Shown one piece after another: positions 1-64,000 of a DNA stretch of 64,000 bases; within the stretch, counting starts at the first letter, position 1, and the number at the start of each line of letters is the position of its first letter. This DNA comes from a phage. Both the position numbers and the translations under genes were made by a program. The notes under the pieces are model-generated. The model saw nothing but the letters and a program-made list of their open reading frames with translations. It ran no database searches and was not told the origin of the DNA. The DNA is taken from sequence record PZ171032.1; one strand, written 5' to 3'.

Positions 1-450
1 GATACCCTGATCCAAGAACAATAGATATGTGCTTTCAACACCATTGTGTACACTGATCACATCGAAAGTGTCCACCATGCTGAACGGGGCCTTTGAACCA
101 ACACCTTTATTACCCACCAGAGCGTTGCTGTTGCGCTTGGTTGACTCTCCGAGGTTCATGAAAGTGTTGCGGACCATCTCTTCTGACATGCCTAATCCAA
201 CGTCCTGCACAAAGAAGTATGGTTCAAGGTCTGTAGGAGAGTGAATGATGATCGGTACATCGCCCCGTCCAGACTCAACATGAGAGTCCACAGCATTGAA
301 GATTGGTTCACGGCAGCTTGCCAGCACCTTATCTTCGTAAATCCCTTTAATGATTAGCCCAAAAGTCTCTTTGTTCAGAGAAATTGAGCCCCTGGTGACC
401 TCCATATTTCCAGTTAGCACTGCTTTAGTTTCATTACTGTTTACAATCAT
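1..450 (-). CDS. hypothetical protein, partial (C-terminus lies beyond window start)
   Basis: Hand translation: ATG at 450-448 with AAGGAG RBS, ATGA overlap with stop of upstream gene; frame open for all 150 codons to position 1. Absent from ORF track because no stop in window. Confidence 0.5.
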   Translation of the reverse strand, partial: MIVNSNETKAVLTGNMEVTRGSISLNKETFGLIIKGIYEDKVLASCREPIFNAVDSHVESGRGDVPIIIHSPTDLEPYFFVQDVGLGMSEEMVRNTFMNLGESTKRNSNALVGNKGVGSKAPFSMVDTFDVISVHNGVESTYLLFLDQGI

Positions 451-947
451 TTATTGCGCTCCTTGTAGTAGATATGACTCCCGAATTGAGCTGTCCTCTG
501 CATCTTTTTTGCCCATTTCGGTCGTACTTTGGTCGTATGGTAGTGTGTTGCTCCACCTGTTATATCCATAGCCATGTATGCAACATGGTTGTTATTATAG
601 ACCTTTAGAAGCATCTTTGCAAGACTTTTAGCGTGATCCCATGAATCTTTTTCTGTCACCTTAAAAGTTTTGCCGTAGTTTGTCCACGAAAACTGATTAG
701 GTTGGTAGACAATCTTTCTTATAGTGTCCGGGTATTTGGGATGAGATTTCCTGTTTAGGGTGGCAAACCCAGATGCCAGCATACCCATCGTGCCATCCCC
801 TCTAGCTTCCCTGTAGATATTGCATGCTAGAATGTTTTCCTTAGTATCTGATGGCTTGCAAGTATGGTATACTTTTTGTTTTGGTGCTGCAACAACAGGC
901 AGCGATAAAAATGCGCTCAAAATAATAGCAAAGATCTTAATTTTCAC
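447..947 (-). CDS. SleB/CwlJ-like cell wall hydrolase with N-terminal signal peptide (endolysin candidate)
   Basis: 166 aa; hydrophobic N-terminus MKIKIFAIILSAFLSLPVVAAP; motifs YREARGD, TLNR, VYQPNQFS resemble the SleB (Hydrolase_2) family; GTG start with GGAG RBS. Confidence 0.65.
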   Translation of the reverse strand: MKIKIFAIILSAFLSLPVVAAPKQKVYHTCKPSDTKENILACNIYREARGDGTMGMLASGFATLNRKSHPKYPDTIRKIVYQPNQFSWTNYGKTFKVTEKDSWDHAKSLAKMLLKVYNNNHVAYMAMDITGGATHYHTTKVRPKWAKKMQRTAQFGSHIYYKERNK

Positions 948-960
948 AATGACTCCAAAT

Positions 961-983
961 AGAAAATCCCCGCCGAAGCGGGG
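961..983 (-). terminator. rho-independent terminator (hairpin CCCCGC-CGAA-GCGGGG followed by U-run on minus strand)
   Basis: Perfect 6-bp GC stem with CGAA tetraloop just downstream of stop of gene 997..1377; AUUUUCU on transcribed strand. Confidence 0.55.
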
Positions 984-996
984 GAGGTCTTAGAAA

Positions 997-1377
997 TTAA
1001 TCGTAGTGTGCCAAAATCTCTCCATCGTTGCAAGTTCCCTCTACAAAGTTATGAAGATTCATGCACTCATCTTGATAGAAGAATTTACCGCTTTTCAGCC
1101 GTAGGCCAAACAACTCCGCATCTCCACGATGGCAAGCCTCTACAAGTTCATAGATTTCATACGGCAACTCTCCGTCGTCATGGAAGAATCCAGCCTTATC
1201 GTTGACATAAATGAAGAAATAATCACTGCTATCGCAAGCGTCCAATATTTTAAACCAGATTTCATCTACATCTTTTTCTCGGATATCGATCACGCAAGTG
1301 GAGCTGCATTCGTACTCCTTCTCCGGCTCCTCGGTCAATACCACCAGGTAGTTTCCCCGCTTACCTACTTTAGCCAT
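997..1377 (-). CDS. hypothetical protein
   Basis: 126-aa ORF in codirectional operon; acidic; no recognised motif. Confidence 0.5.
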   Translation of the reverse strand: MAKVGKRGNYLVVLTEEPEKEYECSSTCVIDIREKDVDEIWFKILDACDSSDYFFIYVNDKAGFFHDDGELPYEIYELVEACHRGDAELFGLRLKSGKFFYQDECMNLHNFVEGTCNDGEILAHYD

Positions 1378-1386
1378 ACAACCCCC

Positions 1387-2571
1387 TTAAGCTTTAGCCA
1401 AAATGGCGCTAAACTCTTCACCAAACTCTTTTACAATCTTCATCAGGTTTGGGTATGCTTTGATCAACTGAGCAACAATCTTGTCACGCCCTTTACCGAT
1501 AAGCAAGGCATTTCCTAAGGCGTTAGGTTTCATCATCGCCATAAAGACTGAGAATACAAAATCTCGGTTCTCGTCCTTGAAATTTTCCCAAAGGAAATCG
1601 AGGAAGTTTGCCACACAGCTAACAAGATCTTCGTCGGAGATACTTGCATTTTCCATCATATTGCGAATAGCGATACAACCTTCAGATCCAAGAATCCACA
1701 AAATGTCTGGCTGCTTAGGACCTACGTATTCTTTGCAGCCACCTGCCATAATCCGACCGATTTCCGGTAAATTACGTTTCTTGGTGTGGTAAGTCCAGAT
1801 CTCTACCGCTGCAGTGTGACCAATAGCACCTTGTAGAAGAACACGGGCCATAGCGTCAGAAATAATACCGCTGTCAAAATCGTGCAAGATGTCAGATGCA
1901 GCAACCCAAGATCGCGGTGTGGCAAAAGATGGACAATTAATCTCAGCCATAGCCTCATAATTATCAATAGCTGAGGGAACTCTTTTCAAATATCCAATTA
2001 CAGAGGAATGCACCCCATTAAGGAATGCGTAGTCCTCAATAAACACCTCTGCATTGCTTGTAACCTCTACAATGATAAAACGGTTAGCCAGAGGGGCTTC
2101 GAGCGCCGAAAGAACCGCACCATCTGTAGAACGGTTACCCGCAGCCACAAAAACAGAACCCTTAGGGAATGCATAGGTGCCGCACTTGTGGTCAAGCATA
2201 ATTTGCATTGCAACCTTTTGCAGGTAGTTATCTGCATGAGTGAGCTCATCCAGAAAGATAATTCCGCTCCAGTCAGGATCCGCAGGCCAAAATTCTGGAA
2301 TTGCAAACACTGTACGTGTAGTTCCATCCGCTTCTACAGGGATAGGTAGCCCAGATAAGTCGGCAGGATCTTTATCTGACAGTCGCACGTCAACAAGGTT
2401 GTCATCTCGCTCACCGAACATATTATCAGCGATCTGCTTCATCACCTGGCTTTTACCCACACCCATTGGTCCCAAAATTAGGACAGATCGGCTATGACGT
2501 TGGGCAAACTGAATAATAGCTGGCAACTCACGGACAGTGATTTGACCACTTTCGAATACGTTTCTTGACAT
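1387..2571 (-). CDS. MoxR-like AAA+ ATPase
   Basis: 394 aa; Walker A LILGPMGVGKSQ, Walker B-like IIFLDELTHA, size and layout typical of AAA_5/MoxR (CobS-like) ATPases. Confidence 0.7.
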   Translation of the reverse strand: MSRNVFESGQITVRELPAIIQFAQRHSRSVLILGPMGVGKSQVMKQIADNMFGERDDNLVDVRLSDKDPADLSGLPIPVEADGTTRTVFAIPEFWPADPDWSGIIFLDELTHADNYLQKVAMQIMLDHKCGTYAFPKGSVFVAAGNRSTDGAVLSALEAPLANRFIIVEVTSNAEVFIEDYAFLNGVHSSVIGYLKRVPSAIDNYEAMAEINCPSFATPRSWVAASDILHDFDSGIISDAMARVLLQGAIGHTAAVEIWTYHTKKRNLPEIGRIMAGGCKEYVGPKQPDILWILGSEGCIAIRNMMENASISDEDLVSCVANFLDFLWENFKDENRDFVFSVFMAMMKPNALGNALLIGKGRDKIVAQLIKAYPNLMKIVKEFGEEFSAILAKA

Positions 2572-2840
2572 TAGTAAAAGTCCTCTACTTGTGTGTAAGT
2601 GTTTTCAAAGTTTTCCAAAACAGATATCACATCGAATCTGTCAATATCATACGTGACTCTCCAGTTGTACGCAACCCTTTCTGCTGTTGCCTCTTCTGGC
2701 GCTAGTCGTCTGCTGGCATAAAAGAGTGTTGGAGTACACTTTCTTGCTTGCCCTCTAACTTTCCCATAATAATATCTGTGAATATCTTTGTCAAAATTTA
2801 ACTCTTTTTCTGCACGAAGTTCATATTGCTGGTATAACAT
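2571..2840 (-). CDS. hypothetical protein
   Basis: 89-aa ORF, start overlaps stop of downstream ATPase gene (translational coupling). Confidence 0.45.
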   Translation of the reverse strand: MLYQQYELRAEKELNFDKDIHRYYYGKVRGQARKCTPTLFYASRRLAPEEATAERVAYNWRVTYDIDRFDVISVLENFENTYTQVEDFY

Positions 2841-2884
2841 CTCTACTACTCCTTAAGCAGCATCCTTGCCGCCATTCCTGCCCA

Positions 2885-3265
2885 CTAAAATGCAGTCCGA
2901 ATCCAGACAAGGTTCTTATCTGCCCAATCATAGAGGCAAGTCATTGCACTATTGAATTGCTCACACGGAGGATAATCTTCTTCCATCTGGCGCATAGCAG
3001 AGCCTTGTGGGTAAAGCTCCCGTGCTGCAAACCACGCGTCGTAGTCATCAACGGTGTCGAAGTAGTATACAACATCCTCTAACTCAGGATCGAACTTTGA
3101 ACTATCAGGATCCAGTTGTTCAGGGAACTTGGAGCGTAACTTGCCAGCTACAATACTTGCCAACTCGCTAACATGCTTATTGTCCCACTCCACTAGCTTC
3201 CCGTCTTCAGTGATGCGTCCTAACCACTGATCATGAAGGTCAACTGTTGTCTTCCACTGGGCCAT
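2885..3265 (-). CDS. hypothetical protein
   Basis: 126-aa ORF in same operon; acidic. Confidence 0.5.
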   Translation of the reverse strand: MAQWKTTVDLHDQWLGRITEDGKLVEWDNKHVSELASIVAGKLRSKFPEQLDPDSSKFDPELEDVVYYFDTVDDYDAWFAARELYPQGSAMRQMEEDYPPCEQFNSAMTCLYDWADKNLVWIRTAF

Positions 3266-3267
3266 TA

Positions 3268-3525
3268 TCAGTCCACCTCTTCTTCTCGTTGTAGTTCAAG
3301 ATACCCGTAGGTCTGGACATCTTCAAGGGTGTGGAACTCCCCATCTGCCGCTAATGCACGAACAACTTGGCACAAAACCTTATGAGGAACTTCATCCAGA
3401 CCAAGATTCAGTGCAGGGAACACCTTATCTAAGTCAACAAAATAAATGAACTGTAGCTCACCAGCTTCAAAAGGTGTATCTTCAATAAACATCTTCTCGG
3501 CATTAGTCAAGATCTGCACTTTCAT
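3268..3525 (-). CDS. hypothetical protein
   Basis: 85-aa ORF, tightly packed with neighbours. Confidence 0.45.
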   Translation of the reverse strand: MKVQILTNAEKMFIEDTPFEAGELQFIYFVDLDKVFPALNLGLDEVPHKVLCQVVRALAADGEFHTLEDVQTYGYLELQREEEVD

Positions 3526-3881
3526 TATTCTACCTCCTCTTCTTTTTCTTCGGCATTAGTTTCATGGCTACCCCACTCCGGAGTTTCCACCTCGATAGTA
3601 AACTCACGCACTACACGGTAATTGCCCATGAAGCGCTCTACTTCGTCAAGGCTTATGGAGAGGCCATTGGCAACCAGGTCTGCAGCACCCTCTTCTACCA
3701 GGTAGTCCAGATTGGCTTCCAGAGCCTCAGGTTCAAACCCTGTCAATGCAATCAGATAACCTTCCCCTTCATCAGGGAGGACAATACAGCCCAATTGATT
3801 TTCTTTAAAAAGGCAGTGACCATCATTATTGATTGGGTGTTCATTGCAGTAAATAGCTGCACGATAAGTAACTTTAGACAT
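3525..3881 (-). CDS. hypothetical acidic protein (start refined to MSKVTYRAA)
   Basis: ORF track 3525..3902; the internal ATG at 3881 is preceded by AAGGAGACC RBS, and the 29-bp initiation segment is repeated in gene 5212..6189. Confidence 0.5.
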   Translation of the reverse strand: MSKVTYRAAIYCNEHPINNDGHCLFKENQLGCIVLPDEGEGYLIALTGFEPEALEANLDYLVEEGAADLVANGLSISLDEVERFMGNYRVVREFTIEVETPEWGSHETNAEEKEEEVE

Positions 3882-3894
3882 CGGTAAGGTCTCC

Positions 3895-4173
3895 TTAGGC
3901 AATTGTCATTTTACATTCTTGAAATTTTAACACAAGACGGTGATTGTGTCTAGTGTCTAAAAAGATTTTTTCAACCATCAGGCACACGGTATAACCGTCC
4001 ATCTTGTTGACAACAAAATCTCCAGGATGAGGGAGGATGTCTCCCGGATTGGGGAAACATAGTCCACTCAGAAAGGCATCGTCAGTGGTGGACTTAATAG
4101 ATTTCCACACACTGTCTGCCTGAACATGTTCACCGACGTAATATACATTACCACATGCCTTCATCATAGTCAA
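3895..4173 (-). CDS. hypothetical protein
   Basis: 92-aa ORF. Confidence 0.45.
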   Translation of the reverse strand: MTMMKACGNVYYVGEHVQADSVWKSIKSTTDDAFLSGLCFPNPGDILPHPGDFVVNKMDGYTVCLMVEKIFLDTRHNHRLVLKFQECKMTIA

Positions 4174-5069
4174 ACCCTCGCATAAATTAAACTTGTATCA
4201 GTATACTTCTTTAATGGGTAAATATCCTGTCCATAGATGCAATCATTAAACACCTCATCTACCCAAAGGCTACACTTATATCCCATCATTTCTAAAACAC
4301 CCATCTCTTCTTCGGTAAACTTATCACCGCTCTTGCAAGATGTCAATACCTCATTCTGAACTCTTGCTACCTCGAAGCGGTTATTGGCAATATCGCTATT
4401 GGCGATCAAATACTCACCTAGAGGGTGTGCGGCATTAAAGATGCACAGTGGACGGCTGACGTAATAGTCTCCGGGTGTATAAAAATTGTTGAGGTCTTTC
4501 ACTAGAACATTCTTATCAGTCACTTCATTTATAACATCATGCATATCGCACATCTTTATATGTTTGAGGATTCCATCCCCCATCACAAAATAAAAACTTG
4601 CTGAGACACTTTCGGCATAGATCTTACTAGATCCGTTGTAGTTGTATTTTACTCGGATGCTAACGGGGGTTTTTCCTGTCGCGTTAGCCATCATCCAAAG
4701 AAATGGCAGCTCATACTTCTCCTCTGAGGAAACAAAAGGTGAGGTAGCCAGAGATCGAAAACCTCCAGAGAAGTTGAAAGTTACAGAACCGCTCCGGCGG
4801 TATGATACCGCGTATTCTACTTTTATATCGACATACCCATTGGAATAGGTGTGTCCTTCATTATCTAAATATGTCCACTTATCAGACCCAGATACCAATC
4901 TACGCTCAATAACCTTCATCACTATAGGAATTAATGGGTTGGTACAAACCGCTTTTGAAGTAGCTTTATCATCTAAAGCCTCGTAAATTGCAGAAAGGAT
5001 GTCCCCAGCTGAAAGATTGGTTGTTATGTCCTGTTTCCACCGCGTACTAAAACTGTTAAGATTTGCCAT
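4170..5069 (-). CDS. hypothetical protein (first gene of leftward early operon)
   Basis: 299-aa ORF; AGGAG RBS; lies immediately downstream of leftward promoter. Confidence 0.55.
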   Translation of the reverse strand: MANLNSFSTRWKQDITTNLSAGDILSAIYEALDDKATSKAVCTNPLIPIVMKVIERRLVSGSDKWTYLDNEGHTYSNGYVDIKVEYAVSYRRSGSVTFNFSGGFRSLATSPFVSSEEKYELPFLWMMANATGKTPVSIRVKYNYNGSSKIYAESVSASFYFVMGDGILKHIKMCDMHDVINEVTDKNVLVKDLNNFYTPGDYYVSRPLCIFNAAHPLGEYLIANSDIANNRFEVARVQNEVLTSCKSGDKFTEEEMGVLEMMGYKCSLWVDEVFNDCIYGQDIYPLKKYTDTSLIYARV

Positions 5070-5109
5070 AAGTAAGTGCTCCTATGTTAGTTTTCTTTCG
5101 AATGGGTGC

Positions 5110-5138
5110 ACTATATTGTGGAGTTAGAGTAAAGTCAA
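5110..5138 (-). promoter_or_regulatory. sigma70-like promoter, leftward (TTGACT-17 bp-TATAGT)
   Basis: On minus strand: -35 TTGACT (plus 5133-5138), 17-bp spacer, -10 TATAGT (plus 5110-5115); upstream of gene 4170..5069. Confidence 0.55.
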
Positions 5139-5151
5139 CACGTTTTTGATG

Positions 5152-5180
5152 TTGACATCTGTTGAGACAATTGATACGAT
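5152..5180 (+). promoter_or_regulatory. sigma70-like promoter, rightward (TTGACA-17 bp-TACGAT)
   Basis: Consensus -35 TTGACA at 5152-5157, 17-bp spacer, -10 TACGAT at 5175-5180. Lies inside the 5' extension of ORF 5146..6189, so the gene more likely starts at 5212. Confidence 0.55.
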
Positions 5181-5211
5181 TTCTTCACTTACAGAGCACG
5201 AGAGACGACTC

Positions 5212-6189
5212 ATGAATCTTGAAAAATATTATACACCAGAAGAGTTAGAGCGCTTGCTCAAAAAATATAGACGCAAACAGAATAACGCACGGAAACGAGA
5301 TATAGAGTTCGACCTGTCATGGGAAGAATACCTCCTATTTGGTAAAAAACTTTTAGGAGATGGAGTATGCGACTATACCCTTATACCTTTTGACATGCAC
5401 ACAGATGAAAACGGGCTGGGGAATCCTTTCTACCCATCTCTGGAGCGGATAGATGATGAAGGTCCTTATGCGGTTGATAACTGTTGTGTGGTGGGATTGA
5501 GATGCAACTCTCTAAAGGACTGTCTGGTAGATAAAAAGACTGCAGTCTTGATTAAAGACGAAACTGATCGAAAAATTGTCCAGCAGATGATGCTCCACCT
5601 GAGCGAAGAGCGTATGGAGAAATTGAAAGGTGATTATACTTTTGAAGATTTCATCTTGCAATATGGAACGGAAGAGGATAAACTAGCACTCTTTGACGAA
5701 GAAGAGGAGGAAGATATGCTACCGATGTCTAAAGTTACTTATCGTGCACCCAAGAAGCACATTTCCGACATTGTAAACGAGCCTATCACAGAAGAGATTG
5801 AAGAAATGACGCAACAGGTGCATGAAGAGGAAAAAGAGACTCAGGAGGTCGAAGAGGAGATTACAGAAGAGGTTCCTGCACTACCTGATGATGTTGAGAT
5901 TGCCAAAGCTTACACTTTCTATTGTCAAACGTTCTACGATGTAGGTATGAAAGTTGATCTGTCGTTCAGCCAATTTAAGAGTTCGTATATTCGCAAATGC
6001 TGTGCTTTAACTGGTGAACGTCTTGGAGCTGGACTTAAACCCCTGTTGGTGACCGACTGGAATAAAGGTTTCACTAAAGGAAACTTTATGGTAGTATCTC
6101 CAATTATGGAGAAAGCTATGACAGATCTTATGAAGACCACCCGCATGACAATGACCGAGTTGGCAGGTATTTTCAAACACGTTAAATAA
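5212..6189 (+). CDS. hypothetical protein with two homologous half-domains; possible internal start at 5716
   Basis: ORF track 5146..6189; start moved to ATG 5212 downstream of promoter. N- and C-halves share a DLSW/DLSF..C..T...VTD/ERID..G...N..VV pattern; acidic linker; internal GAGGAGG RBS + ATG at 5716. Confidence 0.5.
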   Translation: MNLEKYYTPEELERLLKKYRRKQNNARKRDIEFDLSWEEYLLFGKKLLGDGVCDYTLIPFDMHTDENGLGNPFYPSLERIDDEGPYAVDNCCVVGLRCNSLKDCLVDKKTAVLIKDETDRKIVQQMMLHLSEERMEKLKGDYTFEDFILQYGTEEDKLALFDEEEEEDMLPMSKVTYRAPKKHISDIVNEPITEEIEEMTQQVHEEEKETQEVEEEITEEVPALPDDVEIAKAYTFYCQTFYDVGMKVDLSFSQFKSSYIRKCCALTGERLGAGLKPLLVTDWNKGFTKGNFMVVSPIMEKAMTDLMKTTRMTMTELAGIFKHVK

Positions 6190-6201
6190 TGACAGGGGCC
6201 A

Positions 6202-7683
6202 ATGGCCCCTTCTGGAGTTTTAATGGATAGCAGAAGTTCAGAAATCATTGCCTCGCAGAAAGATGATGCCCTGAGAATGTTGCAGGCTGCACGTATGTAT
6301 CTCCTTGAAAAGCTGCCGTTTTATGGCACACTACTGTCAGGGTTGCAGTTCGTAGAAAACCACACATGGTGCTCCACCATGGCAACCGACCATAAACGCA
6401 TCTATTACAGTCCTGAGTTCATTATGGGATTGGCTGATGAGCGCAAGGCTATTCTTAAGGCTTCTCTAACTGACGAGCAGTTTGAGATGGCTGAAGTTTT
6501 CTATTCCCCAAAATCTGTGAAAGAGGTGGCCTTCCTTCTGTCACATGAGGTGGGGCATATTATCTGTGATCATCTAGTCCGTGGTAAAAGCTTTGAGCCG
6601 GAACTGTTCAATATTGCTTGTGATCACGTTATCAACACAGGCCTTGTGGTTGACTTTAGCAAACCTCCTTGTGTTTTCTTCCCGAAGGGGAAAAGCACTA
6701 CGTTCATGAAAGGTAAGCCTTTTGGCTTCTTAGCCAGCTGCTACTGTGACATGAGGTTTCATGGATGGATTGCTGAGAACGTTTATGCAGTTCTTGATAA
6801 GCAAAGAGATCAGAATAACGGTAAAAGTAAGAACGGTAAAGGTGAGAACTCTCAAAGTGATAAGCGACAAACCGATGATCACATGAGTGGGAACGGTGGC
6901 ACCAGTGATAATCTTGGAAAGGCTATGGGGTATGATCAGCCACAACCTGTAATCAGCCAATCTGATAAAGATCAGGCCATGCAGGACTCTGGTGATATGC
7001 TGGAGGCAGCAATGCAAGCTTCCGGAGGTCGTTGCCCTGAGGCGGTGCGTGAGTTTGTCAAGAACAGGGGTAAGCCTGTAATCAACTATATAGACATCAT
7101 TAAGCAACGCATGTTGTCTAAACGAAAGGCTGAACTGACCTACAGAAAACCTGGTCGCCGATCTGGGTCTTTGACCAGCACAATGCGAAAAGTTGGGGCT
7201 ATAAACAAGAACCAGCACGTTATTGTTCCCGGTCGTAATCCGGAAAACACCATAGATATTGTTGTAGCTTTAGACGTTTCTGGCTCGATCTCTCAAAGAA
7301 CTTTAAAGAAAATGTTCAATGAAATCACCGGATTGTGCAATCTGTATAAAGAGTTTAAGGTTACAATGTTCTGTTGGTCAACTGAGGTTGGAGAGGTTAA
7401 AGTATACACTCGCGGTAACATAGATGAGATGATCAACTATGAGGTCCACTCAACATGGGGCACAACAGCTGCTTGCGTGTTCGAGTATCTAGATGCCAAC
7501 ATACCAAATGCAAAAGATGTCATCGTATTGACCGACCTATACTTTGAGCATAACTTTGAACAAAAGGCTGTTGACAACAAGTGGAAAAAGTACGATACTT
7601 TATGGGTTCTCACCGAAGGGTATAATAAAAATTATATCCCTAGCTTTGGGAAAACTGTGGAATTAATCGAGTACGCTAAGTAA
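6202..7683 (+). CDS. VWA-domain protein with N-terminal HExxH metallopeptidase-like domain (DUF2201-like)
   Basis: 493 aa; HEVGHIICDH zinc-peptidase-like motif near N-terminus; C-terminal IDIVVALDVSGSIS (DxSxS MIDAS motif of von Willebrand A domains). Confidence 0.65.
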   Translation: MAPSGVLMDSRSSEIIASQKDDALRMLQAARMYLLEKLPFYGTLLSGLQFVENHTWCSTMATDHKRIYYSPEFIMGLADERKAILKASLTDEQFEMAEVFYSPKSVKEVAFLLSHEVGHIICDHLVRGKSFEPELFNIACDHVINTGLVVDFSKPPCVFFPKGKSTTFMKGKPFGFLASCYCDMRFHGWIAENVYAVLDKQRDQNNGKSKNGKGENSQSDKRQTDDHMSGNGGTSDNLGKAMGYDQPQPVISQSDKDQAMQDSGDMLEAAMQASGGRCPEAVREFVKNRGKPVINYIDIIKQRMLSKRKAELTYRKPGRRSGSLTSTMRKVGAINKNQHVIVPGRNPENTIDIVVALDVSGSISQRTLKKMFNEITGLCNLYKEFKVTMFCWSTEVGEVKVYTRGNIDEMINYEVHSTWGTTAACVFEYLDANIPNAKDVIVLTDLYFEHNFEQKAVDNKWKKYDTLWVLTEGYNKNYIPSFGKTVELIEYAK

Positions 7684-7698
7684 GAGAGGAGGTTATTT

Positions 7699-7962
7699 AT
7701 GGCAACAGAGTTAAAATTTGCATCAAACCGTAAAACTAAGAAGTATCTGTCCTCAGTAGCTCCAGGCACTGTGGTGATGTTTGTTGATGAACTTGGGGAT
7801 GTGAATACAGCACTTGTTGTAAAATCACATCCTGCAAACATATATGTTGGGGTATTTGACCTGTTCAGAAAGGTGTTTGTAGAACTGCCTCACAGTTTGG
7901 TTGTTACAGAAATGGATGCCTGCATAGAAATTCTTGGCGAAGTTATGGTGGAGGAACAATAA
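7699..7962 (+). CDS. small protein, tandem paralog family member 1 of 4
   Basis: 87 aa; strong GAGGAGG RBS; shares K..GTVV...ILGE pattern with next genes. Confidence 0.6.
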   Translation: MATELKFASNRKTKKYLSSVAPGTVVMFVDELGDVNTALVVKSHPANIYVGVFDLFRKVFVELPHSLVVTEMDACIEILGEVMVEEQ

Positions 7963-8225
7963 TGGCTACCAGCATTGTATTCAATTCTAAGGTGAAGAAC
8001 AAAAAGCGTGCAGACAGTTTTCCGTGTGGGACCGTGGTAAGTTGCGACGGAGACGGCATTCAAAACATAGTTATGATTGTCAAAACAGGAGAACATTGTG
8101 TGTGGGGGTTCGATTTAGAAAATAATGAGTTGTACGATCTGCCGCCAAACATGAAAGTTACAGAGCTTGACACCAAAATTACCATCCTTGGAGAGACAAG
8201 CTATTCAAAAGAAGGAGGAGAATAA
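7962..8225 (+). CDS. small protein, tandem paralog family member 2 of 4
   Basis: 87 aa; ATGA start/stop overlap with member 1; GGAGG RBS; conserved CGTVV and ITILGE motifs. Confidence 0.6.
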   Translation: MATSIVFNSKVKNKKRADSFPCGTVVSCDGDGIQNIVMIVKTGEHCVWGFDLENNELYDLPPNMKVTELDTKITILGETSYSKEGGE

Positions 8226-8488
8226 TGACCACAAAAATCACTATCGCAGAACCGAAAGCTAACACTCAGCCTATCGAAAAGTTTAAGTGCGGTGAGGTGG
8301 TAACATTCACACCAGATAATGAAGATGCTAAGATTTTCGCAATGGTCACAGCTGAGTGGATGTGTGACAACACCACACAGGTTCTGCGTTTTGACACCTA
8401 TCTTACCGATGAAATCAGGAACGACAAGATTGTGACTGGTGTGGATACTGAGATTGTTTTCTACAAGAGCTTTTTAGAGGGTTTCTGA
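8225..8488 (+). CDS. small protein, tandem paralog family member 3 of 4
   Basis: 87 aa; ATGA overlap; AAGGAGG RBS; KCGEVVTF motif. Confidence 0.55.
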   Translation: MTTKITIAEPKANTQPIEKFKCGEVVTFTPDNEDAKIFAMVTAEWMCDNTTQVLRFDTYLTDEIRNDKIVTGVDTEIVFYKSFLEGF

Positions 8489-8489
8489 T

Positions 8490-8723
8490 ATGGCAAAAAT
8501 TAGAAAATTATCTAGCAATCAGGTTGTGAAAGACTTCGAATCTGGAGAGATTCTTTATGTTCGTGATGCAGATGACGAAGGTGAAGATCTCGTTATGTTG
8601 GTGGGGCACGCTGAGGACGGATGCATCCAAGCTGTTTTTCTTGAAACAGCTATGGTGCACTGGATAGAGCTGGACCTGAAAGCACGAAAACCTAAAGCAG
8701 AAATCCTGATTTACGAAGATTAA
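8490..8723 (+). CDS. small protein, tandem paralog family member 4 of 4 (divergent)
   Basis: 77 aa; GAGGG RBS; same size class, weaker similarity. Confidence 0.5.
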   Translation: MAKIRKLSSNQVVKDFESGEILYVRDADDEGEDLVMLVGHAEDGCIQAVFLETAMVHWIELDLKARKPKAEILIYED

Positions 8724-8739
8724 CAAAAAGGAGATAGCC

Positions 8740-9189
8740 GTGTTGAGCAAACGTGAATGCGACAGCATTAGCCTGAATTCTTATAAGAAACAATGGTTTG
8801 GGGTGGAAGTTTGCCGACTGCGGCTAGGCTCCTACCTGAACTTCGTTTATTATGAGAGTGACAGTCGTATCGTTTCTTATGAAGTGTTCTACACTAAGAA
8901 CACATTCGAACTGCGCCGTAAAGTAGATGGCGGGAGAACTACCCCCCAGAATAATTGGGAAACTATTCTGCCTCCAGATGTTATAGGAAGTCCCCTGAAT
9001 GTATCTGAAGATGAAAATCTTATGGTTCATGCTATGATGGGACTTGACAGCTTAGAGCTGGCAATCTATGATATGTCCATCGAAGCAGTTAAGCTGGACT
9101 ACATCGAAAACACTTTAGAGGAAGGTATCAAGAAGTTTCTCAGTGAGAAATTAAAAGACCACTTTCATAAGGAGCTATATCTGTTATGA
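8740..9189 (+). CDS. hypothetical protein
   Basis: 149 aa; GTG start preceded by AAGGAG. Confidence 0.5.
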   Translation: MLSKRECDSISLNSYKKQWFGVEVCRLRLGSYLNFVYYESDSRIVSYEVFYTKNTFELRRKVDGGRTTPQNNWETILPPDVIGSPLNVSEDENLMVHAMMGLDSLELAIYDMSIEAVKLDYIENTLEEGIKKFLSEKLKDHFHKELYLL

Positions 9190-9431
9190 AGACCCGTAAA
9201 GAACGTAACAAAATTTTACCTGGAGCTCTCGAACACCTGATGAAGTGCAGATCTATTTGGCACTCTGCCAAGGAAGGGCAGAAGGTGGTTGTGGTTAGTG
9301 ACAATACCAACCCGTTTGGAGATTATACCACCATGATGGCCCCATATGTCCGTGATGGCGTTGTAGAAGTGGTCCCTTACAACGGTTTGCATGAACGGCA
9401 CTTTGAAAGCACTTTGCTAGTGGAGCTATAG
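9186..9431 (+). CDS. hypothetical protein
   Basis: 81 aa; start overlaps upstream stop. Confidence 0.45.
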   Translation: MKTRKERNKILPGALEHLMKCRSIWHSAKEGQKVVVVSDNTNPFGDYTTMMAPYVRDGVVEVVPYNGLHERHFESTLLVEL

Positions 9432-9433
9432 TC

Positions 9434-10000
9434 ATGGCGGTCAATGTGGCTTACAACACAGGAAAGCTTGACAGAGACATTGGGTGTCTTGTCCTTTCAG
9501 ATACAGAAGAGTATTGGGGTTATGGGTTGCTGTCAGACCCACACCCGAGCAACCTTGTATCAACAGTGCTATACCGCTACGACCCTGTGCCAACGGTACA
9601 CGACAAAGACATTCACGACCTTCGGATCAAGTGTCTGGAAGATCTGCTGAACAATGGTTGCAACGATCTGCGGGTAGCCAAGGAGAAGCTTACAAACATT
9701 CACAAAGAGGAAGTGATGAGTACCCTCAGTAAAAGATCAGTGCACAAAAAGATGATGCTGAACTTTGCAATGGGTATCTACATGGATGGGTATAAGGGAG
9801 GGGATCCGATCCTCAAGCTTCGCTGCCCGACACTGTGGGAAAGAGTGGTTGACAGTAAGGACGGTACTGCCCTGCTCGAACTCCACACTGCAGGTTGGAT
9901 TTGGCGGTATGTAGACGGATACCCTCTGTGGGCATGTGGACCTGGGGAATTTGTTGACAGACCTAGCGCGGTGGTGGACTTACTATTGCAGTTTGAATAA
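9434..10000 (+). CDS. hypothetical protein
   Basis: 188-aa ORF; the two overlapping plus ORFs in other frames (9444..9650, 9484..9732) are treated as spurious. Confidence 0.5.
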   Translation: MAVNVAYNTGKLDRDIGCLVLSDTEEYWGYGLLSDPHPSNLVSTVLYRYDPVPTVHDKDIHDLRIKCLEDLLNNGCNDLRVAKEKLTNIHKEEVMSTLSKRSVHKKMMLNFAMGIYMDGYKGGDPILKLRCPTLWERVVDSKDGTALLELHTAGWIWRYVDGYPLWACGPGEFVDRPSAVVDLLLQFE

Positions 10001-10057
10001 AAAGGTGAGTTATAAGGTATTCATACACCTACCAACAATACAACAGGAGAGACTAAG

Positions 10058-10333
10058 ATGACGAAAGAAGAGGCCGACGTATTAGATTTTGCACTAGAGG
10101 CTACGCAGGAGGCTTTGGTGTTAGCTTGGAAAATGAACCAGCGTGCTGCAGAATGCAACCGCCGCATCAATGAGATCTTGGGCATGTCTATGTATGATTT
10201 CACCATGCATGCCGGAGAGATTCCTGAATTAACTGCCGAGATGAATGATCTTGACGATAAAATTAATATCATTCTGAAGACAGCAGAAACAACTCACCAA
10301 ACCGCCCGTAAATTTATCAACGAGAAGGTGTGA
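10058..10333 (+). CDS. hypothetical coiled-coil protein
   Basis: 91 aa; CAGGAGAG RBS. Confidence 0.5.
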   Translation: MTKEEADVLDFALEATQEALVLAWKMNQRAAECNRRINEILGMSMYDFTMHAGEIPELTAEMNDLDDKINIILKTAETTHQTARKFINEKV

Positions 10334-10800
10334 ATATGGACTACAGCTACTGCGGGGAAGAAGTCCCTTTTAATTACAGCAATCTTACCACGAGCAATCC
10401 ATATGAGACTCGCCACGGCACGCACATCATTGCCATCGACTTTGATGGAACGTTTAATGCGAGCCCTTTCATCTTCTCCCGCCTGATCAGGGATCTGAAG
10501 AAGGAGGGGTGGACAGTCTACCTTGTGACTTTCCGATTCATTACTCAAGACAATGTAGACATTGAGTATTGGCGCAAGGAGCTCGATGTTGGTGTGTTCT
10601 ACACAGGTGGTGTTCAGAAGGCAGCCTACCTGGCGCAGTTTGATATCTACCCAGATATCTGGATTGATGATTCTCCGGCATGTATTCCGGCTAAGAATCA
10701 GTTAGAGTTTGCAATGAAGGAGATTGAGTATAAGTCTGAGGCTAAGCGGAACGGATGGCCCTTTATTATTGAAGATTACCCAGATCCTGAACCGGAGTAA
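10330..10800 (+). CDS. HAD-superfamily hydrolase (putative nucleotidase/phosphatase)
   Basis: 156 aa; motif I IIAIDFDGT (hhhhDxDGT), LVTFR (motif II-like), WIDDSP (acidic motif IV-like). Confidence 0.5.
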   Translation: MNMDYSYCGEEVPFNYSNLTTSNPYETRHGTHIIAIDFDGTFNASPFIFSRLIRDLKKEGWTVYLVTFRFITQDNVDIEYWRKELDVGVFYTGGVQKAAYLAQFDIYPDIWIDDSPACIPAKNQLEFAMKEIEYKSEAKRNGWPFIIEDYPDPEPE

Positions 10801-10805
10801 GAGCC

Positions 10806-10976
10806 ATGAGGCGAAGATATCATTACCTGATGTGGAAGTTATATCAAAATGCTGCCAAAGCCTATCATACCATGTTTGGCAATGACGATCACTACATCAT
10901 GTTACATCTCACCGCTATTGAGCATCACAATGAGTGGATTCATGCAATCGTGGCAGGTGATAAAGACTTTAAGTAA
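10806..10976 (+). CDS. small hypothetical protein (56 aa)
   Basis: Hand-found ORF below track threshold; GGAG ~9 nt upstream of ATG; fills intergenic gap. Confidence 0.3.
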   Translation: MRRRYHYLMWKLYQNAAKAYHTMFGNDDHYIMLHLTAIEHHNEWIHAIVAGDKDFK

Positions 10977-11026
10977 AGTATACCTCAAAAACGTATAGTG
11001 CGGCTTTCTAGACGGAGACTGATTAA

Positions 11027-11407
11027 ATGTGCAAGTGTAAATCCTATAATTGGAAAGTGAAAGGTGCCAATCATCCAAATGTTATCGTTGATGTGCCTAA
11101 AAATCTTCGTGACGGCAAAAAACGTGTGTGCCTTGATAAGTGTATGGCTAAGCCTATCATGAGTTTGTGGGCAGCAGGTTTGAAAACGCTAAACTGCTGC
11201 TGTGGTCATAACAAAGATATTCCAAGCATCATTATCCCAGAAGATGCAGATCCTAAAGCTTATGCCAAAATACTGACCCGCTATCCCAGCACCTTCCTGA
11301 TCGGAAAATGGTGTCACGATGAACTCCAATGGTGGATAGCCTATGGTAGTATAGGCACTACTTTTGGCTTCCCAGCTTTGTCAGAGCGCTATGTCAAAGT
11401 GTCATAA
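11027..11407 (+). CDS. hypothetical cysteine-rich protein
   Basis: 126 aa; CKCK, CLDKC, CCCGH cysteine clusters; GGAG RBS. Confidence 0.5.
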   Translation: MCKCKSYNWKVKGANHPNVIVDVPKNLRDGKKRVCLDKCMAKPIMSLWAAGLKTLNCCCGHNKDIPSIIIPEDADPKAYAKILTRYPSTFLIGKWCHDELQWWIAYGSIGTTFGFPALSERYVKVS

Positions 11408-11416
11408 TAGAATTTA

Positions 11417-11434
11417 AGGCCTCAAACGAGGCCT
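11417..11434 (+). terminator. hairpin AGGCCTC-AAAC-GAGGCCT (possible weak terminator)
   Basis: Perfect 7-bp stem right after stop of 11027..11407; only a weak U tract follows. Confidence 0.35.
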
Positions 11435-11511
11435 GTGCCTTCATAAATTTCCCCACCCTGTGCGATTGCCTTCCTGAATAAAATACCCTCTCAGATCTCT
11501 TAAAATTAAGC

Positions 11512-11540
11512 TTGACACCACCACCAGATCTATATATAAT
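11512..11540 (+). promoter_or_regulatory. consensus sigma70 promoter (TTGACA-17 bp-TATAAT)
   Basis: Exact -35 TTGACA at 11512-11517, 17-bp spacer, exact -10 TATAAT at 11535-11540; about 33 nt upstream of ATG 11573. Confidence 0.6.
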
Positions 11541-11572
11541 TCTCACCAACCAACCAAACAGAGGAGATCGTC

Positions 11573-11980
11573 ATGGATAATCTTGCAGATGTAAATGTCG
11601 AAATTGTTAAACTAAAGTTCTTGGGCTTTCGGGACCCTTATTCTTTAACAGCCATACTAATGGATACTCACTTCACACCAGGTAAAGAGTACACTGCCTT
11701 CCGTTATATTTGCGGAGATCACGAATCAGCTTACAGTGTGAATACAAACCTCGGCGAGGGATATTTCATCAGAGATATCACAGATCACTTGTGGGGCATG
11801 TGGGAGTTGGTGGAGGAAGAGAATAAATCCCTTCCTAAAGAGATTTGGGTGCACACCTTCCACACAGGTAAGTTTGGAGGTACGGAACATAAGTCTATCC
11901 ACTATGATGAAGAAAGTGCCATCAAACAACAAGCTGTGCTTGGTGGATCTATAGAAAAATTTGTTAAATGCGAGGACTGA
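11573..11980 (+). CDS. hypothetical protein
   Basis: 135 aa; GAGGAG RBS. Confidence 0.5.
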   Translation: MDNLADVNVEIVKLKFLGFRDPYSLTAILMDTHFTPGKEYTAFRYICGDHESAYSVNTNLGEGYFIRDITDHLWGMWELVEEENKSLPKEIWVHTFHTGKFGGTEHKSIHYDEESAIKQQAVLGGSIEKFVKCED

Positions 11981-11983
11981 GAA

Positions 11984-12184
11984 ATGGCTGATTTTTGTAA
12001 AGATTGCTCTGAAGAGTTGTTTGGCTTTGACTGCAAAGATTTGGAAGGTCTGATCACTGAGGATCAGTGGAAGGAAGGCTATGCAGCACCTGTTATTTGT
12101 GAAGGTTGTGGCTATACCTATGTTGACCATAAAGGTAAGCGCGTCAAGCCGTCTGAAGATGGGGCATGTTGGGAGTATTACTAA
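11984..12184 (+). CDS. small zinc-ribbon-like protein
   Basis: 66 aa; CKDC...CEGCG cysteine pairs. Confidence 0.45.
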   Translation: MADFCKDCSEELFGFDCKDLEGLITEDQWKEGYAAPVICEGCGYTYVDHKGKRVKPSEDGACWEYY

Positions 12185-12190
12185 CTATAA

Positions 12191-12218
12191 AAAGAAAGGG
12201 GCCGTTTGGCCCCTTTTT
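12191..12218. terminator. bidirectional rho-independent terminator between convergent blocks
   Basis: GGGGCC-GTTT-GGCCCC hairpin (12198-12213) flanked by A-run upstream and T-run downstream; sits between plus gene ending 12184 and minus gene ending 12232. Confidence 0.7.
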
Positions 12219-12231
12219 ATTTACCCCCTTG

Positions 12232-15200
12232 TTAACGAGAAAAGGTTGCGTAGGCTTCTAGACGATACTGCTGGTCACCAGGGAACATAACACCTATAGA
12301 GGCTGTCCCTAGAATCCTGCCTTCCTTTCCAGACTCCATTCTGAACCCTACCCATCCTGAACTCCTTGCAGCCTCGATGTTGTCGCTATACCCGAAAGTG
12401 GCAAGATCGTCAACACCAGCCCCAAACAGCAACTGAAGCTGACTTCTCGGAAGCCCTATAATTTCAGGAATATACGCACCAAAGTACACCATCTGCCCTA
12501 CCTTAGGACCGCTGCCGTACTCCATCGGTTTGCTTGTAGAGAAAGTCTTCATACCAGAAGTACCTGCCGGATTAGGGTATGCCCCGTTTGTTGCTGTACC
12601 TATCCACATTCTCCACTGTGGTGCCATCTGTTTGACAGTAAAAGATGTTGAAGACGTTTTGCGCCCTGCATCATCTGTAACTACAAACTTTATGGTGACA
12701 TTCCCAGTAGCTTTAAATGTTACCAGTCCTGTGGTGGCATCCACTGTTGCAATGTTGGTATTACTACTTTCCCAAGTCTTTCTAATCCCGGATACGTTGG
12801 AAGGGGTAATAGAAGGTTCCTGCATCTGCAGTTTACCGCCCACAATCCCTATGCCGTTGCCAGGATTATACAGTGCACCAACCTCGTCTATAATGTTCCC
12901 TGCTTTGAGACTATACTTCCTTGAGAAATTGTAGGTTCCGTTATAAGTGTGTGTCCCTGAGAAGGTGACATCTGCCTTCCCGTAAGAGATGCAAACCAAC
13001 GCATACTTCCTGTCAGGCAACGTTTCTCCAGTCTCTGGGTGAGTTTTACCTACCTGGAACACACTCGGGTCAGTAGAGTCGTGACTATCACTAACGGAGC
13101 TTGGACCGCCCATCAACTGTGACAAACAATTCCTTACCCATGTCCAGTTATTATCGCTGGAGAAGTCCACAGTCAAATCAAACACAACCCACTCATTTGG
13201 CTTCCACACAGGTGTTGTAATGGACTTGCCTACACCACCTCCTTGGAGTGTTGCCGACTGTTCAGTGATCAGGGCCGCATAGGCCAGAGTTCCTAAACTC
13301 AGAGTCTGGCTTGCTGTCCTCACTACCTTAGAATCAGCATCTGTGAAGTTGTTGATGATTTGGAATGTGCCATAAGTGTTTTTACAGGTAATTCTGGCGT
13401 TCAGTGTGTCAATCTTCCTCACATCTGCCATAGCAGTGTTAGACACAGAGAAGTCAGAAGCTTTAGCTGAGTTTGCCGCAACAGCAGGATCAACGTTAAG
13501 AGTTGCGTTGAACTGACAAGCAGGAGTAACCAGTAGCTTGTTATCACCTATTTGCTTCCATGAAACACTTTGAACAGGGAGATTCCATTTAATACCTGAG
13601 AAAACCTTAGCAACCCTTGGCCCCAAAGCTCCAGTCCTGTTGTCTTTACAGCACATAGACATGGTGATCGTTGACGGAGTGGCCTGACCAAATAATTGCT
13701 GTGCTTTTGCAGAGGACATAGTGTAGAAATTGTCCTTAACAAACTCATCAGCAGCTAAAGATCCATCAGCTCTCCACCACTGAACCTGATACCCTGTTTT
13801 GTCCCAACCACCGACCTGCTTCAAGTCCTCCCAGGAGATTTCCAGATCCCCGGTGGTAGGATTGATTGCAGCAGTTCCTGGTGTTCCAGATGACCATATT
13901 GGAATATCGAACCACGCTGGTTTAACCGACTGCACTGCGCTGGGACCTATTGCGGCAGCAAGTTGCTGGCCCATCAATACGCGAGCATCTTTCACCAGAC
14001 CCCACTCAATCATAGACCCAGAGTAACCTTCTTTCTTGTAGGCTGAGGATCCGTTCAAATGGATGAGTCGGCTTGTGCCAAAGTTATGTGCTCCACCACC
14101 GTTGTCGTCTGCAAAATTGGTTATGATTCTGTCCCTGATATTTTTCCATGCCCTGCCTCCAATCTCGTAGTCATGGTCATAACATCTTTGCAGTGTTGTC
14201 CAGCAAATGATCGCCATCCTTCTACCATTGCTGAAGCCAAAGGCCTGATCGTTAAGCTCTCTCCACAAGTAGCAGTTGGTGGTCCACATGGCCCTATGAA
14301 TGTTAAACCAGTTTATAGATTTGGCTGAGTTGTTCCACTGAGTCCCAGGTAATTCAGGCCATACTGCATTAACCAGCATGTCTTCTGTTCCTGCATCAAC
14401 CAGGAACCCTCTCACCTTCTTACCCATGCCTACCCTATCTTTTGCAATCCAACTGCCAAACAATCTCAGTTTTGGACCGTAGACAACATCTTCCGGATGC
14501 TCAAAAGAAATATATTTTAGGTATATTGTAGGGTCACCATAGGTGCCATCACAAACAGCTTTGTGCATGTTCTCACCAAGGTCTAGACGAAGTCCTGTTA
14601 CAACTCTAGACGTGTCGGTGAATTTGTCTGTTAAATCAAACTCATACCACCACCAACCTGCACCCAACAATACTTTCTTACAACGCTGTGCATCTGTATC
14701 AGATATTCTCTTATCGCCTGCAAAAGGTGAGTCAGCAAACTGATAGTGCAGAGCAACCTCAAAAGGATGTGTGGATGTCCCGTTTTCTGCAAGAACTTGT
14801 TTACCTATCAGGTCGCACTTAATGATCATCACAACACGTTTGTATCCGTTTGTTACCGGAATTTGCATGGACATGGATGTCCCATCCATGTTTGATCTCA
14901 GTGCAGTCATGATGATATAAGGGTCAACGGCATTGCCCAAAGTCTCAGGACCGGGGATTATCTTATACTTCTTGACCTGCCCCATGATGTAGTCACTTGC
15001 GTAAGTTGCCTCATTCAAGCAAGATCCTCCACCAGGTAACTCACCAGGTCCCCAGAAAAATGCGCCGTAACAGTTGTAGAACCACTTGTTAGGATCGTAT
15101 TTATTCTTGAAGGTCTGAACCTCGTTGGCCTGTTTTGTCAAGAAAACCTGCGTGTCTGTGAAGATTGCAGGGTTTACTCTCGCCTGTCTTGGAGGGTAAC

Positions 15201-17868
15201 CTGTAGTTTGGTTAAACCACAAATTACAAGAGTAATCCCTCATATAGTCATAATCAGAGTATTTGTTTACATCTTCGTTCCAACACATGTTTAGGTTGGT
15301 ACCGCCCATGCATACAATATATTCTGCGACATACTTATCACTTCTGGTAGGAATACCTATGAACCATCTGTTAACAGGCTCATCCCAAGCTGTGCGCTCA
15401 TCTTTAACGCAGATAGCAATCCAGTCATGTGTTCCTGTTTTCTTGCACACATCTCGCTTCATACCATAGTAGAACTCTTTAGTATTCGGCTCAGGTGCAT
15501 TTATCAGGTAACTCCATGCCTGATTTGCATAAGTTCCATTGGTGCGTGGATCATGATCAAAGGCATACATGATGATCCTTTCCCCACCAAGATGTTCGCC
15601 AAGAGTAACTTTGACATTCACATCGCCGTAACCATTGCGAACAACATCCATATTGTCAATAGAGATGCCTCTGGGAGTGTAGGCAATCTTCAGCGAGTTA
15701 TCCTCACTAGTGCCACCAAGTGTAATCCCTATGTTGTTTGTTGTCCCGTCGGCATATCTTACTGTGGCTTCCCAGCGTATTCCGAAATATCCTGCATCAT
15801 GGCTAACAATTTTCAGTGTACGAGCACCAGAGTTAGGTTTTCCAGGATCAGGCCAAGGATTTGGATGTTCATGGACAGTCAACGATGTCCCGTTTTGCTC
15901 GTTGACCTGCAACATTTTACCGCCTCTGCCGTTAGGGTTGAACTCCCACAAGGCTTGTGTTTTCACAATATTGTCATACGTGGTACGTCTCTGATCGTAG
16001 ATCTCCTGAGTCACATCGTAGGTTACAGACCCGGCATCCATTCTATGGAGTCGTACTATATACGATGTATCGCCTTCTACAGCAGGTTGAGCTGCGTTAA
16101 GCCCGAAGTATACAGTATCGTTGACATGGAACTGTTTGTTTCTACCGACAGTATGCCACTTGCCGTTGGACGGGTACGCTGGGACGATAGTGTTCCAGTT
16201 CAAAGTCCTTGTTGTGTGGGTTCTGCCTGTGCCATGTTTGTCATGATAGGTTATTTTTACAGAGTACAGTCCACGTCTGTTAACATTTCTGTTATATTGG
16301 GTAACAACAACTTCGTTGGCCCCGCCGTGGTTCCAGTTGGTGGAGAATTGGTAATTTGCATCTGTAACAACCGTGCCTGCAGCATTTACCAGTTCAATCT
16401 TGTCAATAATGAACGTAGCCCCCTCTGGCTGAGGCTTCAATTTCATCTTGACCGTGTCACCAATGTAAATATTGCTAACGCTGCTAACACCGTTAACTTC
16501 GAAAATATAATCAACACCCCAACTGTCTACTGGGACATTTTTATACCAATTCTCAGGAACCTCTGTGAACCCCTGGCTATTAAGTCTGCCGCCAAACAGG
16601 TTGTTAGATCCTGCAAAACTTCCCCTTGGGATGCCTGACCACCAAAGTTTACCATTAACAACAGTAAAGGTTCCTAAGAAACCTTCTCTGTGGATGCCTT
16701 GGAAATAAACACTCTCTGTCCAGCTAACTGGCAGGCGTTGCTCAACATATTTAGCTGTAGCAAGAGCTTGATAGTGGATAAAATTAGCCCTAGGGCTATT
16801 GTTTGCAGATTGTGCACCAATATCATTACACAAGTTGCGAGAGAATCCACGATACTGTTTAGTGCCATTATTGAAGAAAATGCCACTTGTGCCATATCCA
16901 CGAGCCATTATCACCTCATGGGTGTAGGTGATATTTAAGGAACGCCATGTGTCATCTCCCCAGACGTCTTGCCCGTAGAATACGTTAACAAGCTGCTGGT
17001 CATTGGGTTTGTGCATCCTCTGTGTGGCAATTATTGCCCCGTTAGGGCCACACATAAACCCTTTCCACTCCTCATCTGCAGGAATGCCCCTCAAATCGTT
17101 ACGAGTAATCTGCACAGGGGGCCAAACAAGGTCGTTTCTACTGTTATTTCTCAGAAAGTCGTATCCAGCAATCCAGAAACCCCTAGGACCACCGAAAATA
17201 ACAGAGTTGTCATGCACCTCACAGTTGATGCTTGGGTTTTTCCAAGGGCCTGTTTCAGGATTTTCCGATGTCTCACCAATCTTTACAGGGGTTGCATGCT
17301 GATTTTTATCTACATGCAAAGATCCGTAGGTGTTGTTACCAGATCCATACAGGTTAAGTATGCCAGTACCTTCTGCCTCTGCAATAACCCAGACAGTGTT
17401 GTTAATACCGCCCATCACCTCAATAAGGCGTTCTGGGTGGGTGTCAAGGTGCAATCCTTTAACAATCTGCTCTGGGAGTGGTGTCCACTCGTTTACGCAA
17501 ACATCATTACCGCCTGCCGCAGTGGATCCGATAAGACCTGCAGTGCAGCCGATGTAGAAAAACTGGTTATCAAAAGTCCGGATCACAAACGCGCGGTCTG
17601 CTCTCCACACATGATCAACATTCCAGGCTGTTTCGCTCGGATAGTTTATAGGGCTACGATCCCCAGTGCGGCACTCTCCGAACTTGTTATAGCCAGTAAT
17701 ATTAAGCTGACCATCATCAAAAAGTATAGCTAAGCTATTTACATAGGATACTGTGTTGCTTGTACCATCACTGTTGTCTATTGGGTATGACAGAACAGCA
17801 AGTTCCTTAATTCCACCCCTCTTATCGAGGAAATGACGACCAAGTTTTAGCAAAGGGATTGGAAGCAT
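12232..17868 (-). CDS. giant virion protein (1878 aa), putative tail fibre/tailspike with C-terminal Ig-like (Big_2-like) domain
   Basis: Uninterrupted 5.6-kb ORF at distal end of tail-fibre cluster; C-terminal segment ATVDATTGLVTFKATGNVTIKFVVTD resembles bacterial Ig-like group 2 domains; function not resolved. Confidence 0.55.
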   Translation of the reverse strand: MLPIPLLKLGRHFLDKRGGIKELAVLSYPIDNSDGTSNTVSYVNSLAILFDDGQLNITGYNKFGECRTGDRSPINYPSETAWNVDHVWRADRAFVIRTFDNQFFYIGCTAGLIGSTAAGGNDVCVNEWTPLPEQIVKGLHLDTHPERLIEVMGGINNTVWVIAEAEGTGILNLYGSGNNTYGSLHVDKNQHATPVKIGETSENPETGPWKNPSINCEVHDNSVIFGGPRGFWIAGYDFLRNNSRNDLVWPPVQITRNDLRGIPADEEWKGFMCGPNGAIIATQRMHKPNDQQLVNVFYGQDVWGDDTWRSLNITYTHEVIMARGYGTSGIFFNNGTKQYRGFSRNLCNDIGAQSANNSPRANFIHYQALATAKYVEQRLPVSWTESVYFQGIHREGFLGTFTVVNGKLWWSGIPRGSFAGSNNLFGGRLNSQGFTEVPENWYKNVPVDSWGVDYIFEVNGVSSVSNIYIGDTVKMKLKPQPEGATFIIDKIELVNAAGTVVTDANYQFSTNWNHGGANEVVVTQYNRNVNRRGLYSVKITYHDKHGTGRTHTTRTLNWNTIVPAYPSNGKWHTVGRNKQFHVNDTVYFGLNAAQPAVEGDTSYIVRLHRMDAGSVTYDVTQEIYDQRRTTYDNIVKTQALWEFNPNGRGGKMLQVNEQNGTSLTVHEHPNPWPDPGKPNSGARTLKIVSHDAGYFGIRWEATVRYADGTTNNIGITLGGTSEDNSLKIAYTPRGISIDNMDVVRNGYGDVNVKVTLGEHLGGERIIMYAFDHDPRTNGTYANQAWSYLINAPEPNTKEFYYGMKRDVCKKTGTHDWIAICVKDERTAWDEPVNRWFIGIPTRSDKYVAEYIVCMGGTNLNMCWNEDVNKYSDYDYMRDYSCNLWFNQTTGYPPRQARVNPAIFTDTQVFLTKQANEVQTFKNKYDPNKWFYNCYGAFFWGPGELPGGGSCLNEATYASDYIMGQVKKYKIIPGPETLGNAVDPYIIMTALRSNMDGTSMSMQIPVTNGYKRVVMIIKCDLIGKQVLAENGTSTHPFEVALHYQFADSPFAGDKRISDTDAQRCKKVLLGAGWWWYEFDLTDKFTDTSRVVTGLRLDLGENMHKAVCDGTYGDPTIYLKYISFEHPEDVVYGPKLRLFGSWIAKDRVGMGKKVRGFLVDAGTEDMLVNAVWPELPGTQWNNSAKSINWFNIHRAMWTTNCYLWRELNDQAFGFSNGRRMAIICWTTLQRCYDHDYEIGGRAWKNIRDRIITNFADDNGGGAHNFGTSRLIHLNGSSAYKKEGYSGSMIEWGLVKDARVLMGQQLAAAIGPSAVQSVKPAWFDIPIWSSGTPGTAAINPTTGDLEISWEDLKQVGGWDKTGYQVQWWRADGSLAADEFVKDNFYTMSSAKAQQLFGQATPSTITMSMCCKDNRTGALGPRVAKVFSGIKWNLPVQSVSWKQIGDNKLLVTPACQFNATLNVDPAVAANSAKASDFSVSNTAMADVRKIDTLNARITCKNTYGTFQIINNFTDADSKVVRTASQTLSLGTLAYAALITEQSATLQGGGVGKSITTPVWKPNEWVVFDLTVDFSSDNNWTWVRNCLSQLMGGPSSVSDSHDSTDPSVFQVGKTHPETGETLPDRKYALVCISYGKADVTFSGTHTYNGTYNFSRKYSLKAGNIIDEVGALYNPGNGIGIVGGKLQMQEPSITPSNVSGIRKTWESSNTNIATVDATTGLVTFKATGNVTIKFVVTDDAGRKTSSTSFTVKQMAPQWRMWIGTATNGAYPNPAGTSGMKTFSTSKPMEYGSGPKVGQMVYFGAYIPEIIGLPRSQLQLLFGAGVDDLATFGYSDNIEAARSSGWVGFRMESGKEGRILGTASIGVMFPGDQQYRLEAYATFSR

Positions 17869-17885
17869 TGTGTTCTCCAGATAAG

Positions 17886-17910
17886 AAAACCGCCCCGTCA
17901 GGAGCGGTTA
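17886..17910 (-). terminator. possible terminator hairpin (AACCGC...GCGGTT + U-rich)
   Basis: Hairpin then UUUUCUUAU on minus strand between genes 17917..19662 and 12232..17868. Confidence 0.35.
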
Positions 17911-17916
17911 GATATA

Positions 17917-19662
17917 TTAACGTTGTGCAATTACTACGTCTACAATATCACCAACACCACAATATGTTAATTGCAGCAGGGTAACACTGTTAGCCTTGTT
18001 GTTAATAACAGGTGTTGCCGACAGGATAGCATACTTATCGTGCAAAGTCACGTTGTGACCTACAGCATCCTGAATGACATAGATAACTGCAGTGAATGGA
18101 TAAGGTTTATCTTCCGCTGATGTCCCAGGCCACTGCCCTATTGTAAAATCCCCTTTAGCGTGGACAACATACATACTGGCCTGCCCGTTAGGTGTCCATG
18201 TCCCACTAGATGCGTCAACCTCCTCTAAGTCAAAGTCTACTTTTCCTGCATGGAAAGAAGGGGCGGTGATAGTTTTACCTGCCTCGATCTCTTGTGAGGT
18301 GGTTATCTTGCCACTAGAGTTGATACCATTACAGACAAAGTTAACATTAGAGAAATCTGGCAACCACCCTGTCACTGTGCCAGAAATCTCAAGGTTATGC
18401 AGGCGTGTTGTTCCTGTGCCGTTGTCATTTAAGCTAACATCACCATTTACCTGCAAGTTTCTGGTAACGTTGCAGTTTTCAGAGTTTGCAGTTGTTGCAG
18501 TTAAAGTGGTTGTTGTCAGCTCGGTAATTATGCCTTTGTTGGCTGTAAGACCTTCCCCTTCAAAAGTTGCACGCTCATTGACTCTCAGGGTATTCAGAGC
18601 TATGTTTTGGATAGAGGCTGTACCTCGAATAACTACAGACCCGCCAACCTCTAAATCGCCATTTACCAATGCATCGCCCGTGCTTTCAATGTAGCTAGGG
18701 TAGATCATGGTGCCATCGACAGAGTAGGTTATCCCTGTAACGGTGCCTGTCACCTCAAGGTTCTTAACCCTAGCGGTCCCATCGACCTGCAATGTCGGTT
18801 CGGTTGCTGCCTTCATGGCATTGCCACGAATGTACACGTAGTCAAAAAAGTTATTACCCAGACCATCAAAATGCACATCGTTATTATTAGCCACTGGTTT
18901 CCCAGAAGTTATAGTGTCAGCTATAATCCTGTGGGTGGACACTTCATGAGGTTGCAGCTCTGTGCTTCTCCAGTCTGCATGCTTAGGATCGCTCCACGCA
19001 AAAGTAAGTGTAGAAGTATTTGCCGTGAGGATCAGGTTCCTGAAGCGTGCATTGGAATCTGCTCCATTAACAGGCCCATGTAAGGTAAGTGTGCCCCCAA
19101 CTATGGTGTTGGCAAGTTCTGTAAGACCTTTTACCACCAAAGACCCTACAGTAACTTTCATCCCCTCCATGGCTTTAAATATACTATCTACATAGTCAAC
19201 AACAAACTCTGTGTTTGCTATAGACTCAGACTTATCGTCCATTGGAGGAGTAGGTACTCGCGGGTCACCTTCGAACCTTGGGCTGTTAAGTTTTGCGTAG
19301 TATTTTGCCATTACTGCAGAGTCGGTGTATAATCTCCAGTTTGGAGATTGTGAAGGATCTGCTGGCATTCTAACCGGGTTAGATTTTGATGCTGCGGGAG
19401 CGTACCACCACTGAGGGCCTGTGTCCCCTTTAAACTCATACAACTGGTTAAAAACTGTTGTGGATGCACCATACGCCCAAGGGATTGGTGGCGTTTTAAA
19501 ATAAAGGGTGTCAAGCATGGCTTTTCGTACCGTAGGGATAGTGGTCCCATCCTCTACGACAACTTCATCCACAGCGTTACCGTTGACAATCAAGTGCAAA
19601 CGTTCAGAATCAACAATTACTTGATCTACCGCCTGCTCGAAGCTTGTCATGTCTTGCGCCAT
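17917..19662 (-). CDS. tail fibre / tailspike-like protein
   Basis: 581 aa; Gly/Thr/Asn-rich beta-structure-like repeats; position in fibre cluster. Confidence 0.5.
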   Translation of the reverse strand: MAQDMTSFEQAVDQVIVDSERLHLIVNGNAVDEVVVEDGTTIPTVRKAMLDTLYFKTPPIPWAYGASTTVFNQLYEFKGDTGPQWWYAPAASKSNPVRMPADPSQSPNWRLYTDSAVMAKYYAKLNSPRFEGDPRVPTPPMDDKSESIANTEFVVDYVDSIFKAMEGMKVTVGSLVVKGLTELANTIVGGTLTLHGPVNGADSNARFRNLILTANTSTLTFAWSDPKHADWRSTELQPHEVSTHRIIADTITSGKPVANNNDVHFDGLGNNFFDYVYIRGNAMKAATEPTLQVDGTARVKNLEVTGTVTGITYSVDGTMIYPSYIESTGDALVNGDLEVGGSVVIRGTASIQNIALNTLRVNERATFEGEGLTANKGIITELTTTTLTATTANSENCNVTRNLQVNGDVSLNDNGTGTTRLHNLEISGTVTGWLPDFSNVNFVCNGINSSGKITTSQEIEAGKTITAPSFHAGKVDFDLEEVDASSGTWTPNGQASMYVVHAKGDFTIGQWPGTSAEDKPYPFTAVIYVIQDAVGHNVTLHDKYAILSATPVINNKANSVTLLQLTYCGVGDIVDVVIAQR

Positions 19663-19671
19663 GATTTCTCC

Positions 19672-19938
19672 TTAAGCTTTTTGCTCTTCGTTTTTAACGT
19701 GGTCAGGGTGCTGGCAACCCCACCGGAGCGAGATGAATTTGCTAATAAGCTGGGGGCAGGCTACTGAAGGTGCATATATCCACGCATACCATTCAGGAAG
19801 CGTATCATTATACCCCATATGAATAAACACCCCAGTCATCACCGCCATGCCTATGTTCGACCATAGCTTAGATTGGGATACTTTCGTAGGGTCATCAGAT
19901 GCCGCAACCAGTCCCCATAAAAACTGAGTTAGTTTCAT
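19672..19938 (-). CDS. small putative membrane protein (holin-like topology)
   Basis: 88 aa; hydrophobic segments NIGMAVMTGVFIHMG and WYAWIYAPSVA; charged C-terminus. Confidence 0.4.
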   Translation of the reverse strand: MKLTQFLWGLVAASDDPTKVSQSKLWSNIGMAVMTGVFIHMGYNDTLPEWYAWIYAPSVACPQLISKFISLRWGCQHPDHVKNEEQKA

Positions 19939-19949
19939 TTACCCTCTTT

Positions 19950-20996
19950 TTAAGCATAAGATATAGTGATCCATTGACCGTTTACAAGTTTTTGGATAGC
20001 ACCTGTCCAGTAATCACCTTGATAAGGGTGTTTATAAGCGTAGTTACCAGAGCACATCACATGTCCAGGGTAGACTCTTGACTCTCTGTAGGTGGTTTTG
20101 AAACGGTTCGCTATCCTTACATCGTCAACCCCTCTACTGGGCATAGGGACAGTAAGGTTACCACTACCGTCTGCGCTGTTACCGTTTACCCTGCGGACCA
20201 CGTTTCTTCCACCAACGGTTGCATATTGGCCTCTAACGGTTTCATCGTTACAATCAACTCTTCCACCTATTTGAGCGCTTCCGCAGGATTGTTGTCCGTT
20301 AACAGTGGCTCTTGGTATCGTGACCGCATTGGCATTTGCAGAGGAACTTTTTGCATCGTTGCATTCAAGATTTCCTTGGATAGCCAGTCTTGCACGGTTG
20401 GCAGTTATAGCATTGAGCTTCATAGCCGAAAACACAGTCTGCCCACCAGAAGGTTGAAATCTCCAACGGAACCCGTCTATTTGGTGAGAAGGATCATCAA
20501 GGTCTGTGCCGTCAGCACCACCGATGTTGTCCATAATCCAGAAGTCCATCGTCGTCTTGTCTGGAGTTATGGTGGTATATATTGCCGCATTGTCTGTTGA
20601 CGCAGATGCAAACTCGATTCTTTGAAGGCCTAAAGTTTGAGTCTGAGTCATTATGTCTCCAGACTTGTCAACATACAGATCGTCCATTTCTTCAGGCGAG
20701 TATACATTGAGAACTTGACGTGCAGCAGCTTTGTCTGGAACGTCTGCTAGATTATTAGTGACCCTTAAGAATCTATTATCCCATCCTGGGACAACATCTT
20801 CTGTTAAATGCTTTAACCACGCAGAAAGCATGTGAAGTTCAAAGTTAACAACTTCACATGCCACTCTTTGTGTCATATCCCAACCTTTCAATCTCTCTTC
20901 TTTTTTTGGTTGAGACTTATTCAACTCTCCCGTATTTTCAAGCACAACATCCTGATTGGCCCAAATATCAAGAGGGATAACTGGTTTAGTCATCAC
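19950..20996 (-). CDS. tail fibre protein (Stf-like), paralog 2
   Basis: 348 aa; N-terminus PLDIWANQDVVLENT and C-terminus LVNGQWITISYA near-identical to those of gene 22008..23048; centre diverged. Confidence 0.6.
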   Translation of the reverse strand: MMTKPVIPLDIWANQDVVLENTGELNKSQPKKEERLKGWDMTQRVACEVVNFELHMLSAWLKHLTEDVVPGWDNRFLRVTNNLADVPDKAAARQVLNVYSPEEMDDLYVDKSGDIMTQTQTLGLQRIEFASASTDNAAIYTTITPDKTTMDFWIMDNIGGADGTDLDDPSHQIDGFRWRFQPSGGQTVFSAMKLNAITANRARLAIQGNLECNDAKSSSANANAVTIPRATVNGQQSCGSAQIGGRVDCNDETVRGQYATVGGRNVVRRVNGNSADGSGNLTVPMPSRGVDDVRIANRFKTTYRESRVYPGHVMCSGNYAYKHPYQGDYWTGAIQKLVNGQWITISYA

Positions 20997-21052
20997 GTTC
21001 TCCTGAGAAAATTCCTTAGGACTATTTTAACACTTTAGGGAACAAAATGCAA

Positions 21053-21072
21053 GAACGGAGTCCTTTCCGTTC
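21053..21072 (-). terminator. terminator-like hairpin (GAACGGA-loop-TCCGTTC + U-rich)
   Basis: 7-bp stem directly downstream of stop of 21083..21397. Confidence 0.4.
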
Positions 21073-21082
21073 TGACCTTTGT

Positions 21083-21397
21083 TTACCTTTTACTATGCTC
21101 TACGAGCATGTGCAAAATCTTTTGTACATCGGCTCTGATGCCGGAGACATCTGTCCTGACATCCTGCTTAAGGTCGTTAATATCGGCCTCTAGCTTGCTT
21201 AACCGGGTCTCTATAACGGAATCAAGTTTATCTTTTGTAACCATACTGTTTTTCACTAAGATGAGGTCTTTCTCCAGCTCATCCAACCTCTTGGAAATGC
21301 CTTTCCATTTGGTGTGCCACTGGTTGAAAGCCCATACACAGATCGGGACAACGGTACCCATGCAGATACCGTACAATGCCGCCAAATCCAACTCCAC
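21083..21397 (-). CDS. membrane-anchored coiled-coil protein
   Basis: 104 aa; N-terminal hydrophobic helix ALYGICMGTVVPICVWAF then heptad-like charged region. Confidence 0.45.
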   Translation of the reverse strand: MELDLAALYGICMGTVVPICVWAFNQWHTKWKGISKRLDELEKDLILVKNSMVTKDKLDSVIETRLSKLEADINDLKQDVRTDVSGIRADVQKILHMLVEHSKR

Positions 21398-21408
21398 AAC
21401 ACCTCCTC

Positions 21409-21993
21409 TTAGAGGGTAGGTCGCTCCGGGAAGAAAATGTCAGGGGCTTTAGATGTATCTATTTCAAGAAGTTTTACCCTGTACATTTTCAAATCTCTGA
21501 TGTTACGTTTCTGGTCATCAGTAAGATCATATTCAAGGTCAATCATGTCTTGATAGGCACCAATTCTAGCAGTAGCCCAAGCAAGTTCTGTCTCTATGAC
21601 ACCCTCTGCCTGTTGAACAAAGAATTCATTATCTGTGACAAATTCATCACCAACTAAACGCAAAGCGTCGTGGTGAAGCATAATGTTTTCTGGTACCTCT
21701 TCTTTTTTGGCGATAACCACACGAAGACCTGGAGCAGGCCATAAGGCATCAGGTTCTTCTGTAGATGTCTTAAGAATTCCCTTCTCGTCAACAAGTAGGA
21801 AGATACAACCCGGATTTTCTTGTCGCAATGTTCGTGACTGCACATACCAATCGCCATCATCATTACGTAAAAAATACCCAGTGTATGCGGTGTAATCCTC
21901 AACCTCTTGAGGGGTCAGCTCCTTGGTTTCCTTGTTGGCGTGGTATTCGCCAGATCCCGGTTGGTAAAGTTTAAACTCTTTAAGTATTTTCAT
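21409..21993 (-). CDS. tail fibre assembly protein (Tfa-like chaperone)
   Basis: 194 aa; C-terminal motif ELAWATARIGAYQDMIDLEYDLTDDQKRNIRDLKMYRVKLLEIDTSKAPDIFFPERP resembles the conserved Tfa/gpG C-terminus; directly downstream of a fibre gene. Confidence 0.65.
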   Translation of the reverse strand: MKILKEFKLYQPGSGEYHANKETKELTPQEVEDYTAYTGYFLRNDDGDWYVQSRTLRQENPGCIFLLVDEKGILKTSTEEPDALWPAPGLRVVIAKKEEVPENIMLHHDALRLVGDEFVTDNEFFVQQAEGVIETELAWATARIGAYQDMIDLEYDLTDDQKRNIRDLKMYRVKLLEIDTSKAPDIFFPERPTL

Positions 21994-22007
21994 GCTAGTC
22001 CTCCGAT

Positions 22008-23048
22008 CTATGCATAATTAACAGTGATCCATTGACCATTTACAAGTTTTTGTAAAGGTCCTGCCCAGTAAGTTGAACCACGCATCTCTTTTTTGTCACC
22101 GAAATGCCAGCCTGTGACAACGTAGCCGTTGCGGATTGGAGATTCAGAAACGCCGTCCACAAGTCTTGCACCGATTCTGATGTCTTGCACACCCGTCTGC
22201 GGGATAGTGATCGTTACATCACCGTTACCGTTAGCCGTCACTCCGTTCACAGAGCGAACCACATTTCTGTTACCTACAACACAGTGCTGGCTTCTTACAA
22301 CCATACTGTCACAACTTGCACCACCATTAACATATACTGACCCAGCCGTCAACTGACTAGCCACATTACAGTTGGTGAATGTTGCGGTATTGCTGATAGT
22401 AAGGTTATTGCACCTCATGTTATCGACAACTTCAACATTGCCTACCACTTTCAACAGCGCACGGTTAGCCGTGATCGCGTTAAGGTACATCAAAGTGAAC
22501 TCTGGATTAATATCCGGCTGAGTTGGCTGGAATCTCCAACGAAACGCATCTATTGTAGATGTGCCACCATCATCAAACGACCCAAAATTATCACTTAACC
22601 CAAAGTCGAGAGTTGTCTTATCTGGGCCAATAGTTGTCTCTATCCAAGCCTTATCTGTCTCGGCAGCTTTAAAGTTGATACGTTGCAAACCCAATGGGCC
22701 TGTCATTGTATCACCTGTAACTTTTACATACCTAGCGTCTGCCTCTTCCTTAGTAATAATCCCAAGGTTTCTACGGGCAACAGGAATGTTCAAAAGATCA
22801 CTCAAGTTATTATCACGTACCAGATAACGGCCTTCTTGAGCGGGGATCTGCTCGTCAGCAATGTATTTTGCCCAAGTCCCGAGCATATTGAAAATATAGT
22901 TAAGCTCTTCGCATGAGGGCTTTTGACCAAGATCCCAACCTTTTCTCCACAAATCATCAATCGGGCGTAGCCTGTTCTGTCTGTGGGTGTTAGGCAGAAC
23001 CTGATCCTCCTCTGCCCAAATCTCTAATGGAAAACTAGGTTTTGACAT
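22008..23048 (-). CDS. tail fibre protein (Stf-like), paralog 1
   Basis: 346 aa; conserved termini shared with 19950..20996; followed by Tfa-like gene. Confidence 0.6.
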   Translation of the reverse strand: MSKPSFPLEIWAEEDQVLPNTHRQNRLRPIDDLWRKGWDLGQKPSCEELNYIFNMLGTWAKYIADEQIPAQEGRYLVRDNNLSDLLNIPVARRNLGIITKEEADARYVKVTGDTMTGPLGLQRINFKAAETDKAWIETTIGPDKTTLDFGLSDNFGSFDDGGTSTIDAFRWRFQPTQPDINPEFTLMYLNAITANRALLKVVGNVEVVDNMRCNNLTISNTATFTNCNVASQLTAGSVYVNGGASCDSMVVRSQHCVVGNRNVVRSVNGVTANGNGDVTITIPQTGVQDIRIGARLVDGVSESPIRNGYVVTGWHFGDKKEMRGSTYWAGPLQKLVNGQWITVNYA

Positions 23049-23060
23049 TTTATCTCCTGA

Positions 23061-25133
23061 TTATGAGAAGTCTGGCGGGACAACATCTTCTACATACCCT
23101 TTCAGAGCAACCTGCCCCATATGAAGCACGGTAGAATCTCTAGCGGTAACAGTGATGCTGTCAGACATTACTTGCGGGTATGCCCACACATACTGTTTTA
23201 CCTCAGGGTATCTATACTCTATAGTTGCCATGTTTCCGCAAATACATCTCCATAAAAATTCTTGGTAATTCCTAGTTGGGTCGTAGCCATATACCGGAGC
23301 AAGCTCTTTACTAGGAACGAACCCTGCAAGGTATTGTATTTCAGACGGTTGCCAACCTAACTTAACGATAGGTATGTTTACAGACTCTTTTGCCTTTTCA
23401 ATACCTCCCTGCATCACCCAATCGTAGCACTCAGTGCAGAAGAAATCAAGAGCACCTGCTTCCTTTTTATATTGGTCAGCAAGGTTCAGCTTTTGCGTAA
23501 GCTCGGTTTCCATAATGGTTGGGAAAAACAGCAAAGCTGTCATCTGAGCTGATGCAGCGTGTGCTTTTATTGCCTTTGAAATAGCCGCAATACGAGCGCC
23601 AAGCTTACCACGACAAAATGCTACATACTTGTCGTAAACACCGCCAGTTTTAGGATCGTCAATAGTCCCAATATCTAATGCATACTCGCCTGTCTCATCA
23701 TAAAACGCCTGTTTTGTAGGGTAATCATAAATACAAGGTCTACGAGTATCGGTATTGTACCACCACCACGGTTCACCAACCTGCATAATCACTGGCAGGT
23801 TGTTTCTCATAGCGGCTGATGCAAAATTCTTAAATACTGCAGTAAGGAAATTCATACCCTCTTCAATGGTTGGAGACAGGAGGTAGCTACAAGGTGTATA
23901 CCCTGTTTTAGCGTAGTTATCGTTCCAGTCTCTTTGGGTCCATTCCAACGGGCAGGCGTCGCTGAAAAGCTCAAAACTTACAGATTGCATAACGTCGAAG
24001 TTATGTCGTTTGGCATTGTACATAAAATCATCATGCCATTTATAAGCTGCAGCGTTTAGCGCTCCTGTTCTGTTTATAGACCATTGGGTTCCTGACCATG
24101 TGTAGTCATAATAATGACTCATACCAACATAATGGTTTATGGTTCCGGTATAGCCCAGACGCTTGATATTGTTCAACACCCTTAAAGGAGACACGTTCCA
24201 CATATCGTCATATGCGGTGCAGATCCCAACATCGTGCTCTTTAACCTGAATATTGTTAAGTTGCATCATTTTCCAGCCTGTGTCTGGCTGGAGCAGATCT
24301 AGGCGCAACTCACACTCTACATTTTCCGTTCTCGGGTCTGTGCTATTACTTACCCAGTCTTTAGGCATGAGCGGTATTAAAATCCTTCTCACCTGCCGAG
24401 GATCAACACCCATCATGTTGTTGTTCTGGTCCATCCCGACGCAGTCCTCAAAATCAATATGAATTTCTGCAACATTCTTATCCTCTGAGATGCTGACAGC
24501 ATATTGAGCTAAAGGAACATAGATGATTGTGCCATCAACAAGGTCTACAGTCATAATCATCTTTTCAGGAGTGGAGAAGTTGCTGGCGTTGGTTATTGAC
24601 ATTCTGAACCAAAGCTTGGTGTTTCTCATCTCATAGTGATCATCAAACCCAATACCGAAATGGTCATACTTGTCAACTGTTTCCCAAATGCACCCAGCCA
24701 TACCCCCATATGTTCTTGACACTAAACGGTTAATACAACAGTTGTTATCTGCAACAATACAGGTACTTTCAGTCTGCTGAGTAGTTGTAACCCAATACCT
24801 TGGGTGAAACATTCTCTCCTCAACAGTATCCCAAGATATCCTGTCAAGATTCTCATCTGAAACTATTGTACATTTCGCCCTTTGTGTTCCAATCATCACC
24901 CCTTGAGATTTTGATGAAAACTCCATAAAGAAGCTTCTTGGCAACCTGTTGGGTAATTTGTCAACAATTTCCACAGGGATCTCAATACTGGTTGCCCCAA
25001 TTGGGATAGTTACATCGCCCTCAACATGATTATAATCCCTACCAGGAACGGCAGTATCCTGAACTGTTCGGTAATGAAACTGTGCAGCCATTGTAGAGTA
25101 ATCACGGTAAGGTTTAAAAACAGCTGTTGCCAT
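23061..25133 (-). CDS. tail-associated protein with N-terminal Calx-beta-like motif (possible enzymatic fibre)
   Basis: 690 aa; N-terminal VPGRDYNHVEGDVTIPIGATSIEIPVEIVDK resembles Calx-beta; Trp/Tyr-rich remainder suggests carbohydrate-active fold (speculative). Confidence 0.4.
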   Translation of the reverse strand: MATAVFKPYRDYSTMAAQFHYRTVQDTAVPGRDYNHVEGDVTIPIGATSIEIPVEIVDKLPNRLPRSFFMEFSSKSQGVMIGTQRAKCTIVSDENLDRISWDTVEERMFHPRYWVTTTQQTESTCIVADNNCCINRLVSRTYGGMAGCIWETVDKYDHFGIGFDDHYEMRNTKLWFRMSITNASNFSTPEKMIMTVDLVDGTIIYVPLAQYAVSISEDKNVAEIHIDFEDCVGMDQNNNMMGVDPRQVRRILIPLMPKDWVSNSTDPRTENVECELRLDLLQPDTGWKMMQLNNIQVKEHDVGICTAYDDMWNVSPLRVLNNIKRLGYTGTINHYVGMSHYYDYTWSGTQWSINRTGALNAAAYKWHDDFMYNAKRHNFDVMQSVSFELFSDACPLEWTQRDWNDNYAKTGYTPCSYLLSPTIEEGMNFLTAVFKNFASAAMRNNLPVIMQVGEPWWWYNTDTRRPCIYDYPTKQAFYDETGEYALDIGTIDDPKTGGVYDKYVAFCRGKLGARIAAISKAIKAHAASAQMTALLFFPTIMETELTQKLNLADQYKKEAGALDFFCTECYDWVMQGGIEKAKESVNIPIVKLGWQPSEIQYLAGFVPSKELAPVYGYDPTRNYQEFLWRCICGNMATIEYRYPEVKQYVWAYPQVMSDSITVTARDSTVLHMGQVALKGYVEDVVPPDFS

Positions 25134-25819
25134 TAACCCTCCTGTCTAGTTGCGTTTACTGTAATACTTTCACAATAAATGGTTGTGGTGTCCCAATCAG
25201 GTCTTACGTCAGGAACATATAGCAAAGTAGCCAGCCCACCAACTCCGAATTGGTTTTCTTCCCACACTGATCCGAAGCCAAGAGCTGTGGAGTCCCCTTC
25301 AAAACCAAAAGCTTGCCCTTGCGATTCTGTAAGACGCAAATGACAAGGCAATGGTAGCATATCTAAGATCTGGTCGATAGACTGCAGTATGTCAAAGCAG
25401 GTTTTTCTAATGTTTATGTCAAACCTGAAGTTGTCTCCTTTCCACGTATCGAAATTGTCTCTTCCGAACAATTGTCGCAAGGTAGAGATGACATCTTCGC
25501 GAGTCCCGCCCCTTGATGCTGCGGCCTGCTGAATAATTAGTGTGGCACGAAAATCAGCATCTGAAAGTCCATTTCTAAGAATACCAAGTTGATTACCAAC
25601 TTCGTCAAGGTATCTTCCGCTGGCATTGTTAAGCAATCTTCCTTCAGCCAAACCTACCAGCATCTTATCAACATCCTCCAACCTTTTAAGGTACACGGTT
25701 AAGAATGTGACTAAATTAACCTTCTCAGCCAGAAAATCTCCAGGCAGGTAGTCAAGACCTCCCTGAACAAAATCTGGCAGAGTGTGGATGTGGTTAACAT
25801 CCGACTTAATCTCTGCCAT
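25133..25819 (-). CDS. tail/baseplate structural protein (putative)
   Basis: 228 aa; coupled (start/stop overlap) to flanking structural genes. Confidence 0.4.
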   Translation of the reverse strand: MAEIKSDVNHIHTLPDFVQGGLDYLPGDFLAEKVNLVTFLTVYLKRLEDVDKMLVGLAEGRLLNNASGRYLDEVGNQLGILRNGLSDADFRATLIIQQAAASRGGTREDVISTLRQLFGRDNFDTWKGDNFRFDINIRKTCFDILQSIDQILDMLPLPCHLRLTESQGQAFGFEGDSTALGFGSVWEENQFGVGGLATLLYVPDVRPDWDTTTIYCESITVNATRQEG

Positions 25820-25830
25820 ATCTCGCCGCC

Positions 25831-27321
25831 TTAAATAGTTTGTTGGAAAGTTATATTACTTTCGTCGAGGTCAAACACCTCGGTCATGTTCGCAACAATA
25901 TCGTTTGTAGTGTAAGCTTCATCAGAAGCTCCTACTGGTTTAACTTGAATTACCAGTCTATTAAATCTGCCTATTGACACAGCAGCAGATGCAGCACCGA
26001 CCAATTGGATATTATACAACGTATCTGCAACATCCAGTCCGTTAACAACCTGCAAAAGAGCCTCTACAATGGCATCTTTTTCGGTTGTGGAAAGCGCAGC
26101 ACCGGAGTAGGTAATTCTTACATCCAGTCGGTAGGTATTTGCCTTGGAATAATAAATTCTTTCAGTTTGACCGTCAGATGTAGTGACATCGTAGAAAATA
26201 TTACCATAAGTCCTGTTCGTACAGGCGATAGTTTGGTAAAGCGCTTGGCAAATGTCCTCCGTTGCACCACCAAACACAACCACTTGGAACTTGTAAGGAG
26301 GTATACCTTTAGCATCAGTTTTATCGGTGTTGTTGGAGAACACTCTCACTTTCTCAACACCTTTCACCTCGCTTACAGCGCTAAGGATTGCAGGACGAGT
26401 GGCCTTAGATGTTAACTGTTTTGTGCTGGAAGCTCTTAAGCGATACTCGGAGTCTTTCTCAACATCCCTGCCCTCATTGAATCTTTCTCGGTTGGTAAGT
26501 TTGATAAATCCACTGGGCGTAGGCGACATTGTTGTTACGGTTTCTGCCTCTCTTGACAGCTCACCAGCCTCGTTGGCGATAACATCCAGGGTGATAGTTC
26601 TTTCCCCTACAATCGGGGATACTCTGAAATCTACTCTACTATTAAGTCCAACTTGATCAAGATTCGAATTGTACCCTATCCACAACGTCCCTGTCAACAT
26701 ATCGATCTGAATCAAATCGTCGTTCAACAGGGTTGTATTATCGACAATGAATTGCTTAATCTCTCCGTAAAAGCTTGGCAAATCAGAAGAGTCCAGAGAC
26801 TTATCTGTTAAAACCAGGCTTTTTGTTTTGATACTTCCATCTGTCTGGTTGGTAATTTGGAAGTTGTATTTCCCAATCCTTAGGTCTGGAGCATTTATTC
26901 TGTGAGCAATAAGATTCCCTGCTACTTGCACATCGTTGCTAAGAACAAAGTTGCCACTGTCCAGCGTATAAGTTTTGGAATCATAAATCATATTGTACGG
27001 CACAGTTGTGTTGATTGTCAACTGGCAGGTACCTGATGATTTAGAACGGCCTCTTCGGTAAATACCCTGTCTTCCAAGAAGCTCATCTAGGTAAATACCT
27101 TCTGCCCCATACAGCGTCTGTGATGCGTATACAGATGCTGCCATAAGAATAAGTTGATACTCTCTCTCGTTGAAGATAGTGGTCAGCTTATCTGCAACGG
27201 AGTTACTCTGTACGTTGAAGTTTTCGCCAAAAGCACGGATCAGGCTTTGCTTAGTTTCAACGATTAGGTCATTTAGGGTTGGTATAACGAAACCAGCCTC
27301 TGTCAATCCATACTTAGCCAC
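25831..27321 (-). CDS. tail/baseplate structural protein (possible baseplate wedge J/gp6-like)
   Basis: 496 aa; position after central fibre gene; assignment by context only. Confidence 0.35.
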   Translation of the reverse strand: MAKYGLTEAGFVIPTLNDLIVETKQSLIRAFGENFNVQSNSVADKLTTIFNEREYQLILMAASVYASQTLYGAEGIYLDELLGRQGIYRRGRSKSSGTCQLTINTTVPYNMIYDSKTYTLDSGNFVLSNDVQVAGNLIAHRINAPDLRIGKYNFQITNQTDGSIKTKSLVLTDKSLDSSDLPSFYGEIKQFIVDNTTLLNDDLIQIDMLTGTLWIGYNSNLDQVGLNSRVDFRVSPIVGERTITLDVIANEAGELSREAETVTTMSPTPSGFIKLTNRERFNEGRDVEKDSEYRLRASSTKQLTSKATRPAILSAVSEVKGVEKVRVFSNNTDKTDAKGIPPYKFQVVVFGGATEDICQALYQTIACTNRTYGNIFYDVTTSDGQTERIYYSKANTYRLDVRITYSGAALSTTEKDAIVEALLQVVNGLDVADTLYNIQLVGAASAAVSIGRFNRLVIQVKPVGASDEAYTTNDIVANMTEVFDLDESNITFQQTI

Positions 27322-27390
27322 GTCACTCCTCCGGTATGAAAATCTCTACAAGGTATTTTACCAAATTTTGTAACAATAGTCAATCTGAGC

Positions 27391-27417
27391 ATAAAAATAA
27401 ACCCCGCCGAAGCGGGG
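27391..27417 (-). terminator. rho-independent terminator (CCCCGC-CGAA-GCGGGG + U-run)
   Basis: Same hairpin sequence as at 968-983; UUUAUUUUUAU follows on minus strand directly downstream of the J-like gene stop. Confidence 0.6.
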
Positions 27418-27426
27418 CTTTAAAGG

Positions 27427-30400
27427 TTAGTCGTGAGACTCGTTCCAAGGTCCCTGGAAGCTTGAGTTAGAACGGCTTACTACAACAGTAGGACAGGATA
27501 TTGCGACCCCTGTTACAGAAGACGTTGACCATGGTGTGTAGATTTCAACAACAATATCTATGGTTTGTTCACCAAGACCTGTTATCCCTACCGCACACAT
27601 GCCGTTGTTGTCGTTTCCGTACTTCTTACCTGCAAGGATTTGATGTCCGGCTATCCAAACGTTGAGCTGGGAGCTGGCAAGAGTACCATTCAGTTTAAAG
27701 AAGAATGTTACGTTCTTACCCTGACCTGAAACGTTATCTACGTATCTCCACCTCCAACGGCAAACCCTTTGCTGGGAGTTATATACTGGAGCACAATCCC
27801 CATAAGTCCTGTGTGCAACAATTGCACCTTCGAACTGGTTAGCGCGGATAACAGAAGCTTCTACACGACCACGGAAGGTACCTCCGGTTGCGTCTATGGT
27901 GCCTCTAAAGCTACCATTATTGGCATAAACATCCCCACGGAAGGTACCACTAGTGGCGTTAACTGCCCCTGTGAAGTTACCAGAACTGGCGTTGATGTTG
28001 CCTTTCACCCACACATCCATAAATTGGGCGTGCCCGTTCTTGTTAATATACCAACCGTATTTATGGTACCCGTTGCCATCGTAGTTGTTTGACGAAATTT
28101 CTTGTGCGATCTTGGCAGAGGAGATCGTGCCATTCTCTATAAAAGCGTCTTTCAAGAATGCTTGGTTGTTCTTGATTGCGAAAGCAAGGGTTGCTGTTCC
28201 ATTGCCTGGGTTGTATACCGCAAAATTGTTTGCACTAACCATGAAGTAGGATTGAACTTGGCCCCCAGACCCTTCCATCCCCAACTGGATACCTGCAACA
28301 TATTTATTCCCTGCGGAGTCTACCTGTATTTTTGTGCCCCACTGAGCATTTACTTTACCCTCTAAGTCGGTTACAGCCTTAGATGTTGTAGCTACTGCAG
28401 CCCTGATCTCGGACACATCCCCAACACCATCAATGATCTCCTGCTTAGCAACGGCAAGTTCTTGACGAATAGCTGACGCTGTGCCGTTAATCAGATCAAC
28501 AGTGGCGTTATTAGTTTCAGAAATATTCGCAGACAAGTCTTTCTTCGTCTGAGTCAGCTTATTGTCCAACCCAGTAATATTATTGGTGTTGGTTGTAATC
28601 TGCCCTTTAGCAGTGGTTAACTGCTCAGTCAAAGCTGCCGTTTTCTGATTCAACAGGTCAGTTGTGGCCTTGTTGGTGGTAGAAATCAACGTATTAAGAT
28701 CAGACTTGGCGGTGTTTATCTTACCATCAAGCGTGGTGTAGTTTTTGGACACTGTGGCGTTGGTCTGGCTAATCTTCTGGTCAAGAGTCTCAGAAGTTCT
28801 GTTCAGCAAGTCCACAGTGGCCTGGTTAGTGCTCAGAATGCTCGCATCCAACTCAGATCTTTGAGTATTCAACTTGCCCTCTAGGCTCTTATCACCAGCC
28901 AGATAGCCTTTTTCAACATCTCCGATCTGCTCAGTCAACTCGCCCTGTGCAGCAACCAGTTTTTCATCCAACGCCTCTGTTTTCTTATTAAGAAGATCAG
29001 TGGTGGATTTGTTGGTTGACTCAATCAAGGATGATAGTTTAGCACTCTCATTCTGCAGGTTGTTGGTCAACTCACCTTTCGTTGCTGTCAGCTTGCTGTC
29101 TAAAGCCTCGGTTTTCCGATTAAGGAGATCTGTAGTCGTTTTATTGGTTGATACAATCAGAGAGTTCAGCTCAGAGCTTTCCTGTGCTAAAGCATCTTCC
29201 AATTCACCCCTTGTTGAAACAATCTTCTCGTCCAAAGCTTCAGTTTTCTGATTTAACAGATCGGTTGTAGCTTTGTTAGTGGTCTGGATTAGAGAAGTCA
29301 ACTTGCCACTTTCTTTAGAAAGATCATTTGCAAACTTATTCTGAGTGGCTACCAGTTTCTGGTCTAGAGTGGTAAGCGTTCCATTAACGTCCTGGAAGTT
29401 GTCGTGGGTTTCTTGGATGAATATTCCAACCCTATCCCCCAACTGAGCATACAGCTTGTCTACTCTAGAGAACTCACCTTCCATGTGGTCAAAAGCCTCG
29501 TCAACTCTACCATCCATGTACCTGTTAAGTTCTGTGACACGATTTTCAACCTCTTCAATAGAGGAATCCAAAGTGCTCATCAACTCTTTATAAGTTTCTG
29601 TCTTTTTGAATTCAGCATCTATCTGAGGCATCAAATCCTCGATAGAGGTGTAGCAGCGTGCAGCGCATTCTACAAACTGAGAGCTACCAAAAGCGTTTGT
29701 GGTTCTAATATACCAATAATAAACCTTATCGTTCTGCAGGCCTTCAGATGTCCAAGTTGAACCAACACCCATACGGGTGGCGTTTGAAGTAACGGTTGCA
29801 TCACTGGTGTCGGGCAACCTTGTCATACCAGATGTCCAAAAGTCATACTGGGTGCTTACACTTGCTAAATCCCTGCTGTGTGGAATCAAGGTGATAGCAA
29901 AGTATCCCTGCTTAACCTCTACAGAAACAGGAGCTTCAGGTGCCTGAATGTTAAACTCGCAGTACGCTTCTGGAGATACACCACCTTTATAAGATGTTGC
30001 AACCACGGTTGCTGTGTATGATCCTTTGGTCAAGCCTTCTACTCGGACAAACTGCTCAACTGTCTGTGCTGTCCAAACAATCTCTCCGTTCTTTCTTACC
30101 TGTACAATATTTTGAGCGTAAGTTCCAACGTTGTCCCAAGCCAAAACACCGTGAGTTACTTCTCCGGCTTGGAGAACGGAATATCTGAAGTTTTGCGGTT
30201 GAGCTACACCAGATGGAGATATCGGAATATCTACATTGCCAGAATCCGGAAGTTGCCCTGTGGCATCATTCCACTCTTTAGCATCTTGACGAAGTTTTAC
30301 CTTGACACCACCCTTTTTGGTAAACTCCCATTCAAGAACCCTCATTTCTTGGCCCACTATACCAATACTTGGAAGGTTCATTGTAACGTAACGACCAGGT

Positions 30401-31572
30401 TTAAATTTAAAACCTCGCATATTGCAGGTGACTTCAATAATCCTGCCAGCTCTAGCGCGTCTTAAGAAGATTGCAGAAACACGCTGAGCTTGATAAGGAC
30501 TGGTAACAAAGCGATAGTCTATATCGATTATCTTTCTTTCTCCATCCTTCTCTATCCACTCTGGGACAAACACTGATGGAAAATCTGTTTCAGAATACCC
30601 TTTGGTCGGACTAGTGAATCTGCCAGTTATTGTGTTGGATCTTTTGTCAAATGAGGCTTCCGGATAGATCTTGACCTCACCACAGACACAATCCTCACTC
30701 AGCGTCATTGTTGCCGGGCCATAGTATGCACCAACCAGCAAACCATACTTACCAGCTACATAGCTGAGATCTGCGCCACAAGCTTTCAGCATTTCTGCCA
30801 TAATGCTTGCCGGAGCCTCGTCCATGTCAAACTCGCCATTAATGGTGTATCGGCGCTCACTGGTTCCGTCTGCGTTTTTTACCGCCTCGTCGCATATGTT
30901 AGCAGCCTCCTTGAAGGACTCCCAGTTGATGGTTTCGTCAGGACATTTAAGGTACGTTCTTAAATAGTCTAGAATCACCAAGGACGCGTTATTGGTATAC
31001 ACCTCTTTACTGATGCGAGGATCATAGCATTTTTTACCAACCTTGACGAGTGTAACGTTTGGCAACCCAAAAGGAAACTTGTTAGGGTCGAACTTGAAGC
31101 TGGCACGTAGCCAACTGATCCCTCTACCTATCATGTCTGGTGACCACGATGGGCAGTGTGTCCCCATGAAAGGATCAGCCGTTTTTCTGTCGTTATGTAA
31201 CTCCCACGATACCAAATCTCCATACGAGGAAATAGGATTACCATCGACAAGTATATCTTCTATACCTTCCAGAGGGTGATTGGCAAGAACAATAGCACAA
31301 TGGAGGGTTTTGTCTCTATCCTGCTCCAAAAACGCAAGCAATCCAGATGTGCGTGTCTTTCCATACACTACAGAGCAAGGTGCAGCAGAAGATCTGAGAA
31401 GCTTTTGTCTATCTTGCTGACTTCTGTAAGATTTGTTGCCCTCAAAAATCTTATCCAGAGTTCTGGTGGTAACAGTGTTCAGGCTGTCAGCCAGAGCTGC
31501 CTTGGATGCGTTCCAGTCATAACTTGAAGATCTTGCAGAAGCAACGATGTTATCAATCATTGCAATTGGCAT
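27427..31572 (-). CDS. lambda J-like host specificity / central tail fibre protein with coiled-coil repeat insertion
   Basis: 1381 aa; segments GYFAITLIPH, YYWYIRTTNAFGSSQFVE and WGTKIQVDSAGNKYVAGIQLGMEG match recalled lambda J motifs ([52 protein letters not shown]); about 330 aa of ~41-aa tandem repeats inserted. Confidence 0.75.
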   Translation of the reverse strand: MPIAMIDNIVASARSSSYDWNASKAALADSLNTVTTRTLDKIFEGNKSYRSQQDRQKLLRSSAAPCSVVYGKTRTSGLLAFLEQDRDKTLHCAIVLANHPLEGIEDILVDGNPISSYGDLVSWELHNDRKTADPFMGTHCPSWSPDMIGRGISWLRASFKFDPNKFPFGLPNVTLVKVGKKCYDPRISKEVYTNNASLVILDYLRTYLKCPDETINWESFKEAANICDEAVKNADGTSERRYTINGEFDMDEAPASIMAEMLKACGADLSYVAGKYGLLVGAYYGPATMTLSEDCVCGEVKIYPEASFDKRSNTITGRFTSPTKGYSETDFPSVFVPEWIEKDGERKIIDIDYRFVTSPYQAQRVSAIFLRRARAGRIIEVTCNMRGFKFKPGRYVTMNLPSIGIVGQEMRVLEWEFTKKGGVKVKLRQDAKEWNDATGQLPDSGNVDIPISPSGVAQPQNFRYSVLQAGEVTHGVLAWDNVGTYAQNIVQVRKNGEIVWTAQTVEQFVRVEGLTKGSYTATVVATSYKGGVSPEAYCEFNIQAPEAPVSVEVKQGYFAITLIPHSRDLASVSTQYDFWTSGMTRLPDTSDATVTSNATRMGVGSTWTSEGLQNDKVYYWYIRTTNAFGSSQFVECAARCYTSIEDLMPQIDAEFKKTETYKELMSTLDSSIEEVENRVTELNRYMDGRVDEAFDHMEGEFSRVDKLYAQLGDRVGIFIQETHDNFQDVNGTLTTLDQKLVATQNKFANDLSKESGKLTSLIQTTNKATTDLLNQKTEALDEKIVSTRGELEDALAQESSELNSLIVSTNKTTTDLLNRKTEALDSKLTATKGELTNNLQNESAKLSSLIESTNKSTTDLLNKKTEALDEKLVAAQGELTEQIGDVEKGYLAGDKSLEGKLNTQRSELDASILSTNQATVDLLNRTSETLDQKISQTNATVSKNYTTLDGKINTAKSDLNTLISTTNKATTDLLNQKTAALTEQLTTAKGQITTNTNNITGLDNKLTQTKKDLSANISETNNATVDLINGTASAIRQELAVAKQEIIDGVGDVSEIRAAVATTSKAVTDLEGKVNAQWGTKIQVDSAGNKYVAGIQLGMEGSGGQVQSYFMVSANNFAVYNPGNGTATLAFAIKNNQAFLKDAFIENGTISSAKIAQEISSNNYDGNGYHKYGWYINKNGHAQFMDVWVKGNINASSGNFTGAVNATSGTFRGDVYANNGSFRGTIDATGGTFRGRVEASVIRANQFEGAIVAHRTYGDCAPVYNSQQRVCRWRWRYVDNVSGQGKNVTFFFKLNGTLASSQLNVWIAGHQILAGKKYGNDNNGMCAVGITGLGEQTIDIVVEIYTPWSTSSVTGVAISCPTVVVSRSNSSFQGPWNESHD
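28450..29480 (-). repeat. in-frame tandem ~123-nt (41-aa) coiled-coil repeats inside J-like gene (7-8 units, approximate bounds)
   Basis: Protein repeats of the form LxSLIxSTNKxTTDLLNxKTEALDxKLxxAxGEL between about aa 700 and 1040. Confidence 0.6.
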
Positions 31573-32009
31573 TAATACCTCCAGACATCAACAACGATAG
31601 AATCTTTCATATCGAACATAAAGACCCCTTTATCACCTTTCGCCCAAATCTGGTTGTTCCAGAACACACCAGCGGTGAGCCCGTTCAGACCCTCGAAGAT
31701 AACAATATCGCCACGCTGAACCTGTTTAGGAGTATCTAGTCGAGTCATAAAGAGATCAAAAATAGTAGGCAGGTGTGTGGTTTTGAAACGGAGCATGCAC
31801 CATCTTTTGCTTTCCAACTCTGTTTTATACGTTCCTTCGAAGTTAGAAAGAAAATCTGTTCCGTATTGGGCATCAACACACTTAGCTGCAAAGGTGCAGC
31901 AATCGTGGAATCCCCATTCAAAAGGTATGGTGGCCTCTTCGTCAAACACTTTCCACAATCTTTCTTGCCAATCCACTAAACGAGGGTGTGTGCTCATTAA
32001 ACCTCCCAA
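31572..32009 (-). CDS. tail tip assembly protein, possible NlpC/P60-like (lambda K C-terminal-like)
   Basis: 145 aa; GFHDCCTF candidate catalytic Cys motif; immediately upstream of and coupled to J-like gene. Confidence 0.4.
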   Translation of the reverse strand: MGGLMSTHPRLVDWQERLWKVFDEEATIPFEWGFHDCCTFAAKCVDAQYGTDFLSNFEGTYKTELESKRWCMLRFKTTHLPTIFDLFMTRLDTPKQVQRGDIVIFEGLNGLTAGVFWNNQIWAKGDKGVFMFDMKDSIVVDVWRY

Positions 32010-32563
32010 ATGATCGGGCGGCTCGCCACCTGATCCACATATTTAAAAAATCTGTCATTATCGTTTCTTGAGCTGTGGCTTTCCTCCGTGTACCGATAAG
32101 GAAAACCTCTTAACCAGCTGTTGAAGATGGAAGAGATGGATATGGACAAAGCACTATTCTCACCTGTCTGAATAGCCATATCTGTTATAAGTCCGTCAAA
32201 CAAGCCATTAGTTGTAACAGGTAGACCATTCTCCATAGCGGTAATGTACAACGTGGCACGACAACCAGAATACTCCGTCTTCAGCAGATCACCCACATAC
32301 TTAGGATCAAACCCGTTTAATGTTGCTACCACAGATCCGAAGTTGGTGGCATCTTTCTCAGACACAGCAGTTAATGTTGCTGATCCCCCTATCCCTATAA
32401 AATGTTGCCCCTCAATTACTACAACACCAGTGCCTGAGCACACTCTGACAGTTCCTGTCGGTAGCTCCAGCTTTGCAGCAATTAAGATCTCAACACCATC
32501 AAGCTCCAGCTTTTCAAGAAATAAATTATCTAATGGCGCTCTGATCATCTTAGAAATCCTCAA
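31997..32563 (-). CDS. minor tail protein (tail tip complex, putative)
   Basis: 188 aa; overlaps neighbours by a few codons, consistent with coupled tail-tip operon. Confidence 0.4.
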   Translation of the reverse strand: MRISKMIRAPLDNLFLEKLELDGVEILIAAKLELPTGTVRVCSGTGVVVIEGQHFIGIGGSATLTAVSEKDATNFGSVVATLNGFDPKYVGDLLKTEYSGCRATLYITAMENGLPVTTNGLFDGLITDMAIQTGENSALSISISSIFNSWLRGFPYRYTEESHSSRNDNDRFFKYVDQVASRPIIWEV

Positions 32564-33140
32564 AGAAGTTGATAACTATATTATCACCTTTTTGCATAGC
32601 ATCGACTTTTTGCTTAATTTTATAAATATCTCTGATATGAAACCTACCCTTCGGGGATTGAGTTATTATCTTCATAGTGTCCCCTGCGGCAATAGGTTTT
32701 CTAAGTCTTGGAGATATGCTTATAACAGCAGACCCAACACCATCGCTACGCACTGGAGCTGTTACCACTTTCAATTCATCATTGACAGATATTTTATCCC
32801 CAGCTCTGGCTATGTCTCTGTTTGGCTCCCACCCAACCGTCTTCAAAAAATCGTCGTTACCAGTAGGCCCAAGGGCGATTGGCTCATTAGCTGTTACCGA
32901 GTGACCGTAAGTTTTAATAAGAAAGATGTTCCCATCTTTATACACCTGATCAACAAAGCTCTTAAGCTCTAGCAACTGTGACTCGCTGATATTGGAAACC
33001 GTCAAAGTGCCTTTCCAGTTGGGTGTGGCATAGGTTACTTTTTGCGTTTTACCTGTAAACGGACTTTTAAACGTAACAATATCTGCCAGCAGCTCCAATC
33101 TAATATCTGGAAGGTATCTAGGCCTTTCCCATAAAAACAT
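32550..33140 (-). CDS. minor tail protein (lambda L-like position, putative)
   Basis: 196 aa; third gene upstream of J-like gene. Confidence 0.4.
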   Translation of the reverse strand: MFLWERPRYLPDIRLELLADIVTFKSPFTGKTQKVTYATPNWKGTLTVSNISESQLLELKSFVDQVYKDGNIFLIKTYGHSVTANEPIALGPTGNDDFLKTVGWEPNRDIARAGDKISVNDELKVVTAPVRSDGVGSAVISISPRLRKPIAAGDTMKIITQSPKGRFHIRDIYKIKQKVDAMQKGDNIVINFFEDF

Positions 33141-33212
33141 TGTGCCTCCAGGTTAAACAATCATGATAATTATTTTACCAGATTTTGAGTTAATACGCAA
33201 TACAAACAAAAA

Positions 33213-33232
33213 GCCCCCGCCGAAGCGAGGGC
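33213..33232 (-). terminator. terminator hairpin (GCCCCCGC-CGAA-GCGAGGGC, one mismatch) + U-run
   Basis: Third copy of the CGAA-loop GC hairpin, directly downstream of 1270-aa fibre gene stop. Confidence 0.5.
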
Positions 33233-33239
33233 AAAACAG

Positions 33240-36200
33240 TTACTTCAGTTTCTCTTGCAACCCAGCAACAACCTCTGTCAATTTTTTAACCTGCTCCTCA
33301 AGGGCAGTTATTTTATCGTCCTGTTCCCTGCAAACCTGGACAAGCAAGCCTGTTACAGCTGCGTAATCCACGCTGTAGAATCTTTCCTCTGTTATTAAAG
33401 GAGTTCCATCCTGATCAGGGTTTGGGATTTCCTTGCTTTGCACGAAAGAGCTAACTGCTTCCGGCAGCGCTTCAAGCACTTCTTGTGCTATAACACCTGC
33501 ATAAGGCATACCATTCTCTTTTAAAGTGTAGGTATAGCCCTTCATCTTCCTGATAGCTTCTAACGCGTTAGGAATAACCTCTATGTTATCCTTCAGGTCG
33601 CGGTCAGAGTTTTGGTTCACAGATACACAGTTCACTGCACCGTTTACAGAAAGGTATCTTGATTTATCTGGCAAGGTACCACAATGCCATACCCAATTTG
33701 ATTGAGAATCGTCAAGAACCTTAAACTCCAACACGTTTGGACGATTTCCTGTACTGCCGTTGCCCCAATAGTGCATATGAGCGCTATTCGCAGGCATGTT
33801 GCCACCGTTATTAGTAACATGGCTTCCAGAAATATATACCTTTAACTCTGAGGTCGGTATTTCCCCTTCGGGAGTTGTTCCTCCATATCTGAAGCTAACA
33901 CCATTGCCACCTGTTTGGGTCCACGGGCCCCAAGTGAAGGTTTGTCTCACCATATTACCATAACGTATAAATCTATCGCCGTGATAGGTAATATACTCTT
34001 GAACACACCCATTACCGTTATTGGCGTTATTCTGCAACACAATAAGTGTTCCAGCTTCATTTACCGGATAATGACGATCATATGTTGCATCATTATTTGC
34101 CGATTGATGGTAAATGCCTTCCCACAACCCATTATAGGTGTCAAGGTCTGAGGTACCGAGACCCTGACCCCTGTGCTGCATAGCTTTATTCCAGGGGTGG
34201 TGATTACCGCCTTCTATAGACCTGGTGTATAAGTTACTTTGTCTGCCAGCAATCTGGAAAGCGTAGTTTCCCGAGAATCCTACAGATAAACCTCCTACAA
34301 CCATGGTGTCTTGTGGACCGTTAACATTACCAGCCATTATTTTTGACGGGTTATTAGGCCCGAACTGGTTGTTCCAGTCTCCACCAGTATGACATACAAA
34401 ACCACCTGGGGCTGAAAAAGTACCATCCTTATTGAAGTTGTAGAATCTATGAGCTGTGCCCACAACATCTCGAACAATAACTTGACCAGCCTCTGGAGTA
34501 GACCTGAACTCTGCTTGACCTTTAAGGCCAGCACCATTACCGCATTTAGAGGTAAACGTGCCGTTAGTTAGATCCTCTGTTCCATCTGATGCACACTGGA
34601 ATCCTGCGTTAGAGAATAGCGCCTTTCTAGGACCACTGTAGCACAAATAGTCAAAACCGTCAGCCCATAGCTCTACTTTAGGCATGTTCATTTTGCTCAT
34701 TATCGCATAGCGTTCAGCAGTGCCTATATAGTGCCACTGTGTGCCGCCGCCAGTGTAGAACCCTGAAGTCCCTTTGAAGTCAACAATAGGTCTAGTGTTG
34801 GTATTGTTATCTCCAAGAACAGCCAGATTTAAATCTGCTGACTGGAGAGGTGCAACGAACTTAACACCGTCCTGATTGTTTGTTACAGAGCCGACTTGAT
34901 AATCTTGCTCTCTGGTAAACACTTCGACAACATTTCTACTTGCGTATATGCTGACAGGGAAAGCACGAGCCTCTGCATAGAAAGCAACATACTCTTGTTT
35001 ACCCCTTGTTGGAGCAACCATCCCAAGAAGTGCTTTTTCATTTTGATAGAAATTCACTACCCCGTAGAAAGAGTCCCCTCTATCTGTCCAACCACCAGTT
35101 CTATAGTGACACTGTAAGGTGGCGCAGTTCATAGGGTCACCGCCGGATGACGATCTGGTGACTAGGGTAATATCAGTGCCAGTTGCTGGAGCATAATACG
35201 GATCTGTTCTAACGATGATTGGGTAGTATTTCCCATCTTCCATCCCTGCAGTTCTTGGCAGTGTTAAGAAATCTTTGACACCCGCAGCTATAGGAACTTT
35301 GAACAGATTCTGAGCATCTGCCAGGGTTGTAGCCCCTGTACCACCTGCTGCATGAGGTAAAGGTTCCCACTTAGCCTTCCGGTTGTTATAAACACCCCAC
35401 TCCAGACTTCCGTTACCGGATTCGTCCATCCCACCATCCCAGATAACCATCTTGGCGGCTTTCTTGGACCCCCAGAAGCCTCTTTCTGCTCCTGAACTAC
35501 GGATCCACTCTCCAAGTCCCCAGTTTGTCAGCTGACCAGTAAGATCCCCAACCTGCATGTATTTAGGGCAGTCTAATACACCGTCTTCGCGGAAACCTAG
35601 ATATCTATGAGTTTCAGATCCTTTTGCACCTTTGTGCAGGTGGATTGTCAACCAAGCTTTATTGTCGTTTCTTACCTCAGAGTAGATCCTATATCCATGC
35701 TCAAGGACACCGTCAGCGCTATATTTGTCCCCGTTAACAATACCGGATGCTGACTTAACATCAGCAGAACTTTGAGACAGGTAAAGGTGCCCGAAGGTAG
35801 GGGAGTTTCTAGACCCGAGACCGATGTGCGATCTAAAGGTATCATCGTTACGAGGTCTGACCATCGGCTGCCATGAAGTCCACTGGTTTGTGTTGGCCTG
35901 ATAGGTTCTCAAATACCAAACATCTACGTTAGAGAATGGATAGTATTCCTGACGACAGCCTGTACCGCCGTTAGCATTGTTCTGCCAAACAATCAAGTGA
36001 CCAGCACCAGAACCTGCAGGGTAACCATTTGCCTCGGTTGCATAAGCAGTCATCGGCTGATAGTATACACCATCCTGATTACCAGTCAAGTTATTGATAT
36101 TGAAATTTGGCTCAAGGGCTGCACGTTGCTTATAGAAAGCCCCTAAGTTAATGCGTGCACCTGCGGCATCTCTGGCCCCAGTACCGCCTTGCTCTATAGC

Positions 36201-37052
36201 AAGAGGTTGCCACGAAGCTGTTTGTTGGTTCCACATGCCCCAACGGCCTGTTGCATCAAGCTGCAAGTACCCTGCTGTGTTTAAATCATCTCCAGCACGG
36301 ATAACTGTTCTTGTTGGGTTGTTTGCCTCTAGGCGTTTAAATTCATCACGAAGTGCTATTCTTTTTGTTGTTGCTACACCGTTGGTTACTGCAATGGTAT
36401 ACATGGCTCCGGTGGTAGCGCCACGGAAAATACCATCAACAGTTGTAGTATCACGACGAGATACCACACCATTCAGAAATTTTTCACCAGCTGCTACAGA
36501 AGGGTAGTTGGTAGTTCTTCCCTCTTCAATAACTGCAGGACCAACAAAGTTATCAAGGTGAATAACATCACCTACAGTGTGCACTGTACCAAAATCTACA
36601 CGCTGTGCAAGTGCTTTAGCATCGTTAGCTGTCTGAACAGTAACATCCATTACATCCTGGACAGACTGCCCTTCGGCTGTCATAATCATAGATGCACCAA
36701 TGGTAGATTCCAGCTCCTCCCTTAGGGACGGGTCAGTATATACCATCCATGCAGCGTCAGTAATCCCACCATCTGAGTACGGTGAAGACAATGCAGGAAC
36801 AGTGTGTGGAAATTCGCCTTTCCAACGCAGGTAGAGGTCTTCCTCTTCGAAGTAGGCAAAATCCATTGGGCCGTTTAACTTACCACCTTCCTTAAAGGAG
36901 ATTACATGAGAAACAGTCCCATCAACATGGACAACATCGCCAATTTTTACACGACGGGTCAGGTCTGGTTGTTGAACAACCAGGTAATCATCCTCTGTCA
37001 CTGCGGTAGTGGCAGGAAGAGATTCAATTCTGACAACTTTAATATCAGCCAT
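33240..37052 (-). CDS. long tail fibre protein (1270 aa)
   Basis: N-terminal ~100 aa homologous to N-terminus of gene 39687..40355 (DDYLVVQQPDLTRRVKIGDVV vs DDFLVVNQTDGTRKAKIDDVV); Gly/Asn/Thr/Tyr-rich; C-terminal coiled-coil KITALEEQVKKLTEVVAGLQEKLK. Confidence 0.6.
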   Translation of the reverse strand: MADIKVVRIESLPATTAVTEDDYLVVQQPDLTRRVKIGDVVHVDGTVSHVISFKEGGKLNGPMDFAYFEEEDLYLRWKGEFPHTVPALSSPYSDGGITDAAWMVYTDPSLREELESTIGASMIMTAEGQSVQDVMDVTVQTANDAKALAQRVDFGTVHTVGDVIHLDNFVGPAVIEEGRTTNYPSVAAGEKFLNGVVSRRDTTTVDGIFRGATTGAMYTIAVTNGVATTKRIALRDEFKRLEANNPTRTVIRAGDDLNTAGYLQLDATGRWGMWNQQTASWQPLAIEQGGTGARDAAGARINLGAFYKQRAALEPNFNINNLTGNQDGVYYQPMTAYATEANGYPAGSGAGHLIVWQNNANGGTGCRQEYYPFSNVDVWYLRTYQANTNQWTSWQPMVRPRNDDTFRSHIGLGSRNSPTFGHLYLSQSSADVKSASGIVNGDKYSADGVLEHGYRIYSEVRNDNKAWLTIHLHKGAKGSETHRYLGFREDGVLDCPKYMQVGDLTGQLTNWGLGEWIRSSGAERGFWGSKKAAKMVIWDGGMDESGNGSLEWGVYNNRKAKWEPLPHAAGGTGATTLADAQNLFKVPIAAGVKDFLTLPRTAGMEDGKYYPIIVRTDPYYAPATGTDITLVTRSSSGGDPMNCATLQCHYRTGGWTDRGDSFYGVVNFYQNEKALLGMVAPTRGKQEYVAFYAEARAFPVSIYASRNVVEVFTREQDYQVGSVTNNQDGVKFVAPLQSADLNLAVLGDNNTNTRPIVDFKGTSGFYTGGGTQWHYIGTAERYAIMSKMNMPKVELWADGFDYLCYSGPRKALFSNAGFQCASDGTEDLTNGTFTSKCGNGAGLKGQAEFRSTPEAGQVIVRDVVGTAHRFYNFNKDGTFSAPGGFVCHTGGDWNNQFGPNNPSKIMAGNVNGPQDTMVVGGLSVGFSGNYAFQIAGRQSNLYTRSIEGGNHHPWNKAMQHRGQGLGTSDLDTYNGLWEGIYHQSANNDATYDRHYPVNEAGTLIVLQNNANNGNGCVQEYITYHGDRFIRYGNMVRQTFTWGPWTQTGGNGVSFRYGGTTPEGEIPTSELKVYISGSHVTNNGGNMPANSAHMHYWGNGSTGNRPNVLEFKVLDDSQSNWVWHCGTLPDKSRYLSVNGAVNCVSVNQNSDRDLKDNIEVIPNALEAIRKMKGYTYTLKENGMPYAGVIAQEVLEALPEAVSSFVQSKEIPNPDQDGTPLITEERFYSVDYAAVTGLLVQVCREQDDKITALEEQVKKLTEVVAGLQEKLK

Positions 37053-37087
37053 TCTTTCTCCTGAAAGGGGGCAAACAGCCCCCTATG

Positions 37088-39685
37088 TTAAAGGTACAAT
37101 CCACGGTATTGAGCATAGAGGCCCAGACCGCGAAGGATTTCGCCAGAGTGATAGCCTACCGGATCAGAAACTGCCCAGCAGCCGTTTAAAACATTATCCC
37201 CATTAATGAAGTGGTGCTTTTGCAGTAGCTTCACACAGGCTTCTACAACAATGTCTATTTGAGGTATTGTCTCTGAATACCCGCACAGACCTAGCCAGCA
37301 GCAACCTGCAAGCCATTCACCTACCACCCACATCCTGTCTCCTCTGTCTTGATAAGAATATCCCCCAGAGGTGTTAAAGTCTGTAGGCAGATTTCCTGAA
37401 TGAGATGACTGGAATCTGTTGAGGAACCATGCCCATTTCTGGCAGAACAGGAATAGTCTTTCATCAACAGGTTCTTTATGTTTCTTGAGCTCATATATTG
37501 TGCGGCACGCAGCAACAAAAGATCTTGACTGGAGCTTAGAGTTATCTACCATCTCCCACCAACCAGCCAACCCTTCATTACCTCTTTGCCATACATAACG
37601 TGAGGCAACTGGACCCTCTGTCTTAAATGTATTGTTATACCAGACTTGAGCGTCATACAGAAAGCCTATTGTATTTGACAATCTATGGCGATCTATGTTT
37701 TCTGCACCCATGCAGTAGACTGCTGGGTATTGCATGCCAGGATAGGGCCAATTTGGCCTTTCCTCTAAAAGATAGTTTTCCTTATCTATTACCTTTCCGG
37801 CAGGGAACACACCTGGTGTGTGCCTGTATGCACCTTGCTTGTAGTTTCTGACATAGCAATCGCCAACCTTAGCGGTTGATTCTGTCTTGCTTGCCATCCA
37901 CACGCTAAACCAGATTAGATAAGCATCTCTATCTGCAATATAGAATTGCGGCAGCGTGTTGACGCAATACAGATCAAACAAGCCATTACCTATCTGCCTG
38001 TCGCTTAGGCTGAAATCTACAGAGGTGAGCCCCTTAGGATTAGCAAAGAAAGGTTTAATCTCTTCTTCGGTGTGATGAGGTTGTGTCGGATCTAGTTTGA
38101 AATCTCCTAGAGTAAGAGTTTCTGTTATCCATTGTCCATTAGTGGCATATAGATCAGCATACCATAACCACCTGTCTTTGTCAAGAAATTTGACCCTTAC
38201 CATCTCATCATCTGATCGATAAGTTACTGAGTTTAAAGAAATCTCTCTCCCAAAATTGAAAGTTACTTTACCTCTTGCTATATTACAACGGGTGAAGTTG
38301 TCAGAGTGGTTGTAAATGTCTGTATCATACTGCATACTAACACTAGCGCCACCGCTTACGGCAATGTTTTCCTCTTTAGGTAAGAGATACGGATTACCGT
38401 CTTTACCAACTACCTCTACGAAATCAGTAACCTTGGCAACTATTTCTGTTACCTCTGCCCCTCCAAAAGGAACCCCTATCCTGTACTGTTTTTTGTTATT
38501 GTTGCCATCATTAAGGATGAAATGTGGCTGGAACAGAACCCCTTCTCCTCCGAAATTCATAACAATTTCAGCATCTCTGCCTATTTTGTATGTAGTCCCT
38601 TTTTGAATTATTTCGCAAGGCTGGCGTGCGTTCATTCTAAAATTGATATACCCGTCACTGTCCCTGCTCATGACAGGAACTGTTCCTGCAACAAGACAAG
38701 CACCATCTGTAAACGGTGCCTTAACCAACGTGGTCTTTCTAAACAGTTTGTCGTAGGCGTTTATGTCACTGAAATTAAGCAACTTGTTGTAAGACTGTTT
38801 AAACGCGGTGTAATACTTTTCCTCACCTGTCAAGGTGTAGAGTTGATAACAAGCGTCACACCACATTTCTTCCCCGTCCAACTCTGGGGCCTGATTATCT
38901 GCAACCACGTTTATAGGATTTACAATTACAGGGGATCCTGCAGGTATCACCGATCCACCCTGCTCTTGAGGTAATCTCACACAATAGGTTACCTTGTGGC
39001 TGCCTGTAACACCCTTATCTTGTAATTGGATTGTGCCGAACTCTACAGACGTATGACCACTATCGGCTATGCTACCGTTAGCCCAATAGCGGTTACCATC
39101 CCATGCTATATACCACTCAACCCACCAACTTAATCCGGATGTTGTCCAATCCGGGTTAGCATCTGTGCCGCCGTAAACATCAGAGTCTACAGTGTTTCTT
39201 CCTAACACACCGTTATACGCTTGGAATGCCTTGTCCAGGTATTCCCCCCATGTCGGAGATCCAGCTGGGATTTTTCCTCTACCATTGGTAAAAGACACCA
39301 CCACATCTTTAAACCCACCATGTGATGGAACCCCATCTGTGGATAGAGGGTAGTGGGACAATCTTTGCATTTTACTTTCTACTGCATATGCACCCAGAAG
39401 ATGGCTATTGTAAGCTTCCCAAGCATCTTTTGCCCTATCCAAGTAGAAATCGCTTTTCGATGCCCTGTATGCTTCAATGTACCCCAGAATCAACACAGCT
39501 TGGGACTCATGCATTGCCCAATCATTATTTATCTTATTACCTGACCACCCTGCAGCTATAAGACCATCAGGGTTTACTAGCTTATTTTGTGTAGGGGTGT
39601 TGGTAATACCTGTGTTGTTATCGAGGCACTTCCTGTGCCCCTCAATCATCTGAAATACGTTATCAATGTTGTGTTGAATACGCAT
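37088..39685 (-). CDS. tail-associated protein, possible glycoside hydrolase/depolymerase-like
   Basis: 865 aa; Trp/Tyr/Asp-rich; segment ILGYIEAYRASKSDFYLDRAKDAWEAY reminiscent of alpha/alpha-toroid glycosidases (weak, from memory). Confidence 0.35.
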   Translation of the reverse strand: MRIQHNIDNVFQMIEGHRKCLDNNTGITNTPTQNKLVNPDGLIAAGWSGNKINNDWAMHESQAVLILGYIEAYRASKSDFYLDRAKDAWEAYNSHLLGAYAVESKMQRLSHYPLSTDGVPSHGGFKDVVVSFTNGRGKIPAGSPTWGEYLDKAFQAYNGVLGRNTVDSDVYGGTDANPDWTTSGLSWWVEWYIAWDGNRYWANGSIADSGHTSVEFGTIQLQDKGVTGSHKVTYCVRLPQEQGGSVIPAGSPVIVNPINVVADNQAPELDGEEMWCDACYQLYTLTGEEKYYTAFKQSYNKLLNFSDINAYDKLFRKTTLVKAPFTDGACLVAGTVPVMSRDSDGYINFRMNARQPCEIIQKGTTYKIGRDAEIVMNFGGEGVLFQPHFILNDGNNNKKQYRIGVPFGGAEVTEIVAKVTDFVEVVGKDGNPYLLPKEENIAVSGGASVSMQYDTDIYNHSDNFTRCNIARGKVTFNFGREISLNSVTYRSDDEMVRVKFLDKDRWLWYADLYATNGQWITETLTLGDFKLDPTQPHHTEEEIKPFFANPKGLTSVDFSLSDRQIGNGLFDLYCVNTLPQFYIADRDAYLIWFSVWMASKTESTAKVGDCYVRNYKQGAYRHTPGVFPAGKVIDKENYLLEERPNWPYPGMQYPAVYCMGAENIDRHRLSNTIGFLYDAQVWYNNTFKTEGPVASRYVWQRGNEGLAGWWEMVDNSKLQSRSFVAACRTIYELKKHKEPVDERLFLFCQKWAWFLNRFQSSHSGNLPTDFNTSGGYSYQDRGDRMWVVGEWLAGCCWLGLCGYSETIPQIDIVVEACVKLLQKHHFINGDNVLNGCWAVSDPVGYHSGEILRGLGLYAQYRGLYL

Positions 39686-39686
39686 C

Positions 39687-40355
39687 TTAGATAGCTCCTG
39701 CGATAATCAGTGCCCCGTACCAAGTTAACCCGTTGTCGTAGGTTTCCAACTTGAAAATATCTGTTGCACCAGCTGTAAATGTTAGGATAGGATCTCTTCC
39801 GTAGGACCATTTAACATTACCAGGCCAATAGACTTTGTTGCCGCCAGAGGTCTGAGTAATGCATACGGTTATAGTTCTCGCCACTCCTTCAAGACCTTCT
39901 GTTTGATTTTCAAAAGAGATTGTGGTATTTGAAGTTAGTCGAACCTTAAAGGTATCCGCAACTTCAAGATCCATATCAAGCTGACCACCGATAGATCCGT
40001 AATCAACTATTCTGCCAGAAGAAGTTGCAGCAAGCTCACCAAAAACAGACCAGGCATTTGCAGACACACCCCCAGCACCCTCTACAGTGGAGTCTGGGAG
40101 GATTATTTTAGGATAATCCCCGTTCCACGTGTAGTAGCGCTTAGTTTCTGGGTCATAAGCAAAGTCCTTCTTGCTCTTAAGATAACCACCCTCTGTGAAA
40201 TAGACTATCTTAGTAATGCTAAGATCGTTGACAACATCGTCAATCTTAGCCTTTCTTGTCCCATCAGTCTGGTTGACAACCAAGAAGTCATCACTCAGGA
40301 CTGTTTCTGCATCTTCAAGATCTGGAATTGGTATTGTAGGATAAGCTACAGCCAT
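39687..40355 (-). CDS. tail fibre N-terminal anchor module protein (222 aa)
   Basis: Shares N-terminal module with 1270-aa fibre; coupled to downstream 865-aa gene. Confidence 0.45.
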   Translation of the reverse strand: MAVAYPTIPIPDLEDAETVLSDDFLVVNQTDGTRKAKIDDVVNDLSITKIVYFTEGGYLKSKKDFAYDPETKRYYTWNGDYPKIILPDSTVEGAGGVSANAWSVFGELAATSSGRIVDYGSIGGQLDMDLEVADTFKVRLTSNTTISFENQTEGLEGVARTITVCITQTSGGNKVYWPGNVKWSYGRDPILTFTAGATDIFKLETYDNGLTWYGALIIAGAI

Positions 40356-40364
40356 GATTTCTCC

Positions 40365-41081
40365 TTAGTTAACATCAATAGCACGACCAGACTGGTTGGC
40401 AATAGCCTCATCATTGGAGGTAGCAATAACACCAGAGTATTCGCGCTCATCTGGAGCAAGCGTCCAGGTATTGCGGTTAATGGTTTGTTCTGCCTCAGTC
40501 ATCAGCAGATCTTTATCCTGAGTCAACAGAGAGCCTACAGGGATCGGGTTTTCCATCTCAGGACCAGCATACTGGTTCCACCATGTGGCATCTCCGGTTC
40601 TAGGTAATCTGAAGTTGATCAGGTAGTACAGTTTATTAGCCCACTTAATCCAACCCTCATCATCACAGAGAGAGGTTGTCCCAGAATCAGGTTGTGGGTA
40701 GGTGAACTGATCAAGACCTACGAAAGCCAGCCTTACAATCTCGTTCTCTTTGGTAACAACCTCGAAGAACGCTTGGTATGTTCTCGATCTTCGGTCCATG
40801 GTAGACTGGAAGTTTATGATGTTTAGCACATCCGGCTCTTGTCTTGCCACTTCCATGATCTTGTTATCAAGAACAGTCTTCATGACCTTCTTGCTGAGAA
40901 AGTCCATATAAGGGAAGCCAAACAGCTCGTCAAAGTACCAGCTCCCCTTCCACGTATTAAACCTCATCCACAAGCGCTGGCGCAGACTTACCTGGTTTGA
41001 ATCTATCAACTCAAGACCTTTGTCTATCGCCAAATCGCCTGTCTGCGGGTCCATCAATATATCACTATAAAGCGTAGCCAT
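40365..41081 (-). CDS. baseplate protein, possibly gp25/W-like wedge
   Basis: 238 aa; N-terminal DILMDPQTGDLAIDKGLELIDSNQVSLRQRLWMRFNT...FGFPY resembles gp25/GPW-family pattern (moderate). Confidence 0.4.
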   Translation of the reverse strand: MATLYSDILMDPQTGDLAIDKGLELIDSNQVSLRQRLWMRFNTWKGSWYFDELFGFPYMDFLSKKVMKTVLDNKIMEVARQEPDVLNIINFQSTMDRRSRTYQAFFEVVTKENEIVRLAFVGLDQFTYPQPDSGTTSLCDDEGWIKWANKLYYLINFRLPRTGDATWWNQYAGPEMENPIPVGSLLTQDKDLLMTEAEQTINRNTWTLAPDEREYSGVIATSNDEAIANQSGRAIDVN

Positions 41082-41093
41082 GAAAGCCCTCTA

Positions 41094-41771
41094 TTAGTGC
41101 GGTCCACTTGTCTCGCCATCAGGGCAAGAGTGGGTATGACCTTTATATTCTGCATAGAATGAATCCAAATCCACACCTGCAGCAGTTATAATTCTACCAG
41201 ATGGGTCTATTGTAGCACCATTCATTCTGATATTCCCATCCACAGCAGCTCGCAAATTGGCAGCCCCGTTAGTGAAAGAAAACTCCCCGCTGCTGTCGCA
41301 CCGTAATGTCCCACCAGGTGTTTGAAGCTCAAAATCGCCAGAAGGTGTCAGTTTAAAATAAACTCTATCATTCCATAACTCTACGTTATCAGGATCGATC
41401 TGTAAGGCGTTTGAGTCTGAATGAACAGAGGTGATTGCCCACCCTGGAAACAGGCCGTGAGTTTGTTGATCGTCATTATTGTTTTCATTCCTCTCTGAAA
41501 ACTGCAATCCTACAACATCTCCAGCCTTAATAGGAAGTGTTAACCTTGCCTTTCCGCTGTTTGCAGACATCACCTGAATTGGAACGTCATAGATAAGAGG
41601 GTATCTCTCCACATCTCCGTCATCAAACGTGGTTTCAGCTATTGGCTGCACGGCTGCAGAAGGTATACTGTAGTCAACACTGACAACTCTGGCCCTGATA
41701 CTTGTGTGGTAATCCCTCATTATTTTTTCTATGAAGGATCTTACAGCAGCATCTTTCCTATTTATTGCCAT
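41094..41771 (-). CDS. baseplate central spike, gpV/Mu gp45-like (OB-fold with C-terminal HxH tip motif)
   Basis: 225 aa; C-terminus YKGHTHSCPDGETSGPH resembles the metal-binding apex of phage and T6SS spikes. Confidence 0.5.
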   Translation of the reverse strand: MAINRKDAAVRSFIEKIMRDYHTSIRARVVSVDYSIPSAAVQPIAETTFDDGDVERYPLIYDVPIQVMSANSGKARLTLPIKAGDVVGLQFSERNENNNDDQQTHGLFPGWAITSVHSDSNALQIDPDNVELWNDRVYFKLTPSGDFELQTPGGTLRCDSSGEFSFTNGAANLRAAVDGNIRMNGATIDPSGRIITAAGVDLDSFYAEYKGHTHSCPDGETSGPH

Positions 41772-42775
41772 TATACCTCCTCAGTTTTGTCAACAACTCC
41801 ACCCACTGTTTCCCCAAGGCCAAGCTCTGTAGTGTAATCACCTCCTTCTATGGTGCCCTTATGATGCACCGTGATCACCTTATAGAATCCTGTATATTGC
41901 TTGCTTTTAAGATAAATAGTGGACTCTGGGAGGATAGCTCCGTTAAGGCATGTGGTTACAGTAAGGCCAACATCCTCTCTCGGGTTTTTCTTTTTCTTTT
42001 TAGATGTCGAACCACCTTTGGCAGCAGCTTTAGCTTTTCGTTTTTTAGCAGGTTCTGGGTTTTTAGGGGTAGGCGATCCGTGCATCCCAGACTCTGCACT
42101 TATTTCAAACACAGAGTCTTTGAACCTTTTTCCAACCTTGGTCCAATACAAAGCTCCATCCTGAACGCTAAACGTGGAGTTGGTCAGCCTTGCAAACCTG
42201 CGTAGGTTCTCTGCAGTGTTTCCAGAGAAAGCCATAGAGTATTGCAAAGTCTGGTTTCCAAAACCAACAACCCTACCTTTTGGCAAGTTCATATCCTTCA
42301 GCAGGTCATTAAGCACAGAATTCAGAGGTGTTCCTTTCTGATAAGATCTTGTGCTTTGGCACTTAATGATGTTCTCAGTACCATCCCCAAAGATGAACTT
42401 AGTTTTTCTGGTCGGACCTTCCCACCTGTCTTCAACAAACTCTACAGTTCCGGAGAATATCAACTGGTTCTCATCATCATAGCCAGCCTCAAACATGACT
42501 GCAAGGGCATCAGCCTGATGCATATCCAGATAGTTAACTGTATCGTCAGACAGGTTGTAAACTGTCACATAACCTTTGTTTGGCTCTTTGGTATTGTCCT
42601 TTTGTATGTCAAACTCTATATTGGCAGCACCAGTGTCTGAGCTAACTTCATAAACTCCGGAATCACTATCCCCTTTCTTTTCAACAGATTTTGGGATATT
42701 GGTTTTTGATTTACCGCCATGTTCTACCGGACGACCAAACAATAATCGCCATGTTCTACGTCTGTACTCTGCCAT
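41771..42775 (-). CDS. baseplate hub-like protein with Lys-rich low-complexity insert
   Basis: 334 aa; located between TMP-proximal genes and spike; KKRKAKAAAKGGSTSKKKKKNPRE insert encoded by A/T homopolymer tracts. Confidence 0.4.
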   Translation of the reverse strand: MAEYRRRTWRLLFGRPVEHGGKSKTNIPKSVEKKGDSDSGVYEVSSDTGAANIEFDIQKDNTKEPNKGYVTVYNLSDDTVNYLDMHQADALAVMFEAGYDDENQLIFSGTVEFVEDRWEGPTRKTKFIFGDGTENIIKCQSTRSYQKGTPLNSVLNDLLKDMNLPKGRVVGFGNQTLQYSMAFSGNTAENLRRFARLTNSTFSVQDGALYWTKVGKRFKDSVFEISAESGMHGSPTPKNPEPAKKRKAKAAAKGGSTSKKKKKNPREDVGLTVTTCLNGAILPESTIYLKSKQYTGFYKVITVHHKGTIEGGDYTTELGLGETVGGVVDKTEEV

Positions 42776-43155
42776 TATTCTAACCCTTGCTGTTCCTTGT
42801 AAAGATCAACCGGAGTGCCGTATACAAGTTGTAGCTCAGATCTCGCCCCAAGGTTATATCTTCCAACCCTACCCCAATATTGATCGTCTTTAAACGACAG
42901 CACCATCAGTCTACCTTTCGGTAAATCATCTCTGTAATGCAGTCCGTCTAAAATATCTTGACAAGCTGTTACTTTTCTGGTTACTAAAGGGCTGTCACCT
43001 ACTGGACCAAGAGATAACCACCAGGACTCATCCCTCTCATTCCATTGCATACGCATTTCATACGTTTCGTTGTCTAAAACAACACGCATGGTTTGATCAG
43101 GAAAGCCGTCAATGTCCCACACAAAGGTGATTATGCACCAATCTTTAAGCTCCAT
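42775..43155 (-). CDS. tail/baseplate protein (hypothetical)
   Basis: 126 aa; coupled to flanking genes. Confidence 0.4.
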   Translation of the reverse strand: MELKDWCIITFVWDIDGFPDQTMRVVLDNETYEMRMQWNERDESWWLSLGPVGDSPLVTRKVTACQDILDGLHYRDDLPKGRLMVLSFKDDQYWGRVGRYNLGARSELQLVYGTPVDLYKEQQGLE

Positions 43156-43167
43156 TATACGCTCCCC

Positions 43168-44079
43168 TTATTTCCCGTTAACTCTGTTGTAGTTTCCCTG
43201 CTCAGATGGGACTATGGTAGAGGGTCTTCCATATTCCTGATAATACCAATCAGCAGCTGATTGGGTAACACCGTTTTCATCTGTCCACATCATGGATTTA
43301 TATGGCTGCCACTCCTCTGCAGCATTTGTGGATGCAGTGTCTGCAAATGCCCCTGTGTCCCTCTTGTTACCTACGTTACTACCATTCTTACAGTCGTTGA
43401 CAGCACCTTTTTGTTGGGTCTTGCCTACTTTCTTGGGATTGCTGTATACAGTTGCATTAACAACCTTGTTCAAGTAGAATGTGCGGAACTCTGTAAGTTC
43501 TACATCAAAAACCATTGCAGCACCTTCGCCAACAGACTTGCTGGCAGAAAGACTGGTTATGATATAGTTCTCAAGAAGTCTCTCCTCGGTAACCAAAGAA
43601 ACCAACTGTCGCTTATTAATGATCTCAGTCAAAGCCTCCAGTGCAGCACTTGGTCGCATAGATGCTGCGGGGTTTTTAGAGTCAGTATTCCTATCGATGT
43701 AGTTTTGCTCATAGATTATATGTGGAGATGTATTTACCCTACCAGTAAAAGAAAATACACCATCTTTAATTACAGCGTGGTCTGACAGGGTAGATTTATC
43801 TTCCACCGCAAACCCAGTCTTATCAACAGAATGTTTGAAAGAGTAATTCTCAACCTGATCGAAGATAATGGCAAGATCGTTAGTAAAGTTTTTACCCTTC
43901 ATCTCTATGTTGCGACCGCCATAGTTAAGACCGCTGACAAACATGGTGTACTTTACATCGCTTTCGGTTTGCTGCTCTGCCTTTTCAGCCTTTGGAGATT
44001 TAACCTCTCGAGGCTTGTACAGGTCTTTTTCATCAACTATATTACTTTGCATAACCTCTCCAGGACACTCCGATACCAT
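43168..44079 (-). CDS. distal tail / baseplate-associated protein (hypothetical)
   Basis: 303 aa; first gene after tape measure. Confidence 0.4.
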   Translation of the reverse strand: MVSECPGEVMQSNIVDEKDLYKPREVKSPKAEKAEQQTESDVKYTMFVSGLNYGGRNIEMKGKNFTNDLAIIFDQVENYSFKHSVDKTGFAVEDKSTLSDHAVIKDGVFSFTGRVNTSPHIIYEQNYIDRNTDSKNPAASMRPSAALEALTEIINKRQLVSLVTEERLLENYIITSLSASKSVGEGAAMVFDVELTEFRTFYLNKVVNATVYSNPKKVGKTQQKGAVNDCKNGSNVGNKRDTGAFADTASTNAAEEWQPYKSMMWTDENGVTQSAADWYYQEYGRPSTIVPSEQGNYNRVNGK

Positions 44080-44129
44080 CTAAATATTGTATCATAAAAT
44101 AGCCGTTTTTACAACACTGATAGAATAAA

Positions 44130-44145
44130 GGGGGCCAGAGCCCCC
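44130..44145 (-). terminator. hairpin GGGGGC-CAGA-GCCCCC + U-rich (terminator/attenuator after tape measure gene)
   Basis: Perfect 6-bp GC stem immediately downstream of TMP stop; UUUAUUCUA follows on minus strand. Confidence 0.45.
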
Positions 44146-44156
44146 TGCACAGTTTA

Positions 44157-46493
44157 TTACCAAAGGTCGGTAGACATGAAGTTGATATCTTTATTGTTCT
44201 CCCACTCCAGTTTTGCATCAAATATTTTGTTAAACTCACCCTCATCTATTGAAATCGTGATTTTCCCATCACTGATTTCTAAAGGTAACATTTCCATAGT
44301 TCTTAATTGAGAAGCAAAACCAGGGCCACCTGGTAACGGAAGAGTCCCGCCCGGCAAGGTGTCCAAAGGATTAACAAACCCGTTACCTCCTGATATGATA
44401 TCTTTGCGAATCATATCGCTGATAGTATCCAGCTGCTGATTTCTTTCACTCAACGGGTTGTAACGGTCATTAAACAATTCCCCGGCGCTTAGTATTGTAC
44501 CGATAATGCCTAACTTACCGAGCAGACCAACTTTGCCACCAGGTGTCTTGAGGCCACCTCCCCCCTTTCCTGCCGGAGCGCCACCACCAGATCCTTCTGT
44601 AGTAGCGGCACCCGCTGCTCCAGCTGCACCCCTTAGAGAGTTAAGGAATTTAAAGGTTTTTACAAGCATGGATGCCATGACAAAACCTTTTGTAAGGGCG
44701 TTCACTACCAGCATGATGGCAGCAGCAAACCCTGCCCATTTAGCATAGCTAAAGGTGTCATGAAGCTCTTCAGAATATTCCTTCGTCTTGGCTGTTATGA
44801 ATCCCCATTTAATCCCCCATTCAAGGAAAAACATGCGGATCTTGACTATAGTGTTGTTTAGTTCACCAACTACCCAGTTAAGGCCTCTCACAAATCCACT
44901 AACAAAATCACCAGAGGCATCCCACACAAATTGCAGAGTCTCGCCAGTGCGGATTAGTGTATAATAGAACTCTGTCAGTTCGTCAGACCAACGGGTGAAC
45001 AGTTTCTGACGAGTCAGTTCGATGAAGGTTTTCAGTCTGTTTTCTGCCAGCACGTTAGACTTCTGCATTCTTTCATAGCCAGCTGCAGATGCCTCGTTCA
45101 TGTACTTAGCCACATACTTCATGATCTTGGCTGTTTTAACCTCACCTTTCTTCATCATGTCCATGAACTGATCCATGGATAGTTCAGAAAGACCAAAAGC
45201 CTCTTTAGTGGCCTTGATAAAAGGTTCGTATGCACCCGGCAATGCTTCAGCAAGTTGTTGCTTCAGTTCTTCGGACATTACTTGTCCTTTCCCAAGCATC
45301 TGTTGGATTGCCATAATACCGCGCTGGTATTTTACCTCATCAGCACCATAAGCAGCAGCATACTGGGAGTATGCAGAAAACAGCTCATGCACTTCCTGAT
45401 TTGTCATCTGGTTTTTGGCGTTTACCGACATCTGGGCGTAACCTTGAAGACCAGATTTGAGATCAAAACCAAGACGCATAGCCTCTTGCTGGACAAACGC
45501 AACCTCACTGTTGGCTTTGTTTGGATCTCCAGTAACAGCAGTAAGAGCAGCACTTGCGCCCTCCATCATGTGACCGGATCTGTTAACCGCAGCAAATCCA
45601 GAAAAAGCTGTATACGCAGCTGTTGCATTAATAACAGATCTACGTAAGTCTCTCATGGCATCGCCTAGTGTAAGCGTTTGGCTGGTGGCACTTTTAAATC
45701 CAGACTGCAGCGCTGACAGGTGGGCGTTAAAGGTTGACTTTTTCATTTCCCCGCGAGCAAACCTGGACTCTAACTCTGAGTATCCTGGCAAGCTTCCACG
45801 GAATCCTGCCCCATACTTGGCAGAGAGTCTTATCGCAGAGTTGTAGAGGTGGGTTCTTCTTGCCTCACGATCCGACATAAGCCTATTATCCATACCAGCT
45901 TTACTGTCTCTTCTTAGCTGTCTATGATAACGATTCATAGCGGCTGTCTGGGCTTTCACAAGATTAGGATCTGAAGCCACCCCACCCATGTTCGGGTTGC
46001 CTGGAATATATCTGAAAGACTTGGCGTTAGCAAGAACTCTTGCCTTAGGTGCCTTATAACCCCCATAGGATACTGGTGCAGATTTGGCAGCTTTTTTAGC
46101 CTCTTTAGCTTGCTGCTGGTAGAACTTACGCATCCTAGCCATCTCTGGGTTTTTGGCGGTAAGATTGCCTACAGCTTGCCTACGTCTTGCATTCTCCCTA
46201 CGCTCTATTGCAGCCTTTACTGCAGCCTCTTTCTTGGCCTGAGCAACGCTCTCCCTGTGCAGTTTAGCATTTGCCTGAGATTGCTGTCTGGCAACCCTCT
46301 GCATTGTCTGCTGGGTTTTAACAGCTACCGCCTGCCATCTACTCATGGGGTTGGCTGAGTTAAAATCCTCGCCCAGTTTCCTGAACTCCCTCCCAATACT
46401 GCGAATTTTCTCTACAGCTTTTTTGTAGGAGGAGTTCTCTATCTCAAAGCCAATCTTGTTGACTGTTGTGGCAACTATTTTGTTTGTAGCCAT
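44157..46493 (-). CDS. tail tape measure protein
   Basis: 778 aa; Ala/Gln/Lys-rich helical N-terminal region, Gly-rich hydrophobic C-terminal region (GAAGAAGAATTEGSGGGAPAGKGGGG); lies downstream of chaperone pair with frameshift site. Confidence 0.8.
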   Translation of the reverse strand: MATNKIVATTVNKIGFEIENSSYKKAVEKIRSIGREFRKLGEDFNSANPMSRWQAVAVKTQQTMQRVARQQSQANAKLHRESVAQAKKEAAVKAAIERRENARRRQAVGNLTAKNPEMARMRKFYQQQAKEAKKAAKSAPVSYGGYKAPKARVLANAKSFRYIPGNPNMGGVASDPNLVKAQTAAMNRYHRQLRRDSKAGMDNRLMSDREARRTHLYNSAIRLSAKYGAGFRGSLPGYSELESRFARGEMKKSTFNAHLSALQSGFKSATSQTLTLGDAMRDLRRSVINATAAYTAFSGFAAVNRSGHMMEGASAALTAVTGDPNKANSEVAFVQQEAMRLGFDLKSGLQGYAQMSVNAKNQMTNQEVHELFSAYSQYAAAYGADEVKYQRGIMAIQQMLGKGQVMSEELKQQLAEALPGAYEPFIKATKEAFGLSELSMDQFMDMMKKGEVKTAKIMKYVAKYMNEASAAGYERMQKSNVLAENRLKTFIELTRQKLFTRWSDELTEFYYTLIRTGETLQFVWDASGDFVSGFVRGLNWVVGELNNTIVKIRMFFLEWGIKWGFITAKTKEYSEELHDTFSYAKWAGFAAAIMLVVNALTKGFVMASMLVKTFKFLNSLRGAAGAAGAATTEGSGGGAPAGKGGGGLKTPGGKVGLLGKLGIIGTILSAGELFNDRYNPLSERNQQLDTISDMIRKDIISGGNGFVNPLDTLPGGTLPLPGGPGFASQLRTMEMLPLEISDGKITISIDEGEFNKIFDAKLEWENNKDINFMSTDLW

Positions 46494-46547
46494 GGTTTCC
46501 TCATAATAAAAAGGGCCAGATCCCAGAAAAGGAATCCGGCCCTTAGA

Positions 46548-46913
46548 TTATCCTCTCCTGCGCTTAGCTTTCGCAGCAGCTGCGGCAGCCTTCTGCTCCC
46601 GCTCCATTTCCCTGTTTTGGACGGTATCTAGGAATTCTTCGATATCAAGATACTCACAGAGCTTCAGGAAATACGCCATATCTGCAAGATTTAGCGATTC
46701 AAAATTTTCCCCTTTGAAATTCTTGAGCACCCTGCACCAAAGAAAGTCGAACCAGTTGAGTGAACTATTCTTAGCTGCCCACTCACTGGCCCTCACAACA
46801 ACCTTGCTTATTCCTGCTCTTCCGGAGTCTGATCCAGGTTGTTCACCTGCTGAATCATACCCATCTGCTGTAACATCTCCAGAAGGCTTCCTAAACCGTC
46901 TTGTGTGAAAAAA
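46548..46913 (-). CDS. tail assembly chaperone, -1 frameshift extension (GT-like C-terminal part)
   Basis: The -1 frame relative to 46808..47281 is open from slippery site 46907-46913 through ORF 46548..46796; classic G/GT arrangement upstream of TMP. Confidence 0.55.
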   Translation of the reverse strand, partial: FFHTRRFRKPSGDVTADGYDSAGEQPGSDSGRAGISKVVVRASEWAAKNSSLNWFDFLWCRVLKNFKGENFESLNLADMAYFLKLCEYLDIEEFLDTVQNREMEREQKAAAAAAKAKRRRG

Positions 46914-47281
46914 CAGCCGTAGTTAACCTCCAGAACCTTACCTGCCAGCTTAATCATCTCCAGCAGATGCCCTGCAAACACAACATCAGGGTTAAGCTTA
47001 TCCACACCATCTACGGTAATATCTTCGAACAAGATTTTAAATAACTCTTCAATAGAGCTATCATCGAGTTCTTGGAACAGGTAAGCCAGAGCAGTAGGAA
47101 GGACCTCTGCCATATTCTGACCACCAGAGATAATAGATCCACCGATAGCACCTAGCGGGACAGCCACAATCTTACCGATTTTAGGCATGTTTTTCATTGC
47201 TTTCATCGGTCCCCAGTGGGTGATCACGAAGTTGTGCCCTGCTAAATCAATCTCTGTTGTAGGTCTAAAGTTTATAGCCAT
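46808..47281 (-). CDS. tail assembly chaperone (G-like)
   Basis: 157 aa, acidic C-terminus (TPEEQE); slippery heptamer T_TTT_TTC inside its 3' part. Confidence 0.6.
   Translation of the reverse strand: MAINFRPTTEIDLAGHNFVITHWGPMKAMKNMPKIGKIVAVPLGAIGGSIISGGQNMAEVLPTALAYLFQELDDSSIEELFKILFEDITVDGVDKLNPDVVFAGHLLEMIKLAGKVLEVNYGCFFTQDGLGSLLEMLQQMGMIQQVNNLDQTPEEQE
46907..46913 (-). promoter_or_regulatory. programmed -1 ribosomal frameshift slippery heptamer T_TTT_TTC
   Basis: Minus-strand codons TGT TTT TTC (Cys-Phe-Phe of GCFFTQDG) form X_XXY_YYZ; -1 frame downstream has no stop until 46548. Confidence 0.55.
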
Positions 47282-47443
47282 TTTATAGCATCCTTATTAG
47301 TCATGTTGTGCACCATATTTGTGTATTTTACCATGATTATGGTGCATTGTCAATTTAACCTTTCAAGCAATTCAAGAACGTGTGTCAAAACCATAAAAGC
47401 AAAAAGCCCCACCCGAAGGTGAGGCTTATGCTAAAGTGTGCCC

Positions 47444-47917
47444 TTAGATAATACCTGCAAGACCTGCGAGGCCAGTAAGAGCACCAGTGATGTTATCACG
47501 GTTGAGCCATGCATCCAGAATACCGATATCCCAGTCCAGTTGGCCTACTTCGGTTCCGTAAGTCAGGTCAGGCTGTTTCTGGATCCAACCGATTGTGGAA
47601 ATACCAGGACCCTGGCTACCTTCCAGCAGAACCGGGAAGAATACCAGACCAGTAATCGATGCCTGTTTCTGCCAGTCAGAAAGGTAAGCGTTCCATACAG
47701 AAGTGTTCTGCAAAGACACGGTCATAACACCAGATTGGTTACGGGACAGAGCTGCAGACATTTCACCATCCACACCAACGTGAGGATAAATGTTGTCTTC
47801 GTTTCTTGAAACAACAATCTTGGTGTCAGCAGCGAAGCCAGTGACACGCTGCTGCATCAGATACAGTTTGACCTTTTTAGGGTCATACGCATAAGGAGTT
47901 AAAATTTGAGTTTCCAT
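47444..47917 (-). CDS. tail tube protein (putative)
   Basis: 157 aa; immediately upstream of chaperone pair and downstream of 458-aa gene. Confidence 0.45.
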   Translation of the reverse strand: METQILTPYAYDPKKVKLYLMQQRVTGFAADTKIVVSRNEDNIYPHVGVDGEMSAALSRNQSGVMTVSLQNTSVWNAYLSDWQKQASITGLVFFPVLLEGSQGPGISTIGWIQKQPDLTYGTEVGQLDWDIGILDAWLNRDNITGALTGLAGLAGII

Positions 47918-47927
47918 CTAGGCTTCC

Positions 47928-49304
47928 TTATTCAGTCATTGCAACAGCATTGGTGGATTTAGAACCAACTTTGTCCAGAAGGACGTTGATCCGGATACGA
48001 ACGAAGTGCAGGGCGTTGTTATACACCAGTTCTACTTTCACACCTTCCAGAACACGAGCAGCCAACTGATTGGTTGGGATTTCTGCACGTTTAGGAACTG
48101 TGATGATCGGGTCGTAGAATACATTATTGTCTTCGTCGAAACCCGTCAGGATCGCACCATTCTTAATGCCAGTGTTGATTGGGTTGTTCATCAAGACAGA
48201 TTTGATAACCGGAAGATCATCATCAGACATCTTCATGCTTAAACCCATATTGGAGCGACGATGCATGTACCCAAACATGGATTCTTCAGATCTGAACTTG
48301 ATCCAGTGTGCAAAACGAATAGCGTCTGCATACTGACCTGAAGCACACTTGCCTTCCCAGAAAGCACCAACACCATTAATCATTCTGTAGAAGTTAACGT
48401 GGTTTTCCCAAATCGCCATACGCTGAGTTAAAGTCAGAGATGGGGCAATCACACCCGGCATCTGTTTTAAGTGCAAGCTGTCACCGTAAGACGGATCGTT
48501 GGATGCCATAGCGCCTACGATACCACCCTCTGGAAAATCTTTATCAGCACGAGGATCGTACATGCCAACACTGTCATACTGTGCAGCCATTAGCTTGGTG
48601 GCGATGTTATTATCTTTACCAGTCACATCTTCTGCAGTAGAGTAGACATGCAGCTTGTAGTTAGCCTGAGCCCACTTAGCACATGCTTCAATGTCGGTGT
48701 GGTCTTCATGGCACAGGAAGTACCAATTGTCACGCTCAGCATTGATCTTATCAACTACTGTCGAAGGTTTTTCAGCATTGGCGATATTTTTGATTGTATA
48801 GTTACCGGTATGATAACCAACAGTGCAGTCACCAGTGATGGTGAGAACACCTTCATCAGCCTCTACAGTGATATCGTTCAAGCTATCATCTGCTTCAATT
48901 TTAGTCTTCATTGACTCTGCAATCTGAGTTGCACCTGTTCCACCAGAGATAGGCACTATCAAAGAAGTATTGTAGCTACCTTTTGCAATAGTCATTACGA
49001 CATCGGTATCAGCTGCGGCAGCAATACCTTTAAAATCTACAGTGGTCTTTTCTTTGGCCTGTCTGCCGATCATAACATATTGTGGAGGGAATACACCACC
49101 AAAAGCTTTTGCTGCAAACTCATACGCTGCAGAGCCTTGTGCGAAACCATCTTCCACCATCTGGTCCAGCTCAGCATATACGCGAGCTCGCTCAGTAAAG
49201 TTATTGTGGATAGCGATGAACAGGGGAGTTTCGAAACCTACAGTGTCAATAGGCTGGGTTCCGAGGTTAACTGTAACATCTACCACTTTATCTAAATATG
49301 GCAT
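47928..49304 (-). CDS. tail sheath protein (putative; alternatively large major tail protein)
   Basis: 458 aa; order sheath-tube-chaperone-TMP, baseplate spike/hub-like genes downstream, strong AAGAGGAAACA RBS; no motif-level proof. Confidence 0.4.
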   Translation of the reverse strand: MPYLDKVVDVTVNLGTQPIDTVGFETPLFIAIHNNFTERARVYAELDQMVEDGFAQGSAAYEFAAKAFGGVFPPQYVMIGRQAKEKTTVDFKGIAAAADTDVVMTIAKGSYNTSLIVPISGGTGATQIAESMKTKIEADDSLNDITVEADEGVLTITGDCTVGYHTGNYTIKNIANAEKPSTVVDKINAERDNWYFLCHEDHTDIEACAKWAQANYKLHVYSTAEDVTGKDNNIATKLMAAQYDSVGMYDPRADKDFPEGGIVGAMASNDPSYGDSLHLKQMPGVIAPSLTLTQRMAIWENHVNFYRMINGVGAFWEGKCASGQYADAIRFAHWIKFRSEESMFGYMHRRSNMGLSMKMSDDDLPVIKSVLMNNPINTGIKNGAILTGFDEDNNVFYDPIITVPKRAEIPTNQLAARVLEGVKVELVYNNALHFVRIRINVLLDKVGSKSTNAVAMTE

Positions 49305-49344
49305 TTGTTTCCTCTTAATATCTGTGCACGGATATCAAACACGC

Positions 49345-49373
49345 AGTGTAATCATTACACTACACAATTATAA
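49345..49373 (-). promoter_or_regulatory. possible late promoter region: -10 TATAAT plus 8-bp perfect palindrome AGTGTAAT-c-ATTACACT in 5' leader
   Basis: Minus strand reads cgTTATAATtgtgtAGTGTAATgATTACACTgcg between neck gene stop and 458-aa gene start; no clear -35. Confidence 0.35.
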
Positions 49374-49376
49374 CGA

Positions 49377-49928
49377 TTACTGACCGCTGTCTGTAACCGC
49401 TTGACCAGCATCGGGTGAAGGGAAATGTGTGGTTACTTCAGCCTTGATTCCCTGGAGATCTTCAAAAGCCCCAATGTCTGTCTCAACAAACCTTACGTTA
49501 AATGTCAGCATTACTGTGGCTCTATTTTCATACGTCTGCTTATTCAACGGCACCCTTTGAGGTGAGATTGTTGAATTGTTGGAGTAGGCAAAGCACGACC
49601 CCAGAGGGAAATACTTGTCATAAAACATTGGAAGATTTATTGCTTGCAATACTCTACTCAGTGCAGCATATGCCCTGCCACGATAAGCTGTTAACAGATA
49701 AGTAACAGTGTAACTGTGGGTGACGTAAGCATTACCCTCCGCATCTTGAAACTCATTGTCTTCCCAAGTGGTGGGGTTGATCGCCAAAGTTTGTAAAAGT
49801 ACAAACTCACCTTCCGGCTTCGGTATAGTAGAACTTTCTGCCAGAACCACAGTTCTTCCTGTAGCAACCTTGACGAGTTTAGCAATAGTGGTTTCAAGAT
49901 CAGAAAAAACTTTTTCGAAAGCTTCCAT
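49377..49928 (-). CDS. neck / tail completion protein (putative)
   Basis: 183 aa; between head module and tail sheath/tube genes. Confidence 0.4.
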   Translation of the reverse strand: MEAFEKVFSDLETTIAKLVKVATGRTVVLAESSTIPKPEGEFVLLQTLAINPTTWEDNEFQDAEGNAYVTHSYTVTYLLTAYRGRAYAALSRVLQAINLPMFYDKYFPLGSCFAYSNNSTISPQRVPLNKQTYENRATVMLTFNVRFVETDIGAFEDLQGIKAEVTTHFPSPDAGQAVTDSGQ

Positions 49929-50353
49929 TAGTTTTCTCCTTCAGGCTCTTCTACCACAAAAAATCTATATCTCCCCCCGCCAGACGTGACATATGCATCA
50001 CACTTTAAAACGGTAAACCATTTCAAGTCACCACGGATGTCAGGCAGTTGAATTTGATCAGCCATTGCATACGTTCCTTCATCTGGACTATACAACTTGG
50101 TTGATGAGTAAACTGTAAAAGCCTCATACTGTCTGTCACCTTCAGGGTTTATTTGAGAGGAGTAATCTTTAGCTGCCCTTCCTGTCAACGGCTGCACAAC
50201 ACACTCTAAGACATCAAACTCTTCATACTCAAGTTCTAACCCCTCGTTGACAAAAGGCCCACCAGTTGTTTTGTTATACACTCTGTGGCGACCTTTGAAT
50301 GTTTTACGAGGTATTAGCCTGTTCTTTCCTATCAGCCTATAACCTGCTGCCAC
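49928..50353 (-). CDS. head-tail joining protein (putative)
   Basis: 141 aa; coupled to downstream gene. Confidence 0.4.
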   Translation of the reverse strand: MAAGYRLIGKNRLIPRKTFKGRHRVYNKTTGGPFVNEGLELEYEEFDVLECVVQPLTGRAAKDYSSQINPEGDRQYEAFTVYSSTKLYSPDEGTYAMADQIQLPDIRGDLKWFTVLKCDAYVTSGGGRYRFFVVEEPEGEN

Positions 50354-50362
50354 TCAACCCCC

Positions 50363-50827
50363 TTATTTTTGCTGTCCGATTTTAAAGGTTGCAGATTCAA
50401 GCAGCACATCGTAATGCCGCATAGCTTCGTTGAAGCCCTTCTCTTGTGCCCACTGCTCACTAACCGTAGGATTACTAAACTGCCCAGCCTCAATAACAAA
50501 CTGGATAGCTTTGGCCCCTGTATCCCCCATCTGCCTGAGAATGGCCTCTGCACTTGACCCTCTAGCCATAGCTCTCAACAATTTTTCTGTTAAGGTCTGC
50601 AGTTGAGTGCTGTGAAATGCAAAGGCTGTCTCCATAAAATTGCGAACAGGCAGCCCGTTCCAACCGAAGTTGTGAATAGCTGCCAATGTCGCCATATTTA
50701 AGCCCGAAGGGTGAGGTTCGTCATAAAAGCCGTAGGTTATTGTTTTGCTCTCAAGTTTCACAAGTTCTTTGTAAAAGCGATCTAAACGCTTTAGGTTGAA
50801 CCTTGTTTGACATTTAACCTTTAGCAT
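50363..50827 (-). CDS. head-tail connector/adaptor protein (putative)
   Basis: 154 aa; position. Confidence 0.4.
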   Translation of the reverse strand: MLKVKCQTRFNLKRLDRFYKELVKLESKTITYGFYDEPHPSGLNMATLAAIHNFGWNGLPVRNFMETAFAFHSTQLQTLTEKLLRAMARGSSAEAILRQMGDTGAKAIQFVIEAGQFSNPTVSEQWAQEKGFNEAMRHYDVLLESATFKIGQQK

Positions 50828-50881
50828 TATTATTCCTCACTAATGTATTTTACCACAAAGATGAATCAAAAGCAACAATTT

Positions 50882-51502
50882 TTAAAAGCTGCGTTTGCGT
50901 CTCGGGTGGCGAGGAGGTTGGTTATTTAGACCACTGATAGGTGTAATCCCCTGGACATCGAACGGTCCGTTGCTGTTTTCATTAAATTTAACCCGAATTC
51001 CTTCATCTACACGAACACCACCAATGATAATCATTCTGCTGTAAGCATCTAGCTCAGAGTCTACATAGTCTGGGTGTGCCAGCAGCCAATCAAGGAAATC
51101 TTTCCATTGGGCGTAGGAAGATCCACCACGAATCTCTATGGTCTCATCCCCTATTTTTTCCAGACGGGAAGTTATACTTGCATTACCGCTGGACACTTCC
51201 TGCATCATCAGCCACCGCACAAGCTGCACAAGCACATTGTACTTAAGCAGAGGTAGCTTATCAGGATCTGCCGGATAATTTAGTTTCAGCTTCTCCATGT
51301 CAAGGAATGTTTTAATTACCTCGTCAGAGAGGGTTTCCTCATCAACATTGCCAAGCAACAACCTAATAATATTAATAAGAGGTTGGTCTGGATCAGGTTC
51401 CGGAGGTACAGGATCTTCTTTTGGTGGTTCTTCTGGGGTATCAACTACACCATCATGGTTAGGCGGGGACGGGATAATCTCTTCATCTTCATACCATGCC
51501 AT
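50882..51502 (-). CDS. head completion protein (hypothetical), start refined
   Basis: ORF track 50882..51559; internal Met (MAWYEDEE) chosen; Pro/Glu-rich linker. Confidence 0.4.
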   Translation of the reverse strand: MAWYEDEEIIPSPPNHDGVVDTPEEPPKEDPVPPEPDPDQPLINIIRLLLGNVDEETLSDEVIKTFLDMEKLKLNYPADPDKLPLLKYNVLVQLVRWLMMQEVSSGNASITSRLEKIGDETIEIRGGSSYAQWKDFLDWLLAHPDYVDSELDAYSRMIIIGGVRVDEGIRVKFNENSNGPFDVQGITPISGLNNQPPRHPRRKRSF

Positions 51503-51561
51503 TTGAAAATACCTCGTAAAAATAAAGCCCCATTCCTGATTTGGAAGGGGCCTTAACAAAA

Positions 51562-52407
51562 TTATGCCAGTGCAGCCTCAAAATCTTTCATCATATTTTG
51601 GAAAGTTTTTGCCTTACTTAAGGTAACACCGTACTCTTTGGCGAAGGTTTGGAGTGCATCTTTTGAACCACTTTTGTCATCTTCGTTGTTAAGAGCTGCT
51701 GCCTGCTGTAGTATGGCATCAACATCACTACGAGAAGATCTTGATTCTTGTGCCTGTTCAGGATCCTGCTCAGTGCCTTCCTCAGGTACAGTCGGGCCTT
51801 GGGATTCTTCACCACCACCAGGTTCAGTAGGACCTACAGGCGGCTCCGGCTCTGGTTCAGGCGGTGGAGCTATCGTAGAGACCAGTCCAAGATTTACAAC
51901 CTGAGAACGTTTCTTAGGCCACTCAATGGTGAAAGTTTGGGTATCTTCTTCATAAACAATGTTGCATTCCTCATCGTTTATGGTCACTTTTTTAGGCATC
52001 CCTACAGGGTCCCATAGATGGCCCTCTGCCACGGAAACTTGGAAAGCCGCATCTACCTCTTTAAACACTGACGGGGTGAGTGTGATATTGACATCCCCGC
52101 TTTGCAGTGTTAAAGTGCTTTCATCAAGGTTCTCTGTGAAGAACAGAAGAATAACACCCATACGGATAGTTGAAATACCAGTATCAATTGGCAGGCCTGT
52201 GTGTTTTGCAATCTTCTCGAAGAAGTCTACAATCGTTCTACATGGATAGTGAACACTGCCGATAACGAATTCTGTTGGTGGCAGCAGGGCTGATAAACCA
52301 ACATTGATTTCTGGGTTATATTGTGCTAAAAATTGATAAAAACTTAACTGATTGTTGAAAACTCTTAATAGAGGATCATACTCAACTGGATATACGGCTC
52401 TCTTCAC
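51562..52407 (-). CDS. virion structural protein with Pro/Glu-rich linker (hypothetical)
   Basis: 281 aa; PPPEPEPEPPVGPTEPGGGEESQG linker; directly after capsid terminator. Confidence 0.45.
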   Translation of the reverse strand: MKRAVYPVEYDPLLRVFNNQLSFYQFLAQYNPEINVGLSALLPPTEFVIGSVHYPCRTIVDFFEKIAKHTGLPIDTGISTIRMGVILLFFTENLDESTLTLQSGDVNITLTPSVFKEVDAAFQVSVAEGHLWDPVGMPKKVTINDEECNIVYEEDTQTFTIEWPKKRSQVVNLGLVSTIAPPPEPEPEPPVGPTEPGGGEESQGPTVPEEGTEQDPEQAQESRSSRSDVDAILQQAAALNNEDDKSGSKDALQTFAKEYGVTLSKAKTFQNMMKDFEAALA

Positions 52408-52427
52408 GGGACACTCCTGTTAAACCC

Positions 52428-52465
52428 TAATAAATAAAAAGGGGAGGGGAGAACCCCCTCCCCAT
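52428..52465 (-). terminator. strong rho-independent terminator after major capsid gene
   Basis: Perfect 9-bp stem GGGGAGGGG/CCCCTCCCC with 5-nt loop, followed on minus strand by UUUUUAUUUAUU; A-run on other side. Confidence 0.7.
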
Positions 52466-52487
52466 ATGGGATGAATCACCTTAGTGA

Positions 52488-53498
52488 TTAGCCACCGTTT
52501 TTCAGAGTTACTTTAACAACCAGCTCTGGGCGGGTGTTAACTGCCAGCATAGAAGTTTCAGATTCAATCTTCTCTTCACGCAGGTATGCAGAGTGTTTGT
52601 ACCACATGTACAGTTCCTGTGCTGGAGTGTTTGCTTCGTTAACATCGTCTGCCGGAGCAAAGTGCAGCTGGAACATCTGATCAATACCCATCGGCAGGAT
52701 GCGAGCCTCTTTCTTAGGAATATTGCCAGAGATATCTTCGATAAAGGTGATACCTTTATGCTCAAACACACGGTATACGCTGTCTTGACCGCCAGCACCC
52801 AGACGGCGACGCAGAGGTTCCTGAGCAGAGCCGTAATAGGTGTATGCCAGTTCTACCAGAGGATGATGGGTAATAGCACTGAAGAACTCTGGTGAGCACA
52901 GGGCTACAATACGATAGCCAGCTGCGTTATCGCCAGCTTGCAGCGCGATGTGCAGACGAGCTTCTTCCAGAACCTCCATCGGATCCTGATCTGCTTTTGC
53001 AGGGTCAATCTCAACAGACTTCTGAGAAACACCCCACAGAGTGTAGTAGTCATACTGACAGGTTGTGTCGCCAGGTGCATAGGATTTACCCAGAATAGCC
53101 TGGAACAGCGCCTTCTCACGCAGTGCTTCATGAGAAACACGGATACGGCGAACAACGCGGGTTACTACATCCTGAACAGTTTTCGGAGCATCAGGGGTGA
53201 AGTAACGACGGAAGTTCTGAACATCTGCTGCGGTGATGCCTTTGTCCAGAGGGAAGAACGGGATGTTCAGGTTTTTAACCTGAGCACGTTCACTACCAAC
53301 GTAGTTACGCTCACCGCCACGACGGCGTGCCGGAATGTCGGTTACAACTTCATCAACACGCTCAATCTGGGCAATTGTTGAGGTGCCGAGACGGGTTTCG
53401 AACAGATCCATACCAGTAATCAGGCGGAATTGACGCGGAACAAGGTCCAGAGTAGCACCTAAATCAACAATGCCAAATTCATCTTTACGAGTAATCAT
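52488..53498 (-). CDS. major capsid protein (lambda gpE-like family)
   Basis: 336 aa (lambda E is 341); follows D-like decoration gene; strong terminator downstream; sequence resemblance to E family is recalled, not computed. Confidence 0.65.
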   Translation of the reverse strand: MITRKDEFGIVDLGATLDLVPRQFRLITGMDLFETRLGTSTIAQIERVDEVVTDIPARRRGGERNYVGSERAQVKNLNIPFFPLDKGITAADVQNFRRYFTPDAPKTVQDVVTRVVRRIRVSHEALREKALFQAILGKSYAPGDTTCQYDYYTLWGVSQKSVEIDPAKADQDPMEVLEEARLHIALQAGDNAAGYRIVALCSPEFFSAITHHPLVELAYTYYGSAQEPLRRRLGAGGQDSVYRVFEHKGITFIEDISGNIPKKEARILPMGIDQMFQLHFAPADDVNEANTPAQELYMWYKHSAYLREEKIESETSMLAVNTRPELVVKVTLKNGG

Positions 53499-53546
53499 TT
53501 ATTTCTCCAAAGTAAAACTTAAATATTTTCCCGAACAATTTAGGGC

Positions 53547-53936
53547 TTACTCTTCACCAAGAGTCTGGACGTGAACTTTGTTACCCAGAGCTTCCAGCTT
53601 TTCAAGAACAGCCTGCTTAGCTGCTTCACCGTTAGACCCCAGCAGCTTATCTTTTGCAAAGGTAACACCGTGAACTGCAACAACCAGTTTATATTTCTGA
53701 CCTGTTTGCAGAGGCTCAGCGAGATGAACTTTTCCTGCATCTTTTACCAGAGCTCGGTCTACGAGAACGCCATAAACGTCTGAGCCATCATCGTTAGCGA
53801 TAGTGCCAGTTTTTGTTACAACAGTACCAGCATGATGGTGCTCTGTCAGTGTAATTTCCATCTCTTTAAAATTGTAGCCAGCATCGCTAGAATCAACTTT
53901 GCCGAGCACGATATCAGAATATTGAGCGGTAATCAT
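53547..53936 (-). CDS. head decoration protein (lambda gpD-like)
   Basis: 129 aa, small beta-rich protein immediately upstream of capsid gene. Confidence 0.6.
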   Translation of the reverse strand: MITAQYSDIVLGKVDSSDAGYNFKEMEITLTEHHHAGTVVTKTGTIANDDGSDVYGVLVDRALVKDAGKVHLAEPLQTGQKYKLVVAVHGVTFAKDKLLGSNGEAAKQAVLEKLEALGNKVHVQTLGEE

Positions 53937-53956
53937 TTATTTCCCCCGTTAATGTC

Positions 53957-54934
53957 TTATTTGTTAGATTCTGCACGTGCACGAGCAAGTGCTTTTGCAA
54001 CGTTTTCAGCAAGAATTTCTTCTGCGGATTTTGCAATATCATCCACAACAGGTTCGCCATCATTACCATGTTCAGTGGTGGCAAACTCTTCTTTGGTTTT
54101 ATGCACCTCTGCTTCCAGCTCTTCAATTTTTGCTTGAGCTTTCTCCAGCATAGCTACGATAGGTTCGTTAGCTTTTTCCAGCATGAAGTCAACCAGGGTT
54201 GCATGATCTTCTTCACCAACAAAGCTTAAAGCTTGAGCCTTAGTCAGCATTTTAGCTTTTTCAACTTCAACCTGGGCCTTGATGATTTCTTCAGCTTTAC
54301 TCTGGGTTGCTTTCAGCTCTTCTACTTGCTTCAGCAGATCCAGATACTCTTTAGTTTTGGTTACGTCCACCGGATTCTCCTCGGTATTTGCGGATTTTGC
54401 AACATCATCCACCTCGGTAGTTTTATCCACCTCAGCAGGTTCCTGTACCGCCTTGATCAGGTTCCCTTCTTTATCGAAGAGATCAGCGGTTACTTGTTCA
54501 AAAATCTGTTGTGTTTTTAACAGGCTGTACTGATCTACCACACTAAGCTGCTTGCCTTCTTTTGCAGCCTTATGAATGGTCACGTTATCACAACGCTCTT
54601 CCAGCCATGCAATACAAGACTCTGCGTCAGCTTGCGCCCATTCCCAATCAGGATGCTCTTTAGCCCAAGCCTCCTCTTCAATCTCAAAACCAAGCATGTG
54701 TGCAAGTGCTTTAGCATCATCATACCACATATCGAAGAAACGACGCAGGTATTCTTCAAAACTAAGCTCCACAGTAACTTGGCGAAGTGCCTTAACAATA
54801 TCGTCTGTTAACTGCTCAGGCTTAAGATCACTCTTCATCAAAAGAGATACAGGTCTGTTGTTAGCGCTATAGCCTTGCGCCTTATGGCACAGGGCAATCC
54901 CCTTCTCTTTAATAGTAATCGTTTTTTCAGACAT
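53957..54934 (-). CDS. scaffolding protein (putative)
   Basis: 325 aa; long acidic Glu/Lys/Ala-rich C-terminal coiled-coil; between portal-proximal gene and decoration/capsid. Confidence 0.5.
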   Translation of the reverse strand: MSEKTITIKEKGIALCHKAQGYSANNRPVSLLMKSDLKPEQLTDDIVKALRQVTVELSFEEYLRRFFDMWYDDAKALAHMLGFEIEEEAWAKEHPDWEWAQADAESCIAWLEERCDNVTIHKAAKEGKQLSVVDQYSLLKTQQIFEQVTADLFDKEGNLIKAVQEPAEVDKTTEVDDVAKSANTEENPVDVTKTKEYLDLLKQVEELKATQSKAEEIIKAQVEVEKAKMLTKAQALSFVGEEDHATLVDFMLEKANEPIVAMLEKAQAKIEELEAEVHKTKEEFATTEHGNDGEPVVDDIAKSAEEILAENVAKALARARAESNK

Positions 54935-55365
54935 TATTCATTGCCCTCTTCTACAACACTGATCCCGAAGTTTACGTTGGTAATTTCACCAGTTTCTTCA
55001 TCAACATTACCTGTTGCCTGAATGCTTAGGCCACCAACAATGCCAGCCTTCTTAGCTTCCCATAATTCAGGATTATTGTATTTAACTTTAGCAACCCAAG
55101 AGCCAGCCTTGATGACCTGCTCAGTGCCAATTACTACAACATCAAACTCTTCTTGAATCCACGTCTTTTCAATAGTGAAAGCATCTGTAGAGGTCAAGTG
55201 AAAAAGGTTTTCAGAAACTAGGCCTGCGGCGTATGCTGCGTCCCAGTTATCTTTAGCCTTTTTGATGGTGTCTTTACTCATCCACTCACCGTGAGCATCT
55301 TTAGTGTCAGGCTCGTAGATGATTTCGTAGGAAATCATTTCTTCCTGTGGCATCTTATTCCCCAT
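54934..55365 (-). CDS. head morphogenesis protein (possible prohead protease), start refined
   Basis: ORF track 54934..55509 would overlap portal by 88 nt; internal Met at about 55365 chosen. Confidence 0.35.
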   Translation of the reverse strand: MGNKMPQEEMISYEIIYEPDTKDAHGEWMSKDTIKKAKDNWDAAYAAGLVSENLFHLTSTDAFTIEKTWIQEEFDVVVIGTEQVIKAGSWVAKVKYNNPELWEAKKAGIVGGLSIQATGNVDEETGEITNVNFGISVVEEGNE

Positions 55366-55420
55366 GTGGATTATTTTATCACGCCAAAGGAGGTTTTGCA
55401 ACCCCCTGTGTTGATAATTT

Positions 55421-56977
55421 TTAATTTTCCATGTTGGATATGGAATTATCTCTGGTTGATGACATCTTAGAAGTGCCGTTGCCAGTGGATCCTGCAGCCA
55501 TTCCATCACCAGCCCTACTGATGTCCTGGCCCAAGAGCTTCATCAGCTCTTCCTGATCCATGTCCTCGTCAAATCTTTCATCAAACCCGCCTACTTCAAG
55601 AATCTTATTAATTACTGCAGGAGTTTTTGGCAAGTAACCTACAGCACCGATCCTCTGGACAAACTTGGAGAAGCTCTCCATATCCACTTCTTCAATCAGA
55701 CCAGGTTTCAGTTTAGGCATATCATCATCTTCAAGGATGATACCATTCAATGCCAGAAGCTGCGGAATAAGATCTTTATTGAAGGCCTCAGTGATAATAT
55801 CTATATCACGCTGAACAAAATGACCATGGATAGACTGTTTTGACTCAGACAGAGAGAAGGACCCAACGTTATCGTTACCGAGGTTAATAAAGCCAGCACC
55901 GAAACGGTCAAGAATCGCCTTCTTACGGGCATCAATCAAATCTTTAGTGGAATACTGCTTACCCATACCGTCAACCCCCTTCAGGGTCATGGAGTAAAGC
56001 TCTTTACCAGACTTATCTCTATCAGACGGAAGTATAAAGAAACTTTGCTCACCACTATGGGCGTTTGCTGCGTCAAGCATAAGGTCTGCAACCATTCTCC
56101 CTTCCATTGAATTCGGGTCAATGCTGGCCTTGTTCAAAATATTGGAAGGAATTTTCAGCTCAAGCACACCACCAAGGTCTTTGGAACAGCCAACAACCTC
56201 AAGGTTTTCAATCAGAACTTTCTCACGGAAAGATCTGTAGCAACCTATCATCGGTGACACACCTGCAGGGTTAGATTCTGTTCCTGACAGGGTCATGAGC
56301 ATAAGCTTTTTAGCAGGGATGAAAATTTCAGGCTCATTAAAGCCTTTTGAAGGCATTGCAGCAAGAGGTCCAGCCCAGCGTGCATTCTGAGTGTTTAGAA
56401 ATGCATTAGGTGATTGATAAATACCTGTCAGTGTTCTACTATTCTTGTCAAAGACAAACGGCTCTGATCTGGACAAACTGGCCTGAGGTCGGAATGCAAT
56501 TTTATCAATAAGAAGCATCCCGGCATATTTACCTTCTTTCTCTCTGCGGTATACTTTCTCAAACAGTGAAAAACCATACTCGTTAAAGGTAGCTGCACTT
56601 CTTGCAATATCTCGAAGAGTTTGTTGGTTTGCCAAATTACGCAAAGAATACTCTATAAGCTCGGCAGCTTTCTTAGAGTCTTCACTTTTAACATTATAAA
56701 GGATCTTAAAATCATTAAATGCTTTCGTGATGAAAACATATTTTGTATCTAAGGCAGTAGCAACTGTGGAATCACATTTCATAGTCTCCACTGTAGCAAT
56801 CAGCTGAGGCCAACGCAATTCCTCAACCATCATAGATTGCGATTCTGCCATAATTTGGGAAAGTGCGCCAGAACCGATCTCACTCATACGAACATTATGA
56901 GTTGGTGCGCCTGCGTTCCCAGATTTATTCACAGTTTTGGCTGTGGCGTTGTGTTTCCTGCGGTTCTTTTTGGACAC
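55421..56977 (-). CDS. portal protein
   Basis: 518 aa; immediately downstream of terminase large subunit; basic N-terminus, acidic C-terminus. Confidence 0.7.
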   Translation of the reverse strand: MSKKNRRKHNATAKTVNKSGNAGAPTHNVRMSEIGSGALSQIMAESQSMMVEELRWPQLIATVETMKCDSTVATALDTKYVFITKAFNDFKILYNVKSEDSKKAAELIEYSLRNLANQQTLRDIARSAATFNEYGFSLFEKVYRREKEGKYAGMLLIDKIAFRPQASLSRSEPFVFDKNSRTLTGIYQSPNAFLNTQNARWAGPLAAMPSKGFNEPEIFIPAKKLMLMTLSGTESNPAGVSPMIGCYRSFREKVLIENLEVVGCSKDLGGVLELKIPSNILNKASIDPNSMEGRMVADLMLDAANAHSGEQSFFILPSDRDKSGKELYSMTLKGVDGMGKQYSTKDLIDARKKAILDRFGAGFINLGNDNVGSFSLSESKQSIHGHFVQRDIDIITEAFNKDLIPQLLALNGIILEDDDMPKLKPGLIEEVDMESFSKFVQRIGAVGYLPKTPAVINKILEVGGFDERFDEDMDQEELMKLLGQDISRAGDGMAAGSTGNGTSKMSSTRDNSISNMEN

Positions 56978-57077
56978 AAGCTTTACCCCTCAAAACAGTA
57001 TAACAAAATAGCCCTCGTCAGAGGGCTAGTATCTCCAATTACTTTATTGTACCACATCTAATTAAGATTGGCAACAC

Positions 57078-58166
57078 TTAGATAAAACGCTTGAACATAG
57101 AAGGTGATGAGATTGATGGAATCACACAAGGAAGTGCTACCTCCTCTTTCTCCAGGAAATTAATCGCAGAAGCTACACAGTCGGCCCAGTCGTCTTTTCT
57201 GTTAAATGTTGATCTTTCCCCGTTGAATTTTTCAAGTTCAGTCAGAAATGCTTCCAGAGTATCAGGATGGAAACTGGATTTTACAATCCTCACCATCCCT
57301 TGTTGGGCAAGATTGGCAAAAGGTGAGAACCTTGTCAGTTTAGATTTGTTGGAAGGCATTGGGTCTTCTTCAACCCTAAACCCTTCGGCGAGCAAGGATC
57401 TGGAGGAGGTTAAGAACTCACTCTTACCTGCCTGACCGGGGTCCACAGAGAATACGATTATACAATCATCACCATCAAACTGCGCCTGTTTCCTGATGAT
57501 CACATCTCGTTCACCAGCCTTTTTACAGAACTTACCTTCCAGACCTGTGGAATACCTCCCGTCATCCACGTTCTCAGGACAATAATCACCGGACAGGTAA
57601 TAAAAGCCGTCGCTATCTTTACTTACCTTAACACTGGCGGTAAAGTCAGGAAATTTATTACCGGAAGTTCTCTCGGTTCCTGCCTTATCCCATGCCCTAC
57701 AAGATACTGATCCAAGGGGTACTCTATCGGCATCACGAAGGAAAGATCTTTGAAAATAGTTTGCACCCTCAGGCTTTGCAAACCAGTTACCATGGAGAAG
57801 CTGAGCTTTTTCCAGCTCTGGTAGACCTTCGAGGAAAGCAAGGTATTCTGGGTTGTCTCTCAAACAGACAGGATTATCGAATATTGTTGCGCCTATGAAC
57901 GAGAATGACAACGGTCTTGGCTTGATCTCTACGCCAAGTCCGTTAACCGTGGTGTATTTCTCTATCAACTCTTCTTTAGAATCTCCCCAGATAAATTCAC
58001 CGTCGCGTCGGATAAAATATCTTTTCTTACCGCATTTCTCCGGGTCTGGATACCCTTCATCGTCCAACCACCATCTAACCAGTTTGGCAAGCATGTGCTC
58101 TGAATCGGGGTTACAGCTGATAACCATTCTTGATGGATACTTTGACTGAGATCGCAGACGAGACAT
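57078..58166 (-). CDS. terL: terminase large subunit, exon 2 (C-terminal nuclease domain)
   Basis: Begins RMVISCNP (coupling-motif-like) and has Asp-rich RNase H-like nuclease region; frame open upstream of first Met back to about 58195, so the true exon boundary precedes the annotated Met. Confidence 0.7.
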   Translation of the reverse strand: MSRLRSQSKYPSRMVISCNPDSEHMLAKLVRWWLDDEGYPDPEKCGKKRYFIRRDGEFIWGDSKEELIEKYTTVNGLGVEIKPRPLSFSFIGATIFDNPVCLRDNPEYLAFLEGLPELEKAQLLHGNWFAKPEGANYFQRSFLRDADRVPLGSVSCRAWDKAGTERTSGNKFPDFTASVKVSKDSDGFYYLSGDYCPENVDDGRYSTGLEGKFCKKAGERDVIIRKQAQFDGDDCIIVFSVDPGQAGKSEFLTSSRSLLAEGFRVEEDPMPSNKSKLTRFSPFANLAQQGMVRIVKSSFHPDTLEAFLTELEKFNGERSTFNRKDDWADCVASAINFLEKEEVALPCVIPSISSPSMFKRFI

Positions 58167-58169
58167 CAG

Positions 58170-59084
58170 GTAGTCTATCTGCTCCCATTCGAACTGTGTC
58201 GTTTATGTTCGGGCAAGGTCGCTAGTCTTGCCCCGCCATTTTCAGGCAGCTGCATGTCTCCATGCAGACCAGACTATATCTTATGAATGTGCAAATACTC
58301 TGCCGCTCTAAGAATAGTTTCCTCATCCTCTTGGAAGAAACCTAAAGCTCTGTTGCATTTATCACAAAGCAACCCTCTTACAGCACCAGTTTTATGGTCA
58401 TGATCAACACAAAAGAAATCTCTGTACCCTTGCGTCCTATACTCATCAAGAGATATTCTACAAATGGCACACTTATGATCTTGATCTGAGAGTAGACGAT
58501 AGTATTCATCTTTTGTTATGTGAAATTTCTTCTCAATCTGATAAAACTTTTCACACATCTTACACCTGTTCGTAACCAGATATACTTTACCATAGTCACG
58601 TTTTGTGTAAAAACTATCAGCGAGCATACTTTCATGACAAGATTTGCATTCAAAAAGTTCACCTTTCTTCAGCAAGTCTTGAATAAATAATGCTGCGTCA
58701 TCTCTCTTAACCATATTTTTGTTTCTACGAGATCCACCCTTCCTGTAGTACATATAGCATTCCTTGCATGTACCTGAGTATCCATCCTTGCTCTTAGATG
58801 ATAAAAAGAAATCATCAATAGGTAGAACTCTTTGGCAATCCATACATTTTTTAGTATTACACATTCACCCTCCCGTTTCGAATCGCTTGATTCTACGTCT
58901 TTCGACTAGTCGTTGAACGTTCATCCTCTCGGATGCTTCGCTGCGGATTATCTAAATTAACACACTGTTACCATACCTTCGATCTCTCTTCGAAGCCTCT
59001 GTCATGTTACCATGACAGGTTGGTGGTGTCAATAATAAAGATTTCCCCGCAATTAGGGAGGTTTTACGAGAGCTACAAATTAAC
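58170..59084 (-). mobile_element. group I intron interrupting terminase large subunit gene (approximate bounds)
   Basis: In-frame stop right after Walker B (FDEG*) at 59080; about 0.9 kb gap with free-standing HNH ORF; candidate P7 strands GACUAGUC (plus 58904-58911) and UAGUCUGG (plus 58269-58276) in transcript orientation; P9-like hairpin GCATG-GAGA-CATGC. Confidence 0.6.
58274..58864 (-). CDS. intron-encoded HNH (endonuclease VII-like) homing endonuclease
   Basis: 196 aa; C-terminal CAICRISLDEY...CVDHDHKTGAVRGLLCDKCNRALG closely parallels recalled T4 endonuclease VII core (CLICQ...DHDH...VRGLLCNLCNAAEG); N-terminal CxxC zinc-finger pairs; GGGAGGG RBS. Confidence 0.7.
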   Translation of the reverse strand: MCNTKKCMDCQRVLPIDDFFLSSKSKDGYSGTCKECYMYYRKGGSRRNKNMVKRDDAALFIQDLLKKGELFECKSCHESMLADSFYTKRDYGKVYLVTNRCKMCEKFYQIEKKFHITKDEYYRLLSDQDHKCAICRISLDEYRTQGYRDFFCVDHDHKTGAVRGLLCDKCNRALGFFQEDEETILRAAEYLHIHKI

Positions 59085-59508
59085 CCTCATCGAAGCAAAC
59101 CATGGTGTACTCAAGCCCCTGATGGTTAAGCTTATCTTGTACATACTCCATGTGGCAGTATTTTACAACAGCTCCCTTTTTGCTTCTATCCCACTTACCA
59201 GTGTTCGGATCAAACCGTGGAAAAATGAACTTATGATCCTTCTCTCTGAACTTTGGCTTAATGTTTTCAGGCAGATCACTATAAATAGCTACTGCTTTAG
59301 GCCATAGTCCACCCTCACCTTCCAACTGTGGGGTTGTTCTTCGGAACATAACCACAGAGCTGTGGGGGTCATCAATAATTTTAAGTGGCATCAACTGCAA
59401 GAGGAACGACTTGCCAGACCCTGCGGCACCGCCGATTACCAAAATATCTGCATCGTTTTCTAGGATCATCTTCTGCTTTTCAGAACACGGTCCGTAAATC
59501 TTAGACAT
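59080..59508 (-). CDS. terL: terminase large subunit, exon 1 (N-terminal ATPase domain)
   Basis: Walker A VIGGAAGSGKS, Walker B YTMVCFDEG; ends at stop inside intron. Confidence 0.7.
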   Translation of the reverse strand: MSKIYGPCSEKQKMILENDADILVIGGAAGSGKSFLLQLMPLKIIDDPHSSVVMFRRTTPQLEGEGGLWPKAVAIYSDLPENIKPKFREKDHKFIFPRFDPNTGKWDRSKKGAVVKYCHMEYVQDKLNHQGLEYTMVCFDEG

Positions 59509-59795
59509 TAACCTCTCTCCTTTGGAAACAGTGTTCTAATATAGTCTTGCAAAATGATCAATTTAGCTCTATCATTGCTACAAGACAGATTATTATCCCT
59601 CATAATGCCAGAATTCACTGCATCTGGCGCACCTTTCTTCAAAGGCATAGCTTTAGCAGGTGGTTTCATGGCACCTTCCGGGGGTTTAACAATCAACCTT
59701 CCTACATCCGGAGGGTCAATCTTGTATTCTCTCTCAACGCTGGTTGCACACCCACATAATAACAAGCACACAATAAACAGTGTAGCAACTCTCAT
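59508..59795 (-). CDS. o-spanin (Rz1-like outer-membrane lipoprotein)
   Basis: 95 aa; signal plus lipobox-like LLLCGC; Pro-rich mature region. Confidence 0.6.
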   Translation of the reverse strand: MRVATLFIVCLLLCGCATSVEREYKIDPPDVGRLIVKPPEGAMKPPAKAMPLKKGAPDAVNSGIMRDNNLSCSNDRAKLIILQDYIRTLFPKERG

Positions 59796-60190
59796 CTACC
59801 CTCCTGATTAATACTCTCATTATAAATATCTATAAGCTGATCAGGGAGTGTTGACTTCTTACCCTCAGGTGACTGGAGGTAAATAATCTGCTTTTCTTTA
59901 CCTGCCTTCTCAGCCATATTTAATTTATCCTGTAGATCAGAAAGGGATTTTTCAAGGTTTTTAACCTCCTCTGCGTGGCCCATTTTAATTTTGTCGGCCT
60001 GCTTTTGTTGCTGATCAAGGATCCGTTCCCACTTTAACTCTGTTGCTGACACACCTTCTTGGTAGGCATCATTAAGCTTAGAGTTAAACCAATACACGGC
60101 CCCAAGATAAGCTGTACCTATCGCAGCTGCAAAAACTAAACCTTTTATGATCCCTCTATACCTGCTCAGCCATGTTAAAACTGAAATCAT
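59792..60190 (-). CDS. i-spanin (Rz-like)
   Basis: 132 aa; N-terminal TM helix LVFAAAIGTAYLGAVYWF then charged coiled-coil; stop overlaps o-spanin start. Confidence 0.6.
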   Translation of the reverse strand: MISVLTWLSRYRGIIKGLVFAAAIGTAYLGAVYWFNSKLNDAYQEGVSATELKWERILDQQQKQADKIKMGHAEEVKNLEKSLSDLQDKLNMAEKAGKEKQIIYLQSPEGKKSTLPDQLIDIYNESINQEGR

Positions 60191-60206
60191 TTTAAGGCTC
60201 CAGAAA

Positions 60207-60239
60207 CGAAAAAACCCCGCAGCTATACAGCTAACGGGG
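60207..60239 (-). terminator. terminator-like hairpin (CCCCG...CGGGG then UUUUUU)
   Basis: Between gene 60296..60565 and spanin genes; large loop. Confidence 0.4.
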
Positions 60240-60295
60240 CGGGTTAAAATTGAGTAACCTAAATAGATCGAAACTAACTAAAAGGAGACTAATAC

Positions 60296-60565
60296 TTATC
60301 GAGGCACTCGGTGGATGATTCTAACAGTAACTGCATTTTCATTCATCAAGTATGCATCTACATCTCTGTAAATATAAAACTTCTGCTCACTATCAACAAC
60401 ACAAGCTACCGCCCCTTCAGAGTTGTCTTCAAAAAAGACCACCACTGCATCGCAGCTGAGTTCATGATATGACTCTCGAAGATTTACAGCCAGAGGATTG
60501 AAATCGTCACGAAAATCTACGGTATGGGTTGGATTTACACGCTCTACAATTTTAAGTGTATACAT
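60296..60565 (-). CDS. hypothetical protein (start refined to avoid tRNA overlap)
   Basis: ORF track 60296..60655 overlaps tRNA-Pro; internal Met MYTLKIV with AAGGAACC RBS. Confidence 0.45.
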   Translation of the reverse strand: MYTLKIVERVNPTHTVDFRDDFNPLAVNLRESYHELSCDAVVVFFEDNSEGAVACVVDSEQKFYIYRDVDAYLMNENAVTVRIIHRVPR

Positions 60566-60611
60566 TTTAAAGGTTCCTTTTGTTTGTATATGTTTAAAGT
60601 ATAACTGAAAG

Positions 60612-60688
60612 TGGTCTCCACGGAGTGATTCGAACACTCGACCTCCTGATCCCAAATCAGGCGCTCTACCAAGCTGAGCTACGCGGAG
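60612..60688 (-). tRNA. tRNA-Pro (anticodon UGG)
   Basis: Hand fold: acceptor CTCCGCG/CGTGGAG, D-arm TAGCTCAGCTTGGTAGAGC, anticodon stem CCTGA/TCAGG with loop UUUGGGA, T-arm GAGTG-TTCGAAT-CACTC, encoded CCA. Confidence 0.75.
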
Positions 60689-60699
60689 TATTTATTATT

Positions 60700-60774
60700 T
60701 GGTGGCCCTGGGTGGAATTGAACCACCGTCTGGCGATTATGAGTCGCTTGCTTGAACCTTCCAGCTACAGGGCC
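60700..60774 (-). tRNA. tRNA-Met (anticodon CAU; could be Ile-lysidine type)
   Basis: Acceptor GGCCCTG/CAGGGCC, anticodon loop CUCAUAA, T-arm GGTGG-TTCAATT-CCACC, encoded CCA. Confidence 0.65.
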
Positions 60775-60775
60775 A

Positions 60776-60851
60776 TGGTGCTGATGGCAGGACTTGAACC
60801 TGCAACCTATTGATTACAAATCAATTGCACTACCAATTGTGCTACATCAGC
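60776..60851 (-). tRNA. tRNA-Thr (anticodon UGU)
   Basis: Acceptor GCTGATG/CATCAGC, D-arm GCAC-AATTGGTA-GTGC, anticodon stem ATTGA/TCAAT with loop UUUGUAA, T-arm GCAGG-TTCAAGT-CCTGC, CCA encoded; 1-nt spacer to tRNA-Met. Confidence 0.75.
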
Positions 60852-60858
60852 AAAAAGG

Positions 60859-60955
60859 TGCTAGGTGATGGAATCGAACCACCTATGTATTCAACGACTA
60901 CCTCGTCTATTTTCAGGATTAAAAATCCTCGCCCTTGCCAAAGGGCTTACCTAGC
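60859..60955 (-). tRNA. atypical tRNA-like element (about 97 nt; anticodon loop UUUUUAA, so Lys-UUU if functional; possible pseudo-tRNA)
   Basis: Good acceptor (GCTAGGT/ACCTAGC) and T-arm (GGTGG-TTCGATT-CCATC) but about 30-nt variable region with internal hairpin and no encoded CCA. Confidence 0.35.
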
Positions 60956-61053
60956 TCAGTATGTTGACCATGTTGCTAGTCGGCGATGACGACTGTAACA
61001 TTTGATAATCCGGTTCTGCTTCCGGCTTTCGCTTAATTACAAGGTCAACAATA

Positions 61054-61144
61054 TGGCTGAGGGTAATGGAATCGAACCATCATCAAGTCATCCTCAACGG
61101 GACGGTTTTCAAGACCGCTTGAGCACCATTGCTCCCTACCCTCA
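61054..61144 (-). tRNA. tRNA-Ser (anticodon UGA), long variable arm
   Basis: Acceptor TGAGGGT/ACCCTCA, anticodon stem GCGGT/ACCGT with loop CUUGAAA, long variable arm, T-arm GATGG-TTCGATT-CCATT, encoded CCA. Confidence 0.6.
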
Positions 61145-61260
61145 TTTATAAACAATACTGATAATGACACTGATTTTCGAGCAGTTAGTGACTAGTATAA
61201 ACGACGATAAATATCAATGCCATTATCTGTATGATTTATGCATTTAAAAAAATATAAATT

Positions 61261-61348
61261 TGGTGGTGAGTGATGGAGTCGAACCACCCGAATCGCAATT
61301 ATAACAGATTTACAGTCTGCCCCGCTACCCCTACGGAATTAACTCACC
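61261..61348 (-). tRNA. tRNA-Tyr (anticodon GUA), long variable arm, irregular D-region
   Basis: Anticodon arm CAGACUGUAAAUCUG matches recalled E. coli tRNA-Tyr; acceptor GGTGAGT/ACTCACC, T-arm GGTGG-TTCGACT-CCATC, CCA encoded; D-arm pairing non-canonical. Confidence 0.55.
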
Positions 61349-61478
61349 TAAATACTAATATTTAAATTCTTTTTAAAATAGCTAGTGTTCTCACCACTAA
61401 CTATGAGGTATCGGTAAAGTGGTTACCGCCACTTGCCGAAGATTTACTCTGCTAAAGTAAGCTACATTAAAAAGAACT

Positions 61479-61553
61479 TGGCACCCCGTACTGGACTCGA
61501 ACCAGTGTCAACGGCTTAGAAGGCCGCTGCTTTATCCACTAAGCTAACAGGGC
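61479..61553 (-). tRNA. tRNA-Arg (anticodon UCU)
   Basis: Acceptor GCCCTGT/ACGGGGT (two G-U pairs), D-arm GCTT-AGTGGATA-AAGC, anticodon stem GCGGC/GCCGT with loop CUUCUAA, T-arm ACTGG-TTCGAGT-CCAGT, CCA encoded. Confidence 0.7.
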
Positions 61554-61649
61554 ACTGGGTGGCTTTCTTTTACACCTTAGCCGCCAGAAAAGGTGGGAGA
61601 CCATGTTTACAATATTACACTGTTAAGCAAAGTTTGTCAAGAAAATATT

Positions 61650-61990
61650 TTAGCTATTGCTAACAGGCTGTATTTCTGTAGTAAATGGCATAAAAGGTGC
61701 TGGTTTTTCAGCCTCTTCCACTACCACCTCTTCCTCTTCACCAAACATCTCATCATATTCTTCCTGCATTCGGTCTGCCTTATCAAGAACATACTCTGCA
61801 ATGCTTTGACGAATATTTTGTTTGGTTTTCGGGTCCAACATCAGCTCTCTTAAAACTTTGTGAGCTTCTGGAACCATCGCTATAAAAGATTCCTTCATAT
61901 CAAGGATGTTCTTCTCTAACTGAATGGCGTTGGACTCCTCTTTCAGAGGTCTGCCTCTACGGCGACGCTTTTTAGTTGTATCCGCCATGT
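61650..61990 (-). CDS. small basic DNA-binding-like protein (possible terminase small subunit; speculative)
   Basis: ORF track 61650..62108; start set at MADTTKKRRRRGRPLK with GGAGG RBS; basic N-terminus, acidic C-terminus; lies upstream (in transcription order) of tRNAs, spanins and terL. Confidence 0.4.
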
Positions 61991-62334
61991 TTCCTCCATT
62001 ATCACGTGATAGGTGGATTTTATCATAGCAAATACTGATTGTCAAGTTCGCCGCAGGGTGGTATTCCCTGCGACTTGTCCAGCGTCCTGGACCAGCAAGA
62101 CCCAACAAGTGGGTTACCAGAGGCCTATTACCAGCGCTTCGGCTCGACCTTGTTACAGGTTGGCTGGGGTCACATCGTCATGTGCTGGCTGCCCCTACCA
62201 TTTTAAGTGTGGTGCACTATCAAGCCCTCTAAGGGGAACTCAGTCTTCTCCGAACCCTGTTTCAAAGCATCCAGAGATAAAGCCATCAAATTCATCTTTA
62301 AATTGGATATTCATCATGATACACGAAAACAACC

Positions 62335-62577
62335 TCATTGTAAAGCACAAATAAATAAAACATACTTAATTTGTTTGTTATCAGGCTCAGGGTAGAAGTA
62401 GAAGATCTTGCTATCACCGATCTGAACACCACCATCCCAACAGCATAGCCCATAACCTGTATTCATACAAGCTAAGTCGTTGGCAAAATCTATTGCATCA
62501 TCCAGTGCACGAAATTCACCTTCATCTTCTAAATAATCCTCATTCATGGAACGAAAAACGAGCTTAACCTTAAACAT
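62335..62577 (-). CDS. hypothetical protein
   Basis: 80-aa ORF on block strand. Confidence 0.4.
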   Translation of the reverse strand: MFKVKLVFRSMNEDYLEDEGEFRALDDAIDFANDLACMNTGYGLCCWDGGVQIGDSKIFYFYPEPDNKQIKYVLFICALQ

Positions 62578-62653
62578 AGCATTACCTGTAGACCTCGTAA
62601 GTTAAAATTGCATCACATCATATTGCAGATCTTATCAGGTAACACTATTTTTG

Positions 62654-62863
62654 TCAACAGATTCCGGCCTTATCCTTCCTGTCTGCGTATTCTTTAATCG
62701 CAACCTCATCTGCATTAGTGACCAGGTCTTCAAAGTAACTCTCAAGCTCCTCGTCAATGTCAGGAGACCAGCTCTTTTTCCTGTCAGTGTGAATTGCAGA
62801 CTTGTTGAACTTATTACAGTTCTTTGCTACCGGGTTGTTCATTAAGCGCTCCTCAGCGTTCAT
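62654..62863 (-). CDS. hypothetical protein
   Basis: 69-aa ORF; start overlaps stop of upstream gene. Confidence 0.4.
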   Translation of the reverse strand: MNAEERLMNNPVAKNCNKFNKSAIHTDRKKSWSPDIDEELESYFEDLVTNADEVAIKEYADRKDKAGIC

Positions 62864-63431
62864 AGTAAATTTTATTTAACATTACCTCATCTTTTGCAGA
62901 AAGAATACCGAGATATGCATCACCGAATCTACCTGCAACAACCTCTGCATGATACATCACTTCGTTAATATCGTCAAGAGTGATAACTGGATGACCGTAT
63001 CTCTCTGAGTATTGTCTCAGAGTGCGATGTAGAGAGTCATCATCATAGGCAGACTTTTTAATATCACAAACACGACGAATAGCCTTGATGTCGAAAAACC
63101 CTGTACGATACCAACCAAGAAAAAGGTTTCGTGCAGTGTCAACATCTACATCAATACCATCAAGAACCTTATCTACAAGATAGCTGTCATCCTTTGGACC
63201 TGCTTCCTTAGTGCGAATGTAGTTGCCATCTTTTCCAGGTGACAGCTCCTTCTCATCACCAACCTGCATGCCATCATTTGGCGGTGTTAACCACTTATCC
63301 GGATGCTTACGATCACGAGCGTTAGAATGATTACGCTGGAAACCTGGCTTCCACTTGAAAGTTTTCTCCATCTGTTCTTCATTCTGATAACGTTTTGCAA
63401 TCTTTTCACGGTCATCTTTGCGTGGACTCAT
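62853..63431 (-). CDS. hypothetical protein (first gene of the leftward block)
   Basis: 192 aa; GAGGAGG RBS; preceded by ~490 bp of non-coding sequence containing GC-rich structured segment and repeats. Confidence 0.5.
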   Translation of the reverse strand: MSPRKDDREKIAKRYQNEEQMEKTFKWKPGFQRNHSNARDRKHPDKWLTPPNDGMQVGDEKELSPGKDGNYIRTKEAGPKDDSYLVDKVLDGIDVDVDTARNLFLGWYRTGFFDIKAIRRVCDIKKSAYDDDSLHRTLRQYSERYGHPVITLDDINEVMYHAEVVAGRFGDAYLGILSAKDEVMLNKIYYER

Positions 63432-63918
63432 AGCTGCCTCCTCTTCAAGTTATAGAAAAACTTACTGTATCGCTTTGTAACGAGCTTTTCTATCAAACTG
63501 GTGCGATTGCCTTACTTGGTATAGTTTATATGGCTGTGGAGCGATTTAGGGGCCTCATTGTCCGTTTCCACACATAAACTTTATCCAAACTCGCGCGGGA
63601 GGCTCTCAACCGACTCCTTACGGCGCTGGCAAGCTTTCGTCGGTGGTCCACATTAGTGCTCGGCCTTTGGCCTGCGCTATCGCTTCGCTCCCACACATGT
63701 TAACAGACCTGCATGTGTGCACTATGGAGGCCCGGCATCTCGCCCCTCGTAGGCGAGTGCCAATGAAGGGCCGACACTACCTATAGTAAGTAATAAATTT
63801 AAAACATGGTACTTAGGATCTAGTATATTCTACATAAGTTAAGTATATGTACTTTAGTACCATAAGTACTAGATCTTTTATTTTTTTATTATTTAGTTAT
63901 TTTAGTTATATTCTTTAT

Positions 63919-64000
63919 GTGTCCGTATCACGGACAGTAGTGTCCGTATCACGGACAGTAGTGTCCGTATCACGGACAGTAGTGTCCGTATCACGGACAG
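63919..64000. repeat. tandem direct repeats of a 21-bp unit GTGTCCGTATCACGGACAGTA (3.9 copies, truncated by window end)
   Basis: Exact copies at 63919-63939, 63940-63960, 63961-63981 and a partial fourth; each unit has inverted repeat GTCCGT-atc-ACGGAC. Confidence 0.9.

What the first reader, a model, noticed from the sequence alone, without database searches (positions are those of the whole stretch)
447..60190. Split lysis functions: signal-peptide SleB-like hydrolase at the left end, spanins ~59 kb away, no obvious holin beside either
The only recognisable muralytic enzyme has a secretory or SAR-like N-terminus and lies at 447..947. The i-/o-spanin pair lies at 59508..60190 next to the terminase. 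No canonical holin is adjacent to either; the small membrane proteins at 19672..19938 and 21083..21397 inside the fibre cluster are the only candidates. This could indicate holin-independent export of the endolysin or a dispersed lysis cassette.
Basis: inference. Interest (0 to 1): 0.4.

Follow-up and report, generated by a model that had tools for sequence, protein, structure and literature searches.

The report
Scattered lysis genes of rV5-like coliphage
The window is part of an rV5-like E. coli phage whose cell-bursting genes are scattered around the genome, a layout already described for this phage group, and the main wall-digesting enzyme lies just outside the window, so the finding is real but ordinary.

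Summary
447..947(-) encodes a 166-aa SleB/Hydrolase_2-domain enzyme with a classic Sec signal peptide, not a SAR domain. 59792..60190(-) and 59508..59795(-) encode an i-/o-spanin pair beside the first terminase exon. No holin-like gene flanks either locus.

The window is 98-99% identical to rV5-like phages (Vequintavirus). These carry a lambda-R-type cytoplasmic endolysin about 6.4 kb beyond the window's right end, so "only muralytic enzyme" is a window-edge effect.

The layout is published: Kropinski 2013 (rV5: lysin gp89, putative holin gp129 far away), Buttimer 2020 (SleB-like with signal peptide in all Vequintavirinae, spanins next to TerL, no cassette), and the LL12 and Gotham announcements (holin not identified).

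The exported SleB-like enzyme also occurs in T5 (T5.083), which has a complete holin-endolysin-spanin set elsewhere. It is therefore most likely an accessory periplasmic hydrolase. It sits with rIIA/rIIB in the early/replication transcription unit.

The two small proteins in the fibre cluster remain unproven holin candidates. One has one clear TMD and a Mu-releasin-like architecture without detectable homology. The other is only weakly hydrophobic.

Verdict: already known, low interest. Holin identity and the role of the secreted hydrolase remain open.

The parts
447..947 (-). rV5 gp2 orthologue. It is an exported SleB-type (Hydrolase_2) peptidoglycan hydrolase of 166 aa, with a signal peptide at residues 1-20/21 (nt 885..947) and a catalytic domain at about residues 38-162 (nt 462..836). 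The catalytic Glu is E47.
   Evidence: Pfam PF07486 at 69.5 bits. PDB SleB 4F55/4FET alignment. AF2 pLDDT 88 plus Foldseek match to 4F55. E47 and Y45 are invariant in 11 homologues, all of which carry export signals.
968..983 (-). Intrinsic terminator hairpin (6 G-C pairs plus a T-run). It ends about 20 nt upstream of the GTG start of the hydrolase gene and suggests attenuated read-through expression.
   Evidence: sequence; annotated as a terminator in Murica.
1..450 (-). 5' part of rIIA, cut by the window edge. Its ATG overlaps the hydrolase stop codon (ATGA), so the two genes are co-transcribed and probably translationally coupled. rIIB and a helicase follow in relatives.
   Evidence: The order SleB-like -> rIIA -> rIIB -> helicase also holds in PVP-SE1.
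59792..60190 (-). i-spanin (rV5 gp67 orthologue), 132 aa, with a TMD at about residues 14-35 and a helical periplasmic domain.
   Evidence: PHROG 4297 Rz-like spanin at E 1.5e-49; hydropathy; listed as the rv5 spanin family by Kongari 2018.
59508..59795 (-). o-spanin (rV5 gp66 orthologue), 95 aa. It has the lipobox L13-C14-G15-C16 and a Pro-rich mature part with one further Cys (C72).
   Evidence: PHROG 1267 Rz-like spanin at E 1.3e-22; sequence.
59080..59508 (-). First exon of the large terminase (Walker A motif GGAAGSGKS), directly downstream of the o-spanin gene.
21083..21397 (-). rV5 gp31 orthologue, 104 aa. It has 4 N-terminal residues, one TMD (residues 5-24) and about 80 aa of predicted cytoplasmic helical domain. 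It lies directly after the tail-fibre assembly gene. It is an unproven lysis-regulator or holin candidate.
   Evidence: KD 1.91; listed with 1 TMD in rV5 Table S3; family alignment; no holin or DUF2730 hit.
19672..19938 (-). rV5 gp29 orthologue, 88 aa, lying between two tail-fibre genes. It is a weakly hydrophobic helical protein with a charged C-terminal tail. It is a weak holin candidate.

Best explanation
The window is about 64 kb of an rV5-like myovirus (Vequintavirus). This phage group lyses its host with a T4-style, physically dispersed multigene system.

Two components lie inside the window. The first is the two-component spanin next to TerL, which disrupts the outer membrane as the last step of lysis. 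The second is gp2, a SleB-catalytic-domain peptidoglycan hydrolase that the Sec system exports to the periplasm and that signal peptidase I most likely cleaves.

Two components lie outside the window. One is a lambda-R-type cytoplasmic endolysin about 6.4 kb to the right. The other is a still unidentified holin that must let this endolysin out. The published candidate is rV5 gp129, a 2-TMD protein about 22 kb beyond the endolysin.

gp2 is best read as an accessory periplasmic wall hydrolase rather than the phage's endolysin. It sits behind a strong terminator, uses a GTG start and is coupled to rIIA/rIIB in the sigma70-driven leftward early/replication unit. The same exported enzyme is kept by T5-like phages that own a complete canonical lysis set.

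Shown here: the identities, domains, export signals, gene order and distribution. Inferred: the timing of expression, signal-peptide cleavage, low expression level and accessory role.
For: Identity with rV5-like phages: 98-99% over both ends of the window.

Whole-genome annotation of Murica and rV5: the gene order is gp2 -> rIIA -> rIIB -> helicase -> replication genes. The GH24 endolysin lies at Murica 70326..70796. The Murica endolysin protein is encoded unchanged (100% identity) in the closest relative, rV5_ev146, at 73401..73868, while the window ends at about 67042 of that record.

The endolysin is 62-63% identical to lambda R and has no N-terminal hydrophobic segment.

gp2 domain, catalytic Glu and fold.

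Export signal: present in all 11 aligned homologues, including T5.083 (MKAALLLVAALTFSFSSQA|SHD), PcCB7V and PVP-SE1.

T5 carries holin T5.041 plus lys T5.040 plus spanins T5.044/045 at 20-23 kb, and the SleB-like T5.083 at 42.3 kb among early promoters.

Terminator, GTG start and ATGA overlap with rIIA. No late-promoter-like TGGTAAAATA motif lies upstream of gp2, while copies sit before several structural genes.

Literature:
- rV5 lysin gp89, putative holin gp129 and transcription units (PMC3606486).
- SleB-like with signal peptide in all Vequintavirinae, toxic on expression, spanins next to TerL, no classic cassette (PMC7344957).
- Holin not identified in LL12 or Gotham.
- gp2 was not detected in rV5 virions by MS.
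Against: No experiment on any rV5-like phage assigns a lysis phenotype to gp2, gp89, gp129, gp29 or gp31.

The SleB-like gene is the muralytic gene conserved across all Vequintavirinae genera, whereas the 'canonical' endolysin is swapped between relatives: the best tblastn match to the Murica endolysin in phiWec193 is only 51% identical, and CB7 has a T5-type peptidase instead. That pattern could mean gp2 is the core lysin.

In Certrevirus a 2-TMD ORF overlaps the SleB-like gene like a holin partner.

The source genome beyond 64 kb was not seen, so the presence of the GH24 endolysin is inferred from relatives.

Early timing is inferred from gene order and predicted promoters only.
Confidence: 0.7

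Rival explanations
1. gp2 is a genuine Sec-exported endolysin, analogous to Lys44 of Oenococcus phage fOg44. It accumulates in the periplasm in a restrained state. It is unleashed when a small membrane protein collapses the proton-motive force. That protein could be a pinholin-like gp29, gp31 or gp129. The lambda-R-type enzyme would be a redundant, exchangeable second lysin.
For: The Sec signal is conserved in every homologue examined. The gene is conserved in all Vequintavirinae genera while the other lysin varies. The CB7 homologue is toxic when expressed in E. coli, and in Certrevirus it is overlapped by a 2-TMD ORF. Two conserved Cys residues (C30, C42) flank the catalytic helix, which is compatible with a periplasmic disulfide (inference).
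Against: T5 keeps the same exported enzyme far from its functional holin-endolysin cassette. The gene sits in the early/replication unit behind a terminator and has no late-promoter-like motif. PMF-gated activity of a freely soluble periplasmic lysin has, to my knowledge, precedent only in Gram-positive hosts. No partner membrane gene adjoins gp2 in rV5-like phages or PVP-SE1.
Confidence: 0.17
2. gp2 has no role in terminal lysis. It is an early periplasmic peptidoglycan-remodelling enzyme. Possible roles are envelope conditioning, superinfection or competitor control, or support of rII-type membrane functions. It would be expressed together with rIIA/rIIB.
For: It is translationally coupled to rIIA. 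The order SleB-like -> rIIA -> rIIB is conserved in Seunavirus. The T5 homologue lies among early promoters. Features suggesting low expression are present: a GTG start and an upstream terminator.
Against: No known precedent or assay exists. Certrevirus keeps the gene but lacks rIIA/B. T5.083 scored 'Not Fit' in CRISPRi-ART, but so did T4 e, so that screen is blind to such enzymes.
Confidence: 0.13

Closest known systems
Escherichia phage rV5 / Vequintavirus lysis gene set (Kropinski et al. 2013; Buttimer et al. 2020; LL12 and Gotham genome announcements)
   Same: The genes are orthologous at 98-99% identity and in the same positions: gp2 cell-wall hydrolase upstream of rIIA, gp67/gp66 spanins next to the intron-split TerL, and gp29/gp31 in the fibre cluster. 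There is no cassette and the holin is unidentified.
   Different: Nothing of substance. This phage has a longer central fibre (1381 aa) and its own arrangement of the terminase intron and endonuclease.
Phage T4 dispersed lysis genes (e, t, pseT.3/pseT.2, rI, rIII, rIIA/B)
   Same: The endolysin, holin and spanin genes lie in separate places. The spanins are of the 'separated' architecture. rIIA/rIIB are present. T4's holin t lies just after tail-fibre gene 38, as gp31 lies just after the fibre-assembly gene here.
   Different: No homologue of T4 T or T5 holin was found. T4 has no exported SleB-type enzyme.
Phage T5 ORF T5.083 (PHROG 938) beside the T5 holin/EndoT5/spanin cassette
   Same: It has the same Hydrolase_2 catalytic domain, the same kind of Sec signal peptide, a location in the early region far from the lysis cassette, and an unknown function.
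   Different: Identity is 35-40%. T5's holin and endolysin are adjacent and recognised. The Cys positions differ.
Sec-exported endolysin Lys44 (phage fOg44) and SAR endolysin/pinholin systems (P1 Lyz, phage 21 R21/S21 68)
   Same: A muralytic enzyme reaches the periplasm without holin holes.
   Different: gp2's leader is strongly hydrophobic, Gly-free and has a cleavage-type motif, so it is not a SAR domain. No adjacent pinholin exists. The Lys44 precedent is from a Gram-positive host.
Phage Mu gp25 releasin (DUF2730; Chamblee et al. 2022)
   Same: gp31 has the same architecture: about 4 residues outside, one N-terminal TMD, a helical cytoplasmic domain of about 75-80 aa, roughly 100 aa in total, and a late gene.
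   Different: No detectable homology (BLASTP E 0.04 for a single comparison, hhalign probability 3%, no Pfam DUF2730 hit in 9 family members). It is not near any endolysin gene. No SAR endolysin client is present.
Bacillus SleB spore-cortex lytic transglycosylase
   Same: The catalytic-domain fold and the catalytic Glu are shared.
   Different: gp2 lacks the N-terminal PG-binding domain and scores 47 bits against a cut-off of 236.5 for the SleB equivalog model. The host has no muramic-lactam cortex.

Membership tests
Hydrolase_2 / SleB catalytic-domain family (PF07486) | Profile match above the curated cut-off | tested here: met
   69.5 bits against a cut-off of 27, covering residues 51-161.
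Hydrolase_2 / SleB catalytic-domain family (PF07486) | Catalytic glutamate in the Y-x-E-[AS]-R-G-[ED] motif | tested here: met
   E47 in YREARGD aligns with YGESRGE of 4F55/4FET. It is invariant in 11 homologues.
Hydrolase_2 / SleB catalytic-domain family (PF07486) | SleB catalytic-domain fold | tested here: met
   AF2 pLDDT 88. Foldseek against 4F55/4FET gives probability 1.0 and target TM-score 0.74-0.78.
Bona fide SleB (TIGR02869 equivalog) | Full-length match including the N-terminal PG-binding domain | tested here: not met
   47 bits against a cut-off of 236.5. Only profile positions 83-201 are matched.
Sec-exported (signal peptidase I) protein | Basic n-region, hydrophobic h-region, and small residues at -3/-1 | tested here: met
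   MKIK / IFAIILSAFLSLP / VVA|A. KD19 is 2.29 and summed dG is +1.75. This was judged by inspection; no trained predictor was available.
Sec-exported (signal peptidase I) protein | Actual export and cleavage | not testable with these tools
   Needs expression, fractionation or N-terminal sequencing.
SAR endolysin | Weakly hydrophobic, Gly/Ala/Ser-rich, uncleaved N-terminal TMD | tested here: not met
   The h-region has 10 of 17 strongly hydrophobic residues, no Gly, and a cleavage-type motif.
Two-component spanin | [quoted passage not shown] | tested here: met
   TMD at about residues 14-35. PHROG 4297 at E 1.5e-49.
Two-component spanin | o-spanin with a lipobox and a lipidated Cys | tested here: met
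   L13-C14-G15-C16. PHROG 1267 at E 1.3e-22.
Two-component spanin | Adjacent, embedded or overlapping gene pair | tested here: met
   The 4-nt overlap is at 59792..59795. The pair is listed in the 'separated' class as the rv5 family.
Two-component spanin | Periplasmic Cys for homotypic disulfides | tested here: inconclusive
   The o-spanin has one mature Cys (C72). The i-spanin has none.
Holin (functional class), gp31 at 21083..21397 | Small protein with at least 1 TMD, late gene, and homology to a described holin family | tested here: inconclusive
   One TMD is present and the gene lies in the late fibre operon. There is no Pfam, PHROG or NCBIfam holin hit. The predicted N-out/C-in topology with a cytoplasmic domain is atypical for a holin.
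Holin (functional class), gp29 at 19672..19938 | [quoted passage not shown] | tested here: inconclusive
   Charged, variable C-terminal tails are present. The best segment reaches only KD 1.05 and dG +5.8. The rV5 authors' TMHMM/Phobius scan lists no TMD for it. There is no holin family hit. The AF2 model has low confidence.
Releasin (DUF2730, Mu gp25), gp31 | Membership of PF10805 or significant similarity to Mu gp25 | tested here: not met
   No DUF2730 hit at E<=1 in 9 family members. hhalign probability is 3-4%. BLASTP E is 0.04 for a single comparison.
Releasin (DUF2730, Mu gp25), gp31 | [quoted passage not shown] | tested here: not met
   It lies about 20 kb from gp2 and more than 45 kb from the R-type endolysin position.
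Classic holin-endolysin-spanin cassette | Lysis genes contiguous | tested here: not met
   In Murica the four loci are about 58, 10 and 22 kb apart going rightward, and the SleB-like gene and the holin candidate are about 45 kb apart the other way round.

The most novel reading that the evidence does not exclude
Exported SleB-type transglycosylases of the gp2/T5.083 type (PHROG 938) could form a second, holin-hole-independent lysis route shared by rV5-like, phAPEC8-like and T5-like virulent phages. In rV5-like phages this route would be gated by the conserved small membrane proteins hidden in the tail-fibre operon. gp29 would act as a weakly hydrophobic pinholin-like protein. gp31 would act as a releasin-like membrane-tethered cytoplasmic protein. 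That would explain why no holin has ever been recognised in this group.
Probability: 0.1. Interest if true: 0.55.

Novelty: already known. Interest (0 to 1): 0.2.

Why it matters
As found, it matters little. It re-derives from raw sequence what the rV5, CB7, LL12, Gotham and BME3 papers already state.

Two open points remain, both of practical interest because rV5-like phages are used in biocontrol and therapy cocktails. The first is which protein is the holin of this large phage group. The second is what a Sec-exported SleB-type wall hydrolase does in phages that already own a cytoplasmic endolysin. That enzyme is conserved from T5 to rV5 and occurs in about 1260 phage records.

A methodological point also follows. 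A claim of 'only enzyme' or 'no holin' made on a 64-kb window of a 137-kb genome can be a window-edge artefact.

Tried and rejected
(1) SAR reading of the gp2 leader. Rejected on composition and hydropathy.

(2) Other muralytic domains in the window. Pfam scans of 12 tail, baseplate and fibre proteins, including the tape-measure protein, found none.

(3) Homologues of the T5 holin, T5 lysin, T5 spanins, T5.039 and PVP-SE1 gp43 in the window and in the complete Murica genome. phmmer with --max found nothing significant.

(4) PHROG scan of ten small TMD proteins from the rest of the Murica genome. This included the 68-aa protein just downstream of the endolysin and the gp129-like protein. All fall in 'unknown function' families and none is a holin family. 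NCBIfam found none either.

(5) gp31 as a Mu-releasin homologue. The architecture matches but homology is not supported. An exhaustive HMMER search of 1.84 billion representatives gave only 13 relatives, none annotated.

(6) gp31 as a second i-spanin. There is no similarity to the i-spanin, and the positive-inside rule puts its C-domain in the cytoplasm.

(7) rV5 gp3 against T5.084 as a conserved two-gene module with the SleB-like gene. No similarity was found.

(8) CRISPRi-ART fitness data as evidence for redundancy of T5 lys and T5.083. Both are 'Not Fit'. This was rejected because guides against T4 e, an essential sole endolysin, are also 'Not Fit'.

(9) AF2 model of gp29. Confidence was too low (pLDDT 59) for a fold search.

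(10) Transcriptomic data for Vequintavirinae. None was found in the library. The PVP-SE1 paper is not held.

Full report
**What the window is.** Both ends of the window match rV5-like coliphages (genus Vequintavirus) at 98-99% identity over their full length. The closest records are rV5_ev146, Murica, CM1 and HdK5. Gene order is colinear with Murica and rV5. The leftward genes run from rIIA and the cell-wall hydrolase to gene 10. A short rightward block follows. Then comes the long leftward structural block of fibres, baseplate, tail, head, portal, intron-split TerL, spanins, tRNAs and a few small genes. The window therefore covers roughly rV5 genes 1 to about 77 of a genome of about 137 kb.

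**Checking the observation.** The ORF at 447..947(-) encodes 166 aa from a GTG start preceded by GGAG. It matches Pfam Hydrolase_2 well above threshold and PHROG 938 'endolysin'. It aligns to the crystal-structure sequences of the SleB catalytic domain with the catalytic Glu retained (E47 in YREARGD against YGESRGE). An AlphaFold model (pLDDT 88) retrieves only those SleB structures. It is not a full SleB: the NCBIfam equivalog model scores 47 bits against a cut-off of 236.5 and matches the C-terminal domain only.

The N-terminus MKIK-IFAIILSAFLSLP-VVA|A has the three regions of a Sec signal peptide. It has a very hydrophobic core (KD19 2.29), no glycine and a -3/-1 V/A motif. That is unlike the Gly/Ala-rich, uncleaved SAR domains, so 'secretory' is supported and 'SAR-like' is not.

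The spanin pair is also as described. The 132-aa product has an N-terminal TMD and a helical remainder. The 95-aa product has lipobox L-C-G-C16 and a proline-rich mature part. Each hits an Rz-like spanin PHROG strongly. The genes overlap by 4 nt and abut the first TerL exon. The rv5 spanins are already catalogued as 'separated'-architecture families (Kongari 2018).

The flanking genes have no TMD. These are gp3 and rIIA around the hydrolase, and the acidic 89-aa gp68 and TerL around the spanins. No Pfam, PHROG or NCBIfam holin family is hit by any candidate. Pfam scans of 12 structural proteins found no other muralytic domain in the window.

**The window-edge effect.** Complete relatives encode a 156-aa GH24 endolysin that is 62-63% identical to lambda R and has no hydrophobic leader. 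The Murica endolysin protein is encoded unchanged (100% identity) in the closest relative, rV5_ev146, at 73401..73868. The window's last base corresponds to about 67042 of that record, so the gene lies about 6.4 kb outside. A local search confirms that the window has no copy. 'The only recognisable muralytic enzyme' is therefore true of the window and not of the phage. A cytoplasmic endolysin implies a hole-forming holin somewhere.

**What is already published.**
- Kropinski et al. 2013 named rV5 gp89 the 'obvious lysin'. They found no holin homologue and proposed gp129 (78 aa, 2 TMDs, basic C-terminus) as a putative holin separated from the lysin 'as in T4'. They listed gp2 as a cell-wall hydrolase, gp31 and gp67 as 1-TMD membrane proteins, and gp29 without a TMD.
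- Buttimer et al. 2020 stated the following. The SleB-like protein has homologues in all Vequintavirinae genera and carries a signal peptide. It was toxic on expression in E. coli. The spanins of CB7, rV5 and PVP-SE1 sit next to the large terminase rather than in a cassette. Holin identification is therefore difficult. In Certrevirus a 65-aa 2-TMD ORF overlaps the SleB-like gene.
- The LL12 and Gotham announcements say the holin could not be identified. The BME3 and KPP-1 papers say much the same for relatives.

The finding therefore re-derives a known description.

**What gp2 most likely is.** Three lines of evidence argue that it is an accessory exported hydrolase and not the phage's endolysin.

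First, distribution. tblastn finds the family in 1263 phage records. These include Vequintavirinae, phAPEC8-like phages, Pakpunavirus and T5-like phages. T5.083 is a 149-aa homologue with a textbook signal peptide (MKAALLLVAALTFSFSSQA|SHD). Yet T5 has an adjacent holin-endolysin pair and spanins 20 kb away. All 11 homologues aligned carry an export signal: a signal peptide, a possible lipoprotein signal or a TM anchor. Y45 and E47 are invariant.

Second, context. The gene's stop overlaps the rIIA start (ATGA). rIIB, a helicase and the replication genes follow, and the same order holds in PVP-SE1. Kropinski assigns this to the leftward unit 10-1-238-164, driven by sigma70-type promoters. The T4-late-like motif TGGTAAAATA is enriched in the window: 18 matches at up to one mismatch against 6 expected. 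It precedes several structural genes but not gp2.

Third, signs of low expression. The gene has a GTG start, and a strong terminator ends about 20 nt upstream.

None of this is functional proof. Against the accessory view, gp2 is the conserved muralytic gene of the subfamily, while the other lysin is exchanged between relatives.

CRISPRi-ART data on T5 cannot be used. T5.083 and lys are both 'Not Fit' while the holin is 'Fit'. However, guides against T4 e, an essential sole endolysin, are also 'Not Fit'.

**Holin candidates.** In the window, gp31 (21083..21397) has one solid TMD. By the positive-inside rule it is oriented N-out/C-in with an 80-aa helical cytoplasmic domain. It follows the fibre-assembly gene, much as T4 t follows gene 38. 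This architecture is the same as that of the Mu gp25 releasin (99 aa, four periplasmic residues, cytoplasmic domain). Homology is not supported: BLASTP E 0.04, hhalign probability 3-4%, and no DUF2730 hit in nine family members. An exhaustive search found only 13 relatives.

gp29 (19672..19938) is conserved in 369 phage records and always lies among fibre or baseplate genes. It has a variable, highly charged C-terminal tail, which is a holin-like trait. It is only weakly hydrophobic, and its structure model has low confidence. In PVP-SE1 the two orthologues flank a 4-TMD protein, forming a three-gene membrane cluster.

Outside the window, the gp129-like protein has two strong TMDs and a basic tail. 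It is confined to the genus and is nowhere annotated as a holin in the records listed. No homologue of the T5 (T4 T-type) holin exists in the genome. The holin remains unidentified.

**Verdict.** The cassette is dispersed, and only the accessory hydrolase is exported without a holin. The phage also has a standard cytoplasmic endolysin just outside the window. The arrangement is already known, so interest is low. The residual open questions are the identity of the holin and the role of the exported SleB-type enzyme shared with T5.

Noticed in passing
window 57078..59508 (-): The large terminase gene is split. Its exons lie at 57078..58166 and 59080..59508, and an endonuclease ORF (58274..58864) sits between them. 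The layout differs from Murica, where TerL is annotated as one ORF, and resembles the intron-containing TerL of rV5 and LL12.
   Followed up: partly
window 60612..61553 (-): A cluster of six tRNA genes lies just upstream of the spanins. One is a 99-nt ARAGORN call with a four-base anticodon (60857..60955), which Murica annotates as 'tRNA-OTHER'.
   Followed up: no
window 63919..64000: A perfect 21-bp tandem repeat (GTGTCCGTATCACGGACAGTA, 3.9 copies) runs off the right end of the window. Each unit contains an inverted repeat.
   Followed up: no
window 7699..8723 (+): Four tandem small ORFs (87, 87, 87 and 77 aa) are diverged paralogues, 15-38% identical to the first. Their function is unknown.
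   Followed up: partly
window 27427..31572 (-): The central fibre (J-like) protein is 1381 aa here, against 1199 aa in Murica and 1279 aa in rV5. It is a likely host-range variable region.
   Followed up: no
window 21083..21397 (-); L012:3219-3518: gp31 has the same size, topology and domain layout as the phage Mu releasin gp25 (DUF2730), but no significant sequence similarity.
   Followed up: yes
L010 (PVP-SE1 28033..28817): In PVP-SE1 the orthologues of gp31 and gp29 flank a 157-aa protein with four TMDs. This forms a three-gene membrane-protein cluster directly after the tail-fibre assembly gene. In rV5-like phages a fibre gene occupies the middle position.
   Followed up: partly
window 594..622 (-): A sigma70-like promoter match (TTGCAA-17-TATAAT, 10 of 12) lies inside the hydrolase gene. 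It could give rIIA its own promoter, leaving gp2 dependent on terminator read-through. Promoter-like matches are not above the shuffle expectation in this region.
   Followed up: no
L002:20860-21066 (Murica 70860..71066, outside the window): The 68-aa ORF immediately downstream of the lambda-R-type endolysin has an N-terminal hydrophobic, lipobox-like leader (FMAAC) and four Cys residues. It falls in a PHROG of unknown function. It may be a lipoprotein rather than a holin.
   Followed up: partly
search results: About 16-21 GenBank records named 'Campylobacter phage' (MG0656xx) match this E. coli phage type. Those listed are about 98-99% identical. They are probably mislabelled or contaminant assemblies.
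   Followed up: no
L007:3520-3730 (PcCB7V): The 2-TMD ORF that overlaps the SleB-like gene in CB7 appears frameshifted in the PcCB7V record. It reads as 19 aa in one frame and continues in another.
   Followed up: no

Follow-up and report, generated by a model that had tools for sequence, protein, structure and literature searches.

In group 2.2 jumbo phages a MoxR AAA+ ATPase and a metallopeptidase-vWA protein have been described as a 'chaperone-cochaperone' pair (Iyer et al. 2021, Viruses 13:63, PMC7824862), and virion assembly is the only published functional proposal for the phage pair, one that is at odds with the transposon data considered here. The bacterial MoxR/VWA systems NorQ-NorD and CbbQ-CbbO are maturases of nitric oxide reductase and Rubisco and thus have metabolic clients, while vWA-MoxR-VMAP modules were described as ternary conflict systems in which metallopeptidase effectors are occasional (Kaur et al. 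2020, eLife 9:e52696, PMC7159879). Few uncharacterised two-gene modules of virulent phages are as widespread as MoxR/VWA pairs: the ATPase family was found in 748 and the VWA-peptidase family in 624 deposited phage records, N4-like phages included, with parallel genus counts.

The window, i.e. the whole 64,000-nucleotide stretch of record PZ171032.1 that was analysed, belongs to an rV5-like Vequintavirus, a 136-kb myovirus which is 99% identical to rV5_ev146, Murica and LL12. Both reading frames of the pair are present, at 1387..2571 (minus strand, 394 aa) and 6202..7683 (plus strand, 493 aa). The two genes are on opposite strands, with about 3.65 kb between their starts, and flank a predicted divergent pair of sigma70-like promoters, in agreement with the layout and the spacing of about 3.6 kb given in the first-pass annotation. 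GenBank records already carry matching annotation for the genes. A literature search for rV5 together with MoxR gave nothing usable, nor did one for transcriptomic or virion-proteomic data on the two genes.

The ATPase and the VWA-peptidase

The features of the ATPase gene are the following.

1387..2571, minus strand: MoxR-type AAA+ ATPase, 394 aa (ORF; PHROG 1297 at 2e-110)
2449-2472, minus strand: Walker A, GPMGVGKS (aa 34-41)
2245-2262, minus strand: Walker B, IIFLDE (aa 104-109)
aa 75-90: helix-2 insert hairpin
N146, R164, R220: sensor 1, arginine finger in 'PLANRF' and sensor 2 in 'ATPRSW'
roughly aa 265-394: extra C-terminal helical domain

As a single sequence the ATPase stays under all Pfam cut-offs (AAA_5, PF07728, with E=0.0075, 16.7 bits against 22; bpMoxR with E=0.012), and single-sequence searches of Pfam, NCBIfam, PADLOC and the PDB (phmmer) matched the P-loop only and did not establish the family, therefore the MoxR assignment was made by transitive homology, with the help of homologues, of a profile and of a structure model. 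AAA_3 or AAA_5 is matched by nine of the 22 aligned relatives at E <=1e-3 (best 2e-9), a cellular relative passes the gathering score of AAA_3 (PF07726), and the profile reached Midasin in the PDB at 1e-10. The catalytic residues are intact: G37, G39, K40, S41, D108, E109, N146, R164 and R220 are invariant in the 22-sequence alignment, which extends down to 29% identity, and the non-catalytic invariant residues cluster at the helix-2-insert region (D61-P99). In the AF2 model (pLDDT 83, pTM 0.73) DSSP assigns a predicted hairpin to residues 75-81/84-90, after beta2 and before the strand of Walker B, and finds short strands in residues 129-134, ahead of the sensor-1 strand, which would form the pre-sensor-1 hairpin. 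The helix-2 insert and the pre-sensor-1 beta-hairpins are common to the clade of dynein, midasin, chelatases and McrB. The top 17 Foldseek matches of the model were all NorQ and CbbQ2 (prob 1.0, E <=1e-6; target-normalised TM 0.57-0.63).

On the basis of the conserved motifs, the profile and the model, the 394-aa protein is assigned as a MoxR-type AAA+ ATPase with NorQ and CbbQ2 as its closest solved folds, which bears out the first-pass annotation in this respect. Its additional label 'CobS-like' had to be dropped, since no CobS/chelatase family appeared among the Pfam, NCBIfam and PDB matches and the partner is a DUF2201 protein, not CobT. AAA_5, DUF2201 and DUF2201_N had been named there among the profiles by which the pair could be checked; AAA_5 stayed below its cut-off in the window ATPase itself, and both DUF2201 profiles were clearly recovered in the partner.

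The following features were located in the partner (numbering of the 486-aa form).

6223..7683, plus strand: putative zincin-like metallopeptidase and VWA protein, 486 aa (ORF open from 6202)
6544-6558, plus strand: HEVGH, i.e. HExxH (aa 108-112)
6622-6624, plus strand: candidate third zinc ligand, D134
aa 200-228: disordered Gly/Asn/Lys-rich stretch
around aa 307-314: basic Y-R-K-P-G-R-R-S motif
7240-7680, plus strand: VWA domain (about aa 340-486)
7273-7287, plus strand: MIDAS D351-x-S353-G-S355 (DVSGS, aa 351-355), with T414 and D438
6194..6210, no strand: GC-rich palindrome AGGGGCCAATGGCCCCT, between the Srd-like and VWA-peptidase genes

The ATG at 6202 is in the loop of this hairpin and has no Shine-Dalgarno sequence, whereas the ATG at 6223 has a GGAG on its 5' side at a distance of 5 nt, and GenBank records start the protein there; the protein is therefore most likely 486 aa long, judged from these sequence signals. 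Thus the reading frame, the HEVGH motif and the DVSGS MIDAS reported earlier are all present, and only the length of 493 aa probably needs correction. The palindrome could have a role in attenuation, in processing or in stability. DUF2201_N (E=9e-28, 98.1 bits, cut-off 23.2) and DUF2201 (E=3.4e-11, 43.8 bits, cut-off 26.4) follow one another from the N- to the C-terminus above their gathering scores, and both domains were found in 29/29 homologues. The MIDAS and the HExxH are invariant. The protein has a VWA fold with a complete MIDAS (DxSxS...T...D). In sequence comparison with the PDB the single sequence had no match and the profile matched the MIDAS segment only.

Conserved adjacency elsewhere and the split in the rV5/BIS47 lineage

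The first-pass annotation had stated that such an ATPase and its VWA partner normally sit adjacent in one operon, and the comparison of loci agrees: in 140 of the 142 other phage and bacterial loci with both genes the VWA gene is downstream on the same strand, usually adjacent. In 67 of 69 IMG/VR loci the DUF2201 gene directly follows the ATPase gene on the same strand, and in the genome loci the genes are co-directional without exception (73/73) and adjacent in 63/73. The identity levels of the two proteins co-diverge across relatives. The pair also occurs in Campylobacterota chromosomes, and tblastn with the two proteins matched genes 563 and 564 of phage 121Q (3e-26 and 7e-19) as well as PBECO4. 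The two proteins are partner families by this conserved adjacency.

Among the loci compared, only the rV5 and BIS47 lineage has the two genes split onto opposite strands. The split arrangement is derived and common to rV5-like and BIS47-like phages; essentially all rV5-like genomes have both genes (118 versus 119 records at >=95% identity), and purifying selection on both is strong in the split lineage (pN/pS <=0.05 for the two genes, <=0.03 for the ATPase). A single inversion would explain the split. One candidate for its footprint, a perfect inverted repeat of 29 nt (3858-3886 / 5720-5748), was rejected, since Bas54 and a further locus (L011) lack the copy in the Srd-like gene, and neither copy is detectable in a BIS47-like locus (L012) that is also split. 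Operon-based partner detection overlooks this lineage.

The elements which could govern expression of the two arms were found by scanning.

5110..5138, minus strand: predicted leftward sigma70-like promoter, TTGACT, 17 nt, TATAGT (10/12 consensus matches)
5152..5180, plus strand: predicted rightward sigma70-like promoter, TTGACA, 17 nt, TG-extended TACGAT (10/12 consensus matches plus TG)
5212-6189, rightward arm: Srd-like anti-sigma gene, upstream of the VWA-peptidase gene
968..983, minus strand: terminator-like GC hairpin with a T-rich tail behind it, 3' of the gene downstream of the ATPase gene

The leftward promoter would head a unit of eight genes with the ATPase as the seventh, and the rightward one is upstream of the Srd-like and VWA-peptidase genes. 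A further, internal promoter is conceivable near 2766-2794. In phage Gotham PhagePromoter annotation exists at the position equivalent to the leftward promoter, the rightward promoter is also annotated, and an ARNold terminator corresponds to 968..983, which is the probable end of the leftward unit. The neighbourhood of the pair, from rIIA/rIIB to the Srd-like gene behind sigma70-like promoters, has the character of an early or host-takeover region. Judged from the consensus matches and from neighbours such as rIIA and the Srd-like gene, it is plausible that the two genes share this promoter region and are expressed early.

Counter-defence data and the proposed mechanism

The ATPase is 100% identical to gp0063 of Bas54 (Escherichia phage MaxBurger, MZ501093), with identical synteny, and the VWA-peptidase is 99% identical to Bas54 gp0055. 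According to the HIDEN-SEQ 2025 preprint (10.1101/2025.11.20.689424), gp0063, named there 'MoxR ATPase', is dispensable on K-12 and required against DS-28, a system in which a HEPN nuclease is combined with a hypothetical small protein; phage knocked out for gp0063 is sensitive to it. A second counter-defence gene with the same DS-28 phenotype is the unlinked bas54_0140, which is not within the window; its product has 99 aa and is without known domain. The earlier suggestion of a candidate anti-defence module thus gains support from the reported requirement for an identical ATPase.

In the same data transposon insertions were recovered at 94% of TA sites in gp0063 and gp0055, and both genes were non-essential on K-12, unlike structural genes (10.1101/2025.11.20.689424). 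This argues against a chaperone-protease for virion assembly or maturation, as it was proposed for the group 2.2 jumbo phages (PMC7824862) and as the MoxR-vWA tail assembly of Acidianus two-tailed virus would suggest by analogy. The window proteins are indeed homologous to 121Q genes 563/564, but the transposon data largely imply normal particles, protein processing and burst size on permissive hosts, the ATPase becomes essential only when the host has a defence system, and the genes are located in an early or host-takeover region. We regard a role in virion assembly as highly improbable.

When K-12 was compared with CFE311, the natural host that carries DS-28, gp0063 had a log2FC of -7.23 and, according to a supplementary table, gp0055 one of -2.20 (adjusted p 0.009); no effect was seen for the flanking genes 0053, 0054 and 0056-0062 (10.1101/2025.11.20.689424). 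This host comparison is with CFE311 only, as supplement sheet S6 (CFE303) duplicates the CFE311 sheet. In the text of the preprint the ATPase stands alone as a factor, next to gp0140, and neither the VWA-peptidase partner nor its depletion is mentioned. The depletion on the natural host makes it likely that the VWA-peptidase is involved in the counter-DS-28 role.

The ATPase might instead counter DS-28 without the VWA-peptidase, alone or with gp0140, in which case the split would reflect functional uncoupling and the VWA-peptidase would have a separate or minor role. The roughly 30-fold difference in depletion and the coupling of the ATPase to bas54_0140 rather than gp0055 in the preprint would fit this, as would the differing recent histories of the arms (pS 0.04 versus 0.21 against Bas54) and the fact that, among the loci compared, no other lineage has non-co-directional genes. 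However, on the DS-28 host depletion is significant for the VWA-peptidase gene and absent for its neighbours, both genes are constrained and are retained in essentially all rV5-like genomes, they stay together in nearly all other loci, and VWA partners are how characterised MoxR ATPases work. An ATPase acting without its partner is therefore rather unlikely in our opinion.

The reading we prefer, and consider fairly probable, is that the pair is a split MoxR/VWA remodelling system with a host-specific role in counter-defence. The hexameric AAA+ motor half would be the ATPase, on which the C-terminal VWA/MIDAS domain of the partner may dock and grip a target through a metal-bridged acidic residue, and the N-terminal HExxH zincin-like domain could cut the target so held. 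By analogy the docking might resemble that of NorQ-NorD, which is of the 'finger-in-pore' type; the clustering of non-catalytic invariant residues at the helix-2-insert region of the phage ATPase would be in line with this. An inversion across the divergent promoter in the common ancestor of rV5-like and BIS47-like phages would have carried the ATPase gene into the leftward arm, with the VWA-peptidase gene staying in the rightward one, both presumably still transcribed early from one host-RNA-polymerase promoter region. Such a system would be dispensable on E. coli K-12, the ATPase would be needed to overcome DS-28, and the VWA-peptidase would contribute. Physical co-operation of the two proteins in this phage is what we infer.

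More specifically, and only tentatively, the two proteins might constitute an ATP-driven machine that captures and cleaves or dismantles its target and neutralises DS-28, as a HEPN-nuclease abortive-infection system, either directly or by maturing gp0140; both the proteolysis and the choice of target are suppositions. Alternatively the pair could be the maturation factor of a phage client, for example gp0140 as the actual DS-28 inhibitor, and would attack no host protein. The single DS-28 phenotype shared by the unlinked 0063 and 0140 is in line with this, and characterised MoxR/VWA systems are client-specific maturases (Rubisco, NOR, CO dehydrogenase); nevertheless hundreds of phages from unrelated families, such as N4-like and jumbo phages, have the pair, as do Campylobacterota chromosomes, and a pure maturation role appears distinctly unlikely to us.

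If the capture-and-cleave reading is true, an anti-immune role would be seen here for the first time in a MoxR/VWA system, and the same job would be suggested for the homologous pairs in several hundred phages (rV5-like, N4-like, Rak2/121Q-like jumbo). The conserved, putatively protease-bearing VWA partner across the promoter turns an isolated ATPase hit into a testable two-component mechanism, for which Bas54 or rV5 on E. coli K-12 with the cloned two-gene defence system is a tractable system.

Relation to known systems

The idea of a MoxR/VWA counter-defence pair is sound but mostly known, being preceded by the GenBank annotation, by Iyer et al. 2021 (PMC7824862) and by the HIDEN-SEQ preprint (10.1101/2025.11.20.689424); the split arrangement and the likely involvement of the partner are the new points, a modest increment over existing knowledge.

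NorQ and CbbQ share 15-23% identity with the phage ATPase, which is extended at its C-terminus by a helical domain of about 130 aa, and NorD and CbbO are without a peptidase domain, whereas the window partner has a putative one. Midasin/Rea1, an AAA+ protein of eukaryotic ribosome assembly, has a MIDAS domain of its own; it is a single very large polypeptide of six AAA modules that lacks a protease, and its function is unrelated. Cellular MoxR(AAA_3)-DUF2201 operons, e.g. in Sulfurimonas indica, which we take to be COG0714/COG3864, have the same pair in the same order in overlapping or abutting genes, with 33-38% identity over the AAA core; they differ in their chromosomal, non-prophage context and shorter proteins, and are uninformative on mechanism.

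The vWA-MoxR-VMAP systems have a MoxR and vWA core in common with the window pair, where bpMoxR matches are weak, but they serve bacterial defence, are defined by VMAP as a third component, and their vWA protein has effector arrays at its N-terminus. Membership of the pair in such a ternary system was rejected, as no VMAP or effector-array gene adjoins either partner and PADLOC gave no significant match. The group 2.2 jumbo phages have a close counterpart, with the same two families and the N-terminal metallopeptidase fused to vWA. Their genes are adjacent and were proposed to serve virion assembly, whereas those of the window are on opposite strands, dispensable on K-12 and linked to counter-defence.

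The gene pair and its divergent arrangement

Over its first 9 kb the window shares 99% identity with the rV5-like Escherichia phages rV5_ev146, Murica, LL12 and CM1, and this stretch matches 125 phage records, 114 of them with at least 80% query coverage. Sixteen MG0656xx records go under the title 'Campylobacter phage' with C. jejuni as host, and here they have 98-99% identity with the E. coli rV5-like phages; mislabelled hosts or contaminated phage stocks are the probable reason.

The 394-aa frame of the MoxR-type ATPase (1387..2571, minus strand) is present as described in the first-pass annotation. The second frame, encoding the VWA-peptidase (zincin-like HExxH and VWA/MIDAS domains), is indeed open from 6202 to 7683 on the plus strand, but the start at 6223 (486 aa), also chosen by the GenBank annotators, is preferred, since ATG 6223 has GGAG 5 nt upstream while ATG 6202 stands within the loop of a GC-rich palindrome without a ribosome-binding site. 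This palindrome, AGGGGCCAATGGCCCCT (6194-6210), is located between the Srd-like and VWA-peptidase genes and may be an attenuator or an RNA-processing/stability element. The starts of the two partners, on opposite strands, are separated by about 3.65 kb, as had been noted. Of the shared divergent promoter proposed earlier, a back-to-back sigma70-like pair was recognized by consensus between the starts, and promoters are annotated at both corresponding places in phage Gotham; transcription from the pair and its 'early' timing we infer from these matches to the consensus and from the presence of rIIA and the Srd-like gene nearby.

Features of the divergent region
968-983: terminator-like hairpin, probable end of the leftward unit
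5138..5110, minus strand: leftward sigma70-like promoter, TTGACT-17-TATAGT
5152..5180, plus strand: rightward sigma70-like promoter, TTGACA-17-TG-extended TACGAT
5212-6189, plus strand: Srd-like gene, PHROGs for T4 Srd anti-sigma factor and sigma70 decoy

The ATPase is gene 7 of 8 in the leftward unit; in the rightward unit the VWA-peptidase gene comes second, following the Srd-like 'anti-sigma' gene. The best sigma70 consensus match of the region (TTGACA-17-TATTAT, 11/12; 2766-2794, minus strand) falls within an 89-aa gene, some 195 nt before the start of the ATPase, and could be an internal ATPase promoter or a chance match; 20 sigma70-like sites were found against 15.4 expected.

The mechanical start of the Srd-like gene, TTG 5146, overlaps the promoter, therefore the real start is probably ATG 5212. 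This gene evolves much faster than its neighbours (pN/pS 0.42 against sister phage Bas54, at pS 0.21). A perfect 29-nt inverted repeat, TACCGATGTCTAAAGTTACTTATCGTGCA, has its arms at 3858-3886 and 5720-5748, flanking the divergent promoter with 1833 nt between them, and in both genes concerned it is on the coding strand. In the 118-aa gene (3525-3881, minus strand) it covers the start ATG as annotated together with the first 7 codons (MSKVTYRA), and in the Srd-like gene an in-frame internal MSKVTYRA just after an acidic run and GGAGG. The repeat is perfect in LL12 and Gotham, and the Srd-like copy is absent from Bas54 and from the rV5-like locus L011; it could reflect partial duplication, gene conversion or a shared translation-initiation region.

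Directly 3' of the VWA-peptidase gene four small genes (87, 87, 87 and 77 aa) stand in a row (7699-8723, plus strand). The first two are 38% identical and the others 15-22%, with the same length and pattern, so that they look like tandem paralogues; their Bas54 counterparts show no depletion on CFE311, the host carrying the defence system DS-28.

The DUF2201 family, PHROG 1314, and the Srd-like family, PHROG 3118, carry the name 'HNH endonuclease', and this label has spread to many RefSeq/GenBank phage annotations of the VWA-peptidase gene; no HNH domain was detectable by Pfam. The 299-aa protein (4170-5069, minus strand), widely labelled 'putative alpha 1-3 fucosyltransferase', had zero Pfam, NCBIfam or PADLOC matches, and this label looks unsupported.

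Family membership and partnership

As a single sequence the ATPase fell under every Pfam, NCBIfam and PADLOC threshold, and its phmmer matches in the PDB covered the P-loop only, while it matched PHROG 1297 'ATPase' at 2e-110. The homologue search yielded 5,711 relatives, and those at about 34% identity (E ~1e-44) carry precomputed Pfam AAA_3, AAA_5 and sometimes bpMoxR domains. In an alignment of 22 sequences, with identity down to 29%, AAA_3/AAA_5 was found at E <=1e-3 in 9 members, and the following residues were invariant.

Invariant catalytic residues of the ATPase
Walker A: G37, G39, K40, S41
Walker B: D108, E109
Sensor 1: N146
Arginine finger: R164, in 'PLANRF'
Sensor 2: R220, in 'ATPRSW'

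The best solved-structure matches of the family profile were Midasin AAA modules (E ~1e-10). The AlphaFold2 model (pLDDT 83, pTM 0.73) displays the helix-2 insert and pre-sensor-1 hairpins, and its best 17 Foldseek matches in the PDB were NorQ and CbbQ2, which are MoxR ATPases working with VWA partners. Taken together, relatives' domains, invariant residues, profile and fold support the designation 'MoxR-type'; the 'CobS-like' of the first-pass annotation found no support.

The evidence for partnership from other genomes is strong. ATPase relatives at 34-39% identity in large phage and Vequintavirinae-like contigs stand directly 5' of a same-strand DUF2201_N+DUF2201 gene. When 80 loci from IMG/VR, retrieved by means of the ATPase alignment, were searched with HMMs of both families, 69 contained both genes, and in 67 of these 69 the VWA gene was immediately 3' on the same strand (gaps -58 to 517 nt). 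Ten of the 80 loci end <=330 nt from the ATPase. In another, L049, a radical-SAM-like ORF (CxxxCxxC; 2900-4004) is found directly 3' of the ATPase in place of the DUF2201 gene, and the contig ends before any place where the partner could appear. Among 80 bacterial-genome loci, mostly of Campylobacterota, 73 had both genes, always on the same strand (73/73) and directly adjacent in 63. The near-universal adjacency of the pair, which had been expected earlier, is newly quantified here.

The one bacterial pair checked, in Sulfurimonas indica (L164), is set in an ordinary stretch of chromosome, and its ATPase scores above the AAA_3 gathering cut-off. A 420-aa ORF without Pfam match (L164:6685-7947, plus strand) precedes the pair, its end overlapping the ATPase start, and possibly represents a third component of the system in cells.

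Among deposited phage genomes, 748 records have a member of the ATPase family and 624 a VWA-peptidase, and the counts per genus go together (Escherichia 211/211, Pectobacterium 26/26, Cronobacter 17/17); N4-like podoviruses and 121Q genes 563/564 are included. Furthermore, the identity levels of both proteins drop in parallel across lineages.

Origin and maintenance of the split

Only two of the 69 IMG/VR loci are split: L011 (rV5-like, 98% identical) and L012 (a Klebsiella BIS47-like phage, 53% identical). The separation is a derived feature of the rV5/BIS47 lineage, a point that is new here. Adjacent-type loci (L009, L013) have the order hydrolase(-), divergent promoter, ATPase(+), VWA(+), and the split loci (the window, L012) hydrolase(-), ATPase(-), divergent promoter, Srd-like(+), VWA(+). 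The relative orientation of the hydrolase and VWA genes is unchanged and only the ATPase-bearing segment is flipped, therefore one inversion would suffice; its breakpoints would lie between the partner genes and in the old leftward arm. The small intervening genes have diverged too far to be traced between the two arrangements.

Both genes are kept in the rV5 lineage, where they are found at >=95% identity in 118 and 119 records, and their pN/pS is 0-0.03 (ATPase) and 0.03-0.05 (VWA-peptidase), against 0.13-0.42 for the Srd-like gene. Even after the split, strong purifying selection acts on both halves, which is likewise a new observation. Against Bas54 the ATPase arm has pS 0.042 and zero amino-acid changes, and the VWA-peptidase and Srd-like arm pS 0.21; the arms thus differ in recent history, which suggests that rV5-like phages recombined at a breakpoint lying between the two partners.

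Counter-defence data and a possible mechanism

The HIDEN-SEQ preprint (10.1101/2025.11.20.689424) reports transposon sequencing of Bas54 (phage MaxBurger, MZ501093), which shares its gene order with the window; the window ATPase is 100% identical to its gp0063 and the VWA-peptidase 99% to gp0055. DS-28 (working name ANEX) is a validated system of two genes, a hypothetical protein and a HEPN-family nuclease (DefensePredictor, PMC13092281, supplement).

Depletion of Bas54 genes, K-12 vs CFE311 (resampling table, supplement of 10.1101/2025.11.20.689424)
0063, MoxR ATPase: log2FC -7.23, adjusted p 0
0140, unknown function: log2FC -5.48, adjusted p 0
0055, putative metallopeptidase: log2FC -2.20 (p 0.0009), adjusted p 0.009

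That the partner gene 0055, absent from the main text of the preprint, is also depleted on the DS-28-carrying host is a new point. The effect is not polar, because the flanking genes 0053, 0054 and 0056-0062 range only from -0.08 to +0.79; however, 16 of about 185 non-structural Bas54 genes were significantly depleted, therefore it is suggestive and not decisive. (Sheet S6, 'resampling_K-12_vs_CFE303', Extended Data Table 8, repeats the command line and numbers of CFE311 sheet S7, so the CFE303 table is missing from the supplement.)

The earlier interpretation, ATPase/VWA partners forming a candidate host-takeover or anti-defence module, is supported. Its novelty is low, because the genes are annotated in GenBank ('MoxR ATPase'; 'putative metallopeptidase' or 'VWA-like domain-containing protein'), the pair type was described by Iyer et al., and the counter-defence role of the ATPase is in the preprint. 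The role in virion assembly that Iyer et al. proposed for the jumbo-phage pair fits this phage poorly, since both genes were classed as non-essential on K-12 (94% of TA sites hit; 10.1101/2025.11.20.689424) and both are located within the host-takeover region. Chief among the alternatives is an ATPase that works independently of the VWA-peptidase, and both the roughly 30-fold gap in depletion between them and the split arrangement itself speak for it.

Most likely, an ATPase hexamer joins the zincin-VWA adaptor in a MoxR/VWA remodelling system. Beyond family assignments, conserved adjacency and genetic data, we infer the steps: the MIDAS site would grasp an acidic residue of the target, for which DS-28 and a phage client, for example gp0140 (product of the second, unlinked counter-defence gene), are the candidates, and the HExxH domain could cleave the target so bound. 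In the low-confidence linker that joins the zincin-like domain to the VWA domain there is a conserved basic motif, Y-R-[RK]-P-x-R-R-S (7141-7164; residues 307-314 in the 486-aa form), whose R312 is nearly invariant in the family; insertion into the pore and autoprocessing are two possible roles. The invariant non-catalytic ATPase residues (D61, R63, L64, D71, G74, A90, P92, P96, D98, P99) lie within or close to the helix-2 insert, consistent with a conserved docking surface. By analogy, docking might follow the 'finger-in-pore' mode of NorQ-NorD, which the NorQD authors presume to be general.

Follow-up and report, generated by a model that had tools for sequence, protein, structure and literature searches.

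A 29-nt inverted repeat over a start codon in an rV5-like phage: probable footprint of short-patch ectopic gene conversion

Why should the first codons of one phage gene, together with the bases just before them, reappear letter for letter in the interior of another? The question is raised by a 29-mer, TACCGATGTCTAAAGTTACTTATCGTGCA, which exists as two exact copies in inverted orientation in a 64,000-nt stretch of DNA (sequence record PZ171032.1; the whole stretch is referred to as the window) from a Vequintavirus, an rV5-like phage of E. coli. The initial annotation had drawn attention to this identity between 3858-3886 on the minus strand and 5720-5748 on the plus strand, and an exact-match search confirmed it with 0 mismatches. 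The 29-mer is the longest exact dispersed repeat of the 64-kb window, and its arms are 100% complementary with 1833 nt between them. The repeat is far beyond chance: in 100 dinucleotide-preserving shuffles there were 0 matches to the 29-mer, even when up to 3 mismatches were allowed. The features of the locus are the following:

3858..3886, minus strand: arm A, the donor; exact match; holds the gene A start, with the ATG and 7 codons (MSKVTYRA) preceded by 5 nt of the translation-initiation region
5720..5748, plus strand: arm B, the recipient; exact match; derived patch within the linker of gene B
3525..3881, minus strand: gene A, 118 aa; equivalent of rV5 ORF8; phrog_12908
5212..6189, plus strand: gene B, 325 aa, two-domain; equivalent of rV5 gp11, 'Srd-like anti-sigma factor'; phrog_3118
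3887..5719, no strand: inter-arm segment, 1833 nt; would invert if the arms recombined
3895..4173 and 4170..5069, minus strand: the two inter-arm genes
5070-5211: divergent promoter gap, inside the inter-arm segment, which also holds the gene B N-terminal domain

As the initial annotation had stated, arm A spans the translation start of gene A and arm B lies inside gene B, downstream of a GAGGAGG. Arm A comprises the last 5 nt before the ATG and the codons that follow, and the GAGGAGG (5704-5710) is followed by an ATG at 5716. Arm B is read in the same frame as gene A, which gives L-P-M-S-K-V-T-Y-R-A. The identity is bounded on the left by position 5719 (C; T in gene A) and on the right by position 5749 (C; G in gene A).

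The PHROG match of gene A is phrog_12908 (2e-80), a family annotated as being of unknown function, and a search of Pfam and NCBIfam returned no significant family for it. Gene B is laid out as two conserved domains joined by a variable acidic linker, and the patch is in the linker. This full-length, two-domain form of gp11 is found across the Vequintavirinae, and an alignment of the orthologues shows the linker to be poorly conserved, indel-rich, length-variable and acidic. The alignment is also the basis on which the linker is regarded as flexible or disordered, the single-sequence structure model having a mean pLDDT of 34. The N-terminal half of gene B matches the PHROG families 'Srd anti-sigma factor' and 'decoy of host sigma70' and, in addition, endonuclease VII and HNH-like PHROGs; in Pfam and NCBIfam no model reached threshold. 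The rV5 gp11 has been named an Srd homologue (PMC3606486). The family to which gene B is assigned is that of T4 Srd and Srh ('decoy of host sigma'); this likeness resides in the N-terminal half and bears only on what the recipient gene is, leaving the repeat unexplained.

A comparison of proteins A and B revealed nothing in common beyond 8 residues. Paralogy between protein A and the C-terminal half of B was rejected, as only these 8 residues are shared, and paralogy between the N-terminal half of gene B and its own C-terminal half was rejected as well, as nothing was found. The 29-mer occurs in two places in each carrier record, and there is no third copy in phage genomes, E. coli genomes, other bacteria, IMG/VR or metagenomes. 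A host-derived or third-party donor was rejected, with 0 matches to one in the E. coli, bacterial, IMG/VR and metagenome searches.

The two arms are distributed very differently among relatives, for which the comparison set was GenBank phages; an IMG/VR search with protein A returned 2 related loci. The arm A sequence, or a variant of it with 1-3 substitutions, starts gene A in all 25 related loci examined and is kept there also in the loci without arm B, which occurs in 7 of the 25. Across the approximately 118 Vequintavirus GenBank records, arm B is present in only 28, every one with the same flanking haplotype; Murica, pangalan and nomine are among the carriers. The initial annotation had proposed a comparison with related phage genomes, and it is this comparison that showed arm B to be variable and, as explained below, mosaic in its spread. 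All carriers have an 80-nt junction in common (27 at 100% and 1 at 97.5%), and no allele intermediate between the ancestral and the derived gene B linker is found among the ~118 records. As there are no intermediates and the junction is the same in all carriers, the sequences indicate that the patch arose once, in a single event rather than by accumulated point changes.

At the gene B site every other lineage, rV5, FV3 and the most divergent among them, reads ...ACCGATG-CAGGATTTTAAAAATTTCATGGCTG-ATCGTGCAGC.... Each of the deep lineages (rV5, FV3 and IMG/VR contigs that are up to 9-14% diverged) has this 25-nt allele, and the allele carries synonymous diversity of its own; together these two facts identify it as the older one. 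The comparison indicates that arm A is the donor and arm B the recipient, with copying having run from the former to the latter. Within arm B, a replaced tract lies between two microhomologies:

5721..5727, plus strand: left microhomology ACCGATG, 7 nt, common to gene A and the ancestral gene B allele
5728..5740, plus strand: replaced tract, 13 nt TCTAAAGTTACTT in place of 25 ancestral nt CAGGATTTTAAAAATTTCATGGCTG (alignment of 26 sequences)
5741..5748, plus strand: right microhomology ATCGTGCA (ATCGTGCAGC in rV5-type alleles), common to gene A and ancestral gene B

The replacement of the tract is in frame, with 25 nt giving way to 13 nt for a net loss of 4 codons (12 nt), and the rV5-type and FV3-type alleles hold the 25-nt version. 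At the left microhomology, gene B of rV5, TP14 and NHEP1 reads TCACCGATG. At the right, rV5, TP14, Ph203, V18, I29 and other non-carriers have the 10-nt ATCGTGCAGC both at the start of gene A and in the linker of gene B. Site pairs of this 7+10-nt geometry number 337 in the window versus ~220 in shuffles, and as such pairs are abundant by chance, a substrate for conversion needs no special explanation. A mutation shower at the tract edges was rejected, since the right flank differs at about the density expected from the general 5-10% divergence between these haplotypes.

We consider it highly probable that the repeat is the footprint of one short-patch ectopic gene conversion, that is, a templated multi-nucleotide mutation, which most likely took place in the ancestor of one gp11 allele lineage of Vequintavirus. 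Here, the ancestral gene B linker would have read ...TCACCGATG-CAGGATTTTAAAAATTTCATGGCTG-ATCGTGCAGCC..., and would by chance have had ACCGATG and ATCGTGCA(GC) in common with the inverted gene A start, 1.8 kb off. A 3' end may then have paired at one microhomology, either in synthesis-dependent strand annealing (SDSA) during break repair or in a replication template switch, so that ~13-21 nt would be copied from gene A before a return at the other microhomology. The outcome is in frame and takes 25 nt to 13 nt, changing DMSPMQDFKNFMADRAANKH to DMLPMSKVTYRAPKKH. Such a change would be tolerated because the patch falls in the poorly conserved, length-variable acidic linker between the conserved gp11 domains. 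Exchange of an N-terminal module by recombination, which the initial annotation had put forward, comes closest of its three ideas and is upheld as far as recombinational or templated copying is concerned, but no module was swapped, and only ~13-21 nt would have moved, one way.

The event is most likely a further case of a known phenomenon, templated mutation or short-patch ectopic gene conversion. Multi-nucleotide coding changes are documented to arise by template switching or arm homogenization when inverted repeats are imperfect, and homogenization of inverted-repeat arms has been described in yeast genes (PMC8604942); a phage T4 case of templated mutation is credited to Schultz & Drake 2008, as cited in that paper (PMC8604942). 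As in templated mutagenesis, which includes quasipalindrome correction (Ripley model), a clustered change made an imperfect inverted repeat perfect, the new bases have a donor in the same genome, short prior homologies bound the tract and the protein is changed in frame. The differences are a 12-nt net deletion, a mechanism deduced from comparison, and the distance between the arms, which is 1.8 kb here and few to tens of bases in known cases. As a classical template switch also spans few to tens of bases, the 1.8-kb distance would favor a route through break repair or recombination. Short-patch ectopic gene conversion, with SDSA at microhomologies, resembles the present case in being one-way from a conserved donor, in a tract length of a few tens of nt and in proceeding without crossover, the segment here not being inverted and the donor being unchanged. 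Gene conversion usually involves paralogues with long homology, however, whereas here the genes are unrelated and the microhomologies are of 7 nt and 8-10 nt.

The derived allele is mosaic: ECP32 has a block of ~0.4-0.5 kb within an NHEP1-like gene, and inoa changes haplotype at ~5560. Spread among phages by homologous recombination is indicated by these sequences, and in the mechanism proposed here the allele would have been handed between phages, by ordinary homologous recombination, after the conversion itself. The arms drift independently: among carriers they are identical over 29, 27 or 24 nt, the two lower values being those of nomine and ECP32. In a region this highly mosaic, the derived linker allele could instead have been imported horizontally from an unsampled phage, its identity to gene A being secondary, and three bases that flank the repeat in B (C 5719, C 5749 and G 5754) fit neither gene A nor the sampled ancestral alleles. 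Import is nevertheless very unlikely in our judgment: exact identity over 29 nt with a gene of the same genome, 1.8 kb away, cannot be coincidence, searches of phages, bacterial and E. coli genomes, IMG/VR and metagenomes gave no other source, and an external gp11 allele would itself have had to copy gene A. Under gene conversion, the first two of these bases, which match neither gene A nor the sampled ancestral B alleles, require further substitutions or a recipient haplotype that is not among the sampled ones.

The derived sequence could also act as a signal for translation. Here, the patch would give an in-frame Met of the gp11 linker the initiation context of gene A (-5 to +24), and the C-terminal domain would be made separately from 5716 or 5725, under the control of the same protein or sRNA factor as the gene A start. 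The SD-like GAGGAGG is positioned 5 nt before the ATG at 5716 and 14 nt before the ATG at 5725, the start of the patch coincides with a gp11 domain boundary and the derived allele persists in several genomic backgrounds. However, the GAGGAGG belongs to a run of Glu codons that varies by indels (EEEEED, EEWEED or EEEED), so that an SD-like sequence follows from the coding sequence. In addition, Vequintavirus gp11 has the internal Met codons, but they are missing from, or cannot be aligned in, the gp11 of Seunavirus, Mydovirus and Henunavirus, three other genera of the Vequintavirinae in which the gp11 orthologues are single full-length ORFs, and no internal gene was called by any annotator of the relatives' records. 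An internal start from 5716, as suggested in the initial annotation, thus has its SD-like sequence and in-frame ATG, but its Met codons do not extend to these orthologues, and we regard separate production of the C-terminal domain as very unlikely.

The evidence on a regulatory target shared by the two genes, the other suggestion made at the outset, points the same way. About three-quarters (~75%) of the Vequintaviruses are without arm B, and the site is conserved in gene A only and not in both genes. Upstream of the ATG, the arm has not stayed identical in the carriers nomine and ECP32, the arms drift independently as noted above, and the ACCGATG/ACCAATG variants at the two sites do not covary consistently across lineages. 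RNA folding of the three start contexts is that of shuffles (z-scores of 0.02, 0.68 and 0.24), and a shared target is not sustained by these results. A scan for promoters and terminators was at chance, with 8 hits versus 6.5 expected. A promoter-like TTGACG-16-TATGCT at 5693-5720, the -10 of which is improved by the derived bases, was rejected as chance, since a transcript from there would begin after the ATG at 5725.

Invertible segments with short inverted repeats include the Mu G segment (Gin), the P1 C segment (Cin), Salmonella Hin and the shufflons, in which inverted repeats of ~26-34 bp lie within coding sequence, in frame, and inversion swaps parts of proteins. The arms here are also of approximately that length, in coding sequence and in frame, and the 29-bp inverted repeats might let the 1.8-kb promoter-bearing segment flip. 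The N-terminal Srd-like domain of B would then be fused to protein A, and the C-terminal domain of B would be placed behind the gene A ribosome-binding site. The geometry permits this, as the inverted repeats are perfect, share a reading frame and flank divergent promoters (PMC3606486). Inversion would produce two chimeric junctions, J1 (...GAGGAAGATATGC-29-mer-GCTATTTACTGC...) and J2 (...CCTAAGGAGACCT-29-mer-CCCAAGAAGCAC...), but neither occurs among 50,697 phage records, which are assembled sequences. The locus is collinear in one piece in 116 of 119 records, the remainder being short fragments, and in the one metagenome contig that contains the 29-mer the arrangement is parental. Thus, unlike the Gin, Hin and Cin type, there is no second orientation in any assembly and no invertase was found nearby: the six neighboring ORFs scanned contain no recombinase domain, and none is annotated nearby in relatives. 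The repeat also differs from that type in being missing from most relatives and decaying in some carriers, and we consider inversion extremely unlikely.

A gene conversion of this kind is of no apparent consequence for the biology of the phage unless the internal start or the inversion is true, and the patch is probably neutral, with the repeat having no function of its own. It is distinctly unlikely that the patch is non-neutral in either of two ways, namely that carriers produce the C-terminal domain on its own and co-regulate it with gene A, or that the repeat supports a rare inversion which puts the N-terminal Srd-like domain and a promoter on protein A. If one of these were true, new protein architectures would have arisen in a lytic phage from chance microhomology.

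The locus also calls for caution, as an exact repeat over a phage start codon can be the scar of a mutation rather than an element of control; a comparison of ~100 close relatives quickly settles which of the two it is. It is a clean natural example, in that donor and recipient, the microhomologies at the edges and the ancestral allele can all be seen. It would exemplify how a patch templated by microhomology is copied between two unrelated genes at a distance of 1.8 kb, rewrites a protein linker and then spreads in mosaic fashion. An observation that speaks against neutrality is the presence of the derived allele in several backgrounds; this could mean that it confers a selective advantage.

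The window derives from a Vequintavirus, an rV5-like myovirus of E. coli, and is 99.6% identical over 4 kb to pangalan, rV5_ev146 and Murica. It contains exactly two copies of the 29-nt sequence TACCGATGTCTAAAGTTACTTATCGTGCA, separated by 1833 nt:

3858-3886, minus strand: arm A, the 5 bases preceding the ATG plus the opening codons (MSKVTYRA) of gene A (3525..3881; 118 aa)
5720-5748, plus strand: arm B, within gene B (ORF 5212..6189), in the same reading frame as arm A (…DMLPMSKVTYRAPKK…)

The repeat is real and non-random. Identity stops abruptly at either edge, and in a whole-window repeat scan the 29-mer is the sole perfect long inverted repeat. None of 100 dinucleotide-preserving shuffles contained any match to it, with up to 3 mismatches permitted. 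The initial annotation described an identical inverted segment across the start of gene A; this is confirmed, as the match is exact at both sites and far from what shuffles produce.

Gene A is the counterpart of rV5 ORF8, a hypothetical protein; it matches phrog_12908, a family of unknown function, and gave no hit in Pfam. Gene B corresponds to rV5 gp11, which is annotated as "anti-sigma factor, Srd-like" and, in RefSeq, as "HNH endonuclease". It is matched over its full length by phrog_3118, and its N-terminal half also matches the PHROGs "Srd anti-sigma factor", "decoy of host sigma70" and endonuclease VII-like. Across the Vequintavirinae, gp11 is a single full-length, two-domain protein, and orthologues in Seunavirus, Mydovirus and Henunavirus cover residues 1-324 at 37-40% identity. 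Comparison of proteins A and B revealed nothing in common besides eight residues, and the two halves of gene B have no detectable relationship to each other. In the gp11 alignment, the patch falls in a non-conserved, indel-rich acidic linker between conserved blocks, which explains why it is tolerated.

The homologous 2.9-kb region was aligned from 25 related genomes or contigs of 0-14% divergence. All 25 loci have arm A where gene A begins, exactly or with 1-3 substitutions. Arm B is found only in the window, Murica, pangalan, inoa, nomine, MiataMamis and ECP32. At this site in gene B, the remaining loci (rV5, FV3, typing phage 14, V18 and the two IMG/VR contigs among them) carry another, longer sequence, GATATG TCACCGATG CAGGATTTTAAAAATTTCATGGCTG ATCGTGCAGCC AAC, which encodes DMSPMQDFKNFMADRAANKH. 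Every deep lineage has the long allele, which shows synonymous diversity of its own (GAT/GAC, AAT/AAC, TTC/TTT, GCA/GGA/GAA), and the A-like allele is one tight haplotype. Therefore, arm B is derived and arm A is the donor. An 80-nt junction query placed the derived allele in 28 of approximately 118 Vequintavirus GenBank records, representing 26 distinct phages, with 27 at 100% identity. An external donor was considered and rejected; searches of phage, E. coli and other bacterial genomes and of metagenomes turned up no further copy of the sequence.

The anatomy of the change is visible in phages lacking arm B. In these genomes, two words are already common to the gene A start and the gene B linker, ACCGATG to the left and ATCGTGCAGC to the right, and they coincide exactly with the tract borders; the 10-nt shared word is seen in rV5, TP14, Ph203, V18, I29 and others. 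The stretch separating the two microhomologies, 25 nt in gene B, was replaced by 13 nt of gene A (TCTAAAGTTACTT, window 5728-5740), leaving the frame intact with the loss of four codons. Microhomology pairs of such geometry number 337 in the window versus ~220 in shuffles. As they are plentiful by chance, the pre-existing similarity needs no functional explanation and offered a substrate only. Immediately flanking arm B, C 5719 and C 5749 differ from gene A and from every ancestral allele sampled, and may reflect either subsequent substitution or a haplotype of the recipient that is not among the samples. The density of local differences fits the 5-10% divergence between these haplotypes.

The best explanation for the repeat is a scar left by a known type of mutation, with no dedicated function. 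One-way copying of a short gene A tract into the gene B linker, bounded by microhomologies and without crossover, would have turned an imperfect inverted repeat into a perfect one. A break in the linker may have been repaired by synthesis-dependent strand annealing at the microhomologies, and the 1.8-kb distance between the arms makes this a likelier route than a polymerase switch of the classical short-range type. The repeat resembles the products of templated mutagenesis, or short-patch ectopic gene conversion, in five features: one-way transfer, a conserved donor, a microhomology-bounded tract of tens of nucleotides, absence of crossover and the perfecting of an imperfect inverted repeat. 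Template switching between imperfect inverted repeats has been documented to generate multi-nucleotide changes within coding genes (PMC8604942), with phage T4 represented by Schultz & Drake 2008, as cited in that article. The window thus provides a new instance of an already known kind of event. The initial suggestion of recombination was right in spirit, since the copying was recombinational or templated, but N-terminal module exchange is not what occurred; A and B have only eight residues in common.

The derived allele is found in mosaic backgrounds. Inoa is window-like from ~5561 on and 4.7% diverged upstream, and ECP32 carries a window-like block (~5515-5915) within an otherwise NHEP1-like gene. 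Therefore, the allele arose once and has since spread through ordinary homologous recombination. Identity between the arms is not maintained: most carriers have all 29 nt in common, but nomine has 27 and ECP32 has 24, with the losses in that portion of the arm which precedes the ATG. I29 is window-like on the left and rV5-like from 5440 on. Separately, the haplotype switches of I29 (~5440), ECP32 (~5515) and inoa (~5560) fall within one ~120-nt stretch of the N-terminal domain of gene B, a clustering suggestive of a local hotspot for recombination breakpoints in gp11.

A regulatory target common to both genes, whether operator or sRNA site, was not borne out: the site at gene B is absent from most relatives, the upstream part of the arm drifts in carriers, and RNA folding of three contexts was no better than shuffles (z = 0.02, 0.68 and 0.24). 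Recombination between the inverted, in-frame arms would flip the intervening segment, joining protein A to the N-terminal domain of B and placing the C-terminal domain of B behind the gene A RBS. Of 119 records, however, 116 are collinear in one piece, the others being fragments, and neither predicted chimeric junction occurs among 50,697 phage records. In these searches, 28 and 27 records had two matching places, in agreement with the junction count. IMG/VR and bacterial genomes gave no exact match to the 29-mer; the sole metagenome contig that carries it has the parental arrangement with the same spacing, and the six neighbouring ORFs scanned contain no recombinase domain.

A second product initiating at 5716 or 5725 would have a Shine-Dalgarno-like GAGGAGG (5704-5710) and ATGs, including that at 5716, at its disposal, but this proposal is likewise unsupported. 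Both elements are by-products of a coding sequence rich in acidic residues, and neither is conserved in other genera: the Glu run behind GAGGAGG varies even within Vequintavirus (EEEEED, EEWEED or EEEED), and orthologues from outside it do not conserve the Met residues of DM(S/L)PM. Promoter-like hits are no more frequent than chance would give (8 versus 6.5 expected). That the patch has functional consequences, through internal initiation or rare inversion, is very improbable.

Additional features were observed. In a promoter-like match at 5693-5720 (+), derived bases 5719-5720 change TATGTC to TATGCT, giving a sigma-70-like TTGACG-16-TATGCT just upstream of the patch; a transcript from it would begin past ATG 5725. 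Other genes in the window include:

1387-2571, minus strand: 394-aa ORF, annotated in relatives as a MoxR-type ATPase
6223-7683, plus strand: gene after gene B, with a DUF2201_N putative metallopeptidase domain and a VWA-like DUF2201 domain
60612-61553, minus strand: tRNA gene cluster (Pro-TGG, Met-CAT, Thr-TGT, Ser-TGA, Arg-TCT)

The first two form a MoxR/VWA pair split by a divergent block. The metallopeptidase/VWA protein is named "HNH endonuclease" in RefSeq, which looks like a naming error. One call in the tRNA cluster (60857-60955) is unusual: it is tRNA-like, 99 nt long and has an anticodon of four bases. Four consecutive small ORFs at 7699-8723 (+; 87, 87, 87 and 77 aa), whose N-terminal halves look alike by eye, are probably a tandem paralogue family. 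A 63-nt direct repeat of 83% identity (19951-20013 and 22009-22071, 2058 nt apart) probably marks paralogous segments of neighbouring structural genes. The GC-rich hairpin CCCCGCCGAAGCGGGG, following an A-rich stretch, occurs at 956-984, 27390-27418 and 33203-33231, and the three copies probably serve as intrinsic terminators of minus-strand transcription. Sixteen GenBank records (MG0656xx; C12, C2, A135 and others, several UNVERIFIED) are listed as Campylobacter jejuni phages; across this region they share 93-99% identity with E. coli Vequintaviruses, and they are probably mislabelled or contaminant phages. Finally, a tandem array at 63919-64000, which runs off the window end, comprises 3.9 copies of the 21-nt unit GTGTCCGTATCACGGACAGTA at 100% identity, each with a 7-bp palindrome (TGTCCGT-ATC-ACGGACA), and looks like an iteron or protein-binding array.

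Follow-up and report, generated by a model that had tools for sequence, protein, structure and literature searches.

Many classical back-to-back divergent promoters have a regulator site in the region that they share, and this arrangement is reportedly included, as a general bacterial one, in a classification by Beck and Warren from 1988. Symmetric bidirectional promoters (Warman, Grainger and colleagues; PMC12825309) have their symmetry in a -10 region that both directions share; the spacing of their divergent transcription start sites (TSSs) is typically 18 bp, with 10 and 23 bp as further common values, and one polymerase binding event excludes the other. For phages of the genus Certrevirus, a putative early promoter of the form AAAA(N3-4)TGTTGAC(N17-19)TATAAT has been published (Buttimer et al. 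2020, PMC7344957). The closest described system is phage rV5, for which a paper of 2013 (PMC3606486; text and Table S4) predicts two promoters, P010 on the minus strand, CAAAAACGTG-TTGACT-17-TATAGT, and P011 on the plus strand, TTGACATCTGTTGAGACAATTGATACGAT, with TGATACGAT marked.

The window, that is the whole stretch of 64,000 nucleotides analysed (record PZ171032.1), carries the orthologue of the P010/P011 pair, and the pair as such is thus already known. Its rightward promoter (5152-5180) is identical to P011, its leftward promoter differs from P010 within the spacer only, and the flanking genes (gp10 and the Srd-like gp11) are the same, the comparison being between a murica-type species and rV5 itself. 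The promoters of the rV5 paper are also predictions only, and the palindrome discussed below is unmentioned there. In phage Gotham (MT682716), two PhagePromoter predictions map exactly to 5110..5138 (minus strand) and 5152..5180 (plus strand) of the window. A search for TSS, transcriptome or promoter-activity studies of Vequintavirus or Vequintavirinae found none in the searchable literature.

The 2.2 kb round the promoter site match at least 118 phage records, with 99.9% identity to Escherichia phages pangalan, CM1 and Murica, so that the window is, as judged from sequence identity, a murica-type Vequintavirus (rV5-like, Vequintavirinae). Sixteen records labelled ‘Campylobacter phage’, some of them UNVERIFIED, share 91-99.7% identity with rV5-like phages of E. 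coli. The promoter site lies in an intergenic region of 142 bp (5070..5211) that separates divergent genes at 4170..5069 (minus strand) and 5212..6189 (plus strand). The former, first gene of the leftward unit, is the homologue of rV5 gp10; it matches phrog_12338 (unknown function) and has no Pfam family, and its GenBank label ‘alpha 1-3 fucosyltransferase’ is unsupported. The latter, first gene of the rightward unit, is the Srd-like homologue of rV5 gp11, which matches phrog_3118 and, more weakly, Srd and ‘decoy of sigma70’ PHROGs. It is followed by a gene for a DUF2201 metallopeptidase/VWA protein, inconsistently labelled ‘HNH endonuclease’ or ‘anti-sigma factor’ in several GenBank records and PHROGs. 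Between these two genes stands a perfect G+C-rich hairpin, AGGGGCCATTGGCCCCT, at 6194..6210, a terminator in the Murica annotation, which could attenuate read-through past the first gene of the rightward unit. Further along the plus strand, three consecutive open reading frames of 87 amino acids (7699-7962, 7962-8225 and 8225-8488) adjoin one another, each stop codon abutting the next start codon; to the eye the first two resemble paralogues (MAT...K.K...GTVV...), and none of the three has a Pfam family. A 12/12 sigma-70 consensus, TTGACA-17-TATAAT with AAAATTAAGC upstream, occurs at 11512..11540 (plus strand), ahead of the last open reading frame of the rightward unit, and is the counterpart of rV5 P025.

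Both promoters named in the preliminary description were recovered by a consensus scan, the leftward TTGACT-17-TATAGT on the minus strand at 5138..5110 and the rightward TTGACA-17-TACGAT on the plus strand at 5152..5180. Each matches the consensus at 10/12 positions with a spacer of 17, and each is oriented toward a gene. The leftward -35 hexamer, TTGACT (5133..5138, minus strand), agrees with TTGACA at 5/6 positions and its -10 hexamer, TATAGT (5110..5115, minus strand; P010 of rV5), is a 5/6 match that ends 41 bp from the gene start at 5069. The rightward -35 hexamer, TTGACA (5152..5157, plus strand; P011 of rV5), is a 6/6 match. Its -10 hexamer, TACGAT, reaches 4/6, so that both -10 hexamers are imperfect, and is preceded by a TG at 5172-5173 that is absent from the preliminary description; together they form an extended -10 element, TGATACGAT (TGn plus TACGAT; 5172..5180, plus strand), which ends 32 bp from the ATG at 5212. 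The gap between the two -35 hexamers is 13 bp (5139..5151), with a conserved T-tract at 5143-5147. Read on the minus strand, the gap places AAAAA-CG-TG ahead of TTGACT, in keeping with AAAA(N3)TGTTGAC; the upstream context of the rightward promoter is TTTTT-GA-TGTTGAC, with a T-tract and not an A-tract. Sites of at least 10/12 occur in the window about once per 3.9 kb per strand. The pair exceeds chance, since two correctly oriented sites fall within a divergent region of 142 bp and are selectively conserved.

This conservation was followed in a junction alignment of 14 sequences, made up of the window, seven GenBank Vequintavirus genomes (A13b, O157 typing phage 14, FV3, slur16, bov11CS3, SophiaRose and JeffSchatz) and six IMG/VR contigs, in four of which the gp11 homologue is only ~64% identical; about 18 of the roughly 90 genomes of other genera were sampled in addition to the 14 aligned. 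Mean column identity is 71%. Invariant positions number 21/26 in the promoter elements vs 29/116 in the rest of the intergenic region (Fisher p = 1.8e-7), a statistic that may be inflated, as the hexamers could in part have served as anchors when the most divergent sequences were aligned. Both -35 hexamers are invariant throughout (6/6 positions in each), as are positions 1, 2, 3 and 6 of the leftward -10 hexamer and T5172, G5173, T5175, A5176 and T5180 of the rightward extended -10. As a phylogenetic footprint of two sigma-70 promoters, the pattern is a textbook case and, together with the earlier rV5 and Gotham predictions, it bears out the claim of two divergent back-to-back promoters of this type. 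The gap has conserved positions of its own: T5144-T5147 and A5140 are invariant, and A5140 and C5139/G5151, the sixth pair of the palindrome arms, are conserved beyond the bare need of a -35 box. Because of these positions, some extra constraint on the gap would seem to exist. The gap measures 13 or 14 bp among the 14 sequences, and T5150 is the least conserved column (36%), being T in 5/14, G in 5/14 and A in 4/14.

The preliminary description also preferred the start at 5212 over that of the open reading frame 5146..6189, and this preference was well founded: PHROG alignment, database records and upstream stop codons agree that ATG 5212, not TTG 5146, is the true start of the Srd-like gene. 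The open reading frame list starts at 5146 only because no start codon stands between the preceding stop and this TTG. The alignment to phrog_3118 begins at residue 3 of the short form, and most GenBank records begin the gene at the equivalent of ATG 5212; slur16 and SophiaRose carry the longer reading frame, promoter included. In other genera, a strong AAGGAG precedes the homologous ATG, and an in-frame stop lies 2-10 codons upstream of this ATG. An alternative ATG at 5149 is destroyed by T5150G in half of the genus, and the putative 5' extension (5146-5211) contains conserved promoter elements.

The divergent pair is not confined to Vequintavirus. It is kept at the orthologous junction of Seunavirus, Mydovirus, Avunavirus and others, at 37-40% protein identity, with a rightward promoter of the form TTGACA-17-(G/A)ATAAT and an opposed -35-like hexamer, AATCAA or AGTCAA. 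The hexamers are there 3 bp apart (AATCAA-GTG/GGG/GTA-TTGACA, and AGTCAA-CGC-TTGACA in Av-05), so that a gap of 3 bp in four other genera stands against one of 13-14 bp in the Vequintavirus group, a difference of about one helical turn that is suggestive, though geometry only. A second back-to-back pair occurs at the junction of Murica genes 73 and 74 (65439..65499 in Murica, outside the window). Its leftward promoter, TTGAAA-17-TATACT, is P081 of rV5; its rightward promoter, TTGACA-17-CAGGAT after TGG, is absent from the rV5 table; the -35 boxes are again 3 bp apart (TTTCAA-GTG-TTGACA), the geometry of the gene 10/11 junction of the other genera. This second pair shows that back-to-back promoters are a routine feature of these phages where the strand switches. 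The 73/74 junction lies past the window end, where the window sequence differs from Murica. The window closes with a tandem 21-bp unit, GTGTCCGTATCACGGACAGTA, at 63925..64000, which continues past the end, is palindromic within each unit (TGTCCGT-ATC-ACGGACA) and is preceded by an AT-rich stretch at 63790..63920; Murica has a different sequence at the equivalent place.

The perfect palindrome GTCAACA-CGTTTTTGA-TGTTGAC is present at 5134..5156 as claimed, of the type GTCAACA-N9-TGTTGAC with arms at 5134-5140 and 5150-5156 and CGTTTTTGA as its centre. The statement that the -35 elements are its arms holds for five of the six bases of each hexamer, but two bases of each arm lie upstream of the hexamer. 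Arms of 5 bp are automatic, since opposed TTGAC sequences are reverse complements of each other (GTCAA/TTGAC), and the two extra pairs arise because both promoters carry TG directly 5' of TTGAC. In the window and 50 kb of Murica, this TG precedes 20/76 promoter-like -35 sites and 54/338 of all TTGAC (16-26% of TTGAC or promoter-like sites), and two opposed TTGAC would agree in the dinucleotide upstream of each with a probability of ~0.077 in the phage's own TTGAC contexts. Given two opposed TTGAC, the palindrome is therefore not beyond chance. No further copy with ≤2 mismatches was found in the 64-kb window, and the 50-kb early region of Murica gave 3-mismatch matches only, 4 against 2.8 expected, which is chance level; the palindrome is thus unique in ~114 kb. 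Among the 14 sequences its arms are 7 bp long in five, 6 bp in eight and 5 bp in one. As DNA it folds with -5.4 kcal/mol (z = -1.6), as well as which 17/200 shuffles fold. The variable arms and gap, the 3-bp gap elsewhere, the lack of recurrence, the weak hairpin and the lack of a DNA-binding domain in the 14 neighbouring proteins scanned indicate that no constraint acts on the palindrome as such, which would be a by-product of opposed extended -35 elements, not an operator. In general, any back-to-back consensus -35 boxes form an inverted repeat, a trap for the annotator, since such palindromes are not by themselves evidence of an operator.

The preliminary description had seen in the palindrome a site at which a single dimeric regulator could switch both operons. 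In such a scheme, a phage or host dimer on GTCAAC(A)...(T)GTTGAC would occlude both -35 boxes and shut off or activate both units. Overlap with both -35 boxes is the classic position of a repressor, arms of 6 bp are kept in 13/14 Vequintavirus-like sequences, A5140 and the T-tract do not vary, and a downstream gene that is Srd-like makes a theme of transcription control plausible. Yet the -35 boxes by themselves account for five of the six or seven arm bases; the seventh pair is broken in 9/14 relatives, and the other arm has no symmetric change; the arms are separated by N9, N11, N12 or N13, which leaves half-site spacing unfixed; and the 3-bp gap of the other genera has no room for the same operator. 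The recurrence typical of a regulon is also missing, the 64-kb window holding no second copy within two mismatches, and TGTTGAC is the extended -35 of the published early-promoter consensus of the subfamily. With a polymorphic seventh pair, variable spacing and a single occurrence, an operator for both operons is quite unlikely. None of the 14 neighbouring proteins scanned has a DNA-binding Pfam domain, and a search of the flanking proteins for candidate regulators found, near the site, the PHROG labels Srd-like and ‘HNH’ only. We know of no E. coli transcription-factor motif that matches GTCAACA-N9-TGTTGAC. An invariant T/A-tract, conservation of the sixth arm pair and two gap lengths, 3 vs 13-14 bp, could instead mean that gap spacing and content are functionally constrained and that RNA polymerases or another factor treat the pair as a unit. 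This is unlikely; if true, mutually exclusive or cooperative firing would, for example, balance the replication-gene unit against the Srd-like unit. A specific form of coupling, in which the alpha C-terminal domains of the two RNA polymerases compete over the A/T tract, or use it jointly, and gap length sets the leftward:rightward ratio, would profit from the same invariant tract, from -35 boxes 13-14 bp apart, whereby the -40 to -60 region of each promoter overlaps the -35 box and spacer of the other, and from gaps that differ between genera by about one helical turn. The argument is however purely geometric, a one-turn difference across two states could be coincidence, and variation between 13 and 14 bp speaks against strict phasing, so that this form is very unlikely.

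Least credible is a role outside transcription initiation, with the hexamers as chance matches and the palindrome as a hairpin element, be it a bidirectional terminator, a replication origin or a packaging signal. A terminator scan does pick it out on the minus strand, as a stem of 8 pairs (G-T counted, 3 of them G-C) followed by TTTACTCT, and the minimum of the cumulative GC skew falls near 4-5 kb. But the hairpin is weak by the folding values given above, the flanking genes both point away and leave nothing to terminate, and the skew minimum is explained by the coding-strand switch with which it coincides. Furthermore, conservation resides in the hexamers and the extended -10, not in stem pairing, and the 14 sequences have no compensatory changes. 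An intrinsic terminator was rejected on its own account, the hairpin having only 3 G-C pairs at -5.4 kcal/mol and standing upstream of both genes.

It is thus probable that 5070..5211 contains two independent promoters for the host sigma-70 RNA polymerase, placed back to back, with the palindrome as a by-product. We infer that both promoters are used: the host sigma-70 holoenzyme would initiate leftward near 5103 and rightward near 5187, which puts the predicted TSSs ~84 bp apart. As these TSSs flank the palindrome, the latter would be left untranscribed. The leftward promoter (P010 type), AAAAA-CG-TGTTGACT-17-TATAGT, would serve the gp10 homologue and a long minus-strand unit of presumably early and replication genes, which would run from gene 10 to gene 1 and then across the genome end into a region that encodes many small genes besides rIIB, helicases and DNA polymerase. 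The rightward promoter (P011 type), TGTTGACA-17 with the extended -10 TGATACGAT, would serve the Srd-like gene from ATG 5212 and a short plus-strand unit, comprising small open reading frames to ~12 kb besides the genes for the Srd-like and DUF2201 proteins. The T/A-tract in the gap most likely serves the leftward promoter as an UP-like element, because its minus-strand A-tract adjoins the leftward -35 box and because an A-tract lies upstream of 24/76 promoter-like sites (window and 50 kb of Murica) and is part of the published consensus. The region for the alpha C-terminal domain of each promoter would overlap the -35 box of the other, and some interplay is possible. The pair being ordinary and already known, two independent promoters would change little beyond annotation hygiene. 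They do add comparative evidence lacking in the original paper, in that the rV5-like gene 10/11 junction has two conserved promoters of host type, and the Srd-like gene is shown to start at the equivalent of ATG 5212, where records such as slur16 and SophiaRose have the longer frame that takes in the promoter.

Compared with the described systems, the junction resembles the back-to-back class in having promoters on opposite strands, abutting upstream regions and non-overlapping transcripts; unlike in many classical examples, no regulator site is supported in its shared region. The leftward promoter, AAAA-ACG-TGTTGAC-T-N17-TATAGT, fully fits the Certrevirus pattern, which was defined in another genus and is predicted only. 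The rightward promoter shares TGTTGAC with this consensus but has a T-tract, not an A-tract, upstream and would rely on its extended -10. The two extra bases of the palindrome are explained by the same consensus, where TGTTGAC is the extended -35. A symmetric promoter with a shared -10 was considered and rejected, the -10 elements being separate and 59 bp apart (5116-5174). With symmetric bidirectional promoters the junction has in common that divergent transcription is tied to pseudo-symmetric promoter DNA; here, however, the symmetry lies in the -35 boxes, each promoter has a -10 of its own and the predicted TSSs are ~84 bp apart.
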